A stretch of DNA of 53,031 bases, taken from Thermoplasmata archaeon. GTDB taxonomy: Archaea; Thermoplasmatota; Thermoplasmata; GCA-020350865. A program made the position numbers and the translations under genes. The notes under the pieces were generated by a model. It had not been told where the DNA came from. It did no database searches and saw only the letters and a list, made by a program, of their open reading frames with translations. Positions 1-53,031 of this stretch are shown here, piece after piece. Positions within the stretch are counted from its first letter, which is position 1; each line of letters opens with the position of its first letter. The stretch spans positions 4,462,970 to 4,516,000 of the forward strand of contig CP070751.1 in NCBI GenBank assembly GCA_020348445.1, read 5' to 3'.

Positions 1-277
1 AAATCATGGATTCTAGAATCAAGCCTACGATAGTACAACTCCATGTTGTAGTTAATAGCAATAACAAATAAAATAGACCAATTGCATCGGGATCACCTGT
101 GCTTTCTGCTTGAAGACCGACTAGATAGGTAAATACAATGAAGCCCATCACCAATTGCCATTCATAAGGTTTTTCCCAAAGGGGCTTAAGAAAAAAATGC
201 CAAGGAATGACGACAATTAAGCAAAGCCCAATTAATCCGAGAACACGTACTATTAAATATTTGATTTTCGTACCCAA
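1..277 (-). CDS. Membrane protein of unknown function, N-terminal part only (runs off the window edge)
   Basis: Not in the ORF track. Reverse strand reads GAGGAG-ata-TTG(277), then an open frame MGTKIKYLIVRVLGLIGLCLIVVIPWHFFLKPLWEKPYEWQLVMGFIVFTYLVGLQ... with several hydrophobic segments. Confidence 0.6.
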   Translation of the reverse strand, partial: MGTKIKYLIVRVLGLIGLCLIVVIPWHFFLKPLWEKPYEWQLVMGFIVFTYLVGLQAESTGDPDAIGLFYLLLLLTTTWSCTIVGLILESMI

Positions 278-386
278 TATCTCCTCTAAGATTACATGAT
301 ACTGTTATCTTATATATATAGTTTATATCAGTTATATTAGTCCCTCCATGCAACAAAAGAAGAAAACATGGGCAAAAGTCCCTTTT

Positions 387-1184
387 TCACAACAGAGCCT
401 CATAAACTATGAAGTGTCTTAAAGCATAAGGAATATGATTTTCGATATTGTTTACTATGAACCTAATTGCCGATTTTGGAATATGGGAAAAGACGGAATC
501 AGGTAGGGGAGGACCGAAGCTTTTTTGGAAAATGGTTTTAAGGCCACTTCCTTTTCCCAGCGCAATGAGCTCAGATTTGGTGTATCCCTCGACCTTGTGC
601 ATATGTGGATTTGAGCGGTCCAACTGTTCATTTCCCATAAGCTCGGGATGAAGCGTCAAATCGACTCCCCCCCTCTTGGCCAGGGAAAGTGCCAGTGATT
701 TCGGTAATCTGCGAAGGATCTTTTGTGTGAGGTTATCGCTGTTGGGTGTGGTGAGAATGAGAATGCCCCCTTTTCTCAGTATCCTGGCAACCTCTTTATA
801 AAAACCCTTGGGCTCATTCAGATGTTCGAGAAGTTCTGATGCTATAACAATATCAAAACAATCATTTGAAAAAGGCAGGCCTAAATCGACATTGGCCTGG
901 ACACATTTTATGTTGGGGGCTTTTTTCGATATATAAATCAATCTCTCGGTCTCGATGTCCAGGGCGACACAGCCGGGGGATATGGCGCTTAATCCGAAAA
1001 TCAAGTGGCCGGTTCCGCTTCCCACATCCAGGATACTTTGATGCCTTCTTTTTCGGACCTCCTTGATTATCATGGTGTTGACTTTCACATACTGGATCTG
1101 CTGAAAATACGGATGGGGAACACTGAGGCTTTTATTGAAGGCCGTGTAATCGGAAATAAAGCTCTTCGTTGCCGGGTCCGTCAT
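387..1184 (-). CDS. Class I SAM-dependent methyltransferase (Methyltransf_11-like)
   Basis: SAM motif ILDVGSGTG, LPFSNDCFDIVIASELLEHL, and RILRKGGILILTTPN. Confidence 0.85.
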   Translation of the reverse strand: MTDPATKSFISDYTAFNKSLSVPHPYFQQIQYVKVNTMIIKEVRKRRHQSILDVGSGTGHLIFGLSAISPGCVALDIETERLIYISKKAPNIKCVQANVDLGLPFSNDCFDIVIASELLEHLNEPKGFYKEVARILRKGGILILTTPNSDNLTQKILRRLPKSLALSLAKRGGVDLTLHPELMGNEQLDRSNPHMHKVEGYTKSELIALGKGSGLKTIFQKSFGPPLPDSVFSHIPKSAIRFIVNNIENHIPYALRHFIVYEALL

Positions 1185-1354
1185 CCTTTTCCTTTAAGGG
1201 GTTTTGTTATAAAAATATATTCGCCCCTTTGGATGAAGGTTTGGGTATGTATAAAAGGATTTTTTACCCTTTTAAAAATCCCAACCCAACCCAAAAATAT
1301 GTAATATACTATAACTATTCAGTGTCTAATAATGCTCAATTTGGGGGGATATAT

Positions 1355-2797
1355 GTGTACATCGACAAACTCAGGGAAAAATTAGGTACCGAGAAGGTTT
1401 TAACAGAGGATTTTGAAAGGTACGTTTACGGCGCTGACTGGAGCCCGAGGACAAAGGATGAGATATTTCCACCAGATGTTGTGATAGTTCCGAAAACCAC
1501 GGAGGATGTGGCAGGTGCTGTTACCATTGCCTACGAGCACGGAATTCCAGTCACTGCAGGGGGAGGACTTACTGGAATGGCAGGAGGTGCCGTTCCCATT
1601 CACGCAGGTATTTACATAGATGCCACAAGTATGAATAAAATCATAGAGGTGGATGTACGAAATCAGACAGTCAGGGCCCAGGGCGGGGCCACTCTCCAGG
1701 AGATAAACGATTCAGTAAAAGATCACGGCCTTTGGCTTCCAAATCTCCCTGAATCCAAGTGGGTGTGCACAATAGGCTCTGAGATCGCCTGTGACAATGA
1801 TTCCACATTTGGAATGAGATACGGCAAGATTCTCAATGCACTACTTTCAGTGCAGATCGTGACAGGGACAGGAGATATCCTGGAACTGGGGCACAGAAAG
1901 TGCCATTTCACATCCTCTGGGTACAAGTTAAAGGATCTTCTTGTGGGAAGTGAGGGAACACTGGGAGTGATAACAGAGGCTACGGTGAAGGTGGAGCCCA
2001 TTCCAGATGAAAGACGTGTGGAGATGATAATATTCCCCTCCATGGGAACAGCTGTTTCGTACCTTGACAGGCTGCTTAAAGCAGGACTAACTGTGGAGGG
2101 TGCGCACATCAACTGCAAAAGAAGACTGAAGTTCTATACCCACGCATACCGGAAAAAATATGGCAAGGATCCCGAGATCCCTGATTGGGCAGGTGCCCTT
2201 TTGGCTATAATCTTCGCAGGTGATAAGGAGGTCGTGGATTTTGAAAGAAACTATGCACTGGGTATAGCTGAGAATATGGAAGGGGAGCTTGTCAAGGAAA
2301 GGGAGATTGTGGAAGGTTGGTGGATATCCAAACATACACTTGAGTTTCCCCCCTTCAAACAGAAATGGCCTGATTCCCAGAGGGAAAAGAAGTTCGGAGC
2401 AGTGGATCCTGGTATTCCCATGGGAAGGCTCGAAGAATTCTATGATGTGTTCGTAAAAACTGCAGAGAAGCACAATCTCCAGATACTGGGCATGAACGCC
2501 TATCTCGAGCACCCCAACAGCATCGGTTTTTCACTGTCTTGTGCATTGTTTGTGGACTACCATGATCAGGACGAGGTAAATAGATACAGAAAGTACTTTG
2601 AGGATATGGCAAAGGCTGCAGTGGACTTCGAGGGTACGATGAGCACGTATATGAGCGACACAGACCTTAAGGTGCCTTATTTTGAATATGAGCATGGGAA
2701 GAGCACTGAGTACATGAAGAAAGTCAAGGAATTATTCGATCCCAAAGGTATCATGAATCCAGGCAAGAAGTTCAAATACAGGGGTGGTGGCAAATGA
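1355..2797 (+). CDS. FAD-binding oxidoreductase, GlcD/D-lactate dehydrogenase (PCMH) family, with a divergent active site
   Basis: PDVVIVPKTTEDV, GGGLTGMAGG, GYKLKDLLVGSEGTLGVITE and C-terminal FDPKGIMNPGK. Start moved from 1169 to GTG 1355, which follows a GGGGGGA RBS. Confidence 0.85.
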   Translation: MYIDKLREKLGTEKVLTEDFERYVYGADWSPRTKDEIFPPDVVIVPKTTEDVAGAVTIAYEHGIPVTAGGGLTGMAGGAVPIHAGIYIDATSMNKIIEVDVRNQTVRAQGGATLQEINDSVKDHGLWLPNLPESKWVCTIGSEIACDNDSTFGMRYGKILNALLSVQIVTGTGDILELGHRKCHFTSSGYKLKDLLVGSEGTLGVITEATVKVEPIPDERRVEMIIFPSMGTAVSYLDRLLKAGLTVEGAHINCKRRLKFYTHAYRKKYGKDPEIPDWAGALLAIIFAGDKEVVDFERNYALGIAENMEGELVKEREIVEGWWISKHTLEFPPFKQKWPDSQREKKFGAVDPGIPMGRLEEFYDVFVKTAEKHNLQILGMNAYLEHPNSIGFSLSCALFVDYHDQDEVNRYRKYFEDMAKAAVDFEGTMSTYMSDTDLKVPYFEYEHGKSTEYMKKVKELFDPKGIMNPGKKFKYRGGGK

Positions 2798-3876
2798 GCC
2801 TGGCTGATTACAAAGAGGATGTGGAAACTTGTTTTGGGGCATCCTGCGGATTTTGCGAAAGAAAATGTCCAGTCTATCAGATATTGAAGAAGAAAACCTT
2901 CACATCCCGGGGAAGAAACAGGGCGATTTTGGGTATAATCGAGGGCAAGGTCAAACCATCTGCCGCCTTGGCCGAGGCCTATTATCAATGCATGTTATGC
3001 GGCTGCTGCGAGAGATGGTGCGCACTTCCTGATACTGAGATAGAAAGGGAGCTGAGAAAATACCTGGTTGAAGAGGGTTTTGAGATAGAGAAGCATAAAA
3101 AGAACGTAGAGAACGTGATGAAGTTCGGCAATCCTTATGGTAAAGAAGATTTGAATAAATGGAGAGAGGGAATAAAATTCGCCTCTTTAAAAGAAACTGA
3201 TACACTGTTTTTTGCAGGGTGCACAATGCCCCTTAGACAGCCTGAAACATTAAGACGCGCAGTGGAGCTCTTAGGGCCCGAGAAACTTGCGGTAATGGAT
3301 GAGGAGATATGCTGTGGAAGCTACGTTCTTCGAACCGGTTATGAGAAGGAGTACAACGAGCTCTCCGATAGATTCATAAAATACCTAAAGGACAACGAAA
3401 TCAAGAAGATCATAACTGCCTGTCCTGGATGCCATACGACAATATCGGAAAAATTAGAGAAGCACGGCCTTGAAATAGAAGTAACGCACATAATCCAGGA
3501 ATATGTAGAAATGCTTGAAAAACATAAATTAACTGTGAAAAAATTGCTTGGAAAGGCGACATACCACGATCCATGCCACCTCGGGAGACTGGAGGATCTA
3601 ATTGATGAACCAAGGGAGATTTTGAGACAGATTTCAGATTTTCGGGAGATGGAAAATCACGGTTACGATTCCAATTGCTGCGGTGCAGGGGGCGGGGTTA
3701 GGGCAGCATATCCAGAGCTTTCCATGGAGATCGCAAAAAAGAGAATAGAGGAGGCAAAGGCAACAGGGGCTGAGATTCTGATTTCGTCGTGCCCATTTTG
3801 CGAGGAGCAGTTCAAGACAATTGGTGGAATTGCGGTCATGGACATAATAGATGCGATTTGGGAGGCTGTGAAATAG
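2794..3876 (+). CDS. Fe-S protein with two 4Fe-4S motifs and two CCG domains (GlcF/HdrD-like); partner of the upstream FAD oxidase
   Basis: CFGASCGFCERKCP, CMLCGCCERWC, EICCG, CPGC, YHDPCHLGR, NCCGAGGG, SCPFC. ATGA overlap with the upstream gene. Confidence 0.88.
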   Translation: MSLADYKEDVETCFGASCGFCERKCPVYQILKKKTFTSRGRNRAILGIIEGKVKPSAALAEAYYQCMLCGCCERWCALPDTEIERELRKYLVEEGFEIEKHKKNVENVMKFGNPYGKEDLNKWREGIKFASLKETDTLFFAGCTMPLRQPETLRRAVELLGPEKLAVMDEEICCGSYVLRTGYEKEYNELSDRFIKYLKDNEIKKIITACPGCHTTISEKLEKHGLEIEVTHIIQEYVEMLEKHKLTVKKLLGKATYHDPCHLGRLEDLIDEPREILRQISDFREMENHGYDSNCCGAGGGVRAAYPELSMEIAKKRIEEAKATGAEILISSCPFCEEQFKTIGGIAVMDIIDAIWEAVK

Positions 3877-3927
3877 TACTTCTTAGGATTTTGAATTGCG
3901 AAAATATATTTTTTTAGAGAGTATTTT

Positions 3928-3947
3928 TTATCTTACGCATAAGATAA
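3928..3947. promoter_or_regulatory. Putative operator: 8-4-8 inverted repeat TTATCTTA-cgca-TAAGATAA
   Basis: Perfect inverted arms lying just downstream of a CGAAAATATATT BRE/TATA-like element and upstream of the 4005 start. Confidence 0.35.
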
Positions 3948-4004
3948 TATATTTTGGATACCTATCCCGCTTCACCCAAGGGCCTTGGGTTTTGGGGTAC
4001 ATTG

Positions 4005-5138
4005 ATGAAGAGAAAACTGGCCTTGTTGATTGTAGTTTCTGTTGTTATGATCATAATGATGATACTTCTTACAGATCCAAAAAAAATGGCCCATATCCTG
4101 AGAAAAACCAATGTTTTTATAATTTTATGTGTGATTGGGCTTTATCTGTTAAACGGCTTTGTCAAGGCACTTCGATGGCATCTTCTGGTGCGCTCTTCTG
4201 GAAGTGCCATCTCATTTTCAAGGATCTATCTTTTTCTGTTAATTGGACTTATGGTCAACAACACGACCCCGGGACGTGTGGGCGGGGAGCCCGTTCGAGC
4301 CTATCTTCTTCGCTCTAGAGATGATGTCCCCATAGGTCAAGGTCTTTCCACTATTTTTGCAGAGCGGATCATGGATCTTATTGTTCTGACGTCCATGGCA
4401 CTCATCGGTGTTGCCCTGATCATTCCGTTCTTGGTGGATTCTGATTTTAGTGTCGGATTGCTTCTGATATCCTTTATCCCTGTGATAGTGGTGATCATTA
4501 CCCTGATTTACATGGCCACGCATCCCGAATTGCTCAGAAGAGCTGCACTTGGTTTGTGCATATTCCTTAAAAAAGTCTCCAAAAAGGACTGGGCACAGAA
4601 AGCAGAAAGCGGTCTTTTGTCATTTGTTGATTCCTTTTCAGAGGGAATCGATAATATGGGAAAGGACCTGAGAACAAATAAGAAAACTGGTTTTGCATTT
4701 GTCGTACTCACAGTTCTTGTGTGGCTCAATGAAGCCGGCAGGATTTATCTGATATTACTTGCCCTGCCCGGTATAGAAGCACCCTCATTTGGTGCCGTGC
4801 TCATCGCATCCAGTGTGGCTACGGTCTTTGGTGCTGTACTGCCAATCGGGGCCATGCACGCCACACTGATTACATCTGTTTTTGCCGCTCTACAGATTGA
4901 TGTATCCTCTGCTGCTGCGGCAGGAATCCTGGTTGTGATGACATCTATTTGGCTTTCAATACCACTTGGGATTTTAGCAATGTTCGTTGTGGGATTGAAG
5001 ATAGACAAAAAAAGTGGCGAGATAGTGAAAAAGGGGGAGAATGAGGAGCTGGAGGTGGAGGTAGAGGAGAGGGAGGAGGAGAAGGGGAAGGTAAAGGAGG
5101 AGAACGATGAAGAGTCTAGAGATAAAGGCGATTCTTAG
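4005..5138 (+). CDS. Lysylphosphatidylglycerol-synthase-TM / flippase-like (YbhN/AglD2-type) membrane protein with an acidic C-terminal tail
   Basis: ALRWHLLV, NNTTPGRVGGEPVRAYLL and TIFAERIMD motifs; multiple TM helices; tail EELEVEVEEREEE. Start set at ATG 4005 after GGGGT. Confidence 0.8.
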   Translation: MKRKLALLIVVSVVMIIMMILLTDPKKMAHILRKTNVFIILCVIGLYLLNGFVKALRWHLLVRSSGSAISFSRIYLFLLIGLMVNNTTPGRVGGEPVRAYLLRSRDDVPIGQGLSTIFAERIMDLIVLTSMALIGVALIIPFLVDSDFSVGLLLISFIPVIVVIITLIYMATHPELLRRAALGLCIFLKKVSKKDWAQKAESGLLSFVDSFSEGIDNMGKDLRTNKKTGFAFVVLTVLVWLNEAGRIYLILLALPGIEAPSFGAVLIASSVATVFGAVLPIGAMHATLITSVFAALQIDVSSAAAAGILVVMTSIWLSIPLGILAMFVVGLKIDKKSGEIVKKGENEELEVEVEEREEEKGKVKEENDEESRDKGDS

Positions 5139-5283
5139 GTTATGGATTTTTTTTCTTTATTCATAATTTATCATACGAAACTTTTTTTTCTATGTATAGC
5201 AATTGGGCGAAAAACCTAATCCATATAATAAATAGAGTACAAGGCATTTGTGTACATTTATACTGACAAACACGGTAATTATC

Positions 5284-6717
5284 ATGAACAAGATAAATGA
5301 TTTCAATTTGAAAGGGAAACTGGATATCCTGCACTTACAATCCAATGTAAAAACCGCATTCTTAATTCTATATATTATTGTGTTGGCCTTCACTGTCTTG
5401 TTCGGAGTTTATCTACTGACTTATTTTCTTTTCATTTTCTTATTCTTGATTGTGGCATCTAGTCTGGGTGGATATAAATTCTTCGATAAAATCGTCTCCT
5501 CCCCCACATGGCAGAAGATCCTGATGATATTCATGTTTGCATTTATTTTACGCGCACTCATGCTCGGCCAGACCCAGATAATCTGCGAGGATTTAGAGAA
5601 TTACATATATAGAAGCGAAAACCTCTTGGATGGGCGCATACCTTATACTGAATACGACGGGGGAAGCAAACCACCGCTTTATCAGTACATGCTCTATTTG
5701 ATGGGTTTCGTATTTACACCTGGAAAAGTGCAGTTTCGGGCGGTTTTTTCGGTGTTTGATTCGTTGATTGCAGTGGCTTTGTATTTTCTCTGTAAAACAA
5801 AATATGATGAGCGTTTTTCAGTTGTAGCCAGTCTCATATATGCTCTCTTTCCTGTGGGTATAATCAGTATTGGGCTTTCCGGGCATTACGATCCAGTGGT
5901 CATCCTTTTCACACTATTTGCTATGTTAATGCTTTTAAAAAACAGGCTCGGCCTTTCAAGCCTATCCCTTGGGACTGCCTTTGCCCTGAAACTGTATCCT
6001 ATAGTCCTTCTCCCGTTTTTTCTAACCACGATTAAGACCTGGAGATCGAGAATAATATACACGATTTTGTTTCTTGTCCCATCTATTGCATCCCATGGAT
6101 TACTTTACATATTATCACCAGATGCTTTTTTCGAGTATTTTGCAGTTCAATCCAAATGGGATGGCTCAAGTGCATTTTCAAGTACAATCGAGACCATATT
6201 GGGCACAAGCACGATCTTCTCTATTAAGATATCGTGGCTGGGCTTTTTGTTTTTCGGATTTCTCAATTTACTTTTACTTCTGGATTGGCTTTCCCCAAAC
6301 CGCCATAAAAACCTGATTAAGTGGTTCAAGATTATTATAGTGATATATATGATCTATTATGGCTTCTATCTGATATATGGAGTCCTCTATTATGGAGGTC
6401 CCTTATACATGGCCTTGATTCTCGCGGAAATCTACTTCCTTTTCATGGTCTTTATTCTACACAAATATCTAGATATAATTGCACCTAAATCCTTAACTGA
6501 TTTCGACTCAGAGGGCTTATTTGTTGTTTCAACATTTTCCATCATGTTATTCATATTTGGACTGCCCAATTATGTGATTTGGTACTTTCTGTGGTTCCTG
6601 CCGTTTCTTCTGGCCATAAAAACCGATAGAATAAGATACATTTTACTATGGTTATTTCCATGGCACGGAATTGGTCAAAATGTGAGCCTGGCGCCTGGAA
6701 CTCCTCCTGTCAATTGA
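5284..6717 (+). CDS. GT-C fold glycosyltransferase (GT87 / PIG-M-like mannosyltransferase family)
   Basis: Luminal loop DLENY...IPYTEY...KPPLY, GHYD motif, KLYP motif, and more than 10 hydrophobic segments. Confidence 0.65.
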   Translation: MNKINDFNLKGKLDILHLQSNVKTAFLILYIIVLAFTVLFGVYLLTYFLFIFLFLIVASSLGGYKFFDKIVSSPTWQKILMIFMFAFILRALMLGQTQIICEDLENYIYRSENLLDGRIPYTEYDGGSKPPLYQYMLYLMGFVFTPGKVQFRAVFSVFDSLIAVALYFLCKTKYDERFSVVASLIYALFPVGIISIGLSGHYDPVVILFTLFAMLMLLKNRLGLSSLSLGTAFALKLYPIVLLPFFLTTIKTWRSRIIYTILFLVPSIASHGLLYILSPDAFFEYFAVQSKWDGSSAFSSTIETILGTSTIFSIKISWLGFLFFGFLNLLLLLDWLSPNRHKNLIKWFKIIIVIYMIYYGFYLIYGVLYYGGPLYMALILAEIYFLFMVFILHKYLDIIAPKSLTDFDSEGLFVVSTFSIMLFIFGLPNYVIWYFLWFLPFLLAIKTDRIRYILLWLFPWHGIGQNVSLAPGTPPVN

Positions 6718-6724
6718 GTTAATA

Positions 6725-8614
6725 TTAGAACTTTTCAGGTGGGATGTAATCCCCGAGCTCGCTTTTTGCCTTCTCCAACCTTGCCCTCTGCTCTTCTAAT
6801 ACAGTAAATACTATATCTGGAGTGTCCAGTACTCTTTCTTTGTATATTTTCATCAACCTGTCGATTTTGGCCAGGCTCTCAGGTATTCGGATCTTGAATT
6901 GTTTTACATAGTCATCTTCAGAATAATCCTTGTTGTAAACCTCCAAAAACAGCCTCTTTAGATCCTCGTATTTTGGAATAAATCCGGTTGGTGTCTTTAT
7001 AGCATCGGCATCACCATTTACCCTTAGCTCCATCCATTTTAGCCAGATGCGCTTGTCGTTCTTGTGGTTCAGCCATTTTCCCTCCTTGTCTTTTAGGAAG
7101 TAGTTCACAGAGAAGATTTTTGGCTGGTTTGTCAAATTCTTTCCAAAATCCAGGTTGTTCTGGATATACCTACCAATTGGTATAGATAGGAAATCCAAGT
7201 TTGACATGGGATTAAATACACGAACTCCCTCCTGCCCCAGTGTTGCCGCAGTGGTCTCTGACTCAAGTCCAGCTCCTTTTGTAATAATACCATGGGCCCA
7301 GTCATAGGCCTCCTCCACAGGAACCCATGTATCTGAATCCCGCCCACCATATATCAGACCGCTTATCAAAACACCCCTAGGATCGTCCATAATTTGATCG
7401 AAATTTTCGAGGAGCTTCATATCCAATGTAAATCTCGCGTTTTTGTGCGACGGTGTTATATTGTTATCTTTGGCGTCCTTTTTGCCTGCGAACCATTCAC
7501 CTGAGTGGTTGATCCCTTTTTCGGGGCGGTCACCGTCCATGCCGTTCCAGTAGATGGTGCGGTCGTCCTTGACCAGGACATTGGAGAATATGAGCTCGTT
7601 GTCGCTGTGAAGGGCTTTCCATTGGAGGTGGTCATCTGTGGAGTTTATTCCTTCTATTATTCCGAATATACCTTTTTCCACATTTACTGCATGTAAAGTT
7701 CCTTCAACATTCCTTAAGTATGCGATATCGTCCCCAACTATCCGCTCTCCCTCTATCATTGCAGTGGAGGTCTTTCCGCACATCGACGGGTACGCTCCCA
7801 TGAAATAACTCACCCTTTTATTTGGGCCATTCACACCGCCTATGAACATATGTTCGGTTAGCCATCCTTCTTTTGAAGCCCTGTTTATAGCAAGGCGCAT
7901 TGCCAGTTTCTTAAGACCAATTGTGTTACCGCCGTACTGTGTGTTGGCACTGTATATTACCTCGTCCACAAGGTCGATGTAAACCCTTCTGGATTCTATG
8001 TTCTTGCTCACCTGAAGGCCAAGCCCTGCTTCCTGGGTTTCACCCTGTGAATGCACGAACTTGAAGAATTTTGCCTCTTCACCCAATCTGACGAATTCTG
8101 AATAGGCCTGTCTGTAAAGCAAATCCTCACTGTGAGCCACGTAGGCCGAGTCTGTTAGCTGAACACAGGTAATCGTGAACTGGGAATTCTTTGGCCCTAA
8201 GCAGAAGAACTTGACAAAGAGTTCGTGCCCATCCATGATATTTGTCATAATGGAATATATCTCTTTTAGTCCTTCTTCCCTGTCCTTGGCATTGAGCTCT
8301 GGTCCGAGGTCCACACCTTCTGGTACGAGGAACTTTGTCTTGGCCTTGTCCCTTGCCTGATCAAAGTACCCGTCAAAGTGAACAGTGTGATTTGGCTTGG
8401 CGAGTCTTGCCTCTCCCTTGTCCCTTACTGCTGCGTCCCTTATGTACTGCAGATCCTCTTCTGAATCTGTGCAAACAAAAACGCTGGCTGGGTTGCAGAG
8501 CTCTATGAACTTTGCAATGAACTGATGAAGCTCGGTGTTGTTTACCTTCATGAGTTTTTGATGATCCTCATCCTTTAGTCTCGATTTCAGAATACCTTGA
8601 ACATCCTGATCCAT
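6725..8614 (-). CDS. pckG: Phosphoenolpyruvate carboxykinase (GTP), archaeal-type
   Basis: TQYGGNTIGLKKLAMR, kinase-1a GAYPSMCGKTSTAM, GDDIAY, FGIIEG, NARFT, FNPMSNLDF. GGAGGT RBS. Confidence 0.95.
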   Translation of the reverse strand: MDQDVQGILKSRLKDEDHQKLMKVNNTELHQFIAKFIELCNPASVFVCTDSEEDLQYIRDAAVRDKGEARLAKPNHTVHFDGYFDQARDKAKTKFLVPEGVDLGPELNAKDREEGLKEIYSIMTNIMDGHELFVKFFCLGPKNSQFTITCVQLTDSAYVAHSEDLLYRQAYSEFVRLGEEAKFFKFVHSQGETQEAGLGLQVSKNIESRRVYIDLVDEVIYSANTQYGGNTIGLKKLAMRLAINRASKEGWLTEHMFIGGVNGPNKRVSYFMGAYPSMCGKTSTAMIEGERIVGDDIAYLRNVEGTLHAVNVEKGIFGIIEGINSTDDHLQWKALHSDNELIFSNVLVKDDRTIYWNGMDGDRPEKGINHSGEWFAGKKDAKDNNITPSHKNARFTLDMKLLENFDQIMDDPRGVLISGLIYGGRDSDTWVPVEEAYDWAHGIITKGAGLESETTAATLGQEGVRVFNPMSNLDFLSIPIGRYIQNNLDFGKNLTNQPKIFSVNYFLKDKEGKWLNHKNDKRIWLKWMELRVNGDADAIKTPTGFIPKYEDLKRLFLEVYNKDYSEDDYVKQFKIRIPESLAKIDRLMKIYKERVLDTPDIVFTVLEEQRARLEKAKSELGDYIPPEKF

Positions 8615-8744
8615 AATACTACCTCCACCCCTATATCATGGGCACACCCTGAATATATTCGGATTTCATATAGTTTTGCATTAAAACGAGACGGATTTCG
8701 TCGTAAAAAACCTTAATCAGCGAAATTAAAGACCAATTTCGTCG

Positions 8745-8791
8745 AATCGAAACGTTTATGAGCTTTAAAAACAATGAATTTCTTGATATAT
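8745..8791 (+). promoter_or_regulatory. Repeated promoter cassette, copy 1 (BRE CGAAA + TTTAT, then TAAAAACAATGAA)
   Basis: AATCGAAACGTTTATGAGCTTTAAAAACAATGAATTTCTTGATATAT-ATG. Confidence 0.7.
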
Positions 8792-9733
8792 ATGAGGAAG
8801 GCAGGCTCCATTCTACTAACTACTACACTTATTTTATTGTCCCTCCTGAGCCTGCTTTCTTACACCACTTCAGCAGGCCCCACGACACAGGTTATATTAT
8901 CACCTGAATATCAGGAAACTGAGGTGGCGGTGGATCCTGAGTCAGATGGTACAACTTTGGTTCAGGTAAATGTTACAGTTCGGACCGAAAGCCCTTTAAC
9001 ATTAACTGTTGATCTTTATGTTGAATGGCCCCAAGCTTCAGTGAGTATAACCCCCTCCAGTTTGACATTCAATACTGTTGGATTTGAAACGAAGGAGGTA
9101 TCAGTCCAAATTCAGGTTCCATTATTAACGAGTTCTTCTTCAGATATTTCTTGTTTAATAGAGGGATTGTGGTATCAAGGTGCTTTCAGCGGCTCGGTTT
9201 ACCCCGCTACAATAAATGTTAAAGTCCTTCCTTTTTACGAATGTAATATATTCTCTGACGAACCAGAAAAATCTGTAATTCAAGGTGGGAGCACGGATTT
9301 CAATTTTACCATTGAAAACAAGGGGAACTGTGATGATATATATCACCTTGAAATTTTGAATATGGAAAAATTAAAGTCCCATGGAATACTGGTCCAAGGG
9401 ATTAGAGAAATTGCAATTGAAGAACAGAGTGTCGTAGAAATATATGTAGATGTTAGCACATCCTCAAACACCCCTTCGCAAAAACACGCCATCCATATAG
9501 TTATCACCTCCTCAAAATCTGAATCTGACCCTCATGGTTTGGTGAAGGAAGAATACATGATAGTAATTAATGTCCAGGGTTCTCCTGAGTTCGCAATTTT
9601 TTCAGATCCTTTGGTTTTTATCTCTATGTTGGGAGTTTCTTTGGTTATTATCCTGATAATTGCTGTTGTGATTGTTGGTATCATGATATACCGTAGAAAA
9701 GGTAGAGCCGTCATCGTTGTAGAGCCATCATAA
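8792..9733 (+). CDS. Array paralogue 1: signal peptide, two Ig-like domains (second is COG1470/NEW3-like), C-terminal TM and basic tail; resembles choice-of-anchor T proteins
   Basis: VAVDP...GLWYQG...LPFY; FTIENKGNCDDIY; TM followed by RRKGR. Start set at ATG 8792 by alignment with the paralogues. Confidence 0.75.
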   Translation: MRKAGSILLTTTLILLSLLSLLSYTTSAGPTTQVILSPEYQETEVAVDPESDGTTLVQVNVTVRTESPLTLTVDLYVEWPQASVSITPSSLTFNTVGFETKEVSVQIQVPLLTSSSSDISCLIEGLWYQGAFSGSVYPATINVKVLPFYECNIFSDEPEKSVIQGGSTDFNFTIENKGNCDDIYHLEILNMEKLKSHGILVQGIREIAIEEQSVVEIYVDVSTSSNTPSQKHAIHIVITSSKSESDPHGLVKEEYMIVINVQGSPEFAIFSDPLVFISMLGVSLVIILIIAVVIVGIMIYRRKGRAVIVVEPS

Positions 9734-9735
9734 TA

Positions 9736-9782
9736 AAACGAAAATTTTATCATATTCAAGTTATATATATTTCTTTGATATT
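9736..9782 (+). promoter_or_regulatory. Repeated promoter cassette, copy 2 (most diverged)
   Basis: AAACGAAAATTTTATCATATTCAAGTTATATATATTTCTTTGATATT-ATG. Confidence 0.55.
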
Positions 9783-10670
9783 ATGAGGAGGGCCGTCCTT
9801 ATCCTACTTGTTTCAGCAATGATTTTTTTATCCATTGTTTGCACAATATCCCCTTCTGCATTAGCAGATCTAGATCCTACAATAACCTTAGAAGCTCCCT
9901 CTGAAATCGAGATCGATGTTTCTCCCGGCGCCCTATCGAGAGCCACTATCAGGGGAAATGTGACCTGCACAACAACGAGTATCGAAGATGTTTTAGTGAG
10001 AATTTCAGCTGATAACTCTCACGGCTCAGTCTCTATTTCTCCTTACACTTTGATCTTCGCCAAAGTAGGGACAGAAACTAAGCAGTTTAAGGTAAATATC
10101 ACCATTCCCCTTCTGACCAGTTCCTATGAAGAGCCCACGGTAACCATAAATCTGACATGGAGCCAAGGTGCACAAAGCGGCTCTGAAGAGCCTCATGTAG
10201 TTCATGTTGTTATATTGCCATTTTCCAGATTGGCGATATTTTCTGAGATGGCCGTGAAAGAAATTGTACAAGGAGAAAGAACAACCTTTAAAATGAGGTT
10301 TGAAAACACTGGAAATGCGTACGATACCTACTCAATCGAAATCGAGAATCTCGAATATTTAAAGGATCATGGCATTACAGTCACATCGGTGAGTCAGGTG
10401 TCGATAAAAGAAGGACATAACAAAACAATGTATGTTTTTGTGGATACATCTTCTGATACCAAATCATTAAGATCTTACAATATTAATTTTAACTGTACAT
10501 CTTCAACATCCGAGGAGTTCTACTATGAAGAGTATCATTTGGTGCTTAAGGTTATTCCAGGAATTGTCCAGATCATAACTAGCCCCATTGCACTTATACT
10601 GATTGCCATCGTAATAATCCTGTTAATCATTTATTTTGTGAAGAGAAAGAAAACAGAAAATCCAGGTTAA
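9783..10670 (+). CDS. Array paralogue 2 (same architecture)
   Basis: IDVSPG, WSQG, ENTGNAYDTY; TM followed by KRKK. Confidence 0.75.
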   Translation: MRRAVLILLVSAMIFLSIVCTISPSALADLDPTITLEAPSEIEIDVSPGALSRATIRGNVTCTTTSIEDVLVRISADNSHGSVSISPYTLIFAKVGTETKQFKVNITIPLLTSSYEEPTVTINLTWSQGAQSGSEEPHVVHVVILPFSRLAIFSEMAVKEIVQGERTTFKMRFENTGNAYDTYSIEIENLEYLKDHGITVTSVSQVSIKEGHNKTMYVFVDTSSDTKSLRSYNINFNCTSSTSEEFYYEEYHLVLKVIPGIVQIITSPIALILIAIVIILLIIYFVKRKKTENPG

Positions 10671-10680
10671 ATATGGGAGA

Positions 10681-10725
10681 AATCGAAACGTTTATCACCT
10701 TCTAAAACAATGAACTTTTAATAAG
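10681..10725 (+). promoter_or_regulatory. Repeated promoter cassette, copy 3
   Basis: AATCGAAACGTTTATCACCTTCTAAAACAATGAACTTTTAATAAG-ATG. Confidence 0.7.
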
Positions 10726-11646
10726 ATGAGGAGGGTATGCTCGATAATCGCAATTATTCTGATTTTCCTTTCAATAATAAATTACCTCTCGTTTTCTTCA
10801 GAAGCAGATATCATAACACAAGTAGAAGTGGTACCAGATTCATTCTGTGAGGTGGATGTTTCTCCCGGATCTCTAGCCAATGCTACGGTAAATGGCACTG
10901 TTCTCTGTACAAATGTTGATCCAGCAACGCCAATTTTTATAAATCTTACTGTAAATTCTACAATAGGTTCAGCAAAACTAGATAAACCGCATATTGTAAT
11001 TCAAGGATCACATTCTTCAGAAAAGATTGAGATATCAATACAAATCTCAGGACTCATATCCCCCTATGTTGAACATGTATGCATTGTATCTGGTTATTGG
11101 GAACAAGGAGGAACAAACGGCACTGTAATTGAAGGCAGGTTCCTTATAATTCCTTTAAATTTTTATCGATTTAACTTACACAGCGAAAATCCTTTAAAAG
11201 AGGTAAGACAGGGAGAAAGAACTTACTTTGACCTGATTATAATTAATACTGGAAATTATCATGATGATTATATCATGGATATAGTAAACAGAGAGGAATT
11301 GGAATTATCTAATATCTCATTTCCTAGTGTTCCCATAATCTCCATCGAGCAAGGGGGCCAAAAGATATTGAAGTTGACTGTGGATACCTCTTCTGAAACA
11401 CCTGAGGGGGATTATCAGATTCTTGTGATTATTACATCTGTTGGATCTGAGAACAATGAAGACGAAAGTATTTCAGAGGAATATAATTTAACTCTTAATG
11501 TAATTAAAAGATCGAAGGGAAAAGATGAATCTGATGATTGGGAAATGGATGTACTATTTTTCCTTTTAATTCTATTTATTATTGCAGTGGTTATAATCGT
11601 TATAATAATGATAATAATCCTGATAAGAAGTATGAGAATTCAATGA
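10726..11646 (+). CDS. Array paralogue 3
   Basis: VDVSPG, GYWEQG, INTGNYHDDY; long C-terminal TM. Confidence 0.75.
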   Translation: MRRVCSIIAIILIFLSIINYLSFSSEADIITQVEVVPDSFCEVDVSPGSLANATVNGTVLCTNVDPATPIFINLTVNSTIGSAKLDKPHIVIQGSHSSEKIEISIQISGLISPYVEHVCIVSGYWEQGGTNGTVIEGRFLIIPLNFYRFNLHSENPLKEVRQGERTYFDLIIINTGNYHDDYIMDIVNREELELSNISFPSVPIISIEQGGQKILKLTVDTSSETPEGDYQILVIITSVGSENNEDESISEEYNLTLNVIKRSKGKDESDDWEMDVLFFLLILFIIAVVIIVIIMIIILIRSMRIQ

Positions 11647-11660
11647 CCTCCTCCCTAAAG

Positions 11661-11706
11661 AATCGAAACTTTTATCACCTTTTAAAACAATGAACTTTTT
11701 GATAAG
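11661..11706 (+). promoter_or_regulatory. Repeated promoter cassette, copy 4
   Basis: AATCGAAACTTTTATCACCTTTTAAAACAATGAACTTTTTGATAAG-ATG. Confidence 0.7.
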
Positions 11707-12639
11707 ATGAGGAGGGCAGGCTCGATACTAGTATTTGCTATGATTTTCCTTTCCCTTTTGAGTTTGTTTTCCATTTCTTCAAAAGCAGGTGTCTTCACAG
11801 AAGTCACTGTTGAAGTACCACCAGCCTGTGAAGTGGATGTATCCCCAGGATCATCGGGGATTGCAACTCTTCAAGGGACTGTGACCTGTCAGACTTTAAA
11901 TACACTTACACCGGTGTCTGTGACCCTAGAGGCCACCTCAACAATAGGTTGGGTAACAATATCTCCAGGGGGAGTAATATTCCAGGGATCGCATCAATCA
12001 GAGGATATAAACATCACTATTGGAGTTCCGATAACCACCTCAACCACTGGGGATTATACATGCACGATATCAGGAACCTGGGAACAGGGACCAACAACCG
12101 GCCCAGTAAATGAAGATTCATTCCAGATTTTAATCAAGTCTTATTATATGATGACAATATACAGTGAAACTCCATTAAAAGAGGTAAAGCAGGGGGAAAG
12201 CACTGACTTTAACTTAACTGTGGAAAACACTGGGAATTGTGATGATGATTATCAAGTGGAAGTGCATAACGTGGAGGAATTGGAATCCTCCAATCTCTTA
12301 ATTCCGAAATTACCAAAACTCACGGTGGAGGAAGGATGTTTGAGGAACATCCAGTTGCCTGTGGATGCATCTTCTGATACGCCTACAGGGGAGTACCAAA
12401 TTAATGTGAGAGTAACTTCATGTAAATCCGAGGGAAGTGAAGATGGGATTGTGTTTGAAGAATATCCTTTGGTACTCAAGGTGAAAAAAGGGGGAGAGGT
12501 AAAGGACGAAATCAGCAGTAAGATCGGGGAGACTCTATTTGATCCAATGATTCTAATCCCTATTATAGTGATTGTTATCGTGGTTATTGTTGTTGCGGTA
12601 CTTAGAAGAAGTGCGAAAAGTCAGGGAGTTCCTTCATAA
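11707..12639 (+). CDS. Array paralogue 4
   Basis: VDVSPG, GTWEQG, ENTGNCDDDY; TM followed by RRSAK. Confidence 0.75.
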   Translation: MRRAGSILVFAMIFLSLLSLFSISSKAGVFTEVTVEVPPACEVDVSPGSSGIATLQGTVTCQTLNTLTPVSVTLEATSTIGWVTISPGGVIFQGSHQSEDINITIGVPITTSTTGDYTCTISGTWEQGPTTGPVNEDSFQILIKSYYMMTIYSETPLKEVKQGESTDFNLTVENTGNCDDDYQVEVHNVEELESSNLLIPKLPKLTVEEGCLRNIQLPVDASSDTPTGEYQINVRVTSCKSEGSEDGIVFEEYPLVLKVKKGGEVKDEISSKIGETLFDPMILIPIIVIVIVVIVVAVLRRSAKSQGVPS

Positions 12640-12641
12640 GA

Positions 12642-12688
12642 AATCGAAAGATTTATCTATATTAAGTAACAATGAATTTTATGATACT
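12642..12688 (+). promoter_or_regulatory. Repeated promoter cassette, copy 5
   Basis: AATCGAAAGATTTATCTATATTAAGTAACAATGAATTTTATGATACT-ATG. Confidence 0.65.
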
Positions 12689-13585
12689 ATGAGGAAGGTC
12701 GGTTCTACTCTGCTAATAGCATTTTTGATTCTCCAGTTCACTTTCTGTTTTCTTCCTTTTTCCGCAACTGCTGGCCCCATGACCCAGGTTACAATGGACC
12801 CCGAATATCAAGAAAAAGAAGTGGATGTGGCACCTGGCTCCTCAGGTTTTGTATCCTCCGCAATTAATGTATCATGCCAGACCTTGGATCCTGCCCCCGT
12901 CATGGTGAGTCTTTCAGCCGATTTTCCAGATGGGGCTATCAGTTTAAATCCCGCCTCGTTGGTATTCCAGGGTCCTGAAACAGAGCCACAGGATGTAAAA
13001 ATCGGCATGACAGTTCCTTTGTTGACACAGGCTTCTGAGATACCCTGCACAATAAGCGGAACATGGACCCAGGGTGCATTTGCTGGTTCATTAGAGCCAG
13101 TTACTATATTGGTGTTTGTTCTTCCATTCCACCGCCCAAATATCTCCTGTGAATCCCCAAAAAAAGAGGTAAACAAAGGAGATGGCGTTTCATTTGAATT
13201 GAGGATCAACAACAGTGGAAATGCAGATGATATATTTCATATAGAAATAGCCAATTTAGAGGATTTGAAATCAAAGGGCATCACAGTTGATGAAATAAGT
13301 GATATTTCCATCGCGTTCCTGGGTCATGAACTTGTTCAGGTAAAGGTGCACGTATCTTCAGATACCAAGGTAAAAGGAGCCAATATAGATATCGTGGTCA
13401 CCTCAACTCTTGATGAAGAACAAGAAGAATTCACCTACCAAGTGAACATCAAAATCAATGATAATCCCTTCGGTCTGGATATCCTTTCAAATCCCTTGAT
13501 TATAGTGGTCATAATTGTAGTAATAATCGCAGTAATTGTATATTATGTAAAAAAGAAGAAGGCAACGCCTAAAAGCCATTCATGA
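12689..13585 (+). CDS. Array paralogue 5
   Basis: VDVAPG, GTWTQG, NNSGNADDIF; TM followed by KKKK. Start moved from 12572 to ATG 12689 by alignment. Confidence 0.75.
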   Translation: MRKVGSTLLIAFLILQFTFCFLPFSATAGPMTQVTMDPEYQEKEVDVAPGSSGFVSSAINVSCQTLDPAPVMVSLSADFPDGAISLNPASLVFQGPETEPQDVKIGMTVPLLTQASEIPCTISGTWTQGAFAGSLEPVTILVFVLPFHRPNISCESPKKEVNKGDGVSFELRINNSGNADDIFHIEIANLEDLKSKGITVDEISDISIAFLGHELVQVKVHVSSDTKVKGANIDIVVTSTLDEEQEEFTYQVNIKINDNPFGLDILSNPLIIVVIIVVIIAVIVYYVKKKKATPKSHS

Positions 13586-13587
13586 TC

Positions 13588-13632
13588 AATCGAAACGTTT
13601 ATCACTTTTAAAAGCAATGAATCTCCGATAAA
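13588..13632 (+). promoter_or_regulatory. Repeated promoter cassette, copy 6
   Basis: AATCGAAACGTTTATCACTTTTAAAAGCAATGAATCTCCGATAAA-ATG. Confidence 0.7.
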
Positions 13633-14571
13633 ATGAGGGGGGCAAGCTCGATTCTATTAATAACCATATTATTATTCCAGTTCACATCGTGTTTACTTTC
13701 TTTTTCCACAATCGCTGGCCCCTTTACCCAGGTAACAATTGATCCCCCGTCCCAGGATGTAGAGGTTGATGTATCTCCTGGCTCAAATGGTGTAGCATCA
13801 GCCCAGATAACTGTTGCCTGTCAGACTATTGATCCTACGCCAGTTATGGTAACACTTTCTGCTGAATCCCCTGGGGCTTTAGTCGGCTTAAGCCCTAATT
13901 CTATGGTATTCCAAACCTTGGGAACTTCGAGTATAGACGTTACAGTCGATATCATCGTCCCAATACAATCCACTTCTTCAGATATGATATGTTCTATAAC
14001 AGGAACCTGGCAGCAGGGTTTATTTTCCGGCGAAGTTGCCCCTGCCACTATAAAGATAATCGTACTGCCCTATTACAGATTTGAATTATCCTGCAAATCA
14101 CCCCTTAATGAGACTTGCCAGGGTGAGGGGGCATGCTTCAATTTATCAATTGAAAACACGGGAAACTGCCGTGATGATTACGAATTAAAAATCACAAACC
14201 AGAAGGAACTGGAGGCAGACAACATCTCGATTCCCAAAACCGATACGATTTCCATCGGCAAAGGGGAAGTCATGAAAATCGAGATGGAGGTAAAAACCTC
14301 ACTCACCACACCCATAAGGAATTATACCCTCCACTTGACTGTAACATCCTTGGGTTCAAAAGCCGAATCAAAAACAGAGGTCTATGAAGTGCTGCCTTTA
14401 TTTCTCACAGTGAAGAAGGGAATGCATAATGAAACTAGAGCCAGTGAAAAGGAGCTGGACCTTCTCTTAAATCCAATTACTCTGATACTCACTGCGTTGA
14501 TTGCTATTCTCAATATCGCATTTATTATCAAAAGGAGGAGGTCGGCAAGAAGGTATTATCCACCAACTTAG
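13633..14571 (+). CDS. Array paralogue 6
   Basis: VDVSPG, GTWQQG, ENTGNCRDDY; TM followed by KRRR. Confidence 0.75.
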   Translation: MRGASSILLITILLFQFTSCLLSFSTIAGPFTQVTIDPPSQDVEVDVSPGSNGVASAQITVACQTIDPTPVMVTLSAESPGALVGLSPNSMVFQTLGTSSIDVTVDIIVPIQSTSSDMICSITGTWQQGLFSGEVAPATIKIIVLPYYRFELSCKSPLNETCQGEGACFNLSIENTGNCRDDYELKITNQKELEADNISIPKTDTISIGKGEVMKIEMEVKTSLTTPIRNYTLHLTVTSLGSKAESKTEVYEVLPLFLTVKKGMHNETRASEKELDLLLNPITLILTALIAILNIAFIIKRRRSARRYYPPT

Positions 14572-14608
14572 CTATCAAATAATTCCTCTTGGCACTTGGA
14601 CGTCTGAT

Positions 14609-15835
14609 TCAATGGCTCCAATCCAAAATTGAATATTCCACATTCTGCGGAATCCCACCCTTACATCGCTCTTTTAAAAACGCTGTCATCTCAGAGGGTG
14701 TAAGGCCAAGGCGTTTTCCTTTTCCCACAGTGTCTTTGGTGATTCGAAACACGCTCATGGTATCCAATTTTTCGGGTCTTGAGAACATGGCAAGTTCCAG
14801 AAGAACACGGGGATCAAGTTCATTTGAAACCACAGTCACCTCGAAATTTGGATGGACCATGAACTTTCCCATATGCGAGGTCATATCCTCAAGTAGATCG
14901 CTTTCGGAAATTTCGCCCAGACAGTACATGCCCAATTTCGTGAGCCTAAAGAATTTTTTATCTCCATTTTCCATAAAGGTCTCCACAATTCCCACGACCT
15001 TCAGCTTTTGGTTCAGGATTTTCCACACGTTTTTCTCATCAAAGTGAATCCATCTAAAGGGCTGGTTGCTCAAAAAAAGTGTGGCTCTTGCATTGGATAC
15101 AAAAAAGTCAAGAGAATACCACCTGCCCGTATCCAGTGCCGAAAGCTCGTCAAAAAAGAATTCTATATTATCCTTTCCCACGTCCTCCCTTCCAAGTTCG
15201 TTGCCCTCCCTGAGAAAATCGTATGTAAATTTGAAGATGTCTTTTACAAATCTATGGGGTGAAATAAGGACATTGCTCCATTTTTTATATTTCCTTTTGG
15301 AAAGTGATTTTAAGGCGGGAAGTGCCTTATAAACAGATATAAAGAATCTGGTTTCCTCGCTTTTGGTCGCCAGCAGTTCCTCTATTTTCTTTTGGGAGAT
15401 CCTTTGAGTGCCTACTTCACCTTTTTTTCGAAAGAGATGAAAGCCGTATTCAGAATCCATCTGCCACAGATACCAGAGTATAGAGTACTCGCCGCAAGGG
15501 GCCACTTGCGAGGGCTCAAGTTGCATTATGTGATCAAAATCAGAGGGTGAGGATAGAAATGATTCTGAAAGCACCTCGATCAGCTCCCTGGGAACTTCAT
15601 AGCTGAGCCCCTTGCTGGTTTTCTCACCGCTTTTTACTACAAGACCTTTTTCTACCAGCTTCTTTTCTGTTTCCTGCAGTTCCCATAATGAATATCTATC
15701 GAGATATATTCGTTTGAATTTTATCGCAGGGATTTTGCCTTTGTTCATGAGGATGAAGGATAAAAAAACTTTTTCGAGGTTGCTTGCCTTGGAAATTTCC
15801 TTCTTTCTTTCTCTAATTTCCCTATTTTGTTTCAC
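14609..15835 (-). CDS. XPB-associated protein with a C-terminal helicase XPB/Ssl2 N-terminal-like (Helicase_C_3) domain
   Basis: C-terminal FMVHPNFEV...FRITKDTVGKG...GGIPQNVEYSILDW matches the XPB N-terminal domain pattern. It overlaps the XPB stop. Likely GTG start at 15835 after AGGAG. Confidence 0.7.
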   Translation of the reverse strand: MKQNREIRERKKEISKASNLEKVFLSFILMNKGKIPAIKFKRIYLDRYSLWELQETEKKLVEKGLVVKSGEKTSKGLSYEVPRELIEVLSESFLSSPSDFDHIMQLEPSQVAPCGEYSILWYLWQMDSEYGFHLFRKKGEVGTQRISQKKIEELLATKSEETRFFISVYKALPALKSLSKRKYKKWSNVLISPHRFVKDIFKFTYDFLREGNELGREDVGKDNIEFFFDELSALDTGRWYSLDFFVSNARATLFLSNQPFRWIHFDEKNVWKILNQKLKVVGIVETFMENGDKKFFRLTKLGMYCLGEISESDLLEDMTSHMGKFMVHPNFEVTVVSNELDPRVLLELAMFSRPEKLDTMSVFRITKDTVGKGKRLGLTPSEMTAFLKERCKGGIPQNVEYSILDWSH

Positions 15836-17525
15836 TGTTTTCTCTCCTGGCAAATTCTGTACCATCGATTATTGTGTATTTATAACCTTGCTCAGTTAAA
15901 AAAAGCTGCCTCTTCTCGGCATAGTCCTGATCCTTTGTGCCCCTCGTGACAATTGAATAGAATCTTGCGATGCTCCCGTCTTTTTTAGGCCTTAAAATCC
16001 TACCCAGCCTCTGGGCCTCCTCCTGTCTGGAACCGAACGTGCCCGAGATCTGTATCGCTACATTGGCATCTGGCAGATCCAATGCAAAATTCGCCACCTT
16101 GGAGAGTATCAACAATTTAATTTCACCGCGTTTAAAGGAATCGTAAAGTCTCTCCCTCTCCCTTCTCGGTGTCTTTCCAGTAATTATATGGGCCTTGAAT
16201 ATATCGGCCACCTTTCTCAGCTGGTCGAGATACATTCCAATTACCAGGATGTTATCATCCGCATGTCGATTCACGATATCTTTGATTATATCGTACTTAA
16301 TCGGATTCTCGGCTGCTATCCTGTACCTCTTTCTTTCATTTACCAGGGAGTAATTCATCTTCACATCTGGCGTCATGTCCACCCTGATCTCCAAGCACTC
16401 CGCAGTTGCTATCCATCCTTGGCTTTCAAGTACCTTCCAGGAGATATCGTACTTCTTTGGACCAATTAAACTGAACACATCCTTCTCCTTGCCATCCTCT
16501 CTTATCAGGGTGGCGGTCAATCCCAATCTGCGTTTTGCCTGGAGGTTCGCAGTGACCTTGAATACAGGTGCAGGTAAAAGATGCACCTCATCGTACACGA
16601 TCAACCCCCAGTTTCTCTTTTGAAACAAAGTAAAATGCGGAAACTCAGAATCCTTCTTAGGCCTCCAAGTTAGGACCTGATAGGTTGTGATGGTAATGGG
16701 TTTTATCTCCTTTTTTTCTCCTGTATATTCCCCGACATCCTCGGTTTTGACGGTGGTTTTGTCCCTGATTTCCTCGATCCACTGCTTTACTCCGATCACA
16801 TTGGGACAGAGGATGAGGGTGTTTTGGGAAAGCAGGCTCATAATGCCAAGACCAACCATGGTCTTTCCTGCACCGCAGGGCAGAACCACGGTCCCGCTGC
16901 CACCAGTGGGGCCAGCATTGGAATAGAAAACTGAAACAGCCTCTCTCTGATATTTTCTGAGACTGAAGGGCATCCCTCCCTTGGTTTTTTCAAGGAGTGT
17001 AATTGGATAATGCTCACCCTCCGCATAACCAGCCAAATCCTCCACTGGGTGCCCGATTTGTATCAGAACATGTTTAATTTCGCCCCTAGATTCGGGCTTC
17101 ACCTCCAAAACAGTCTTTTCCATGCGCTTTGTAAGATGTTTTTTTACCTTCTTGTTCCTCCAAATCTCGGAGATCAATGCGATATCCTGGGACTCGAGGA
17201 ATATCTTTTCTTCTTTTCTTTTCAATTTGAGTTTGCCAAACCTGGAGATATAGTCGTTGACCTCAAATTCGATATTACCGGGTATTGGATACCTCGTATA
17301 CCTTCTCAGAACATCCATCACATCCTCGCCCTTCATGCCTGATGCTGCCGCATTCCACAATGAGATGGGAGAGATTCGAAAGGTATGGATGTATTCGAGG
17401 CTCTTTTCCAGCTCCGCGAATTTGCTGATTTCGTCCCTTGCACTCTCATAAAATGGGCTCTCGACCTCTAAAAGCAATGTCTTGTCGCTTTGGACGATCA
17501 ATGGATTTTGGGATTTTAATGACAT
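15822..17525 (-). CDS. xpb: DNA repair helicase XPB/Rad25 (SF2), bacterial-type
   Basis: N-terminal NPLIVQSDKTLLLEV...ISLWNAAASG, Walker A VLPCGAGKT, DEVH, LGLTATLIREDGKE, GTFGSRQEEAQRLGRILRPK. Confidence 0.92.
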   Translation of the reverse strand: MSLKSQNPLIVQSDKTLLLEVESPFYESARDEISKFAELEKSLEYIHTFRISPISLWNAAASGMKGEDVMDVLRRYTRYPIPGNIEFEVNDYISRFGKLKLKRKEEKIFLESQDIALISEIWRNKKVKKHLTKRMEKTVLEVKPESRGEIKHVLIQIGHPVEDLAGYAEGEHYPITLLEKTKGGMPFSLRKYQREAVSVFYSNAGPTGGSGTVVLPCGAGKTMVGLGIMSLLSQNTLILCPNVIGVKQWIEEIRDKTTVKTEDVGEYTGEKKEIKPITITTYQVLTWRPKKDSEFPHFTLFQKRNWGLIVYDEVHLLPAPVFKVTANLQAKRRLGLTATLIREDGKEKDVFSLIGPKKYDISWKVLESQGWIATAECLEIRVDMTPDVKMNYSLVNERKRYRIAAENPIKYDIIKDIVNRHADDNILVIGMYLDQLRKVADIFKAHIITGKTPRRERERLYDSFKRGEIKLLILSKVANFALDLPDANVAIQISGTFGSRQEEAQRLGRILRPKKDGSIARFYSIVTRGTKDQDYAEKRQLFLTEQGYKYTIIDGTEFARRENSETK

Positions 17526-17894
17526 GACCTTCAACCTGCTGTCTGTATCATAGGAGTTCTGTTTTAACGCGCTATAAGGATAAGTAGTTTGCCCTTCTGG
17601 TTATCTTTTTTGCTACTCTGAGGTCTTGGGCAGGAGGATTATGGATATCGATCATTAGCAATTTCGTAACCAAAAAGCATAATGGGTCCATAAATTCAGA
17701 ATTTAATAATCTCTTCAAAAACTATTAATATAAACTGGTAAATAATAATACAAGACAAGACAATTTCTAGGCTTGATGAATTAAAAAAGAATCAACGAGC
17801 TTGCAAAGTAGTTGTGATTCGACCCGGTAAATATGGATGATTTCACGTTCCTGTTGAATATAGAAAATACCCATTTATGGGGAGGAGCCGCCCA

Positions 17895-18512
17895 ATGAAA
17901 GATGCTGCCAGCAAAAAAATTCAAAAAGGGAACCAAAAAGTGGATTCAAACCAAAGGCTTTTTAAAAAAATCCAAGAGGAAGTAAAAGGACTCAAGAAAA
18001 AGGACTTCATTCTAAGAATCATCTCGAAACTGGAAACGAATCCAGGCATATCGAACTTCTGGTTTTCCCTGGGCCTGCTTCTTTCAGAATCAGGTAAATA
18101 CGAAAGTGCCAATGAAGCATTCAACAGGGTGGTGATTTTAAATCCGGAACATAAGAAACTGTGGACGGCAAAGGCCGTGGCATTGGGAAATTTGGGCAGG
18201 GATGAAGAAGCCGCCTACTGTCATAAAAGGGCACTTATGTGTTACAACGGCGGCCGAGAAGAAAACCGGGAAATAAAGGAGCTGGTAAGAGACATAGATG
18301 ATCTGGTAAACGAGGTCGAGAAAAGGAAGAAACAGCTGGGCCTCGGCGATATGAAGAGAGAAGATATAGAATATCTCACACCAAATGTACTTGATCTAGA
18401 GGGTTTTATCCACGAGCTCCTTTCAGAGAGGGCAAAGGATAAGAAGTGGGCAAAAGACCTCATTATTAAAATGAGGATATTGGAGTCCAGGGCCAAAATC
18501 CCACCAAGGTAG
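17895..18512 (+). CDS. TPR-repeat protein with a coiled-coil C-terminus
   Basis: WFSLGLLLSESGKYESANEAFNRVVILNP / WTAKAVALGNLGRDEEAAYCHKRAL. Start at ATG 17895 after GGGAGGAG. Confidence 0.75.
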   Translation: MKDAASKKIQKGNQKVDSNQRLFKKIQEEVKGLKKKDFILRIISKLETNPGISNFWFSLGLLLSESGKYESANEAFNRVVILNPEHKKLWTAKAVALGNLGRDEEAAYCHKRALMCYNGGREENREIKELVRDIDDLVNEVEKRKKQLGLGDMKREDIEYLTPNVLDLEGFIHELLSERAKDKKWAKDLIIKMRILESRAKIPPR

Positions 18513-18581
18513 ACTTTGATAATCTTTTTAGGAACTTCGTTTTGGAAGGGATTTTGGATATTCAATGGACCTTTTGGAGTA

Positions 18582-18806
18582 TCATTCGGTGGTAATGGGT
18601 TCAGTTAATATATCATTGTCTTTTTGTACGAGTTTTTCCACCTTCTGCTGCGTTTCTTTGAGCTTCTTATTGCACAGCCTGGACAGTTTTACACCCTCCT
18701 CGAATTTCCCAAGCGACTCATCCAATGTAAGGGATCCTGTCTCAAGGCTGCTCACTATATCCTCAAGCCGTTTCAGGGCTTCTTCAAAGGACGGCTCCTT
18801 TTCCAT
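18582..18806 (-). CDS. xseB: Exodeoxyribonuclease VII small subunit
   Basis: SFEEALKRLEDIVSSLETGSLTLDESLGKFEEGVKLSRLC. GGAGGTG RBS before ATG 18806. Confidence 0.93.
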   Translation of the reverse strand: MEKEPSFEEALKRLEDIVSSLETGSLTLDESLGKFEEGVKLSRLCNKKLKETQQKVEKLVQKDNDILTEPITTE

Positions 18807-18833
18807 ATTACACCTCCTTCTCACATTCATTTT

Positions 18834-20102
18834 TTAATTTGTTTCTTCATCTTCGGGATACTCATTTTTTTCGTATTTTAACACATCTTTTTCTTCAACT
18901 TCATGGACTTTGCATTTCAACTCCCCGTCCTGTAACAAGACCTTGACATCATCCCCAGATTTTGTCTTGGAAACGCTGTCGAGAGCCGATTTTTCAGGGA
19001 GTTTTAAGGTGATGCTGTAGCCTCTTCTCAGTGTCGACAGGGGGCTTACCGCACCCAGCATTTCCTTTAGGGCATTGAATTTTCCGACGTTCATTTTTAG
19101 GCTATGCTCCATCTGCGAAACCAGTCTTATATAAAGGTCATCAGTGTGTTGCTGGTTCTGCCCGACCCTATCCAATAGGATTTTTGGTCTCAAAACCTTA
19201 TATATTCCCTCTAATTGCGTTCTTTTCTGCCTTATCATATTGGTTATATTTTGAATCAGTGAACTATTTAGCGCATTTATATGTCTTATCAGATCGCTTT
19301 TATCGGGTACCGCGAGCTCAGCAGCAGAAGAGGGCGTTGCAGCCCGAATGTCGGCGACAAAATCGGCTATCGTGAAATCAGTCTCATGTCCAACAGCCGA
19401 GATTATGGGGATATTGGATTTAAAAATCGCCCTGGCAACGATTTCCTCGTTAAAGGGCCAGAGATCCTCTATTGAGCCTCCCCCTCTTCCCACTATGGCG
19501 CAATCCACATTCCCATATGAGTTCAAAAGGCCAATTGAGCGCACTATATCCTCTGCGGCATCCTCCCCCTGCACCAAGGTGGGCACAACCAGAACTTCTG
19601 CACACGGGAATCTACGCCTTGTTATATTTAAAATATCCTGTATGGCCGCACCCGTGGGTGATGTGATAACACCGATTCTATCTGGAAAACGAGGTATAGG
19701 CTTTTTATATTTCACGTCAAAAAGTCCTTCCTTTGTCAATTTTTCCTTAAGCTGTAGGAATTTGAGATACAGCTCCCCAGGTCCCTTTGGATGCACCTCA
19801 GATACCACGAAGCTGTACCTGCCCTGGGGTTTGTACACATCTATGCTCCCCAGTACTATCACCTTTAGGCCGTTTTTCAGCTCGAACTTGAGGCCCTCGT
19901 TTGCCCATCTGAACATGGCACAGGGAAGCTGAGAATGCTCGTCCTTAAGCGTGAAATAGAAATGACCTGAGCTGTGATGTACAAAATTAGAAATCTCGCC
20001 TTGCACCCAGATATCAAGAAGTTCCCCATCAGAAGTTAGTTTCTTCCTGATAAAGGCCGTGATTTCCGCTACAGAGTAAATGTGAAAATTTGGCACTGCC
20101 AA
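18834..20102 (-). CDS. xseA: Exodeoxyribonuclease VII large subunit
   Basis: WVQGEISNF, SGHFYFTLKD, GVITSPTGAAIQD, GRGGGSIEDLWPFNEE, SAVGHETD, TPSSAAE. Start set at TTG 20102 after AGGTG. Confidence 0.95.
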   Translation of the reverse strand: MAVPNFHIYSVAEITAFIRKKLTSDGELLDIWVQGEISNFVHHSSGHFYFTLKDEHSQLPCAMFRWANEGLKFELKNGLKVIVLGSIDVYKPQGRYSFVVSEVHPKGPGELYLKFLQLKEKLTKEGLFDVKYKKPIPRFPDRIGVITSPTGAAIQDILNITRRRFPCAEVLVVPTLVQGEDAAEDIVRSIGLLNSYGNVDCAIVGRGGGSIEDLWPFNEEIVARAIFKSNIPIISAVGHETDFTIADFVADIRAATPSSAAELAVPDKSDLIRHINALNSSLIQNITNMIRQKRTQLEGIYKVLRPKILLDRVGQNQQHTDDLYIRLVSQMEHSLKMNVGKFNALKEMLGAVSPLSTLRRGYSITLKLPEKSALDSVSKTKSGDDVKVLLQDGELKCKVHEVEEKDVLKYEKNEYPEDEETN

Positions 20103-20351
20103 AGAAACACCTTTTGTATTTGTTATCGAGCTAGAAGTTATTAAACTTTGATGTCGGGAGGTGAGTGAATGTATATTTTCTAGTGCATCAGATTTTTTTC
20201 GGCTCACCCAGCAAATATTGCCCATTTTTTAGCAAAATACATATAAATCGAAAATAGTATTATATATCATTATAACGTATATGGATTGCCAATTTGTGTG
20301 TTGGAGAGCGTACTCATCAAGTTAGAAGAATATTTCGATAGGGGTGAGCTT

Positions 20352-21218
20352 ATAGGAAAATTGGTGAAAAAGAAGATCGTGCTCCTGGGCGATAGTAGCG
20401 TGGGTAAAACCAGCTTAATCAGACGCTATGTCATAGAAGAGTTCCACGACCACTATATAGAGACCATTGGAACCAAGGTATCAAGAAAGGACCTGGAATT
20501 GGATGTGGAGCAACAGGAGTTCTCACTCAATCTGCAGATATGGGATGTACTGGGCCAGAAAGCCTACAGCGCAGTGCAATCCAGGGCATTGGTGGGGATG
20601 GACGGAGCAATACTGGTTGCCGATCTCACGAGGTCCGAAACACTTGAAAGCATTGATGCATATTGGATACCGGCATTAAAGAGGGTGGTAACCGATGTAC
20701 CCCTTGTGTTTCTGGCCAATAAGAACGACTTAACAGACCAGGCACAGTTCACCAAAGATGATCTAGAGAAAGTCTCTGTTAAGAACAACGAGGAGGATGT
20801 AGAAAACTATTACCTAACCAGTGCAAAAACAGGCGAGAATGTAGAGAATGCATTTTTGGCACTCTCGAAGATGATACTCTTGGCCAGGAACGTTAAAGAT
20901 CCCTCCACTGAGATATTCGAAGAACTCATGGCCGATTCCGTGCTCATGGAGAGGGACAAGACCTCTTTGATTGGCGTTACAGACACGATAATAACCGACT
21001 TCTGCATCGGATTCGAGGACAAAGACAAGGCCATGAACATTTTAAGGGATCAGTTCCTAAGAGCTGGGATCGAAATATCCAGTCCCACGAAAACCGGTTT
21101 AGAAATGGTAATCGAATACCTTGCTGAGGAGGAATTAAAAATTAAAAGCGAAGAAGAAGTGAGACAAAGAAAAGAAAAATGGCTGCGCTTAGCAAGGGAT
21201 GCAAAGGAGGAGGAATAA
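20352..21218 (+). CDS. Rab-like small GTPase with a ~110 aa C-terminal helical extension (start uncertain, 20286-20364)
   Basis: G1 GDSSVGKT, G2 TIG, G3 IWDVLGQ, G4 NKND, G5 TSAK. No C-terminal prenylation cysteines. Confidence 0.88.
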   Translation: MGKLVKKKIVLLGDSSVGKTSLIRRYVIEEFHDHYIETIGTKVSRKDLELDVEQQEFSLNLQIWDVLGQKAYSAVQSRALVGMDGAILVADLTRSETLESIDAYWIPALKRVVTDVPLVFLANKNDLTDQAQFTKDDLEKVSVKNNEEDVENYYLTSAKTGENVENAFLALSKMILLARNVKDPSTEIFEELMADSVLMERDKTSLIGVTDTIITDFCIGFEDKDKAMNILRDQFLRAGIEISSPTKTGLEMVIEYLAEEELKIKSEEEVRQRKEKWLRLARDAKEEE

Positions 21219-21224
21219 GGAGGC

Positions 21225-21677
21225 TCATTTTACCAGAAGTTCGTTTCTTGCCTTTATCTCCTGCTCTAGATTTTCTTTGATATCGTGTCTTTTATCCATC
21301 AATCTTTTTTTAGACGTGATTGCCCAGAGACGAAGCTCCCTTTCATCCACATCCTTTGTCAGTGCAAAATGGAGTATAGCCAAGAAGAACGGATTATCCA
21401 GCATGTACTCTATTTCCTGAAGTTCCCTCGCGTGTCTTAGAAACTTATCTGGGCTCTGGATATAGGCTCTTGTGAAGTAGTTTTTATACCTTTTTCTCAT
21501 GTCCTCTTTCAAATCCCGCATTGCAATCTCCATTTTAGCCTGAAACTCGTGGACCTTGTCGTCAAGCTCCATAAAATCCCAGAAATGTATGTACTTCTGT
21601 GAGGGCCCTGCTATGTCTTTTATTGAGATCTGGGTGACCTCGCCAAAGTCCTCCAAGATAGACTGTTTTTTTGCCAT
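21225..21677 (-). CDS. Hypothetical soluble helical protein, convergent with the GTPase
   Basis: 150 aa charged, helical-looking ORF filling the gap between two genes. No motif recognised. Confidence 0.6.
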   Translation of the reverse strand: MAKKQSILEDFGEVTQISIKDIAGPSQKYIHFWDFMELDDKVHEFQAKMEIAMRDLKEDMRKRYKNYFTRAYIQSPDKFLRHARELQEIEYMLDNPFFLAILHFALTKDVDERELRLWAITSKKRLMDKRHDIKENLEQEIKARNELLVK

Positions 21678-21828
21678 GAAAGGGGAATCGCTGTTGTGCA
21701 ATATGAATGTAACTGAGGAGTTGAGTGCAATGGCCGCTTTTTAGTAACACCCTGAAAAGAAGTCAAAAAAAGCCAGTTATACGTTGGTATAGAGAAACAT
21801 TTATTAAAGCTGTAACTGATTTCTTTAA

Positions 21829-22302
21829 ATGATGAAGGCCGTGGTTAATAAACTGATGGTATTCCTTTTTCTAGTGCTATTATTATCCCTGCCTCTTTCT
21901 GCGGCTCAGGAAGGAGACGGTGAAGGAGAAGGAGAAGAGGAGGATACTGGGGATGAAGAAGGGTGCATTTTAGCCACATTTTGTGTTATTATGCTGTTCG
22001 TTTTGTATTTGATATATTATGCGACCAGGCGCAAGCGCGAGACATCGGGAGGCAGGCAGGCAGGGCAGCCTAGTTATCCTCCTCCTGGCCGGGAATACCG
22101 TTTTCCTGTACCGCACAAGCCCTATCCGTCCACTCAAACAAGGCCATATCCTTCTGCGCCCGAACCACAAAAAAAGGATGTGAAATGTGATTTGTGCCGC
22201 TCCAAGAACCTGAGATTCTTTGAAAAAGGGTATGTCAAGTGCAATGACTGCAGACATGTTTTTTATATATCGGAAGGGTACAGCAGTAAGAGGGGAAGGT
22301 AG
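21829..22302 (+). CDS. Small single-pass membrane protein with a Pro-rich linker and C-terminal Zn ribbon
   Basis: Signal peptide, acidic EGDGEGEGEEED, TM, YPPP/PYPS repeats, CDLC-x14-CNDC. Confidence 0.7.
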   Translation: MMKAVVNKLMVFLFLVLLLSLPLSAAQEGDGEGEGEEEDTGDEEGCILATFCVIMLFVLYLIYYATRRKRETSGGRQAGQPSYPPPGREYRFPVPHKPYPSTQTRPYPSAPEPQKKDVKCDLCRSKNLRFFEKGYVKCNDCRHVFYISEGYSSKRGR

Positions 22303-22388
22303 GCAATCCCTATTTGTTAAGCTACTTTGTTATTATCTTCTAAACTGGAGATAGATTATAGGTTTTTATCTCTTTTATAATAAAAAAG

Positions 22389-22404
22389 CGAAAAGCGTAT
22401 AAGG
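22389..22404 (+). promoter_or_regulatory. BRE/TATA promoter of secreted gene A (CGAAAAGCGTATAAGG)
   Basis: TATA lies ~30 nt upstream of ATG 22430. An identical 16-mer occurs at 33459-33474. Confidence 0.6.
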
Positions 22405-22429
22405 GATTACATCGATTAAAAAATTGAGA

Positions 22430-24901
22430 ATGAGACTCAGGAGGGTTGGTACGGATAATAAATTGTCCTCTATAGTAATCGTAAGCATGCTGGTTGCAGG
22501 GGGATTTATCGGTTTTATAAATCTTTATAGCAAAGATGCCCATGGCACTTTCGTCAGCGGAATAATATACGACGGCTCGGGAGGTCCTTGGACAATTGCA
22601 GGCAATCCGTATATCGTGGTAGGTGATGTAACAGTTCCTGAAGGAGAAACACTTACAATTGAGCCAGGTGTGGAGGTCAAATTTGATGGACCTTGGGATA
22701 TATTTGTCGATGGCACTCTCATAGCCATTGGCAATGAAACCCATAGGATTAACATAACTTCCAACATGCTTACTCCCGATATTTCTGATTGGAGACATAT
22801 TGAGATACATTCTACAGGATATGCAGAAATCAAATACTGTGATATATCTTATGCCATAAATGGTATCAGATCCTTAAGCTCATCAAACAATATTATTGCC
22901 CATAATAATATATGGAACAATGCTGAGGGAATCTACCTTTTTGCCTCCTCAAACAATACCATATCCAATAACAACATTTCGAACAACGAGATTGGCATTA
23001 CTTTTCGGGAATCATCTAACAACTTCATGATAAACAATAACATAACGAACCATAGAATAGGAAACTATCTTAGGGATTCATCAAACATTACAATAACAAA
23101 CAACAATTTCTATGACGATGGGATTTATATTCAAGGAGAAAAGCTATCCCATTTTAACTCTCATAACATATCAAATGATAATTCAGTAAATGACAAGCCT
23201 CTCTATTATTATAAGGATTGCACCGGTATTACTATCGATGACCTACCGGTGGGTGAGCTTATACTCGCCAACTGCACAGATTTTGTTGTGAACAATACAC
23301 AGATAGACAATACCGAAATAGGAATAGAGGTAGCATACTCAACTAATATCTCCATTTCAAACAACACTCTTTCATCGCTGTATTTGGGCGGTCTTCTTCT
23401 CGATTCATCGTCAAATAATAGAATTGTAAGCAACCATATTTCGAACAGTGATGATGGTATCGGAATTGAACAATCATCGAACAACAATATTATAGCTGAC
23501 AACAATATTTCATCGATCAACTATGTGGGTATCCTCATTGTGGCATCATTTAACAACATGATTACAAACAATAAACTATCTAGCTGTTGGATGGGTATTC
23601 AAATCGGTGGGAACTGGTTAGATAACTCGTCGAACAACATCGTTTTAGGCAATAATTTCTCAGAAAATATGTGGGGTATCTATGTTCATGGAACATCGGA
23701 AAACGAAATAGCTTGTAACAATTTCTCAGGTAATGATGGCGGTATCGCTTTCCAATCATCATCGAAAAATAATATAATTAGCAACACTATCTCAAATAAT
23801 GATAGGGGATGCAATTTTGAAGGATCCAAATTTAACGTCATTTCAAACAACATTATAACGAACAATGGGGACGGAATCGATATTCGAAACTGGTCGGATA
23901 ACAACGTAATCACAACGAACATTGTATCATACAACAATAAAAACGGCATCTATATATACGGGTCATATTACAACAATATCGCGGGAAACAGTATCTCTCA
24001 CAATTATAAGGGTATGAATTTCTCTCAGGCTGTTAAATATACTGAAGTAAGAGGAAATAACATCTCCAACAATGATTATGGCCTCTATATAGGCTGGACA
24101 TTCGACAATCTGATCTATCATAACAGCTTCATTAATAACACAATCCAAGCGTATGATGAAACACCAAATAAAAACCAATGGGACAACGGCTATCCTTCAG
24201 GAGGCAATTACTGGTCTGATTTCGATGAATCAAGTGAAGGAGCGTACGATGATTATAATGGAGAAGGTCAAAACATTTTGGGAAGCGACGGCATAGTCGA
24301 TAACGGGACCATCGGAGGTGGAGGAAAGAATCCCTATGAGATCGATGTTGATGCCAAGGACAACTACCCGCTTATCGAGCCCTACAAGAACTATATGATT
24401 TTAAAGCAGGGCTGGAACTTAATCTCTCTACCTCTGATTCAGGTAGAGCAAAACCTTGCAGAGGTATTAGAATCGATTGACGGGTCTTACGATGCGGTCC
24501 AATGGTATAATATCACTGATGCAAGAGACCCCTGGAAGCATTACAAGGTAGGCAAGCCTTATGGAAACGATTTATTTGAGTTAAATGAAAAAATGGGCTT
24601 TTGGATTCATATCACTCAGCCTGGAGACACGATATTCTTCTATAATGGAACCAGACCAACAGAGAACCAGACTATCCCCCTTCACCCAGGTTGGAACATG
24701 GTTGGCTATCCCTCGATGAGCAATAGGGACAGGACCACGGCCTTGAATAACATCACCTTTGGTACGCATGTGGATGCGATCTGGACCTATAATTCAGCAA
24801 GACAAAGATGGGAGAAGATAGGATCATCAGATTATTTCGAGGTCGGTAGGGGATATTATATCCATGCTAAAAGTAAGTGTGTTTGGGAGGTCCCGCGTTG
24901 A
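22430..24901 (+). CDS. Secreted gene A: NosD/CASH parallel beta-helix protein with type I C-terminal domain (GWNLISLP module x2)
   Basis: Signal peptide; Asn-rich GI-x-L-xx-SSNN coils; GGNYWSD; ILKQGWNLISLPL; PGWNMVGYPS. No TM anchor. Confidence 0.85.
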   Translation: MRLRRVGTDNKLSSIVIVSMLVAGGFIGFINLYSKDAHGTFVSGIIYDGSGGPWTIAGNPYIVVGDVTVPEGETLTIEPGVEVKFDGPWDIFVDGTLIAIGNETHRINITSNMLTPDISDWRHIEIHSTGYAEIKYCDISYAINGIRSLSSSNNIIAHNNIWNNAEGIYLFASSNNTISNNNISNNEIGITFRESSNNFMINNNITNHRIGNYLRDSSNITITNNNFYDDGIYIQGEKLSHFNSHNISNDNSVNDKPLYYYKDCTGITIDDLPVGELILANCTDFVVNNTQIDNTEIGIEVAYSTNISISNNTLSSLYLGGLLLDSSSNNRIVSNHISNSDDGIGIEQSSNNNIIADNNISSINYVGILIVASFNNMITNNKLSSCWMGIQIGGNWLDNSSNNIVLGNNFSENMWGIYVHGTSENEIACNNFSGNDGGIAFQSSSKNNIISNTISNNDRGCNFEGSKFNVISNNIITNNGDGIDIRNWSDNNVITTNIVSYNNKNGIYIYGSYYNNIAGNSISHNYKGMNFSQAVKYTEVRGNNISNNDYGLYIGWTFDNLIYHNSFINNTIQAYDETPNKNQWDNGYPSGGNYWSDFDESSEGAYDDYNGEGQNILGSDGIVDNGTIGGGGKNPYEIDVDAKDNYPLIEPYKNYMILKQGWNLISLPLIQVEQNLAEVLESIDGSYDAVQWYNITDARDPWKHYKVGKPYGNDLFELNEKMGFWIHITQPGDTIFFYNGTRPTENQTIPLHPGWNMVGYPSMSNRDRTTALNNITFGTHVDAIWTYNSARQRWEKIGSSDYFEVGRGYYIHAKSKCVWEVPR

Positions 24902-25145
24902 GGAAGAAAATTCAATCAATCATAATCTGTTTAATACTTATTTTCGCTATCTTTACTACTATTGATTTGGTATTTGAATTTCCACTTACTTCTGGAAGCA
25001 CAACAATTTACGTTCCCACCAATTATCCTACGATACAGGAGGCGATAAACGCGGCCATAGATGGGGATACTGTCTATGTTTACAGCGGGGCCTATTTTGA
25101 AAATGTAATAGTGGACAAAACAATAAATCTGACTGGAGAAAATAA
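24179..25145 (+). repeat. ~1 kb direct repeat, copy 1 (A C-terminus + B N-terminus); copy 2 at ~26215-27180
   Basis: Constant 2036 bp offset. 24212-24309 vs 26248-26345 match at 97 of 98 nt. Similarity continues across the TTGA gene junction. Confidence 0.85.
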
Positions 25146-26937
25146 GGATAACACGACAATCGAAGGTGTTGGAGACGTGATTCACGTCGCAGCTAATTGG
25201 GTAAATGTCTCGGGTTTTACTGTCAAAAACGGCTCGACGGGAATAGATCTTTACGAAGTTAATAACTGTAAGGTTTTTAACAACATCGCCTCCACAAATG
25301 ACTTTCATGGCATCAAGTTTACCAGATGCATAGATAGCGATATCACTAATAACACAGTCTTAAATAGCCATACCGGCATCAGCCTCTCCCAATCTTCTTA
25401 CAACGATATCACTGGAAACAAAGTTTCGGAAAATAATTATGGAATCGCTCTCCATGATGCCAATGGGAACAATATAACAGGCAATATTGTTTATTCAAAT
25501 AACGATTTTGGCATATGGTTACATGGCTTCACCGATAGTAATTGCATTGTTGATAACAATGTTTCATTTTGTGGTAAAATTGGAATCTACCTCTCCGGGA
25601 CCGTTGGGATTACCCTCAGAAATAACACGATGAAATATAACGGAATCCGGATCGATGGAGGAGACGTTCAGCACTGGAACACCCACAATATCGATACCTC
25701 CAACACAGTAAACGGCAAGCCCTTGCAATACTGGGTGAATCGAACTAGAGGTAAAGTACCTGCAGGGACGGGACAGGTGATCCTTGCCAATTGCACAAAT
25801 GTGATAATAGAGGGACAAGAGCTTATAAATTGCTCTATTGGCATTCTTCTTGGTTTCTCATCATCCAATATTATCCTCGCAAACATTGTTTCCTCAAATA
25901 CTTATGAGGGAATCCGCCTTTTTAAGTCGAATAACAACACAATAGTTAATAACAATGTTTCTTCAAATTCTGGATTTTATGGAATCCGGATTCATTATTC
26001 CGACAAGAACAATATCACAGGTAACTTCATCTACTTTAACTATGTGGGCATCGTTTTTTATGAGTCAAATTACAATCTAATAACTTATAATACTGTATTT
26101 TTAAATGATGTTTATGGAATACACCTTGGATATTCATACAATAATACTTTCTACCACAATAATTTTATTGATAACTCAGATCAAGCCATCGATGAGTCAA
26201 ATAACGGTAACCGATGGGATAATGGCTACCCATCAGGCGGTAATTATTGGTCTGATTTCGATGAATCAAGTGAAGGGGCGTACGATGATTATAATGGAGA
26301 AGGTCAAAACATTTTGGGAAGCGACGGCATAGTCGATAACGGGACAATTGGAGGAGGGGGAAAGAACCCCTATGTGATAGATTCGGACTCCTGGGACAAT
26401 TACCCCCTTATCGAGCCCTACAATAATTATATGATTTTAAAGCAGGGTTGGAACCTTATTTCTCTACCACTGATCCAGGAAGAGCAAAACCTTACAAAAG
26501 TGCTTAAATCCATCAATGGATTGTATGATGCTGTCCAATGGTATAATATTACCGATACGAGAGATCCCTGGAAGCATTACAAAGTAAGCAAGCCTTACGG
26601 AAACGACCTTTTCGAGATAAATGAGAAAATGGGTTTTTGGATTCACATCACTCAGCCAGGGGACACGATCTTCTTCTATAACGGCACCAGACCAACAGAG
26701 AACCAGACAATCACCCTTTACCCAGGTTGGAACATGGTTGGCTATCCCTCATTTAACAATAGAGACAGAACCACGGCTTTAAATAACATCACCTTTGGTA
26801 CGCATGTGGATGCGATCTGGACCTATGATTCTCATATTCAAAGATGGGAGAAGATTGGGCCATCTGATTATTTCGAGATTGGAAGAGGGTATTATATCCA
26901 TGCTAAAAGTAAGTGCGATTGGGAGGTCCCGTGTTGA
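24898..26937 (+). CDS. Secreted gene B: NosD beta-helix protein with type I C-terminal domain
   Basis: TTG start overlapping the A stop after GGAGGT; IYVPTNYPTIQEAI; GGNYWSD; C-terminus nearly the same as A. Confidence 0.85.
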   Translation: MRKKIQSIIICLILIFAIFTTIDLVFEFPLTSGSTTIYVPTNYPTIQEAINAAIDGDTVYVYSGAYFENVIVDKTINLTGENKDNTTIEGVGDVIHVAANWVNVSGFTVKNGSTGIDLYEVNNCKVFNNIASTNDFHGIKFTRCIDSDITNNTVLNSHTGISLSQSSYNDITGNKVSENNYGIALHDANGNNITGNIVYSNNDFGIWLHGFTDSNCIVDNNVSFCGKIGIYLSGTVGITLRNNTMKYNGIRIDGGDVQHWNTHNIDTSNTVNGKPLQYWVNRTRGKVPAGTGQVILANCTNVIIEGQELINCSIGILLGFSSSNIILANIVSSNTYEGIRLFKSNNNTIVNNNVSSNSGFYGIRIHYSDKNNITGNFIYFNYVGIVFYESNYNLITYNTVFLNDVYGIHLGYSYNNTFYHNNFIDNSDQAIDESNNGNRWDNGYPSGGNYWSDFDESSEGAYDDYNGEGQNILGSDGIVDNGTIGGGGKNPYVIDSDSWDNYPLIEPYNNYMILKQGWNLISLPLIQEEQNLTKVLKSINGLYDAVQWYNITDTRDPWKHYKVSKPYGNDLFEINEKMGFWIHITQPGDTIFFYNGTRPTENQTITLYPGWNMVGYPSFNNRDRTTALNNITFGTHVDAIWTYDSHIQRWEKIGPSDYFEIGRGYYIHAKSKCDWEVPC

Positions 26938-29900
26938 GGATGAAAATTCGATCAATCATAATCAGTATTATTCTTATTTTTACTATCTTTACCACAGTTG
27001 ATTTGGTTTTTGAATTTTCACCTTCTTATGGAAGCGCTACAATTTATGTTCCTAATGATTATCCCACGATACAGGATGCGATAAATGCAAGTAAGGATGG
27101 GGATACAGTATATGTCTTTAGCGGGACTTATTACGAAAATGTTGTGGTAAATAAGACCATTGACTTGATAGGAGAGGATAAGGAAACCACAATAATTGAT
27201 GGTGAATGGAGTGGAGTTGTTATCAATGTGAGTGCAAATTGGGTGAACATCACAGGATTTACAATCACTAGATCCGAAGGAGAGTATAAATGTGCAGGAA
27301 TAAAACTTTACAATGTCCATAACTGTAGGCTCGTAAACAATAATGTTACATCGAACGGTGCCCGCGGCATCTATCTCTATTATTCCAGCTTTATCAACAT
27401 AATAAGCAACACTATAACATCGAACTACGGAGACGGTATATATCTATATTTTTCAGATGAAAATAACATAATAGGCAATAACGTTTCAGACAACAGATTT
27501 AGTTCTGGCATCATCCTTCATAATTCATCAAACAACGCGATCGAGAACAACATCGTCTCGAATAACGAGGGATTTGGCATCTATCTCTATCAGTCCAGTC
27601 TGAACAACATCATAAACAACACCTGCAACTCGAACTCTTATCATGGCATATCACTAGGTGGCTCATCAAGCAATATGATTGCTAACAACACCTGCTCAAA
27701 CAATTCGGAGATTGGAATAGATATCAATAATTTCAGTCCAGACAACAACATCATAGACAATACCGTCACCTCAAACCTTAGGGATGGCATCTTTATCTAC
27801 TACAGTTCGAATGGGACCAACATCATCCACAACAATGTTTTGAACAACGATTGGTCAGGCATCTCAATCTATCACTCCTCAAATAATATAATAACAGATA
27901 ACACTGTTTATTTCAACAATTTTTACGGCATTGTTCTTTCTACATACCCCGGTCCTTTTCCTTACGAAACTGCAAACAACGAGGTAACAAACAACAATGT
28001 TATGGACAATGGAGATACCGGTATTTATCTTTACATATCACGAAACAATAACATCACTGGTAATAATATATCAAATAATAAGAATGGTACGCATCTTTAC
28101 GCACTTTCAGACAACAATATAATAACAGACAATATAATATCATCGAACAAATATGATGGGATCCATATTGAGTTTGCATCAAAATACAACATAATAACAA
28201 ACAATAGGATATCATCGAATAATAATGGCATATCTATTGAAATGATCTCAACAGACAACAATATCTTGAACAACGATATTTCAGATAATTTAGAGGGCAT
28301 AAATGTTACAACTTCAAGTTACAATAATATGTCTGGCAACAACATCTCAAACAACGAGCACGGCATTAGGTTTTTCAAAGCAAATGATAACAGAATAATA
28401 ACCAACAATGTTTCTTTAAATAGTTTAGATGGGATTCGCCTTCTCTCTTCTTCCAAGAGGAACAGCATCATAGACAATACCGTTTTCTCGAACAGCAATT
28501 ATGGAATCTATATAAATGACTCTTTGAATAACAATATTTACCACAACAACATCATAACCAATACAATTCAGGCTTACGATGGTACGAATAATGGGAATCA
28601 ATGGGATGATGGCTATCCTTCAGGCGGTAACTACTGGAGTGATTGGACGACACCAGATGATTACCATGGGCCAGATCAAGATATTCTGGGAAGCGACGGT
28701 ATAGTTGACAATGGGACAGTTGGAGGCGGTGGTAAGAATCCCTATGTTATCGATTCAGATTCCCAGGATAACTATCCTTTGACAACTCCGCACCCAATGT
28801 TACTAACCCTTTACATCAAAGCAAGCGCGGATGGTAGGGATGCCATACTCTATTGGGACCAACCCTCGATTTTTGGAGTGAGTCATTATTTGATATACCG
28901 CTCAGAAGACCAGACCAACTTCGATTTTAATAATGTGTGGGTAAATACCAAAACAGACACACAACCAGGGGAATCTTTATCCAATCCCCTCAGAACCACG
29001 TGGATTGATTTCAATGCCTCGGTTCCTGGCAATAAAAATTACAGGGAACAATACTATTATGTTATACAGAGTGTGTATGAATCAGGCAAGATGAGCCCGA
29101 GCAGCCGAACTGTTGGAAAATGGACCAAGTCATTCTCCCAGGGAATATCAACCTTCTCACTACCCTTAGAGCCCATCGATCCTATATACGTGGACTATTG
29201 CACCCATTCCATGAATGCCACTTATATCAGATACATTGATCCCAATCAGCATATTTGGCGCCAGCACAACTTTGGCGATGGTACTAAAAACAACACACAG
29301 ATGAAACTTGGTGAAGGGTACGAGATAAAACTAAGCAACCAGACTGTATTCACGTTTACAGGTTTACCAGGTGCCATGATAAGTTATTATGGCAACAGTG
29401 GATTCCTTGGTTTTGATCCAACTACCGAGGCTGATTGTCTTGAAGTTACAATCCAAGAAAATGGAGATGTAAACGTAACGTGGGAGGATCCAGGGAGTAT
29501 GGGCCCTGGGGATTATTATTACGAGATTTATTATTCATACAAAAGAGATGGCTTCTTTGGATACCTTGATTTCGATTATTCCCAGGTCTGCTCCCCTGTT
29601 GGTTTTGGAACCAATAATGTCACCCATGTAGGTGCACAAGCAAATGATCCAGGAAAAAGGTTGTATTATATGGTGGTTCCTTTCAATGCCCTCGGTATAA
29701 GAGGAACAAGCACATACAGCATCGGAATCTGGACTGAGGAATATCTGTCTCAGTATGATACAATGGGTATACCACTGAAACTGGATGTTGACCATACAGC
29801 AGACTGGTATTGCGACAACATCCCTGATACTGTTGGGATTAATTATTTCGATTACGATGGGCAGAGGTGGTGCTGGCATTCCAAAAGGATGTCTGAAGGT

Positions 29901-29984
29901 GCTTACGATACTGTTTTGAAGATGACGGAAGGTTACCAAATATCGACTTCGGACACCACAGAATTCACATTTATTGGGGTGTAG
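26934..29984 (+). CDS. Secreted gene C: NosD beta-helix protein with type II C-terminal domain (FN3-like + module, x2)
   Basis: GTG/TTG start (26931/26934) overlapping the B stop; long beta-helix; ends GYQISTSDTTEFTFIGV. Confidence 0.85.
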   Translation: MRMKIRSIIISIILIFTIFTTVDLVFEFSPSYGSATIYVPNDYPTIQDAINASKDGDTVYVFSGTYYENVVVNKTIDLIGEDKETTIIDGEWSGVVINVSANWVNITGFTITRSEGEYKCAGIKLYNVHNCRLVNNNVTSNGARGIYLYYSSFINIISNTITSNYGDGIYLYFSDENNIIGNNVSDNRFSSGIILHNSSNNAIENNIVSNNEGFGIYLYQSSLNNIINNTCNSNSYHGISLGGSSSNMIANNTCSNNSEIGIDINNFSPDNNIIDNTVTSNLRDGIFIYYSSNGTNIIHNNVLNNDWSGISIYHSSNNIITDNTVYFNNFYGIVLSTYPGPFPYETANNEVTNNNVMDNGDTGIYLYISRNNNITGNNISNNKNGTHLYALSDNNIITDNIISSNKYDGIHIEFASKYNIITNNRISSNNNGISIEMISTDNNILNNDISDNLEGINVTTSSYNNMSGNNISNNEHGIRFFKANDNRIITNNVSLNSLDGIRLLSSSKRNSIIDNTVFSNSNYGIYINDSLNNNIYHNNIITNTIQAYDGTNNGNQWDDGYPSGGNYWSDWTTPDDYHGPDQDILGSDGIVDNGTVGGGGKNPYVIDSDSQDNYPLTTPHPMLLTLYIKASADGRDAILYWDQPSIFGVSHYLIYRSEDQTNFDFNNVWVNTKTDTQPGESLSNPLRTTWIDFNASVPGNKNYREQYYYVIQSVYESGKMSPSSRTVGKWTKSFSQGISTFSLPLEPIDPIYVDYCTHSMNATYIRYIDPNQHIWRQHNFGDGTKNNTQMKLGEGYEIKLSNQTVFTFTGLPGAMISYYGNSGFLGFDPTTEADCLEVTIQENGDVNVTWEDPGSMGPGDYYYEIYYSYKRDGFFGYLDFDYSQVCSPVGFGTNNVTHVGAQANDPGKRLYYMVVPFNALGIRGTSTYSIGIWTEEYLSQYDTMGIPLKLDVDHTADWYCDNIPDTVGINYFDYDGQRWCWHSKRMSEGAYDTVLKMTEGYQISTSDTTEFTFIGV
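28674..29984 (+). repeat. ~1.3 kb direct repeat, copy 1 (C C-terminus); copy 2 at 32102-33412
   Basis: Constant 3428 bp offset. For example, 29022-29105 is identical to 32450-32533 (84 nt). Confidence 0.88.
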
Positions 29985-30067
29985 AACCCAAGCTTTTTCG
30001 AGCGGAAAATCTTATAATCTATTAAAACAATGTGAAATTGTTCTGTGCAGGATAATGGAGGGGGCGT

Positions 30068-33000
30068 ATACATACGAATAATAACTCCTGGAAGAGAGAA
30101 AAGAGGGCTAAATCGCTAAAACGATCATGTTTCATAGTTGTTGTGCTTTTTATTATATCAATTACGATGCTGATTGTTCCTGATGAAAATCTGATACCAA
30201 CCTCCAGCGGGACAACAATCTATGTTCCCACAGATTATCCTACGATACAGGAAGCAATAAACGCTGCAAAAGATGGGGATACAGTCTATGTTTATAGCGG
30301 GACATATTACGAGCGTATAGGGGTGAATAAAGCTATAAATCTGATTGGAGATGGCCCTGACTCGACGACTATATGCGGACAAAGTGCAGGTCAAACAGTT
30401 TATGTAAACACCGATTGGGTGAATATCACAGGATTCACAATCACCACTGATAATCCTAATGTTGAGGGATTAATTATATATTCTGATCATGTAACAATTG
30501 CACGCAATATATTTACGATCAGCGAGATCGGCATCTATATCCAGAAATCCAGTGCAATTACCATGATGGATAACATTATGTTACATAATGGAATTTATAT
30601 TGAGGGTTATTCCCTTGAGCACTGGAACACACATGAAATTGACTTTACAAACACCGTAAATGGCAAGCCAATTTGGTATTTAAAGGACCTAACAGAGGGC
30701 GTAGTCCCATCTAATGCTGGACAAGTTATTCTTGCCAACTGCACGAACGTCAATGTAGTGGGACAAGAAATTACCGATGTTACCGTGGGTATTTCTTTAG
30801 GTTTTTCTTCTCATAATAATATCACGAACAATAATATCACATCATGCAGGCGCTACTATGGTATGGGTCTCATTTATTCAAATGGGAATAACATTATGGG
30901 TAATCTCATCAGCACCCCCCGTGGCGATGGCTTCTATCTCAACCATTCCAGCTGGAACAACATCATAGGCAATAACATTTCGGATAACAGAGGCGGTGAT
31001 GGTATACATCTCAGGGATTCCTACGAAAATCGCATTATTGGCAACACCCTTTTTTCGAATATACGAAAGGGTATTTGGGTCTATTATTCAGATGGTAACT
31101 ATATCGCAGACAACAATATATCTTGGAATGGGTGTGGTATTGAGGTTCTGCGCTCATCTTACAACTACATCGAAAACAACACCTGCGTACGGAATCATAA
31201 TGATGGTATTGTGTTCGGTTTGGCTCCTAGAAACTCTGCTAAAAACAATCATTGTTACAAGAACGGCAATGGCATCTTTATCGCTACTTATTCCAACGAG
31301 ACCGATGTCATAGGCAACTACATTTCGTATAGCAGAAACGACGGTATTCCTGTCAAGTTCTCCTGCAGAAACAACATCATAGACAATACAATCATCTCGA
31401 ACTCCAGAAAGGGTATCTATTTGTGGTTTTCCCACGAGAACTACTTTTTTAACAACAGCATCACCTCAACCGAGGAATCCGGTATCTATTTCCTCCAATC
31501 CAGGAGGAACATCATCCATGACAACAAAATTCAGAATAATAACATACATGGCATGTATCTTTATGCACTTTCAAACAACAATATAATAACAGACAATATA
31601 ATATCATCGAACAAGTACGATGGCATCCTTGTTGAGTATTCATCAAACAATAAGATAAAGCGCAACGATATCTCCGACAATTTAGGAGGATTAAATCTTT
31701 CCACACCACCAGTGTCCAATTTAAACTCAAGTTACAATATAATATCAGACAATAATATTACTAACAACGAGCGCGGCATCTGGCTTTATTCAGCATTGAC
31801 CAACGCAATAATAGGCAACAACATTTCTCTTAACAATGATGATGGTATCCGCCTTCTCACTTCATCTGATATGAACGGCATCATTGGCAATACCATCTTC
31901 TCAAATAACGGGTATGGCATCTATTTAAGCGAGTCATCACGCAATAGCATTTATCACAACTACATCTTAAATAATGCAATTCAAGCTTTTGATTATACAA
32001 TTGATACAAATCGATGGGATATTGGCTATCCTTTGGGCGGTAATTTCTGGTCTGATTTCGATGAACCTAGCGAGGGAGCCTATGACGATTATCAAGGATC
32101 AGATCAAGATATTTTGGGTAGCGACGGTATAGTTGACAACGGGACGATTGGAGGTGGTGGTAAGAATCCATATGTGATCGATTCAGATTCTCAGGATAAC
32201 TATCCATTGGTCATACCACCAGTAATGACACCGACTCTTCACATCAAAGCAAGTGCGGATGGTAGGGATGCGATACTCTATTGGGACCAACCCTCGATTT
32301 TTGGAGTGAGTCATTATTTGATATACCGCTCAGAAGATCAAACAAATTTCGATTTTGATGATGTGTGGGTAAATACCAAAACAGACACACAACCAGGGGA
32401 ATCTTTATCCAATCCCCTCAGAAACACGTGGATTGATTTCAATGCCTCTGTTCCTGGCAATAAAAATTACAGGGAACAATACTATTATGTTATACAGAGT
32501 GTGTATGAATCAGGCAAGATGAGCCCGAGCAGCAGAACTGTTGGAAAATGGACCAGGTCATTCCCCCGGGGAATATCAACCTTCTCGCTCCCCTTGGAGC
32601 CCATCGATCCTTTGTACGTCGACCATTGCACCCAGTCAATGAATGCTACTTATATCAAATACATGAGTCCTGATCAGCATACTTGGCGCCAGCATAATTT
32701 CGACGATGGTATCAATAACAATACACAAATGATACTGGGAGAAGGCTATGAGGTAAAACTAAGTAACCAGACTGTATTCACGTTTACAGGTTTACCAGGT
32801 GCCATGATAAGTTATTATGGCAATGGTGGATTCCTCGGTTTTGATCCAACTACCGAGGCTGATTGTCTTGAAGTTACAATCCAAGAAAATGGGGATGTAA
32901 ACTTAACGTGGGAGGAACCAGGGAGTATGGGCCCGGGAGATTATTATTACGAGATATATTTTTCAAACAAAAGAGATGGCTTCTTCGGATACGTTGATTT

Positions 33001-33412
33001 CGATTATTCCCAAGTCTGCTCCCCTGTTGGTTTTGGAACCAATAATGTCACCCATGTAGGTGCACAAGCAAACGATCCAGGAAAAAGGTTGTATTATATG
33101 GTGGTTCCTTTCAACGCCATGGGTATAAGAGGAACAAGCACTTACAGCATTGGAATCTGGACAGAGGAATATCTATCCCAATATGATACAATGGGGATAC
33201 CACTGAAACTGGATGTTAACCATACAGCAGACTGGTATTGCGACAACATCCCTAATACAGTTGGGATTAATTACTTCAATTACAATGGGCAGAGGTGGGC
33301 ATGGCACGCAACGAGGATGCTCGTAGGTGCCTATGATACTGTTTTAGAGATGACGGAAGGCTATCAAATATCGACTTCTGACACCACAGAATTCACATTT
33401 ATTGGTGTTTAG
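30068..33412 (+). CDS. Secreted gene D: NosD beta-helix protein with type II C-terminal domain; start anomalous (see findings)
   Basis: Frame is open from 30056, but the first canonical start (GTG 30143) lies inside the signal-peptide hydrophobic core. Ends GYQISTSDTTEFTFIGV. Confidence 0.8.
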   Translation: MHTNNNSWKREKRAKSLKRSCFIVVVLFIISITMLIVPDENLIPTSSGTTIYVPTDYPTIQEAINAAKDGDTVYVYSGTYYERIGVNKAINLIGDGPDSTTICGQSAGQTVYVNTDWVNITGFTITTDNPNVEGLIIYSDHVTIARNIFTISEIGIYIQKSSAITMMDNIMLHNGIYIEGYSLEHWNTHEIDFTNTVNGKPIWYLKDLTEGVVPSNAGQVILANCTNVNVVGQEITDVTVGISLGFSSHNNITNNNITSCRRYYGMGLIYSNGNNIMGNLISTPRGDGFYLNHSSWNNIIGNNISDNRGGDGIHLRDSYENRIIGNTLFSNIRKGIWVYYSDGNYIADNNISWNGCGIEVLRSSYNYIENNTCVRNHNDGIVFGLAPRNSAKNNHCYKNGNGIFIATYSNETDVIGNYISYSRNDGIPVKFSCRNNIIDNTIISNSRKGIYLWFSHENYFFNNSITSTEESGIYFLQSRRNIIHDNKIQNNNIHGMYLYALSNNNIITDNIISSNKYDGILVEYSSNNKIKRNDISDNLGGLNLSTPPVSNLNSSYNIISDNNITNNERGIWLYSALTNAIIGNNISLNNDDGIRLLTSSDMNGIIGNTIFSNNGYGIYLSESSRNSIYHNYILNNAIQAFDYTIDTNRWDIGYPLGGNFWSDFDEPSEGAYDDYQGSDQDILGSDGIVDNGTIGGGGKNPYVIDSDSQDNYPLVIPPVMTPTLHIKASADGRDAILYWDQPSIFGVSHYLIYRSEDQTNFDFDDVWVNTKTDTQPGESLSNPLRNTWIDFNASVPGNKNYREQYYYVIQSVYESGKMSPSSRTVGKWTRSFPRGISTFSLPLEPIDPLYVDHCTQSMNATYIKYMSPDQHTWRQHNFDDGINNNTQMILGEGYEVKLSNQTVFTFTGLPGAMISYYGNGGFLGFDPTTEADCLEVTIQENGDVNLTWEEPGSMGPGDYYYEIYFSNKRDGFFGYVDFDYSQVCSPVGFGTNNVTHVGAQANDPGKRLYYMVVPFNAMGIRGTSTYSIGIWTEEYLSQYDTMGIPLKLDVNHTADWYCDNIPNTVGINYFNYNGQRWAWHATRMLVGAYDTVLEMTEGYQISTSDTTEFTFIGV

Positions 33413-33458
33413 AATCTGTGTTCATATAGTGACCGGGAATTTTCGGGTTATTTACTCA

Positions 33459-33474
33459 CGAAAAGCGTATAAGG
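33459..33474 (+). promoter_or_regulatory. BRE/TATA promoter of secreted gene E
   Basis: CGAAAAGCGTATAAGG, identical to 22389-22404. Confidence 0.55.
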
Positions 33475-33535
33475 ATTAAAATCAATAATGTAAGTTAATA
33501 CAAAGGATTTAGACGGTCGGGGCAAGGGACTGGAC

Positions 33536-35791
33536 ATGAAAAAAAGAATAAGCCTGGTTTGGATCATATGTTTGCTTTTAGCCAATGGAATTTTGGTGTT
33601 TCTTCCTTTAGAACCGGAAGTCGCTAGCGCAAGGAAAATCTGGTATGTGGGCTCAGGTGATGGAAACGATTCCGCTACAATTAACGGTGGAATAACATTA
33701 GCAGATGATGGGGATACGGTTTTCGTACACAGTGGAATTTACTATGAAAATGTTATGGTGTATAAAACAATAGATCTAATCGGGGAGGATAGAAAGACCA
33801 CAATAATCGACGCAGGTGAGGTAGGGAGCGCTATTTATGTGGAATGTGATTGGGTGAGTATTACGGGATTTACCGTTAAAGGATGTGGTGGTACTGGTTA
33901 TAATGGGGGTGGGATCAAACTTTATCAAGCCCAGAATTGCACCATTTATCACAATAATGCATCAAACAATCTACACAATGGTATATTTTTGGAGGAATCT
34001 TTGAATAACGAGATAAGGGATAACATTATTACTTGGAATGATTGGGACGGCATCGAACTTTTTTATTCACCATACAACAGGATAATTAACAACAGCTTGT
34101 CATTTAATTCCAGGGATGCCATAAGAATCTGGAACTCGAATCTAGTAGACAACAAACCAGCCTCTAAAAACAATATCATAAAGAACAACAACGTTTCTAA
34201 TAATCCGAATCGGGGTATCATAATAGAGGGGCCACCATTTCCTTCCTGCAATAAAATATTAAACAATATTGTCATATCAAACGAAAAAGGTATCGCGCTT
34301 TTCGATTGCTTTGATAATATTGTCGCAAGAAATACAGTCTTGTACAACGATCACGGCATTCGCCTTTCCTCCTCCTCCTCAAACAATCGCGTTTTCCATA
34401 ACCAAATAATAAGCAACACTCATCAAGCATTTAATTGGGAGAATAACAACTTCTGGGATGATGGTTATCCCTCTGGTGGTAACTACTGGTCCGATTATAC
34501 AGGGATAGATATTAACAGCGGACCGAATCAGGATCAACCTGGCAGTGATGGTATCGGAGACACACCATATACAGCCATCGAAGGGCCCTCAGGTGGCCAG
34601 GATAACTATCCGCTTATGGATCCCGGTGGAGGATACGAACCGGAATTTCTACCACCCGAGCTTTGTATTACTGTGAGTTCAAATGGTAATGATGTGATAT
34701 TATATTGGGATAGCCCCCCATCATCCCCGGGAACTACCTATCAAATATACAGATCGACATCCCAAATTGGATTCAATTTTAATTCCCCTCATGATACCGC
34801 CTTCCAATCGCCCTGGACAGATAGTAACGCTGCAAACCCAGGACAACTCAATTACGAAGAACAGTATTACTATGTGATACGAACCAGAAATATGCAAGGG
34901 GAAATGACAAGAACCAGCAGAACGGTGGGTAAATGGACTAGGGTATTTTCGCAGGGAGTCTCGTCTTTTTCCCTTCCACTGGAACCTATTGACACCCTTT
35001 ATACGGACGATTTAACATCCATTACGAATGCAGAATATATCAAATATATAGATCCTATTACCCGTACTTGGCGACAGCACAATTTTGGTGACAGCGCCCT
35101 CAACAATACAGAAATGAAATTAGGCGAGGCCTATGAGATAAAATTCAGCCAGCAATCAAAACACACGTTCACGGGTTTGCCTGGTGCCATGATATTATAC
35201 GATGACGACATCGGATTTTCAGGATTCGACCCAGACACAGATGCACAAAGCCTCAATATTTCTATCGAATCAGACGGGGATGTGAGGCTTTCTTGGCAGG
35301 CGCCAACAGGTATGGGAACTGGAGATTATTATCTGGTGTACTGCTCAAATACCAGGGACGGCTTTTTTGGTGACCTTAATTCGGGTTTTTCCATCGTCGA
35401 CAGCGTTGGTTTCGGGATAAATACGGCAATGCATGAAGGTGCTAGGGCGAATGATCCAGGGACCAGGTTGTACTATATGGTGCTCCCAGTGAACGCAACC
35501 AGGGTCATGGGTGCGGGAACCTACAGCGTCGGGATTTGGACCGAGAAATATCTGTCTCAATACGATACAATAGGGATACCACTGAAACTAGAAAACAACC
35601 AAACTGTGGACTGGTATTGCGACAACATCCCTGATACAGTGGGAATCAATTATTTCGATCACAATGGGCAGAGATGGGCATGGCACGCAACGAGGATGCC
35701 CGAAGGTACCTACGATACTGTCTTGGAAATGACGGAAGGCTATCAAATATCGACTTCGGACACCACAAAATACATATTTATCGGGATATAA
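33536..35791 (+). CDS. Secreted gene E: NosD beta-helix protein with type II C-terminal domain
   Basis: Signal peptide; GGNYWSDY...DGIGDTPY; ends GYQISTSDTTKYIFIGI. Confidence 0.85.
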   Translation: MKKRISLVWIICLLLANGILVFLPLEPEVASARKIWYVGSGDGNDSATINGGITLADDGDTVFVHSGIYYENVMVYKTIDLIGEDRKTTIIDAGEVGSAIYVECDWVSITGFTVKGCGGTGYNGGGIKLYQAQNCTIYHNNASNNLHNGIFLEESLNNEIRDNIITWNDWDGIELFYSPYNRIINNSLSFNSRDAIRIWNSNLVDNKPASKNNIIKNNNVSNNPNRGIIIEGPPFPSCNKILNNIVISNEKGIALFDCFDNIVARNTVLYNDHGIRLSSSSSNNRVFHNQIISNTHQAFNWENNNFWDDGYPSGGNYWSDYTGIDINSGPNQDQPGSDGIGDTPYTAIEGPSGGQDNYPLMDPGGGYEPEFLPPELCITVSSNGNDVILYWDSPPSSPGTTYQIYRSTSQIGFNFNSPHDTAFQSPWTDSNAANPGQLNYEEQYYYVIRTRNMQGEMTRTSRTVGKWTRVFSQGVSSFSLPLEPIDTLYTDDLTSITNAEYIKYIDPITRTWRQHNFGDSALNNTEMKLGEAYEIKFSQQSKHTFTGLPGAMILYDDDIGFSGFDPDTDAQSLNISIESDGDVRLSWQAPTGMGTGDYYLVYCSNTRDGFFGDLNSGFSIVDSVGFGINTAMHEGARANDPGTRLYYMVLPVNATRVMGAGTYSVGIWTEKYLSQYDTIGIPLKLENNQTVDWYCDNIPDTVGINYFDHNGQRWAWHATRMPEGTYDTVLEMTEGYQISTSDTTKYIFIGI

Positions 35792-35828
35792 GCATAAACT
35801 CTAGAACATCAATTTGATAGTTTATGCT
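35791..35828 (+). terminator. Putative hairpin/terminator after gene E
   Basis: AGCATAAACT...AGTTTATGCT 10 bp arms with an inner ATCAA-T-TTGAT, directly after the stop and followed by a T-rich tract. Confidence 0.4.
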
Positions 35829-36073
35829 TTTCTGAATAAAACTCCTCTCTTTCCTCTTTTTTATAGTAGGAGATAACCTACACCAATTGTTTAGGGATTG
35901 TGTGCAGGTCTTTTCTCGCATGTCGAGGCTCTATGTATATAGATTGTTGAGTATGAATCCTTAATAATCTAAGGATATTACATAAATTATAAATAGGACA
36001 GGTTTTATAAATAAGATTGTCGGTCTCAAATCGCTTTATTCAAAATAAAAAACTGATTATAGAGGAGGGAATA

Positions 36074-39000
36074 ATGCGTAAAAAGGGTTCATTCGTGCGA
36101 GTAAAATCTTCAATTGATGATTATAAAGAATTATGTAGGAGCATTTTTACTTATATTATTGTAGGTTTATTTATTTGTATGGAATTGTTTATCGGAGCGA
36201 TATATGCCGATGATCCGTTTGAGCCGAATGTAAGAGTTAATGAGCTTGTTATTGTTCCTTCTACTGAAACTCAGAGCAACCCTTCTGTAGGAGTAGATAA
36301 CGCCGGTAACATTTATGTCGCTTGGGGGGATTTTCGGGAAAGCAATTATGATATCTATTTTTCGAAATCTACCGACGGTGGAAACACTTTCTCAGTCAAT
36401 AAAAGGATCAATGATGATAATGGAGAAAGGTGGCAATATAACCCTTCCATAGCAGTCGGTTCCATGGGTAATATCTATATCATTTGGGTGGATGAACGAA
36501 GCGGCAAACCTGAGGTCTATTTTGCGAAATCTACTGACGGTGGAAATACTTTCTCAGTTAATAAGAGGGTCAATGACGGTGCTGGAAATGTAGGGCAAGA
36601 TTCCCTATCTATATCGGTAGATGGTATAGACAATATCTATATAGTATGGATGGATACTCGAAACTTCGATACCAGCCTCTATTTTTCGAAATCCACTGAT
36701 GGTGGGAACACTTTCTCAGCCAATAAGAAAGTCAATGATATTACCGGAAATTCCTGGCGGGAACATCCGTCCATTGCAATCGATAGTACAAGCAATATCT
36801 ATGTTACTTGGATGGATGAACGAAGTGGCAATGCCGACATCTATTTTGCTAAATCCACTGATGGTGGGACCACTTTCTCAAACAATAAGAAGATTAACGA
36901 CGATGCTGGAAATGCAGAGCAATTTACCCCTTCAATAGGAGTAGGAGAGTCTGATAACATTTTTATCGCCTGGGGGGATTTTCGAGATAGTAATTCTGAT
37001 ATCTATTTTACGAGCTCTAACGACGGTGGGAACTCGTTCTCACCAAATAAAAAGGTCAATGATGATGTTAGTAATACAAAGCAATATGAACCTTCTATAG
37101 CAATCGATAACGGGGGCAACATCTATCTTGCTTGGACAGATCAACGAAATGGTAATTACAATATCTATTTTGCGAACTCTACTGATGGTGGGAACTCGTT
37201 CTCACCAAATAAAATGGTCAATGACGATGGTGGTCCTAGCCAATTTCAACCTTCTATAGCAATCGATAACGAGGGCAACATCTATCTTGCTTGGACAGAT
37301 CAACGAAATGGTAATTACGATATATATTTTGCGAGTTCTACCGATGGTGGAAATTCTTTCTCACCAAATAAAATGGTCAATGATGATGTTAGTATTCCTA
37401 GGCAGTATGAACCCTCTATGGCAATCGGTAACAACGGTAACATCTATCTCGCCTGGGCAGATGAACGAAATGGAGACTCCGATATATATTTTGCGAGCTC
37501 TACCGATGGTGGAAACTCGTTTTCACCAAATAAAAAGGTCAGTGACGATACCGTAAATATGATACAACTACACCCATCCATAGCAATCGATGGCGCTGAC
37601 AATATCTATATCGCTTGGTGGGATTATCGACACGGTTTCTTCGGTGATATCTATTTTGCGAAATCCACGGATGGTGGGAACTCTTTCTCAGCAAATAAGA
37701 AAGTCAATGATGATGTTATGAATGCTGCACAGGATAAGCCCTCAATAGCGGTAGATGGTCTTGGCAATATCTATATCGCTTGGGGGGATAATCGTAGTGG
37801 CAATTATGATATATATTTAGCGACCTCTACTGATGGTGGCAACTCTTTCTCAGTAAACAAGAAAGTAAATGATGATGTAATAGGTGCGAAACAAAAATAC
37901 CCATCCATAGTAGCCGATAGCGCGGGCAATATCTATATCACTTGGATGGATGATCGAAGCGGCAATTATGACATCTATTTTGCGAGATCCACTGACGGTG
38001 GAAACACTTTCTCAACAAATAAAAAGGTCAATGACGATTCTGGAGATAACAGACAAACTGATCCCTGCGTAACAGTCGATACCTTGGACAATATATATAT
38101 CGCTTGGAGGGATGGTCGAAACGGCAATTATGACATATATTTTACGAGAACTACCGACGGTGGAAACACTTTCTCAATAAATAAAAAGGTAAACGACGAT
38201 GCTGGAAATAATGACCAACGAGATCCATGTATAGCAGTCGATAGAGTGGGTAATATATATATCGCTTTTAGAGATGATCGGAATGGTGATTATGACATCT
38301 ATTTTGCGAAATCTACTGACGGTGGAAACACTTTCTCCCCTAATAAAAGAGTCAATGACGATATTGGGAGTAATATACAACTTTCTCCATCTATAGGGGT
38401 AGATGACGGAGGCTATATCTATATAGCATGGGAGGATAGGCGAAACGGTAGTGGTGATATTTACCTCACATCAACCGGACCGATACTTGCCCTTTTAATT
38501 ACAGAAATTCAAGACAGTCCGGATGGTAACGAATGGATTGAAGTTTACAATCCTGCTTTGGCAGCTATAAATCTGCAAGATTACAAGATAAGCCTTGATT
38601 ATGGAACAACATTCATTGATGGTTCATGGAGTAACCCTCTGATTAATTTTGGGGAATATAGTATTTGGACGCCAACTGTAGTAGGTTTATTGAATGACGA
38701 AGGTGCCTTGATTTCCATCCACAATTTTACTCACCCAAAAAAATCTATGTTTGATGTTGTTGGATATGGGCAAAATGGCATAGCACCTGATCCTGTAGCT
38801 GGAGAATCGTGTGCTAGATACTGGGACACTATTAACTTAAAATACAAGGATTCTTGGTCAAGAAACGAATCAACAGGTCCATCGCCAGGTGCAGTCAACA
38901 ACAATCCAGAAGTGAATCCAACACCTTTAATAATGTTGAACGAAGTAAGTTTTTATCCTTTTATACCACAGTATGGTTTTATAGAACTGATTTATATCGG

Positions 39001-42000
39001 CGATAACAGTATAGACATAAGCAATTACAAGATTGTGTGCGATAGCGAGTACATAATCCCAGGAGGAACAATATTAAGTAAAAGTGATCCTTTCTTCGGA
39101 GTTAACCAGCTAAATTATCCATCTGGTTTCGATTTAGATGACGGAGTAGTGAACGGTGATAATGTCTATTTATATGACGATACAGGCGCATTGCTTGATA
39201 TGGTGGGTTGGAATTCTTCACATCTTCAGGGTATGAGTGTTCGCAGGATTCCAGATGGGTATGGCACTTATCAAGGTTATAACGACACAACATCAGAAGC
39301 TGCAGGCTGGGTATTTAATATCCCGCTTAAGGTTCAAGTGAGCGAGATATCTGATAATGATTCTATGGTAGCACAAATCGAGGTCTATAATCCAAGGTAT
39401 CCTTTCATCAACTTCAATGTTGGTTTCAGTTTTGAATCTGCTTCCTCTGGAACATTAGCAGGTGTATGGTCAATCTCTACTGCAAATGAAGATGGATACG
39501 CTCTTTTCAATGTGACTACTCCCAATGGTTTAAACACTGAAGGAGATAACATCCGCTTTTACCTGTATGATGTGCTTATCGAGGAAATCTCTTATGGTCA
39601 GAAAGGTGTGGTTCCTGATCCTCTAACTGGAGAATCCACAGCCCGCTATTGGAACACCACTCTCTTAGAATATACTAGCTATTGGAATAGAGAAAAAACT
39701 CCAACCTTCGGAGCACAAAACGATGTTCTACCTCCAAACTTAAATCCATCAGTTGTATTAAACGAGATAATGTTCAATCCAAGTTCACCCGAAGACGGGT
39801 TTGTGGAAATCTATCTAAAATTTGGCTGGGTTGATATCACTGGTTATAAGATCGTTGGTGACTCTGAATACATCTTTCCCCAGGTGACGGAATTACCCTC
39901 GGATGATCACTTATATTATATTACACAACCCATGGATCCAGGTTTCTTCGCCGCCTTGAATCCATCAGGTGACAACGTGTATCTATACGACGATTATGGG
40001 TCACTCCTTGACATGGCCGGGTGGAGTTCATCCCATCAGCAGGGAAAGACGATGTGTCGCATTCCCGAGGGAAATGGCACATTTGACGGATTCAATGATA
40101 CATCATCCATTGCGGCGGGTTGGATCTTTGGCTGCAGTCCTACGATAAGGTTGATTGATATAACTGCCAATGAGATCGTTAAAATTGGTAATTTAAGCGA
40201 TGTGTTGTATTTCAACCTTACAATAACTAATATGCATTTTCTCAATGATACTTTCCCCATATTCAACTTCACTATCAATGGATATTCTGTTGCAATCCTC
40301 GATAACACATTAACGTATATTATTGATGAGATTTTTTTACTCGCCAGATCTTCCGTTGACATTAAGGTCAAGGTCAAACCTATCCTTCAGACGCCCGTTG
40401 TCGGATGGGATAACATCACCATAACGATTCAATCCGAGAATAACTCCCTTTATTGGAGTATTATAATTCTTCAGGTATTTGTTATATGCCCCCCTGTTGC
40501 TGATGCGGGCCAAGATCAAATCGTTTATGAAAGTGCAATAGTGTATTTCGATGGAACAGAGAGCTACGATCCAGACTACCATTGGCACAAGTTGGATGTC
40601 AACTTTGCCACCGATAGTGCTTTGTATCTGCGTACAATCGACCCCATCGGCCCAGAGGATGGTGCATGGGAAGGTGGAGTTCAGGAATGGGTGAATTTCA
40701 CTTCACCATTCCCCTTCTGGATCGGTAAGAAGTCTGGCCATTTGGGCCAGGGACCAACAGGTCATGAATACACCTACTACTGGAAGATGCACGAGACAGG
40801 GAATTTTACACTATACTTTAGTGGGCGTAACGGCGATTTCTATGCCAATGTGTCTGATGAGACTGACGGTATCCCTGTCATATCAGGGCTCTTTGTCCAA
40901 AACTCCGATCCTTTTATTGAGATCGTACGACAACTTTACGATGGGCACATCTATCGTTTGGACATCTATGATACAGTCAGCAAATCCGTTAGCTTTCCCA
41001 AGGATCTGGACGTTATCTTCAAAATTAAAGAGACTGAAATACTACTAACCCCAAATCGGGACAGCCTGGTCTACTATATCTCTCAAAATCCATTGGACAT
41101 GGCAGTTGAAGGACCTGGGGTGAGGGATATCCAATTCTATTCCCGAAGCATACAGGAGTTCTACGCATACTACGCCTTAAAACTGGATCACTCTGAAGTG
41201 GAGTTTAGTGGAGGAGAGCTGGGATCAACAGATCCTCCATATAATACAGGAATAGCACCTAGCGAGTATAAAGCTACGACCCTGAACATCTCGGATGAAC
41301 TGATTTATCTCTGGGATTTCGATGCAGATTTCGATTCTGATGGCGATGGAAACTTGACAAATGACATTGATGCCACCGGGTTAACACCAATTCATATTTA
41401 CGGTGATAACTGGTTATATACAGTTACATTGACAGTAATAGATGTTCAAGGCCTATCAGATATCGATATATGCTATATTACAGTGAACAACGCTGCACCT
41501 ACAATTGAGCCCTTCGGGCCTTTCACAGTTTACAGAGGGGATCCTCTAACAATCGACGCAAATGCCACTGACCTTGGTAGCGATGATCTGACGTTCACAT
41601 GGGAATTTGAGTCCGGGCCAACAATTATGAACTTATACTACAACGACGGTGTCGGCCTTGACCCATATCCAAGTCCTTGGGGAATCTTTCCATTCTCCAG
41701 AACCGATACAGTGCAACACACATATGACGCAATAGGTATTTACACGATAAACCTCACGGTAGAGGATGATGATGGGGGAATATCATATTATACGACCACC
41801 ATCGTGGTGATTAACATCCCGATACTTCCCCCCATCCTATTTATAAACGTTAGCCAGGATGGGAAGGACGTGATTCTTTACTGGGACCCGCCCTCTATCC
41901 CGGACCTTGATCATTATTTGATATACCGTTCGACGTCACAAATCTCCTTCGATTTCAATAAAGTATGGGTGGATACTTCAATAGATAACGAAACTGGCGA

Positions 42001-43012
42001 GCCAGGCCCCATACCTCTTAGGACTATGTGGAACGATACATACGCCGCATTCTTGGGAGATGAGACAAACTACGAGGAGGAATATTATTACATAATAAGA
42101 GCCGTGAATTCCTTTGGTGAAGTGAGCGCAACCAGCAGAACGGTTGGGAAATGGACAAAATCGTTCCCAAAGGGAGTGTCGACCTTTTCCCTACCTTTGG
42201 AACCAATCGAACCTTTTTACACTGACTATTACACCTCGACTATGAATACCCAATACATCAAGTACATGGACTCTAATACACACCGCTGGCGACAACATAA
42301 TTTTGGAGATCAGAACACAAACAATACTGAAATGAAATTGGGTGAAGGTTATGAGGTAAAATTCGATAGCCAGACTATCTACACCTTCACAGGTTTGCCT
42401 GCTGCCATGATAAGTTACAATGACGATAATGGATTTACTGGATTTAATTACATTTCGGAGGCAAAAAGCCTTATGGTTGAAGTTTTACCAAATGGAGATG
42501 TAAATCTGACATGGCAGGAACCAGCAAGTATGGGAATTGGCGATTGGTATGAAATATATTATTCAAACACGACAGATGGTTTTTTCGGAACTTTTAATAA
42601 GGATTATTTTCTCCTTTGTGCCCCTATTTATTTTAGAAATTTTAGCGCAACTCACATAAATGCTCGGGCCAACGATCCTGGTGCACGGTCATACTATTTG
42701 GTTGTTCCGTTCAGTGCCAGTGGTATTAGAGGTGCGAGCACCTACAGCATTGGAATTTGGACAGAGGAATATACCTCAGGATATGACACGCTTGCCATAC
42801 CACTGAAACTTAAAGATAACTATACTGCAGATTGGTACTGTGATAATATACCCAACACCGAGGGAATCAATTATTTCGATATTAGCAAACAGCGGTGGTA
42901 CTGGCACTCAACCATAATGCCTGTTGGAGCATTTGATACAAATTTGGTTATGACCCAAGGGTACCAAATTTCAACTTCGGACACCACAAAATTCACATTT
43001 ATTGGGGTATAA
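36074..43012 (+). CDS. Secreted gene F: 14-blade Asp-box (BNR) propeller region, (LTD-a/LTD-b) x2, split PKD, second PKD-like domain and type II C-terminal domain
   Basis: 13 x STDGGN(T/S)FS; lamin-tail-like ITEI/LNEV...EVYNP; PVADAGQDQ...YDPD / YLWDFD...YTVTLTV; ends GYQISTSDTTKFTFIGV. Start ATG 36074 after GAGGAGGGG. Confidence 0.85.
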   Translation: MRKKGSFVRVKSSIDDYKELCRSIFTYIIVGLFICMELFIGAIYADDPFEPNVRVNELVIVPSTETQSNPSVGVDNAGNIYVAWGDFRESNYDIYFSKSTDGGNTFSVNKRINDDNGERWQYNPSIAVGSMGNIYIIWVDERSGKPEVYFAKSTDGGNTFSVNKRVNDGAGNVGQDSLSISVDGIDNIYIVWMDTRNFDTSLYFSKSTDGGNTFSANKKVNDITGNSWREHPSIAIDSTSNIYVTWMDERSGNADIYFAKSTDGGTTFSNNKKINDDAGNAEQFTPSIGVGESDNIFIAWGDFRDSNSDIYFTSSNDGGNSFSPNKKVNDDVSNTKQYEPSIAIDNGGNIYLAWTDQRNGNYNIYFANSTDGGNSFSPNKMVNDDGGPSQFQPSIAIDNEGNIYLAWTDQRNGNYDIYFASSTDGGNSFSPNKMVNDDVSIPRQYEPSMAIGNNGNIYLAWADERNGDSDIYFASSTDGGNSFSPNKKVSDDTVNMIQLHPSIAIDGADNIYIAWWDYRHGFFGDIYFAKSTDGGNSFSANKKVNDDVMNAAQDKPSIAVDGLGNIYIAWGDNRSGNYDIYLATSTDGGNSFSVNKKVNDDVIGAKQKYPSIVADSAGNIYITWMDDRSGNYDIYFARSTDGGNTFSTNKKVNDDSGDNRQTDPCVTVDTLDNIYIAWRDGRNGNYDIYFTRTTDGGNTFSINKKVNDDAGNNDQRDPCIAVDRVGNIYIAFRDDRNGDYDIYFAKSTDGGNTFSPNKRVNDDIGSNIQLSPSIGVDDGGYIYIAWEDRRNGSGDIYLTSTGPILALLITEIQDSPDGNEWIEVYNPALAAINLQDYKISLDYGTTFIDGSWSNPLINFGEYSIWTPTVVGLLNDEGALISIHNFTHPKKSMFDVVGYGQNGIAPDPVAGESCARYWDTINLKYKDSWSRNESTGPSPGAVNNNPEVNPTPLIMLNEVSFYPFIPQYGFIELIYIGDNSIDISNYKIVCDSEYIIPGGTILSKSDPFFGVNQLNYPSGFDLDDGVVNGDNVYLYDDTGALLDMVGWNSSHLQGMSVRRIPDGYGTYQGYNDTTSEAAGWVFNIPLKVQVSEISDNDSMVAQIEVYNPRYPFINFNVGFSFESASSGTLAGVWSISTANEDGYALFNVTTPNGLNTEGDNIRFYLYDVLIEEISYGQKGVVPDPLTGESTARYWNTTLLEYTSYWNREKTPTFGAQNDVLPPNLNPSVVLNEIMFNPSSPEDGFVEIYLKFGWVDITGYKIVGDSEYIFPQVTELPSDDHLYYITQPMDPGFFAALNPSGDNVYLYDDYGSLLDMAGWSSSHQQGKTMCRIPEGNGTFDGFNDTSSIAAGWIFGCSPTIRLIDITANEIVKIGNLSDVLYFNLTITNMHFLNDTFPIFNFTINGYSVAILDNTLTYIIDEIFLLARSSVDIKVKVKPILQTPVVGWDNITITIQSENNSLYWSIIILQVFVICPPVADAGQDQIVYESAIVYFDGTESYDPDYHWHKLDVNFATDSALYLRTIDPIGPEDGAWEGGVQEWVNFTSPFPFWIGKKSGHLGQGPTGHEYTYYWKMHETGNFTLYFSGRNGDFYANVSDETDGIPVISGLFVQNSDPFIEIVRQLYDGHIYRLDIYDTVSKSVSFPKDLDVIFKIKETEILLTPNRDSLVYYISQNPLDMAVEGPGVRDIQFYSRSIQEFYAYYALKLDHSEVEFSGGELGSTDPPYNTGIAPSEYKATTLNISDELIYLWDFDADFDSDGDGNLTNDIDATGLTPIHIYGDNWLYTVTLTVIDVQGLSDIDICYITVNNAAPTIEPFGPFTVYRGDPLTIDANATDLGSDDLTFTWEFESGPTIMNLYYNDGVGLDPYPSPWGIFPFSRTDTVQHTYDAIGIYTINLTVEDDDGGISYYTTTIVVINIPILPPILFINVSQDGKDVILYWDPPSIPDLDHYLIYRSTSQISFDFNKVWVDTSIDNETGEPGPIPLRTMWNDTYAAFLGDETNYEEEYYYIIRAVNSFGEVSATSRTVGKWTKSFPKGVSTFSLPLEPIEPFYTDYYTSTMNTQYIKYMDSNTHRWRQHNFGDQNTNNTEMKLGEGYEVKFDSQTIYTFTGLPAAMISYNDDNGFTGFNYISEAKSLMVEVLPNGDVNLTWQEPASMGIGDWYEIYYSNTTDGFFGTFNKDYFLLCAPIYFRNFSATHINARANDPGARSYYLVVPFSASGIRGASTYSIGIWTEEYTSGYDTLAIPLKLKDNYTADWYCDNIPNTEGINYFDISKQRWYWHSTIMPVGAFDTNLVMTQGYQISTSDTTKFTFIGV
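36280..38470 (+). repeat. Intragenic tandem repeats of ~162 bp (54 aa): 13 Asp-boxes, 14 blades
   Basis: GA(C/T)GGTGG cores near 36371, 36534, 36696, 36856, 37019, 37180, 37340, 37501, 37666, 37828, 37991, 38152 and 38314. Confidence 0.88.
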
Positions 43013-43064
43013 ATTAGTATAAAGTCATAAAAGATCAGGGTGTCTGGGAGAACCCCCGATAAAC

Positions 43065-43634
43065 TCACCCCACAACTACCAAAACATCATCGGCATCAAC
43101 TGAATCCCCTTCTTTAACCCTTACCTCGGAGATCTTTCCGTCTCTATTGGATGTTATCTCGTTTTCCATCTTCATTGCCTCTAAAATCACAACCACATCC
43201 CCAGGCTTGACATCATCGCCCAGGTTCACCTTGACTGCCACGACCTTGCCGGGCATAGGGGCCAGGATTCCGTCGGCAGCAGCGGCTGTTTTCGGAGGCA
43301 GTTCCCTTTCTTCAACCAAAGTTGTAACGTCTGTACCAGCGGTTTCCGGTTTTATGGATGATACCATTCCCCTTGAACTGAGAAGATTTTCACTTACTAT
43401 TTCCCGTTCCCTGAGGTTGACTTTCGTGTGGATTTTCCCCCCTGCAGGCTCGCCCTCTAGTTCAATCGAATATAGCCCGCCGTCAACTGCCAAAAGCAGA
43501 AAATTGTCTGATTCGTCCTCTAATGTGGCCTCATATTTTTTACCATTTACTGCGACGTGGAACTTTCTGCTCTCAAGCTTTGTTATTTGGATATCATATT
43601 CCTTATCTATTATGTTCAGCTTAAATGCTCTCAT
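43065..43634 (-). CDS. Biotin carboxyl carrier protein (1.3S/MmdC-like) with an N-terminal beta-rich domain
   Basis: APMPGKVV...LEAMKMENEI biotinylation motif. ATGA overlap with the upstream gene. Confidence 0.92.
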   Translation of the reverse strand: MRAFKLNIIDKEYDIQITKLESRKFHVAVNGKKYEATLEDESDNFLLLAVDGGLYSIELEGEPAGGKIHTKVNLREREIVSENLLSSRGMVSSIKPETAGTDVTTLVEERELPPKTAAAADGILAPMPGKVVAVKVNLGDDVKPGDVVVILEAMKMENEITSNRDGKISEVRVKEGDSVDADDVLVVVG

Positions 43635-45130
43635 GGATTTCTGCCTCTTGCATTCATCAATTCTATTCTGCCTGCCATGCCCCAAGGGCTAATCTCGTTT
43701 CTGCGTTCCATCACACGCGGTTGGGTCACAGTCTCGATTCTCAGGAATTTCGAGGCCAAAGCAACTGAAATCGCTGCCACCTCTGCATCATCTATTACCT
43801 TACCCTCCCTTTCCAAAAAGTATCTTTTAGCAACCTGGGGAAACAAGGCATATGATAGAACATCCTCGATGTTTTCGGTTCCAAGCTCTTTTTTCAATTT
43901 CTCAAGTTCAGGCTCCAGCAGGTCCGCAGGACGCGAGGTAATTGGGACCTCATCCCCAATTGCCATTATCTTTACCTGTTCGGCAATGGGCGCTGCGCTT
44001 TTTCCGTACAAACCCCTCACCAGGTTCTTTGTCTCCTTTGGAATCATTTTGTAGCGGCCAGAAAGAAGAACATTCAGAGTTGCCTGGGTCCCCACTATCT
44101 GACTCGAGGGAGTGACCAGAGGTGGATAGCCGAGTTCTGCCCTGACCTTTGGAACCTCCTTTAGAACCTCGGGGAGTCTGTCCTCTGCATTCTGGTCCCT
44201 AAGCTGCTTTACCAAATTGGACATCATTCCCCCTGGGATTTGAAACTGAAGTACGTCTGTATCCACGCCAGTTGCAGAGCTCTCGTAGATCCTGTATTTT
44301 TTTCTTACCTTTGTAAAGTGATCTGCAATTTCCCCGAGGACAGTCAAATCCAAATCTGTATCATAAGGTGTACCTTTCAGCATGGCCACAAAGGTCTCTG
44401 TGGGGGGCTGTGATGTGCCCCTTGAAAGACTGGATATGGCACAGTCGATGATGTCTGCTCCTGCCTCTATTCCCTTGAGATAGGCTGCAGTTGCCATCCC
44501 ACTAGTATCATGGCAGTGAAGATGAATTGGTAATGATATATTTTCCTTTAATTTGGTGACGAGCTCGAATGCAGAAGAGGGTGAAAGCAGCCCAGCCATG
44601 TCCTTTATGCACAGGGTGTCTGATCCCATTGCCTCCAGTTCCTTGGCCATGTTCACGAAGACATCTGTTGTGTGAACTGGGCTTATAGTGTAGCAAACAC
44701 AGCATTCAGCCAGGGCTCCAACCTTCTTGGTGGTATCCAAAGCTGTTTTCATGTTCCTTGGATCATTTAAGGCGTCAAATATCCGAAACACATCTATTCC
44801 ATTCTTATGGGCCTGCTCAACGAACTTCTTTACCACATCATCTGGGTAATGCCTGTATCCAACTATGTTCTGCCCCCGAAGAAGCATCTGGAGCCTTGTA
44901 TTGGGCATGGCCTTTTTAAGGAGCCTGATTCTTTCCCAGGGGTCCTGCTTTAAAAATCTCAAGCATGAATCAAACGTGGCACCCCCCCACATCTCAACTG
45001 ACCAGTAACCGACTTGGTTCACTTTTTCAGCTATTGCTAGCATGTCCTCTGTACGCATCCTTGTTGCCAAAAGGGATTGATGTGCATCCCGAAATGCAGT
45101 GTCAGTGATTTTAATTTGTCTCTTATCCAA
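43631..45130 (-). CDS. Pyruvate/oxaloacetate carboxyltransferase (5S / OadA / PycB-type TIM barrel) with no biotinyl domain and an epsilon-like C-terminal tail
   Basis: FRDAHQSLLATRM, EMWGGATFD, QMLLRGQN, IKDMAG, HCHDTSG, QIPGGM, PPLVTPSSQIVG. TTG start after GGGGGAG. Confidence 0.92.
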   Translation of the reverse strand: MDKRQIKITDTAFRDAHQSLLATRMRTEDMLAIAEKVNQVGYWSVEMWGGATFDSCLRFLKQDPWERIRLLKKAMPNTRLQMLLRGQNIVGYRHYPDDVVKKFVEQAHKNGIDVFRIFDALNDPRNMKTALDTTKKVGALAECCVCYTISPVHTTDVFVNMAKELEAMGSDTLCIKDMAGLLSPSSAFELVTKLKENISLPIHLHCHDTSGMATAAYLKGIEAGADIIDCAISSLSRGTSQPPTETFVAMLKGTPYDTDLDLTVLGEIADHFTKVRKKYRIYESSATGVDTDVLQFQIPGGMMSNLVKQLRDQNAEDRLPEVLKEVPKVRAELGYPPLVTPSSQIVGTQATLNVLLSGRYKMIPKETKNLVRGLYGKSAAPIAEQVKIMAIGDEVPITSRPADLLEPELEKLKKELGTENIEDVLSYALFPQVAKRYFLEREGKVIDDAEVAAISVALASKFLRIETVTQPRVMERRNEISPWGMAGRIELMNARGRNP

Positions 45131-45150
45131 TTTCTCTCCCCCGAAAGGAT

Positions 45151-46701
45151 CTAAAGTGGTATGTTGCCGTGCTTCTTTGAAGGACGCGGCTCTCTCTTAT
45201 TTAACAGGGTGTGAAGTGCGTTGATGACCTTTGGTCTGGTTTCCTGGGGTTCGATTACATCATCCACATAACCCTTTTCTGCTGCAATGTATGGATTGGC
45301 GAATTTTTTTCTGTATTCTGAGACGAGCTCCTGCCTTTTCTTTTTCGGATCCTCTGCCTTTTCAATTTCCTTTCTAAAGATTATGTTTACAGCACCGTCC
45401 GGTCCCATGACAGCGATTTCGGACGTTGGCCATGCAAAGTTTATGTCGGCTCTTATATGCTTGGAGCACATGACATCGTAGGCCCCTCCGTAGGCCTTTC
45501 TTGTGATCACGGTGATTTTAGGTACAGTGGCCTCGCAGTACGCATAAAGCAGTTTAGAGCCGTTTGTGATGATGCCGCCGTATTCCTGCGTCGTGCCAGG
45601 TAAAAATCCTGGGACGTCAACAAAGGTAAGGAGGGGAATATTGAATGCATCGCAGAAGCGAACGAACCTTCCTCCCTTTCTCGAGGAATTGATATCCAGG
45701 GTGCCTGCAAGGTGTTTGGGCTGGTTGCCCACAACACCAATCGAGTGTCCATCCAGTCTTCCAAAACCGACAACAATGTTCTGTGCCCAGAAAGGGTGAA
45801 CCTCCATGAACTCTCCATTGTCCACAACTCTGAGGATCACGTCTTTGATGTCATAGGGTTTGTTGGGATCGTCTGGAACTATGTTGACAAGCTCAGGATC
45901 CATTCTATTGGGATCGTCTCCGGTATCCACATAGGGTGGATTTTCCAGGTTGTTTTGCGGCATGTAGCTCAGCAGTTTCTTGGTCATCCTAATGCAGTCC
46001 ATCTCATCCTCGCAGGCAAAGTGTGCCACACCTGATTTTGTGTTGTGCGTCATGGCACCTCCCAGCTCCTCGAAAGTAACCTCCTCTTTTGTCACTGTCT
46101 TTATGACCTCCGGGCCTGTGATGAACATATGGCTTGTGCCCTTTACCATGAGTATGAAATCAGTCATTGCAGGGGAATACACAGCTCCTCCTGCACAGGG
46201 TCCCATTACAGCTGAGATCTGGGGAATCACTCCCGAGGCCATGACGTTTCTAAAGAATATCTCGGCATATCCACCTAGACTAACCACTCCTTCCTGGATT
46301 CTTGCACCGCCCGAGTCATTCAAACCTATTACCGGGGCCCCGTTTCGCATTGCCAAATCCATTATCTTGACCACCTTTTCTGCGAATTTCCATCCCAGGG
46401 AACCCCCAAATACAGTGAAATCCTGGGAGAATATGTAGACCAGGCGCCCGTCGATTTTTCCGTATCCTGTGATAACACCGTCTCCGAGAATTCGCTTCTT
46501 CTCCATTCCAAAATCAGTGCATTCGTGAAGTGCAAAGGCATCGAGCTCAACAAAGCTTCCATCATCCAGGAGTTTTTCTATTCTCTCCCTTGCCGTGTAC
46601 TTTCCCTGTTTGTGCTGCTTTTCGATGCGCGGAATTCCGCCACCAAGCTTGGCTTTCTCTTTCTTTTCCCTAAGCTCCTTTACTTTCTCTTCGACGGTCA
46701 T
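45151..46701 (-). CDS. Acyl-CoA carboxyltransferase (12S / MmdA / PccB family; methylmalonyl-CoA/propionyl-CoA)
   Basis: [61 protein letters not shown]. Probable start MTVEEK (ATG 46701) after GGAGG. Confidence 0.93.
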
Positions 46702-46884
46702 GTAATGCCTCCTTTTCTCGTAAATCATCGCCTCCTGGCTATTTTAAACAAAGATGATTTATGTGAGAGGATTATCGAATTCAAACAATCACCCAGATAG
46801 ATGAGCCTTGTCTCGGGAACCTACAACATGGACAACTTGCTTGCCTCCCCAAAGGGTTTTTGGATTATAAGAATTGTGATAAGG

Positions 46885-46924
46885 ACCATTATCATAGATA
46901 ATGGTGTAGAGATTGGTTATAACC
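46885..46924. promoter_or_regulatory. Two palindromes in the divergent promoter region: ACCATTATC-ata-GATAATGGT (46885-46905) and GGTTATAACC (46915-46924)
   Basis: Perfect 9-3-9 inverted repeat and a perfect 10 bp palindrome, between the carboxyltransferase operon and the WD40 gene. Confidence 0.45.
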
Positions 46925-47023
46925 GTATAATCATTAAATAGTATATAATCAATTCAATAACGTCCAAATACCGTGAAATTTGCCATAGGATTGATGAGGT
47001 AATAGCCCAATTAGGGTGATGAT

Positions 47024-50000
47024 ATGAGGAAGAGATTATTTACTATAATGGTTTTTGTAATGGGTCTCTTAGTTGCAGCAGTTATGTTCAATCCATCCAC
47101 TGAGAATGCGGTGGCAGAAACTGAGGTTACGAAGTTGATGGAGCTAAAGACACTGGAAAATCACAGTGCGAGTGTAAACTCTGTTGCATGGTCACCTGAC
47201 GGCATTATGCTCGCATCGGGATCATCTGATAACACATTGAAAGTTTGGGACATTACAACAGGCTTCGAGGTCCTAAATTTGACTGGCCACACAGATTTCG
47301 TATGGTCTGTATCCTGGTCGCCTGACGGCAAGAAGCTTGCCTCGGGATCTTCGGACAACACAATCAAACTCTGGGATTATGCAAGTGCCTCCAACGAGAA
47401 AAACCTAACCGGCCATACCGACGCTGTAAGATCTGTTTCATGGTCCCCAAATGGTACACAACTTGCCTCTGGTTCAAATGACACACATCTTATAATATGG
47501 GACTATGCATCTGGCATCCTTGAAAAGGACCTGGTTGATGAGCCATATAATATATCTTCTGTTGATTGGTCACCTTATGGCAACAAAATAGCAGCTGGCG
47601 ATGAAAACGGGACCATCAAGATCTGGGACTATGCCACCGGCAACAATGAGAAAAACCTGACCAATGGCTCAAGCTCGCCTATTTACGCCGTCGTCTGGTC
47701 CCCCAATGGAACCCAACTAGCCTCGGGCCATGAGGATGGTACGATAAACATATGGGATTATGCAAGCGGTAAAAACATAACGACCCTTTCCGGACATGTT
47801 GGTGGAATCACTTCTATTTCCTGGTCTTTTGACGGCAAATTCCTGGTATCTGGCTCTGAAGATTCTGATATAAGAATTTGGAATGTCACAAATGGAAGCT
47901 GTGCAAAGACCTTAAGCGGTCATGCAGATTCTGTGGAGTCGGTAGCTTGGTCTCCTTTGGGTGATAAAATCGCTTCGGGATCCAAGGATAACACAATAAA
48001 AATTTGGGGAGTTGGTCCGGATTTGATTCTTACTACACCATACATATGGTTTACATACCCACCATGGGGTCCAACTGAAAACGATACTGTTGTGATTCAT
48101 GCATTGATTCGCAATATTGGAGGAGAAGATGCATTTCCCGATCCTGAGTTAGAGGTCCAATTTTGGGTGGGATATATTACTGGGCCAGATTATCTGGTGG
48201 GCTATGGGAACATATCAGGAGTTGCTGCAGGAGGTTCTGCCGAATCCAATTGCACATGGACTACAACAACTCCCCCTGATCTCTATACAATATGGATAGT
48301 GATAGACCCTAATAATCTTGTGAAAGAAATTGACGAGGACAACTGGGCGAACGCAACCATCAACATCAAAAAGTACGCCGATATCGCGCCTATAGGAATT
48401 AATTTCTGGGTGGAGGGAATTCCAGTAACCTCGGTAACTGATGGCGCCCAGGTTACAATAATAGCCAGCGTGGATAACATTGGAGAGACAAATGCCTCGA
48501 ATGTTGTTGTGCAGTTCTATGATGGGGATCCTAATGCAGGGGGAGTTCAAATTGGAACAGATCAAATAATATCAAATATCGAAGTTTCACACGTAGAAGA
48601 TGTCAATGTTTCATGGATTGCCACTGTAGAAGTTGGACAAAAGCTGGAGATTCATGACATCTATGTGGTTGTAAGCGGTGTTGTAGAGAATTACTATGAT
48701 AATAATGTTTATAATAGTGCCCTTACGGTCATGCTCAGACCTGATATCAGTGTGGTAGATATTACCTTCAGCGATGATACTCCTTTTGAAGGGGACGATA
48801 TTCAAATATATGCATATATCCTAAACTCTGGTGGTACTGATACCACACAATTTGAAATCGGATTCTGGGATGGTGATCCAGATTCTAGCGGTACTCTAAT
48901 TGGATATAATTCCACCAGCCTTACAGTAGACGAAATAGGATTCGTGAACGTGACATGGCCCTCTTTAACAAGGGGCCCTCATGAGATATTCATAGTCGTT
49001 GATGCTTTGGATGATATTAACGAGGCAGATGAGACCAATAATGAAGCATCTAAGAACATTATCGTCTATTCTCCAAGGGACATACATGTTCGCGACATCA
49101 ACACTCCATACAAAATAGATACTGCGGGCGGAGACCTTGATCACATGGGTTACACGCTTGTGGAAGAGCATGGCGAGCTCATTGTGGTTAACACAATCTT
49201 CAAGGTACTTGAAACAACAGATTATGAATACAATATTGTGGTTCGGGACAATGGTACATTTATATTGAAAGATAATTCACAACTGCTCACCAACGGCTCA
49301 AAATTGAAGATATATCTTTACGATGGAGCAACACTCCAGATTATCGATTCTGTTATAGATTCTACAATTATAGAAATCCAGGCTCACGATAATGCAAATA
49401 TCATTATAACGAACAGTACGATTGGAAGTCACATAAATGTCTCAACTCCAAATACCAATATCCGTCTTTATGCCACGAACTCGTCCCTTAATAGCCCCTT
49501 TACATCCTTTGGTGGGACCTCAGAGGCTATTTTTACTAATGTTTACACTCCAGATGTGCAACTTCTTGAAGGGGCAGAGCTTGAGGTTTATCAATGGCTA
49601 AAAGTTTTTGTGAAAGACGGAAATGGTGGTTTGGTAGAGGGTTGCACAGTTAATGTCACCGAATTTTTTAGCAGCATTGAGATACCTGGGTCTCCCAAAC
49701 AAAGCAATTCTAATGGAATGGTTTTGTTTAACGTCCTGACAGACATCATAACTTCTTCAGGTACAACCAGTTTCCTCAACTTCAAGATCAGCGGTCTATA
49801 TTCCCACGGGGGGGAAAACTATACAGGCTCAAAGATAGTCTCCTTCGTAAGTTATCTTGTTGATAAGATAGACAACATAGAAGAAATTGATTTGTATATT
49901 TCGGATCTTAAACCAGACTTTTACGTTGATGCCACGAGCATTTCCTTTTGGAAAGATGGAACCTGGAGAATCACGGTTGGAGTAGGCGAGGAAATTAACA

Positions 50001-52036
50001 TAACCGCAACTGTTCAAAATGTTGGCATCAGGGATTCTAAGGGGGTAATTGTGAGATTTTTTATTGATTTGGATAGTGACGGTATAAGGGATCCAGATGA
50101 ACTCATTGATGAGGGTACAACATCCGCAATAGCAGCCGATGGTGGAACTGGTGATGCCTTTGTAATTTGGACACCCCAGGAACATGAAGTAGGAGATGAT
50201 ATGTGGGTATGGATAGTCGTGGATCCATACAATAACATTCAGGAAATAAACGAGGGTGATGACAACAAAGCTTTTAGAGTAGTGGATATAGTAATTCCAC
50301 CTGATATATCCATAACAAGCTCGGACATTTCCTTTTGGATCGGTAATGAGCAATTAACTGATAATGCAACTGAAATGTCGATTATAACCATAAGGGCTAC
50401 GGTATACAATTTAGGTACCGATAATCCTGCGAACAATATCGATATCTATGCCTTCGATGGATTTCCTGATCTTGACGGTGATGGTAAACCTGACAGTCCG
50501 CTACCCTCGAATGTGAAGTTGATTGATTATCAGTCACTGGCATTTCTGGCACCAGGGTCCTTTGCCACTGTTAATCTTACATGGGATACAACAGAGGAAG
50601 TAGGTGAGCATGACATCTACATTTATGCAATAGATGCTACGATAATTAATGGTTATATCATCCCAGATCAAAATTTAACTAACAATAACGTATCAAAAAT
50701 GTTTATGGTGTTCCCAAAACCCGACCTGATGTCAACTTTTATACCGCCTTACCCACAAATTATTGTACTACTTGATGAAGATGGAGCAATATTGTCTAAT
50801 AATCCAAGAGTAGGTCAAATAATAATATTTAAAACTGCAGTCTATAACGATGGTTTGGCTTATATCAGCGCTGTTAATGTAAGTCTTTATGACGGTGATC
50901 CTGAAAATGGTGGAACGCAGATAGGAAGCAACATAACAGTACAATTATCCCCTCGACAATATGTGAATGTAAGTTGGGAATGGATTGTTACAGAGCCCAT
51001 TGGAACAAAGGATATCTATGTGTGGGTAAATCCTTATCTTGTCGTTTTGGAATCTGATTATACAAATAACAAAGTACATAGAACCATAAATGTTGTCAAG
51101 TCCAACGTTGCCATAACCTTGAATGACTTTGATGATGACCACCTTGAATATGGAAGTACCAAAACCGTTTCAGGTACCGTGAGATTCACTGATACTGGAT
51201 CTGGAATCGGCGATATGGAGGCTAAAATAAAAATATTAGATAAAAACAGCCAGCAATATGGGGATACCCTAACTGCAATATCGACATCAGAAGGTCTCTT
51301 TTCCTTGGACATAACTGCCCCGAATTTAGAAGGTTATTATTCCATTGAAGCCCGCGTGAACGAGGATGGGGTAATCCCAGAGGAGGATTATACCGATAAT
51401 GTGGCGTCATTAATGATCTATGTTGACGACGGTGATGGTTACATTGGCCAGGATGACGCCTTTTTTGATGACCTAAATCAATGGAACGATGCAGACGGGG
51501 ACGGTTATGGAGACAACCCAGGATATGAAAATTCAGATGCCTTCCCTAATGATCTTAATGAATGGGAAGATTCAGATGATGATGGCTATGGTGACAATGG
51601 CGATGCCTTCCCAAATGATCCCAATGAATGGCTGGACAGCGATAAGGACGGGCATGGCGATAACAGTGATGTCTTTCCGAATGACCCTGATGAATGGTCT
51701 GATTCAGATGGCGATGGTATTGGTGACAACTCAGATTTCCTTCCCGATTTGCATAACAATGTATTGTATATGATGATTGCAGTAATCATAATCGTGATAG
51801 TAATCTTGGTCTTCCTCCTGAGGAGAAGGAAAAAAGAGATCGAGGGAATCCCGGAGGTTGAAGGAGGTCTTGGGGAAGGAGAAATAAAGGAGGAAATCGA
51901 AGGGTCAGAACATGAGGATGAGGAACAGACAGAAGTTACTGGACAAGAACCTGAGGAAGAAGTAGAATCCCAAAAGGAAGAGATTGAAACTATTGAAGAG
52001 GGATCTACTTTTGATGAAGAAGAAAATATTGATTAA
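47024..52036 (+). CDS. Exported membrane-anchored protein: 7 WD40 repeats, multiple CARDB domains, TSP type-3-like Ca-binding repeats, TM and acidic cytoplasmic tail
   Basis: Signal peptide; 7 x (GH...VxSVxWSPDG...LASGSxDxTIKxWD); N-x-G...E-x-N-xx-NN CARDB motifs; DAFPNDPNEW.DSD.DG.GDN repeats; TM followed by RRRKK. GGGTGA RBS. Confidence 0.88.
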   Translation: MRKRLFTIMVFVMGLLVAAVMFNPSTENAVAETEVTKLMELKTLENHSASVNSVAWSPDGIMLASGSSDNTLKVWDITTGFEVLNLTGHTDFVWSVSWSPDGKKLASGSSDNTIKLWDYASASNEKNLTGHTDAVRSVSWSPNGTQLASGSNDTHLIIWDYASGILEKDLVDEPYNISSVDWSPYGNKIAAGDENGTIKIWDYATGNNEKNLTNGSSSPIYAVVWSPNGTQLASGHEDGTINIWDYASGKNITTLSGHVGGITSISWSFDGKFLVSGSEDSDIRIWNVTNGSCAKTLSGHADSVESVAWSPLGDKIASGSKDNTIKIWGVGPDLILTTPYIWFTYPPWGPTENDTVVIHALIRNIGGEDAFPDPELEVQFWVGYITGPDYLVGYGNISGVAAGGSAESNCTWTTTTPPDLYTIWIVIDPNNLVKEIDEDNWANATINIKKYADIAPIGINFWVEGIPVTSVTDGAQVTIIASVDNIGETNASNVVVQFYDGDPNAGGVQIGTDQIISNIEVSHVEDVNVSWIATVEVGQKLEIHDIYVVVSGVVENYYDNNVYNSALTVMLRPDISVVDITFSDDTPFEGDDIQIYAYILNSGGTDTTQFEIGFWDGDPDSSGTLIGYNSTSLTVDEIGFVNVTWPSLTRGPHEIFIVVDALDDINEADETNNEASKNIIVYSPRDIHVRDINTPYKIDTAGGDLDHMGYTLVEEHGELIVVNTIFKVLETTDYEYNIVVRDNGTFILKDNSQLLTNGSKLKIYLYDGATLQIIDSVIDSTIIEIQAHDNANIIITNSTIGSHINVSTPNTNIRLYATNSSLNSPFTSFGGTSEAIFTNVYTPDVQLLEGAELEVYQWLKVFVKDGNGGLVEGCTVNVTEFFSSIEIPGSPKQSNSNGMVLFNVLTDIITSSGTTSFLNFKISGLYSHGGENYTGSKIVSFVSYLVDKIDNIEEIDLYISDLKPDFYVDATSISFWKDGTWRITVGVGEEINITATVQNVGIRDSKGVIVRFFIDLDSDGIRDPDELIDEGTTSAIAADGGTGDAFVIWTPQEHEVGDDMWVWIVVDPYNNIQEINEGDDNKAFRVVDIVIPPDISITSSDISFWIGNEQLTDNATEMSIITIRATVYNLGTDNPANNIDIYAFDGFPDLDGDGKPDSPLPSNVKLIDYQSLAFLAPGSFATVNLTWDTTEEVGEHDIYIYAIDATIINGYIIPDQNLTNNNVSKMFMVFPKPDLMSTFIPPYPQIIVLLDEDGAILSNNPRVGQIIIFKTAVYNDGLAYISAVNVSLYDGDPENGGTQIGSNITVQLSPRQYVNVSWEWIVTEPIGTKDIYVWVNPYLVVLESDYTNNKVHRTINVVKSNVAITLNDFDDDHLEYGSTKTVSGTVRFTDTGSGIGDMEAKIKILDKNSQQYGDTLTAISTSEGLFSLDITAPNLEGYYSIEARVNEDGVIPEEDYTDNVASLMIYVDDGDGYIGQDDAFFDDLNQWNDADGDGYGDNPGYENSDAFPNDLNEWEDSDDDGYGDNGDAFPNDPNEWLDSDKDGHGDNSDVFPNDPDEWSDSDGDGIGDNSDFLPDLHNNVLYMMIAVIIIVIVILVFLLRRRKKEIEGIPEVEGGLGEGEIKEEIEGSEHEDEEQTEVTGQEPEEEVESQKEEIETIEEGSTFDEEENID
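51421..51750 (+). repeat. About five thrombospondin type-3-like Asp-rich repeats
   Basis: DAFFDDLNQWNDADGDGYGDN, DAFPNDLNEWEDSDDDGYGDN, DAFPNDPNEWLDSDKDGHGDN, DVFPNDPDEWSDSDGDGIGDN. Confidence 0.8.
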
Positions 52037-52101
52037 AAATTCTCTTTGAGAAAGCCTTTTATCATAATATCGCATTTTTATCACCCACGAGGTTCTCGTA
52101 T

Positions 52102-52803
52102 ATGACCACAGATCCAAAAAAAGCTAAACAGATCAAATCCCAGTTAATTGATACCTTCGATGCCATAGCCCCTCATTTCGATATCACCCGGTACAAACCT
52201 TGGCCCGAGAGCAAGAAGATCATCTCCACCTTACCAAAAGGCTCCACGGTCCTTGATCTAGGTTGTGGAAACGGCAGGAACTCCATTTATCTAGCCAAGG
52301 AGGGGATGGAAGTCGTAGGTCTGGATTTCTCACGGGCATTGTTAAAGATCGTGTTTAATAAAGTGGAATGGAAGGAGGTCTCGAAAAAAGTGAGGCTCAT
52401 CGAGGGAGATTGTGCACAGCTGCCCTTTAAGAATGATTACTTTGACGCTGTTCTTTACATTGCCACCTTACATCACCTCCCTACTCCTAATGAAAGAGCA
52501 AACAGCCTTCTGGAAGTAAAAAGATGTTTAAAATCTGGGGGAAGGGCCCTTGTTAGTGCTTGGGCACAGGAGCAAGAGAAATTTAAAGAGGAGCTCGAAA
52601 TTTCCAGGGAGAACAAGGAACAAGGAGCCGAGTATGGAGACATATTCTTGCCCTGGAAGATGAAGGAGGGCAGGGAGTATCAGAGGTATTATCATCTTTT
52701 CTCAAAAAAAGAGTTTGAGGATTTGATAGAAAAAAGTGGACTTGAGGCAATCAGGATATTCTTTTCAGCTGACAATCATTATGCAGAGCTTAGAAAGAGA
52801 TAA
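52102..52803 (+). CDS. trm9: Trm9/ALKBH8-like tRNA wobble-uridine (cm5U) methyltransferase
   Basis: IAPHFDITRYKPWP, LDLGCGNGRN, IATLHHL, ALVSAWAQEQ, DIFLPW and YQRYYHLF follow the Trm9 motif series. Confidence 0.7.
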   Translation: MTTDPKKAKQIKSQLIDTFDAIAPHFDITRYKPWPESKKIISTLPKGSTVLDLGCGNGRNSIYLAKEGMEVVGLDFSRALLKIVFNKVEWKEVSKKVRLIEGDCAQLPFKNDYFDAVLYIATLHHLPTPNERANSLLEVKRCLKSGGRALVSAWAQEQEKFKEELEISRENKEQGAEYGDIFLPWKMKEGREYQRYYHLFSKKEFEDLIEKSGLEAIRIFFSADNHYAELRKR

Positions 52804-52807
52804 TGAA

Positions 52808-53031
52808 TCAGCCCTCCACGATCTTTTTGAACTCCTTCTCATCTATAATTTTTAATCCAAGCTTTTTTGCTTTTTCAAACTTGGAGCCAGGCTTATCGCC
52901 GACCACCAAGAAATCCGTCTTTTTTGAAACTGTGTTTGATACAATACCACCCTTGTCCATAACAAGGTTCGAGGCCTCGTCCCTGCTTAGGGTCTCTATG
53001 CTGCCACTGAAGACGAACTGCTTACCATCCA
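52808..53031 (-). CDS. ligA: C-terminal BRCT domain, probably of NAD-dependent DNA ligase (partial)
   Basis: Not in the ORF track. Reverse strand reads LDGKQFVFSGSIETLSRDEASNLVMDKGGIVSNTVSKKTDFLVVGDKPGSKFEKAKKLGLKIIDEKEFKKIVEG*. Confidence 0.75.
   Translation of the reverse strand, partial: DGKQFVFSGSIETLSRDEASNLVMDKGGIVSNTVSKKTDFLVVGDKPGSKFEKAKKLGLKIIDEKEFKKIVEG

Follow-up and report, generated by a model that had tools for sequence, protein, structure and literature searches.

A conserved C-terminal tail domain of exported Thermoplasmata proteins, a candidate module for surface retention

How exported enzymes and adhesins are kept at the surface of archaea that have no canonical S-layer is poorly understood. 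In Listeria, unanchored secreted proteins such as InlB, Ami and Auto carry tandem Gly-Trp (GW) modules of ~80 aa at their C-terminus, which bind non-covalently to lipoteichoic acid, a membrane-linked glycopolymer, and retain the proteins on the cell. The T9SS CTDs of Bacteroidota, ~70-100 aa long, are portable beta-rich domains that form the C-terminal end of exported proteins, tens to hundreds of them per genome and very diverse. Dockerins are internally duplicated, mostly C-terminal modules through which 70-200 enzymes per genome are docked by cohesins on a cell-bound scaffold. Among archaea, the ALPs of Methanobrevibacter form a large paralogous set of exported proteins of beta-helix/PKD/CARDB type that takes up several percent of the genome, and C-terminal TM segments or pseudomurein-binding repeats presumably serve as their anchors. 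The tail domain described here shares features with the first three of these systems, and its carriers resemble the fourth.

We analyzed a window of 53,031 nucleotides from the genome of a Thermoplasmata archaeon. Positions 22430-43012 of its plus strand hold six co-oriented open reading frames, A to F, all of them present and all encoding exported proteins, in which a passenger is followed by one of two types of tail:

22430..24901 (+): gene A, leader, NosD-type beta-helix (Pfam NosD, 1e-58) and type I tail
24374..24898 (+): type I tail of A, 175 aa, terminus VWEVPR-stop
~24383-24655 (+): module 1 of the tail of A
~24662-24898 (+): module 2 of the tail of A
~24898..26937 (+): gene B, leader, beta-helix and type I tail (26410-26934)
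~26940..29984 (+): gene C, leader, beta-helix and type II tail; database form of 1014 aa
28782..29981 (+): type II tail of C, 400 aa
~28794-29111 (+): FN3-1 of the tail of C
~29112-29375 (+): module 1 of the tail of C
~29394-29720 (+): FN3-2 of the tail of C
~29721-29981 (+): module 2 of the tail of C
30143..33412 (+): gene D, beta-helix and type II tail (32210-33409)
33536..35791 (+): gene E, leader, short beta-helix and type II tail (34616-35788)
~36074..43012 (+): gene F, leader, BNR propeller repeats, three LTD, PKD and type II tail (41804-43009)

The database form of A has 823 aa and starts with the ATG at 22430, and that of B has 679 aa; the TTG start of gene B overlaps the TGA stop of A. 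The passengers are five beta-helices of NosD type (A-E) and one BNR/LTD/PKD giant (F). Pfam recognizes NosD/Beta_helix on A-E and BNR, three LTD and PKD on F, and leaves the tails without any match; a weak fn3 match lies at residues 379-460 of E.

The type I tail (A and B; 175 aa) is composed of two copies of one module of ~85 aa, and the type II tail (C-F; ~400 aa) of two copies of an FN3 domain followed by a module of ~85 aa. The tails of A and B share 88% identity over 175 aa and those of C-F 57-90% over ~400 aa, and the near-invariant end that had been noticed in C-F, GYQISTSDTT(E/K)(F/Y)(T/I)FIG(V/I)-stop, is seen in all four tails. Modules 1 and 2 are significantly related by HHalign in type I (98.1%, E 1e-13) as well as in type II (99.1%, E 6e-19), which identifies them as tandem duplications, and so are the two FN3 domains of type II (98%, E 2e-13). 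These comparisons agree with the original prediction of a bare tandem module in A and B and of an FN3 domain before each copy in C-F. The further claim that one and the same module builds both tail types stands only in part. Both types have the same predicted order of secondary structure (b-b-a-b-b-b-b) and the same spacing, and every top match of the type II module HMM outside type II is a type I carrier; however, the comparison of profiles returned no significant score (2% for whole domains and 29% for the best pair of single modules). Judged from the shared predicted topology and the rank enrichment, the kinship between the two types is probably remote. The motifs originally proposed for the module fit loosely, as module 1 of A reads MGFWI where GxG(Y/F)xI was expected and module 2 of A reads PGWNMVGYPS in place of the SLPL motif. 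In alignment numbering, W54, H56, K61, P62, N65 and D66 of the type I tail are invariant.

AlphaFold2 models of both tails are confident and compact (pLDDT 93-95, pTM 0.88-0.91) and consist almost entirely of beta-strands, with pLDDT 94.5 for the type I tail of A and pLDDT 92.7 and pTM 0.91 for the type II tail of C. The FN3-like domains expected in type II tails are supported at the level of the fold: for residues 4-117 and 206-320 of the tail, VIA gave Z of 8-10.3, with 82-95 residues aligned at an rmsd of 2-3 A; the Foldseek E is 3e-8. Matches of the type II model in the PDB are confined to these FN3 domains in both Foldseek and VIA, and the type I model has no PDB match by either method (best E 0.04 in Foldseek; best Z 3.7, to RCK_C domains, in VIA). 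A profile search of PDB sequences returned designed Kelch-like proteins only, over ~30 residues, and the nearest clusters in the ESM Atlas are annotated as 'hypothetical protein' with no Pfam family. In both models the last strand is an integral part of the second module (pLDDT ~95), which accounts for its conservation without strand donation. The proposal that the terminal strand is donated finds no support in the models, whose fold is closed.

The tail system is not special to the A-F locus, which is one of ~80 clusters of tail carriers in the source genome. Overall, we found 101 carriers of type I and 40 of type II (~140 proteins), accounting for 7.6% of the genome bases. Their passengers include beta-helices, which are adhesin-like, propellers, LTD, PKD, VWA, WD40 and peptidases of families M14, M28 and M23, in line with the portable domain on varied passengers that had been predicted from the six genes. 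Single-linkage clustering of the passengers by BLAST was uninformative because shared PKD and LTD modules merge everything. The tail lies at the extreme C-terminus in ~136 out of 140 carriers of the genome, in all 201 external homologues and in 148 out of 150 representatives. Frequent internal positions, which the original prediction had named as evidence against it, were thus not found, the tail being terminal in more than 97% of cases. External type I tails end in WEVPL-COOH in 65 out of 100 cases and external type II tails in (T/I)FIG(V/I)-COOH in 67 out of 101, and the remaining termini of both are close variants. Open reading frames of the genome that consist of the tail only have no leader of their own and look like gene fragments.

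Beyond the source genome, the type I tail occurs in 21 out of 30 sampled families of Thermoplasmata and in 13,152 protein clusters, and many families of the class have dozens of tail copies per genome. The tails are a lineage-wide C-terminal domain of Thermoplasmata. These ~13,000 protein clusters belong to uncultured, sediment-dwelling members of the class. Once the domain is named and modelled, thousands of proteins now listed as 'hypothetical' or 'beta-helix repeat' could be better annotated, and surface proteomes could be predicted from metagenomes. One apparent bacterial occurrence, in an Aminicenantes MAG, was a mis-scaffolded segment of Thermoplasmata.

Searches of Pfam and NCBIfam with whole proteins and tails, down to E values of 1-10, returned no family on the tails (Pfam at E<=10 on tails and at E<=1 on 22 type I tails; NCBIfam at E<=1 on 32 type II tails and at E<=0.01 on the six whole proteins). 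The exceptions are 5 of the 22 type I tails, with noise-level matches to DUF7189 and DUF1737. No match to a characterized family, another outcome that the original prediction had listed against itself, was found in Pfam, NCBIfam or the PDB, and our full-text search of the literature returned no description of the domain. The tail is therefore an uncatalogued domain with neither a characterized family nor a similar solved fold. Dockerin (PF00404) gave no Pfam match on the tails, and whereas dockerins are helical Ca-binding modules of ~70 aa, the tail is predicted to be almost all beta-strand. Cohesin (PF00963) is not found in the source genome, which is 82% complete, nor did we find a scaffold protein. 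SLH (PF00395) is absent from the six proteins and from the genome. Archaeosortase or exosortase signals (PGF-CTERM or PEF-CTERM, with motif, TM helix and basic tail) are not present on the tails, which reach the stop codon directly after a beta-strand (WEVPL or FIGV) with no TM segment. One weak archaeosortase-like gene lies elsewhere in the genome. Unlike ALPs, the carriers have neither C-terminal TM segments nor pseudomurein-binding repeats, and bear instead an unrelated, unnamed tail. For Listeria GW (PF13457), Pfam was negative on the tails, and the structure searches, which can miss weak matches, retrieved no SH3-like chain. The tail also differs from GW modules in its b-b-a-b-b-b-b topology, its archaeal host and its more than 100 carriers per genome instead of a handful. 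If its target were a lipoglycan, GW modules would nevertheless offer the best analogy, one of function and not of homology.

The tails are under strong purifying selection (dN/dS 0.09-0.18). With a dS of 0.73 between A and B, this ratio indicates that their conservation reflects selection and not just recent copying. In the pairs that we compared, tails are far more similar than passengers (identity of 88% versus 46% and 89% versus 54%), and in one case tails 61% identical follow unrelated passengers. In the C-D pair, the dS is 0.32 for the tail and 1.86 for the passenger. The strict terminal position could partly reflect an origin of the paralogs by cassette duplication and recombination.

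We propose that the tail acts as a non-covalent surface-retention or docking module, a common handle for exported proteins that are otherwise unanchored, and we consider the chances of this reading to be about even. The proteins would leave the cell through Sec export and lose their leader, after which the tail would bind one shared component of the envelope, whether a receptor protein or a glycan or lipoglycan of the surface. In this way the cell would retain its enzymes and binding proteins, which would jointly form a heterogeneous glycoprotein coat, in which the FN3 domains of type II may be spacers or additional contacts. Surface retention is supported by three independent sets in which the tail is strictly C-terminal, by the number of carriers and their share of the genome, by the great diversity of passengers, some of them peptidases, for which staying on the cell would be of benefit, and by the lack of a TM segment, lipobox or sortase-type signal after the tail. 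The far higher conservation of tails than of passengers under selection, the confident compact fold and the many copies per genome across the class argue in the same direction, as does the one carrier of the genome that has a TM segment after its tail. In addition, 121 of the 140 carriers have an N-terminal hydrophobic leader, and N-glycosylation sequons are 2.4-fold enriched, tails included. The envelope of cultured Thermoplasmatales fits as well, since its membranes contain lipoglycans and the place of an S-layer is taken by a glycoprotein layer that is unordered and of unknown composition, a description that applies at the level of the class and not of this lineage (PMC12448462).

Other observations weaken the retention reading, first of all that neither gene neighborhood nor co-occurrence with the array returned a binding partner for the tail. 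Docking on the neighboring two-Ig membrane array, as originally suggested, can be set aside because array and tail do not co-occur across the class: full-length homologues of the array are confined to a few families and are mostly missing from the families rich in tails. A small secreted family (IDAVGW) adjoins carriers in 12 of its 14 copies in the source genome and was not found next to carriers in the loci of relatives, so that it is a neighbor in one genome only. ATPase-like, BcrAD/BadFG-like and wHTH neighbor families looked incidental. The absence of cohesin and SLH from the genome, the lack of likeness to known anchoring modules and the possible role of cassette duplication and recombination in the terminal position also count against retention.

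It is a more doubtful proposition that the tail marks an undescribed archaeal attachment or sorting system, in which a dedicated receptor or machinery would recognize this new C-terminal fold on 50-140 proteins per genome, and these proteins would build the glycoprotein coat of S-layer-less Thermoplasmata. Such a system would be a functional counterpart of T9SS C-terminal domains or of the dockerin-cohesin pair. If the receptor or machinery exists, it would represent a new system of surface display in archaea, with possible uses in protein display.

A distal role of the tail, as a lectin-like or adhesive module that binds an external target (polysaccharide, detritus or another cell) and has no part in anchoring, is unlikely. 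The proteins would then be released or held by an uncleaved N-terminal signal anchor. The leaders are compatible with this: genome-wide, the N-terminal apolar runs of carriers measure 18 aa at the median (quartiles 15-19), a length sufficient to anchor a protein in the membrane, and they could thus hold the proteins with the tail at the distal end, which weakens retention. However, a small-x-small motif follows the apolar run in 104 out of 120 leaders, compatible with cleavage. The claim that A-F are anchor-less proteins with signal peptides is accordingly upheld for the C-terminus, where none of the six has a TM segment, lipobox or PGF-type tail, and less so for the N-terminus. There, besides the apolar runs, translation of gene D from its first canonical start codon yields only a leader stub; a full basic-plus-hydrophobic leader lies upstream in an open frame without ATG, GTG or TTG, and would be complete only if translation started at a non-canonical codon. 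Ligand binding also agrees with the many adhesin-like passengers and with the aromatic-rich conserved motifs of the tail (GWN, W and GYW/GYY), of a kind frequent in sugar-binding sites. On the other hand, no CBM or lectin was matched, either as a Pfam/NCBIfam family or as a chain in the structure searches, although sugar binding is possible without such a match. Moreover, the position and copy number of CBMs are variable, in contrast to the tail, which is fixed at two modules and almost always terminal, and one specificity on 140 dissimilar proteins, from M14, M28 and M23 peptidases to VWA and WD40 proteins, fits a target on the cell itself better than a substrate.

More improbable is a sorting or secretion signal comparable to the T9SS CTD and PorU, by which a machinery would move cargo to the outer layer or attach it there covalently, maybe cleaving the tail. 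The extreme C-terminal position with its conserved last residues, the 40-100 or more diverse cargo proteins per genome, numerically similar to T9SS sets, and a presence or absence that goes by family across the class, as would be expected if machinery were involved, all agree with such a signal. However, most archaea have a single membrane, for which a Sec leader suffices, and to our knowledge neither an outer membrane nor a T9SS is known in Thermoplasmata. We found no candidate machinery and no evident processing site. The tail is also large (175-400 aa, two to four times the size of T9SS CTDs), well folded and far more conserved than T9SS CTDs. TIGR04183 and PF18962 had no match in NCBIfam on whole proteins or type II tails or in Pfam on tails, and neither VIA nor Foldseek matched the type I model to a chain of the solved T9SS CTD beta-sandwiches (best Z 3.7).

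Least probable of all is that tails bind each other and, needing no separate receptor, build a mosaic coat or multi-enzyme complexes: the internal pseudo-dimer in its fixed predicted arrangement (a geometry that often extends to contacts between molecules), the extreme conservation among paralogs, which would keep tails mutually compatible, and the failure to find a partner speak for it, but the closed models offer no open edge or donor strand, and a coat held by tail-tail contacts alone would also require some connection to the membrane.

Scans of IMG/VR returned no relative, and on the viral side there is a single structural match, in BFVD, with a TM of 0.63.

The window belongs to an uncultured Thermoplasmata archaeon whose genome spans 5.16 Mb in a single scaffold. 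Its closest named relatives in NCBI are labelled Thermoplasmata or Methanomassiliicoccales MAGs. At positions 22430-43012 we confirmed, with corrections, the described group of six co-oriented ORFs (A-F), whose shared C-terminal tails are uncatalogued. A, B and C are closely spaced, with the TTG start of B overlapping the TGA stop of A, and a separate spacer precedes each of D, E and F. Pfam and NCBIfam detected NosD/parallel beta-helix repeats in A-E, and BNR-type propeller repeats, three lamin-tail domains and PKD domains in F. The C-terminal 175 aa of A and B (type I tail, two copies of a module of approximately 85 aa) and the final approximately 400 aa of C-F (type II tail, two copies of an FN3 domain plus module) match no family of either collection. 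Type II tails within the cluster are 57-90% identical and share the near-invariant terminus GYQISTSDTT(E/K)(F/Y)(T/I)FIG(V/I)-stop. Tails and the protein parts preceding them (passengers) compare as follows:

A and B: tail identity 88%, passenger identity 46%
C and D: tail identity 89%, passenger identity 54%
C and F: tail identity 61%, passengers unrelated

Profile-profile comparison of alignments built from all genome copies matched the two modules at 98.1% in type I and 99.1% in type II, and the two FN3 domains at 98%, which shows, at the level of sequence profiles, a tandem duplication of modules within each tail type. AlphaFold2 models based on alignments of 22 type I and 32 type II paralogues were confident and compact (pLDDT 94.5 and pTM 0.88; pLDDT 92.7 and pTM 0.91, respectively). 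The order and spacing of elements (b-b-a-b-b-b-b) are identical in all four predicted modules, and both domains inserted in type II are FN3 (VIA Z 8-10). In the models, the terminal strand is confidently predicted and forms an integral part of module 2, and they give no support to its proposed role as a donated strand. That one module underlies both types we accept as remote homology rather than as proven. Profile scores gave no significant similarity between the two (best 29%). When the type II module-only HMM was searched against the genome's 5,804 ORFs with a length of 100 aa or more, however, the best matches outside type II were without exception type I carriers, with alignments spanning the entire module (five at iE <= 0.1; first unrelated ORF at iE = 3).

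Permissive Pfam and NCBIfam scans of many tail members and a profile search of PDB sequences returned only noise, and the ESM Atlas only unnamed clusters. The type I model had no match at E <= 0.001 among 350,542 PDB chains (Foldseek) and a best Z of 3.7 among 48,161 representatives (VIA-align). Among predicted and solved structures, the sole match to the whole two-module type I unit was a predicted one, BFVD A0A8D9C8P8 (TM 0.63, E 1e-4, 16% identity), annotated as a 'putative hemin binding protein' of 587 aa from an uncultured marine phage. If truly viral, this could be a domain for binding the host envelope that the phage took over from its host; IMG/VR scans found no relative.

HMM searches of the genome identified 101 ORFs with type I tails and 40 with type II, one having both. 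These 140 carriers lie in approximately 80 loci and occupy 7.6% of the genome bases, the A-F cluster being the second largest locus. Most apparently non-terminal tails are due to scaffold gaps or divergent last modules; only about four are truly internal, one of them followed by a TM segment. In 201 out of 201 homologues from other genomes and metagenomes, the tail lies within three residues of the protein end, with WEVPL and TFIGV or TFIGI as recurrent termini. Exhaustive search of 1.84 billion representatives with the tail profile returned 13,152 clusters at E <= 1e-3 (5,433 at E <= 1e-10 and 890 at E <= 1e-30), and the tail was C-terminal in 148 of the best 150. In a sample of 201 Thermoplasmata genomes from 30 families, type I was detected in 86 genomes belonging to 21 families, frequently as dozens of candidates in one genome. 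Several well-sampled families with small, complete genomes yielded no type I; full-length type II is limited to the archaeon's own genus and about three other families. The original interpretation is thus supported in part: the tail is a portable, undescribed terminal domain, but it is genome-wide and class-wide rather than a local six-gene system.

In one carrier of 1035 aa (G000:C1:3763363-3766470, + strand of this genome), the type I tail is divergent and precedes approximately 95 aa containing a TM segment (FSLLSFMLLVILVWIGGIM) and a short basic terminus. This rare membrane-anchored variant could reveal which way the tail faces with respect to the membrane. In a relative's genome (G021:C11, 82952-83458 and 108865-109371), open frames of 8,661 and 8,676 aa end in a type I tail, and giant proteins are therefore also tail-terminated. 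A type I tail gene occurs in an assembly labelled as bacterial (CP070825.1:1670139-1682330, Candidatus Aminicenantes bacterium bin112). Its neighbours are 41-74% identical to genes of our archaeon, including archaeal-type ribosomal proteins, and N-gaps are present. This appears to be a piece of a Thermoplasmata genome that was mis-scaffolded into a bacterial MAG; the labels WOR-1 bacterium and Altiarchaeales, carried by some database proteins with the tail, probably also stem from binning errors.

Passengers in the genome include beta-helices with or without CARDB, PKD, LTD, VWA, WD40 and DUF7948 domains, BNR/SBBP and FG-GAP propellers, and M14, M28 and M23 peptidases; external carriers add PQQ propellers and DUF11. 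Tail dN/dS is 0.09 between A and B (dS 0.73) and 0.18 between C and D, where dS is 0.32 in the tail and 1.86 in the passenger. Purifying selection thus dominates, with some recombination. An N-terminal hydrophobic segment is present in 121 of the 140 carriers. Tails and passengers contain 2.1-2.3 N-x-S/T sequons per 100 aa, compared to 0.88 in other ORFs, a sequence signal that fits exported glycoproteins, though Asn-rich composition contributes.

From these data we infer that the tail would be a common handle acting after export. Its fixed terminal position, rigid two-module unit and very strong conservation argue for this, as do the more than 100 exported cargoes of unrelated function, enzymes among them, and the lack of a membrane anchor after the tail. 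Alternatively, the tail could be a distal ligand-binding module rather than a handle on the carrier's own cell. The N-terminal apolar runs of carriers have a median of 18 aa, so that, judging from sequence, some may be N-terminally anchored with the tail as distal end, which would favor ligand binding. The most economical reading is still the handle, retaining proteins non-covalently on a shared envelope component. Cultured Thermoplasmatales have no S-layer; their membrane contains glucose/mannose tetraether lipoglycan, and they bear an unordered layer of glycoproteins whose composition is not known (PMC12448462). The target of the tail may be lipoglycan or a surface glycan, which would, by analogy, parallel Listeria GW modules on lipoteichoic acid.

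No partner of the tail emerged among the following neighbors or among cohesin and SLH domains, both absent from the genome:

window 8774-14571, +: six-gene array of two-Ig, C-terminally TM-anchored paralogues
G000:C1:2240451-2240927, 2244003-2244509 and 3859245-3859721, -: IDAVGW family, examples
G000:C1:3174865-3175380 and 4774140-4774643, +: IDAVGW family, further examples

Docking on the two-Ig array had been proposed, and we rejected it as general partner because the array is missing from most tail-rich families (present in 1/13 for f9, 1/5 for f15, 1/5 for f17 and 0/4 for f20). Full-length homologues of the array are confined to the same genus and a small number of other families. Outside these groups, the match covers only the second Ig domain and the TM segment, at the C-terminus of open frames of approximately 2,150-2,200 aa in many Thermoplasmata; these may be major envelope proteins. 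IDAVGW proteins are small and secreted (135-171 aa, leader ...SGSAVA, end IYGPEIDAVG(W/Y)), and 12 of the 14 copies directly adjoin carriers, in most cases on the upstream side and in the same orientation. The A-F cluster has no member of the family, which was discarded as partner since it flanks carriers only in this genome and not in relatives' loci.

Directly upstream of gene A lies a small ORF unrelated to the IDAVGW family:

window 21829-22302, +: leader, very acidic stretch (EGDGEGEGEEEDTGDEE), one TM segment and cytoplasmic tail with zinc-ribbon-like CxxC...CxxC

In gene D, the frame is open 5' of the first canonical start (window 30040-30142) and encodes a full basic-plus-hydrophobic leader (KREKRAKSLKRSCFIVVVLF...) without ATG, GTG or TTG. 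Two or more paralogues in other parts of the genome (near 2237240 and 2040536) share this truncated-looking N-terminus, which may reflect either use of a non-canonical start or decay of the leader.

Follow-up and report, generated by a model that had tools for sequence, protein, structure and literature searches.

A likely transcarboxylase-type complex on a PCC scaffold encoded by a three-gene operon of a Thermoplasmata archaeon

The operon and its surroundings

The operon described here was found in a Thermoplasmata archaeon, in a stretch of 53,031 nt (the window) of a genome represented by a single contig of 5.16 Mb. It consists of three co-directional genes on the minus strand (43065-46701), in the order acyl-CoA carboxyltransferase (PccB/12S-type, here CT12S), pyruvate/oxaloacetate carboxyltransferase (5S/PycB-type, here 5S) and biotin carrier (Table 1). 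Gene calls and domain matches agreed with the subunits named in the original prediction. After the CT12S stop codon come 20 nt containing GGGGGAG and then the TTG with which the 5S gene begins; the carrier ATG overlaps the 5S stop codon as ATGA, and the three genes are tightly and translationally coupled. An alternative ATG upstream, at 46728, would extend CT12S to 525 aa. The genes on both sides are unrelated to the operon, as had been stated, and the operon sits between giant surface-protein genes of the opposite strand. The reported lack of a biotin carboxylase (BC) gene and of an OAD_beta gene at the locus was confirmed within the window. The pckG gene, which had been cited as fitting the proposed metabolism, is present in the window but lies about 35 kb from the operon and is unlinked to it.

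Table 1. Positions of the operon genes, their parts and other genes of the window
Feature	Position	Strand	Remarks
pckG (GTP-dependent PEPCK)	6725-8614		
BNR/PKD/LTD giant protein	36017-43012	+	flank
Biotin carboxyl carrier protein	43065-43634	-	189 aa
Carrier biotinyl domain, residues 121-189	43068-43274	-	EAMKMENE, biotin site Lys155
Carrier N-terminal BT-like beta-barrel, residues 1-85	43380-43634	-	AlphaFold model, Foldseek
Pyruvate/oxaloacetate carboxyltransferase (5S/PycB/OadA type)	43631-45130	-	499 aa, TTG start behind GGGGGAG
5S C-terminal tail, residues 452-499	43634-43777	-	amphipathic helix (AAISVALA), spacer, SPWGMAGR
Acyl-CoA carboxyltransferase (12S/PccB/MmdA type)	45151-46701	-	516 aa from ATG at 46701
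WD40/CARDB giant protein	47024-52036	+	flank

Domain architecture of the three subunits

The Carboxyl_trans domain (PF01039) covers the full length of CT12S (E 1e-206). Its top solved relatives are the PCC beta subunits (1vrg, 3n6r_B, 1x0u and 6ybp_A, about 700 bits), to which it is nearer than to the 12S subunit of P. shermanii (1on3, 621 bits); by both the domain and the latter match it is a 12S-type acyl-CoA carboxyltransferase, as a transcarboxylase has. The mmdA model TIGR01117 was matched with 880 bits, below its cut-off of 999 bits. The Asp of the motif GGAYDVM aligns with D407 of M. extorquens PCC beta (numbering counted from the alignment of the two proteins). In the literature on the S. 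coelicolor and M. extorquens PCCs this residue is the PccB specificity position for propionyl-CoA.

The 5S protein contains an HMGL-like domain (PF00682) and a PYC_OADA domain (PF02436), and a domain search of the protein found no biotinyl domain (PF00364). The metal and carbamyl-lysine motifs expected of a transcarboxylase 5S are present, and the motifs FRDAHQS (13), KDMAG (176) and HLHCH (203) are invariant among 36 relatives. The protein matched the PycB domain model NF006761 with 759 bits and the NCBIfam 5S equivalog NF008984 with 601 bits, under the 827-bit cut-off of the latter. Its solved relatives are PycB (5ks8_C, 546 bits), OadA (2nx9, 520 bits) and 5S (1rqb, 503 bits). A tree of the 5S core did not separate the operon protein from genuine PycB, and as a test of transcarboxylase-type against PycB-type function this tree cannot discriminate. 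The structure model of 5S has high pLDDT over residues 1-441.

Beyond this core, 5S carries a C-terminal tail that is probably a docking peptide, judging from its similarity to the tails of BC subunits. An HMM was built from eight C-terminal tails of BC subunits in Thermoplasmata CT-BC-BCCP operons and run against the genome's six-frame ORFs, 55,710 in all; the unique match was 5S (E 1.5e-6), and the next best had an E-value of 0.38. A weak second match at 4,127,007-4,127,285 falls in non-coding-looking sequence and was taken as chance. Trp483 of the tail is invariant in 36 relatives. In the isolated model the tail is flexible, with helices at residues 448-462 and 482-494 and pLDDT below 50 between them. 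Pfam ACC_epsilon was matched weakly by 7 of 39 related tails, and the tail of the window's own 5S had no Pfam match. Searches of PDB sequences with this tail alone and with a profile of the 39 tails gave no meaningful match, P. shermanii 5S and PCC alpha included, and because of this the assignment of the tail as the BT-domain 'helix and hook' is something that we infer.

The separate carrier has its biotinyl domain (PF00364, Biotin_lipoyl) at residues 123-187, with the motif EAMKMENE invariant in 35 orthologues, and it matches both 2d5d, the BCCP of P. horikoshii, and 1dcz, the 1.3S subunit. A weak ACCA_BT match (PF21385) was found in its N-terminal part, and phmmer aligned residues 23-185 with residues 499-663 of PCC alpha (6ybp_G). 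The AlphaFold model contains eight strands over residues 2-82 (pLDDT about 90). With alignments of about 190 columns, Foldseek ranked the BT and BCCP regions of PCC alpha first (8xl3_A, E 4.8e-12; 3n6r, 6ybp) and MCC alpha next. Over its whole length the carrier corresponds to those of the Thermoplasmata CT-BC-BCCP operons and of alpha6beta6 PCC with a BT domain (3N6R, 6YBP, 7YBU).

Genome inventory and distribution

The original prediction had been made conditional on the lack, elsewhere in the genome, of a biotin carboxylase that would complete these subunits as an ATP-dependent enzyme. One full-length stand-alone BC was found (G000:C1, ~2,226,907-2,228,295), unlinked and 2.28 Mb from the operon. 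Taken literally, this is the finding that the prediction had named as refuting it, and ATP-dependent use of the operon is therefore possible. It passes the NCBIfam model NF006406 (779 bits against a cut-off of 739 bits), and in a quick tree it is sister to Thermoplasmata PycA (SH-aLRT 98), with 60-62% identity. PycA is the BC partner of pyruvate carboxyltransferase. The orphan BC lacks the C-terminal docking tail found on the BCs of Thermoplasmata CT-BC-BCCP operons, and no conserved neighbourhood was seen around it within the genus. The operon 5S is the sole PYC_OADA gene of the genome. Another locus with a carrier and a carboxyltransferase, BCCP2-ECH-CT2, was also found; its carrier, BCCP2, has 72 aa.

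Other parts of the genome inventory support the original prediction. Three methylmalonyl-CoA mutases and an epimerase are encoded, together with MeaB, an adenosyltransferase and SucC, and there is one BirA gene. Neither the single-contig genome nor the genus nor family f11 of the Thermoplasmata gave a match to OAD_beta (PF03977; OadB/MmdB), the membrane beta subunit of the Na+-translocating decarboxylases (OAD/MMD/GCD). The propionibacterial Wood-Werkman cycle, to which the subunit set had been related, appears not to be completely encoded: a search of the genome found no flavoprotein of succinate dehydrogenase or fumarate reductase, and the full cycle is therefore unsupported.

Relatives were sampled as the best 80 for the 5S protein, with BC sought in the fetched flanks. 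At 55 loci CT12S, a tailed 5S and a stand-alone BCCP follow one another in this order, none with BC in the fetched flanks, and 19 loci have BC with a fused PycB lacking the tail. Thermoplasmata PCC operons have the order CT12S-BC-BCCP, with BC at the position of 5S. The closed genome CP070739.1, of the same genus, keeps the operon (84-92% identity) and has no BC. In family f11 the 5S gene was found in 14 of 15 genomes (the seven loci checked all have the same operon), BC in one, OadB in none and methylmalonyl-CoA mutase in all 15; the unpublished genome G097 is among those counted, and excluding it the figures are 13/14, 1/14, 0/14 and 14/14, respectively. The single genome with BC has a CT12S-BC-BCCP operon and no 5S. 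In two f11 genomes, apparent CT12S-5S fusions in open frames of 1036-1051 aa were dismissed: the two hits were in different frames, and the long frames are an artefact of high G+C content. Among a sample of 50 operon-bearing genomes, 16 have no BC and 34 have some BC. Methanomassiliicoccaceae-type genomes contain the same operon and one orphan tail-less BC, and in the closed genome OW818644.1 the operon carrier is the sole biotin carrier, so that BC must load it there.

Relation to known biotin enzymes and proposed function

The operon contains the same three catalytic parts as the transcarboxylase of P. freudenreichii subsp. shermanii (EC 2.1.3.1; 12S, 5S and 1.3S) and, like it, no BC or pump gene. 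Domain content thus supports the earlier equation with the transcarboxylase subunit set; the likeness does not extend to the assembly parts. The 1.3S subunit has 123 aa and a short linker, whereas the archaeal carrier is longer and begins with a PCC-type BT beta-barrel; the BC-type or epsilon-like tail of 5S has no detectable counterpart in 1rqb; and the archaeal genome, unlike the propionibacterial system, has an orphan BC and no fumarate reductase that could be found. With regard to PCC, a BT-type carrier and a PccB-type carboxyltransferase are present, but no BC joined through a BT element, since the operon has none and the sole BC of the genome is tail-less. The carboxyltransferases are orthologous to those of the Thermoplasmata PCC operons (62-79% identity), and docking tail and operon order are the same. 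In place of the ATP-grasp BC core there is a pyruvate carboxyltransferase core, and the operon therefore encodes no ATP-dependent step. The 5S core most closely resembles PycB of the two-subunit pyruvate carboxylases PycA/PycB (methanogens; Methylobacillus flagellatus 5KS8), in which PycB is fused to the carrier and adjoins pycA; in the archaeon the carrier is separate and PCC-type, the neighbour is an acyl-CoA carboxyltransferase, and the PycA-like BC, which is unlinked, has 462 aa instead of 481-489 aa.

On balance, the operon is likely to encode a transcarboxylase-type complex on a PCC scaffold, acting in a propionyl-CoA/succinyl-CoA route. In such a complex one swinging biotin carrier would serve two carboxyltransferases: the PccB/12S-type, hexamer-forming subunit would act on (S)-methylmalonyl-CoA/propionyl-CoA and the 5S/PycB-type subunit on oxaloacetate/pyruvate. 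With a single carrier and two carboxyltransferases, the chemistry would be reversible, ATP-free transcarboxylation of the EC 2.1.3.1 type, and would probably allow the archaeon to pass CO2 from methylmalonyl-CoA to pyruvate or back at no cost of ATP; substrates and direction are inferred. The scaffold would be that of PCC, in that the carrier keeps the BT beta-barrel and 5S, bearing the BC-type tail through which it would assemble, takes the place of BC in the operon. With three mutases, an epimerase and SucCD in propionyl-CoA/succinyl-CoA metabolism and GTP-PEPCK at the pyruvate/oxaloacetate/PEP node, the enzyme would join the two, and this link, not a full Wood-Werkman cycle, is most likely its physiological role.

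Several observations stand against this transcarboxylase reading: a PycA-like BC is present, with the operon 5S as its sole possible pyruvate carboxyltransferase; the operon carrier is the only one available in OW818644.1; 5S and PycB are not separated in the tree; and the NF008984 cut-off is missed. A possible, if doubtful, alternative is that the operon supplies unlinked parts of one or more ATP-dependent carboxylases, in which the intact orphan BC would load the operon carrier, 5S would make oxaloacetate (split PycA/PycB pyruvate carboxylase), CT12S would make methylmalonyl-CoA (PCC), or both, and the resulting three-headed enzyme would carry out transcarboxylation only as a side activity. 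In archaea the pycA and pycB genes need not be linked, and some BC occurs in most of the sampled operon-bearing genomes. However, the docking tail is on 5S and, unlike in the operon-encoded BCs, absent from the orphan BC, whose neighbourhood is unconserved within the genus; the operon is kept without BC in the closed sister genome and in family f11; the BCCP2-ECH-CT2 locus could be the client of BC instead; and GTP-PEPCK is already able to supply oxaloacetate. Tentatively, the two readings may be combined in a three-way hub, in which the BT-type carrier, docked on a CT12S core, would be visited by the tail-anchored 5S and, where present, a free tail-less BC. One complex would then work at times as an ATP-free transcarboxylase and at times as an ATP-driven carboxylase of pyruvate or propionyl-CoA; such a design, which is biochemically undescribed, would be widespread both in several bacterial phyla and in Thermoplasmata, the methanogens of the Methanomassiliicoccales among them.

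Specificity of the PccB/AccB or PycB/CfiA type is not fixed by sequence alone, and the scores lie under the equivalog cut-offs, so the same two-headed complex might use other substrates, e.g., acetyl-CoA/malonyl-CoA as CoA esters or 2-oxoglutarate as keto acid (CfiA-like), and would then be no methylmalonyl-CoA:pyruvate enzyme. This is unlikely in view of the Asp at the presumed propionyl-CoA position of CT12S, the consistent co-occurrence with methylmalonyl-CoA mutase and epimerase, and the location of the nearest carboxyltransferase relatives in PCC operons. It is very improbable that the operon supplies the soluble subunits of a Na+-translocating decarboxylase of methylmalonyl-CoA or oxaloacetate: the subunits resemble MmdA, OadA and MmdC, and OadB is encoded next to OadA-type genes in other Thermoplasmata families, but this genome, its genus and family f11 gave no OAD_beta match, and the pump was rejected.

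Transcarboxylase-type gene sets have been proposed for the propionate/methylmalonyl-CoA metabolism of Asgard archaea, with the same inferred enzyme and role (Imachi et al., 2020; PMC7015854). The original prediction was right that no archaeal transcarboxylase has been characterized, but its reading had already been published for that group. Here the host belongs to the Thermoplasmata, and the operon coexists with BC and a second carrier and carboxyltransferase locus. Literature searches for a transcarboxylase of Thermoplasmata or Methanomassiliicoccales, or for one with a BT domain, brought up nothing relevant. The enzyme type is known and already proposed for other archaea, and its predicted assembly differs from that of the textbook enzyme.

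The enzyme appears to have been born when a pyruvate carboxyltransferase core was swapped onto a PCC docking tail, which, if so, would be a clear case of modular evolution in biotin enzymes. The assembly rule, a tail plus a BT barrel, would separate transcarboxylase-type from PycB-type genes, which annotation pipelines name inconsistently. Whether CO2 is fixed at this node in such genomes or only shuffled depends on the role of the orphan BC. If the transcarboxylase reading is true, the shuttling of carboxyl groups between the nodes of propionyl-CoA and pyruvate without ATP would be common in energy-limited sediment archaea beyond Asgard, relatives of the gut and wetland methanogens included.

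Organization of the operon and its surroundings

The three-gene operon at 43065-46701, originally predicted to encode an ATP-free methylmalonyl-CoA:pyruvate transcarboxylase (EC 2.1.3.1), was confirmed: genes for an acyl-CoA carboxyltransferase (CT12S), a pyruvate carboxyltransferase (5S) and a biotin carrier (BCCP) fill the interval on the minus strand. The CT12S stop codon is followed by 20 nt holding a GGGGGAG box and then by the TTG start of the 5S gene, and the ATG of the carrier gene overlaps the TGA of the 5S gene; an alternative ATG of CT12S is possible upstream at 46728. CT12S scored 880 bits against TIGR01117 (mmdA), below the 999-bit cut-off. No biotinyl domain was detected in the 5S protein by domain search, and none of the equivalogs for OadA, PycB, and 5S was reached. 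The operon is flanked by two plus-strand genes for giant proteins. The PEP carboxykinase noted earlier in the same window is present; it lies some 35 kb away from the operon, with which it is not co-transcribed.

Features of the operon, its surroundings and a second biotin locus of the genome
Feature	Position	Strand	Characteristics
Glycolate or D-lactate dehydrogenase-like pair	1169-3876	+	FAD-linked oxidase (FAD_binding_4, FAD-oxidase_C), then CCG/4Fe-4S protein
GTP-dependent PEP carboxykinase	6725-8614	-	PEPCK_N, PEPCK_GTP
Flanking giant protein	36017-43012	+	2331 aa; about 20 BNR-like repeats, LTD and PKD domains
Biotin carrier	43065-43634	-	189 aa; C-terminal biotinyl domain with EAMKMENE
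5S	43631-45130	-	499 aa; HMGL-like and PYC_OADA domains; NF006761, 759 bits
CT12S	45151-46701	-	full-length Carboxyl_trans (PF01039, E 1e-206)
Flanking giant protein	47024-52036	+	1670 aa; WD40 propellers and CARDB domains
Second biotin locus (outside the window)	G000:C1:3940813-3944007 (L011:7814-11008)	-	BCCP2 (72-aa carrier), enoyl-CoA hydratase (ECH), divergent carboxyltransferase (513 aa), DUF2284

The C-terminal tail of 5S and the carrier barrel

PCC-type operons of Thermoplasmata are arranged as CT12S-BC-BCCP, in which the biotin carboxylase (BC) occupies the slot held by 5S in the window. These BCs are 500-550 aa long, with a tail made up of an amphipathic helix rich in Ala, then a spacer and Trp-x-x-x-Gly-Arg, whereas PycA-type BCs have a different C-terminal end. 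The window's 5S protein has just this kind of C-terminal tail (AAISVALA, a spacer, and SPWGMAGR). An HMM was built from eight BC tails picked by operon context only; against the 55,710 six-frame ORFs of the genome, the 5S ORF was its sole significant match (E 1.5e-6; next match 0.38). Of 52 complete 5S genes from operons of this type, 49 encode the tail, whose Trp is invariant in the 5S alignments. The tail profile had no match in the PDB, including the 5S of P. shermanii. Pfam ACC_epsilon weakly matched 7 of 39 tails, which agrees with, rather than proves, a putative carboxyltransferase-binding role.

In the AlphaFold model of isolated 5S, the core is confident and the tail forms two helices separated by a low-confidence stretch, as would be expected of a peptide folding on a partner. 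Over residues 23-185, the carrier aligns with PCC alpha of M. extorquens in the stretch comprising BT (beta-barrel) and BCCP; its model has an N-terminal domain of eight strands, and in structural comparison it came closest to the alpha chains of PCC and MCC, in their BT-BCCP parts (E values as low as 5e-12). Based on the BC-like tail of 5S, its location in the operon slot of BC, and the BT-type carrier, we infer that 5S would be attached through this tail to the scaffold formed by CT12S and the carrier, as BC is anchored in PCC.

Biotin carboxylases and distribution of the operon

A search for OAD_beta in the single-contig 5.16-Mb genome found no Na+-pump beta subunit, in line with the original prediction. 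A BC elsewhere in the genome had been named as counting against the prediction, and to the letter this applies: one BC (462 aa, above the NF006406 cut-off) was found at about 2.227 Mb, next to DUF131, methyltransferase, and glycosyltransferase genes. The question thus becomes whether this orphan BC serves the operon. The genome has two Carboxyl_trans genes (CT12S and one at about 3.94 Mb), a single PYC_OADA gene (5S), two Biotin_lipoyl genes (the operon carrier and BCCP2), and one BirA gene. The second biotin locus contains no BC gene, while its relatives in other families are arranged as ECH-BC-BCCP-CT instead; its carboxyltransferase is as distant from PCC beta as from MCC beta.

Judging from its sequence, the orphan BC is PycA-like and could serve the 5S and carrier of the operon, its 5S being the sole pyruvate carboxyltransferase available. 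The orphan BC shares 60-62% identity with Thermoplasmata PycA adjoining fused PycB, compared to only 46-56% with BCs of acyl-CoA carboxylase operons, and a quick maximum-likelihood tree placed it as sister to these PycA (SH-aLRT 98). It lacks the tail, terminating immediately behind its catalytic core. Genomes of the Methanomassiliicoccaceae type that carry the same operon have a single orphan BC each, likewise tail-less and belonging to another lineage. In the closed OW818644.1, the other two Biotin_lipoyl matches are E2 and GcvH; the operon carrier is the only biotin carrier, and therefore the BC there must use it. Such genomes indicate that unlinked BCs can feed this module in relatives, and the Methanomassiliicoccales-labelled genomes point to an enzyme of four parts encoded by unlinked genes. 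The BCs of the latter (L146-L157, e.g., OW818644.1) share the conserved C-terminus ...HPPADLLKQxEFSxFE, and these genomes have no biotin carrier besides that of the operon. In the present genome, BCCP2 is a possible alternative client for the orphan BC, and a same-genus genome shows that the operon can be kept without a BC. This closed genome (CP070739.1, Methanomassiliicoccales archaeon bin396 chromosome), which is the closest public record with the operon, retains it at 84-92% identity and the second biotin locus at 85-93%, and no BC was found in it by Pfam search or with the BC protein itself.

The next closest operon matches were MAGs labelled 'uncultured Thermoplasmata archaeon'. Among 151 sampled Thermoplasmata genomes, PYC_OADA was present in 55, BC in 50, OadB in 21, and mutase in 91. 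In the Thermoplasmata family f11, a 5S-type gene was present in 14/15 genomes, OadB in 0/15, mutase in 15/15, and BC in 1/15 (13/14, 0/14, 14/14, and 1/14 when the unpublished G097 is excluded). All seven f11 loci inspected were CT12S-5S-BCCP, and the sole BC-bearing f11 genome has CT12S-BC-BCCP instead, without a 5S gene. Among the loci of the 80 public proteins most closely related to 5S, 55 comprised CT12S, 5S, and a stand-alone BCCP (Thermoplasmata, Bathyarchaeia, Chloroflexota, Planctomycetota, Myxococcota, and others), with no BC in the fetched flanks; 19 comprised BC and fused PycB (Nitrospirota, deltaproteobacteria), and six were unclear. No BC was present anywhere in 16 of 50 operon-carrying genomes. 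A same-genus MAG (G049:C39; L037:42-1771, 12343-16761) contains two additional BC-BCCP sets that have docking tails, one set lying in an ECH-BC-BCCP-CT operon, so biotin enzyme content is strongly variable within the genus, whose genomes range from 2.3 to 5.2 Mb.

Proposed function

Transcarboxylase is known from Propionibacterium, and an enzyme of this type was proposed for Asgard archaea (Imachi et al., 2020, PMC7015854); no literature was found on a transcarboxylase in Thermoplasmata or on this assembly design. New here are the Thermoplasmata host, the positional BC-to-5S swap within one class, the statistical support for tail homology, and the orphan-BC complication.

Genes of the methylmalonyl-CoA route, among them mutase and epimerase, are plentiful elsewhere in the genome. 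Methylmalonyl-CoA mutase is represented by three large subunits and one B12-binding small subunit, accompanied by two MeaB genes and one adenosyltransferase, and the epimerase gene lies directly behind one mutase gene (TIGR03081, 152 bits against a 115-bit cut-off). SucC is also present. The Succ_DH_flav_C domain was not found in the genome, indicating no Sdh/Frd/Tfr flavoprotein; without fumarate reductase, the Wood-Werkman cycle in full is unlikely.

The chemistry of EC 2.1.3.1 combines two reversible carboxyltransferase half-reactions on one shared carrier. Such a complex would therefore be inherently capable of transcarboxylation, provided that its two carboxyltransferases gain access to the carrier, and by analogy the complex encoded here probably catalyzes this reaction. 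In the CT12S motif GGAYDVM, Asp aligns with D407 of PCC beta, a residue that presumably favours propionyl-CoA. Two roles are plausible: amino-acid-derived propionyl-CoA would be carboxylated ATP-free at the expense of oxaloacetate, with mutase and SucCD then yielding succinate and ATP, or, in reverse, oxaloacetate would be formed from pyruvate while succinate is converted to propionate. The PEP carboxykinase would link oxaloacetate with PEP.
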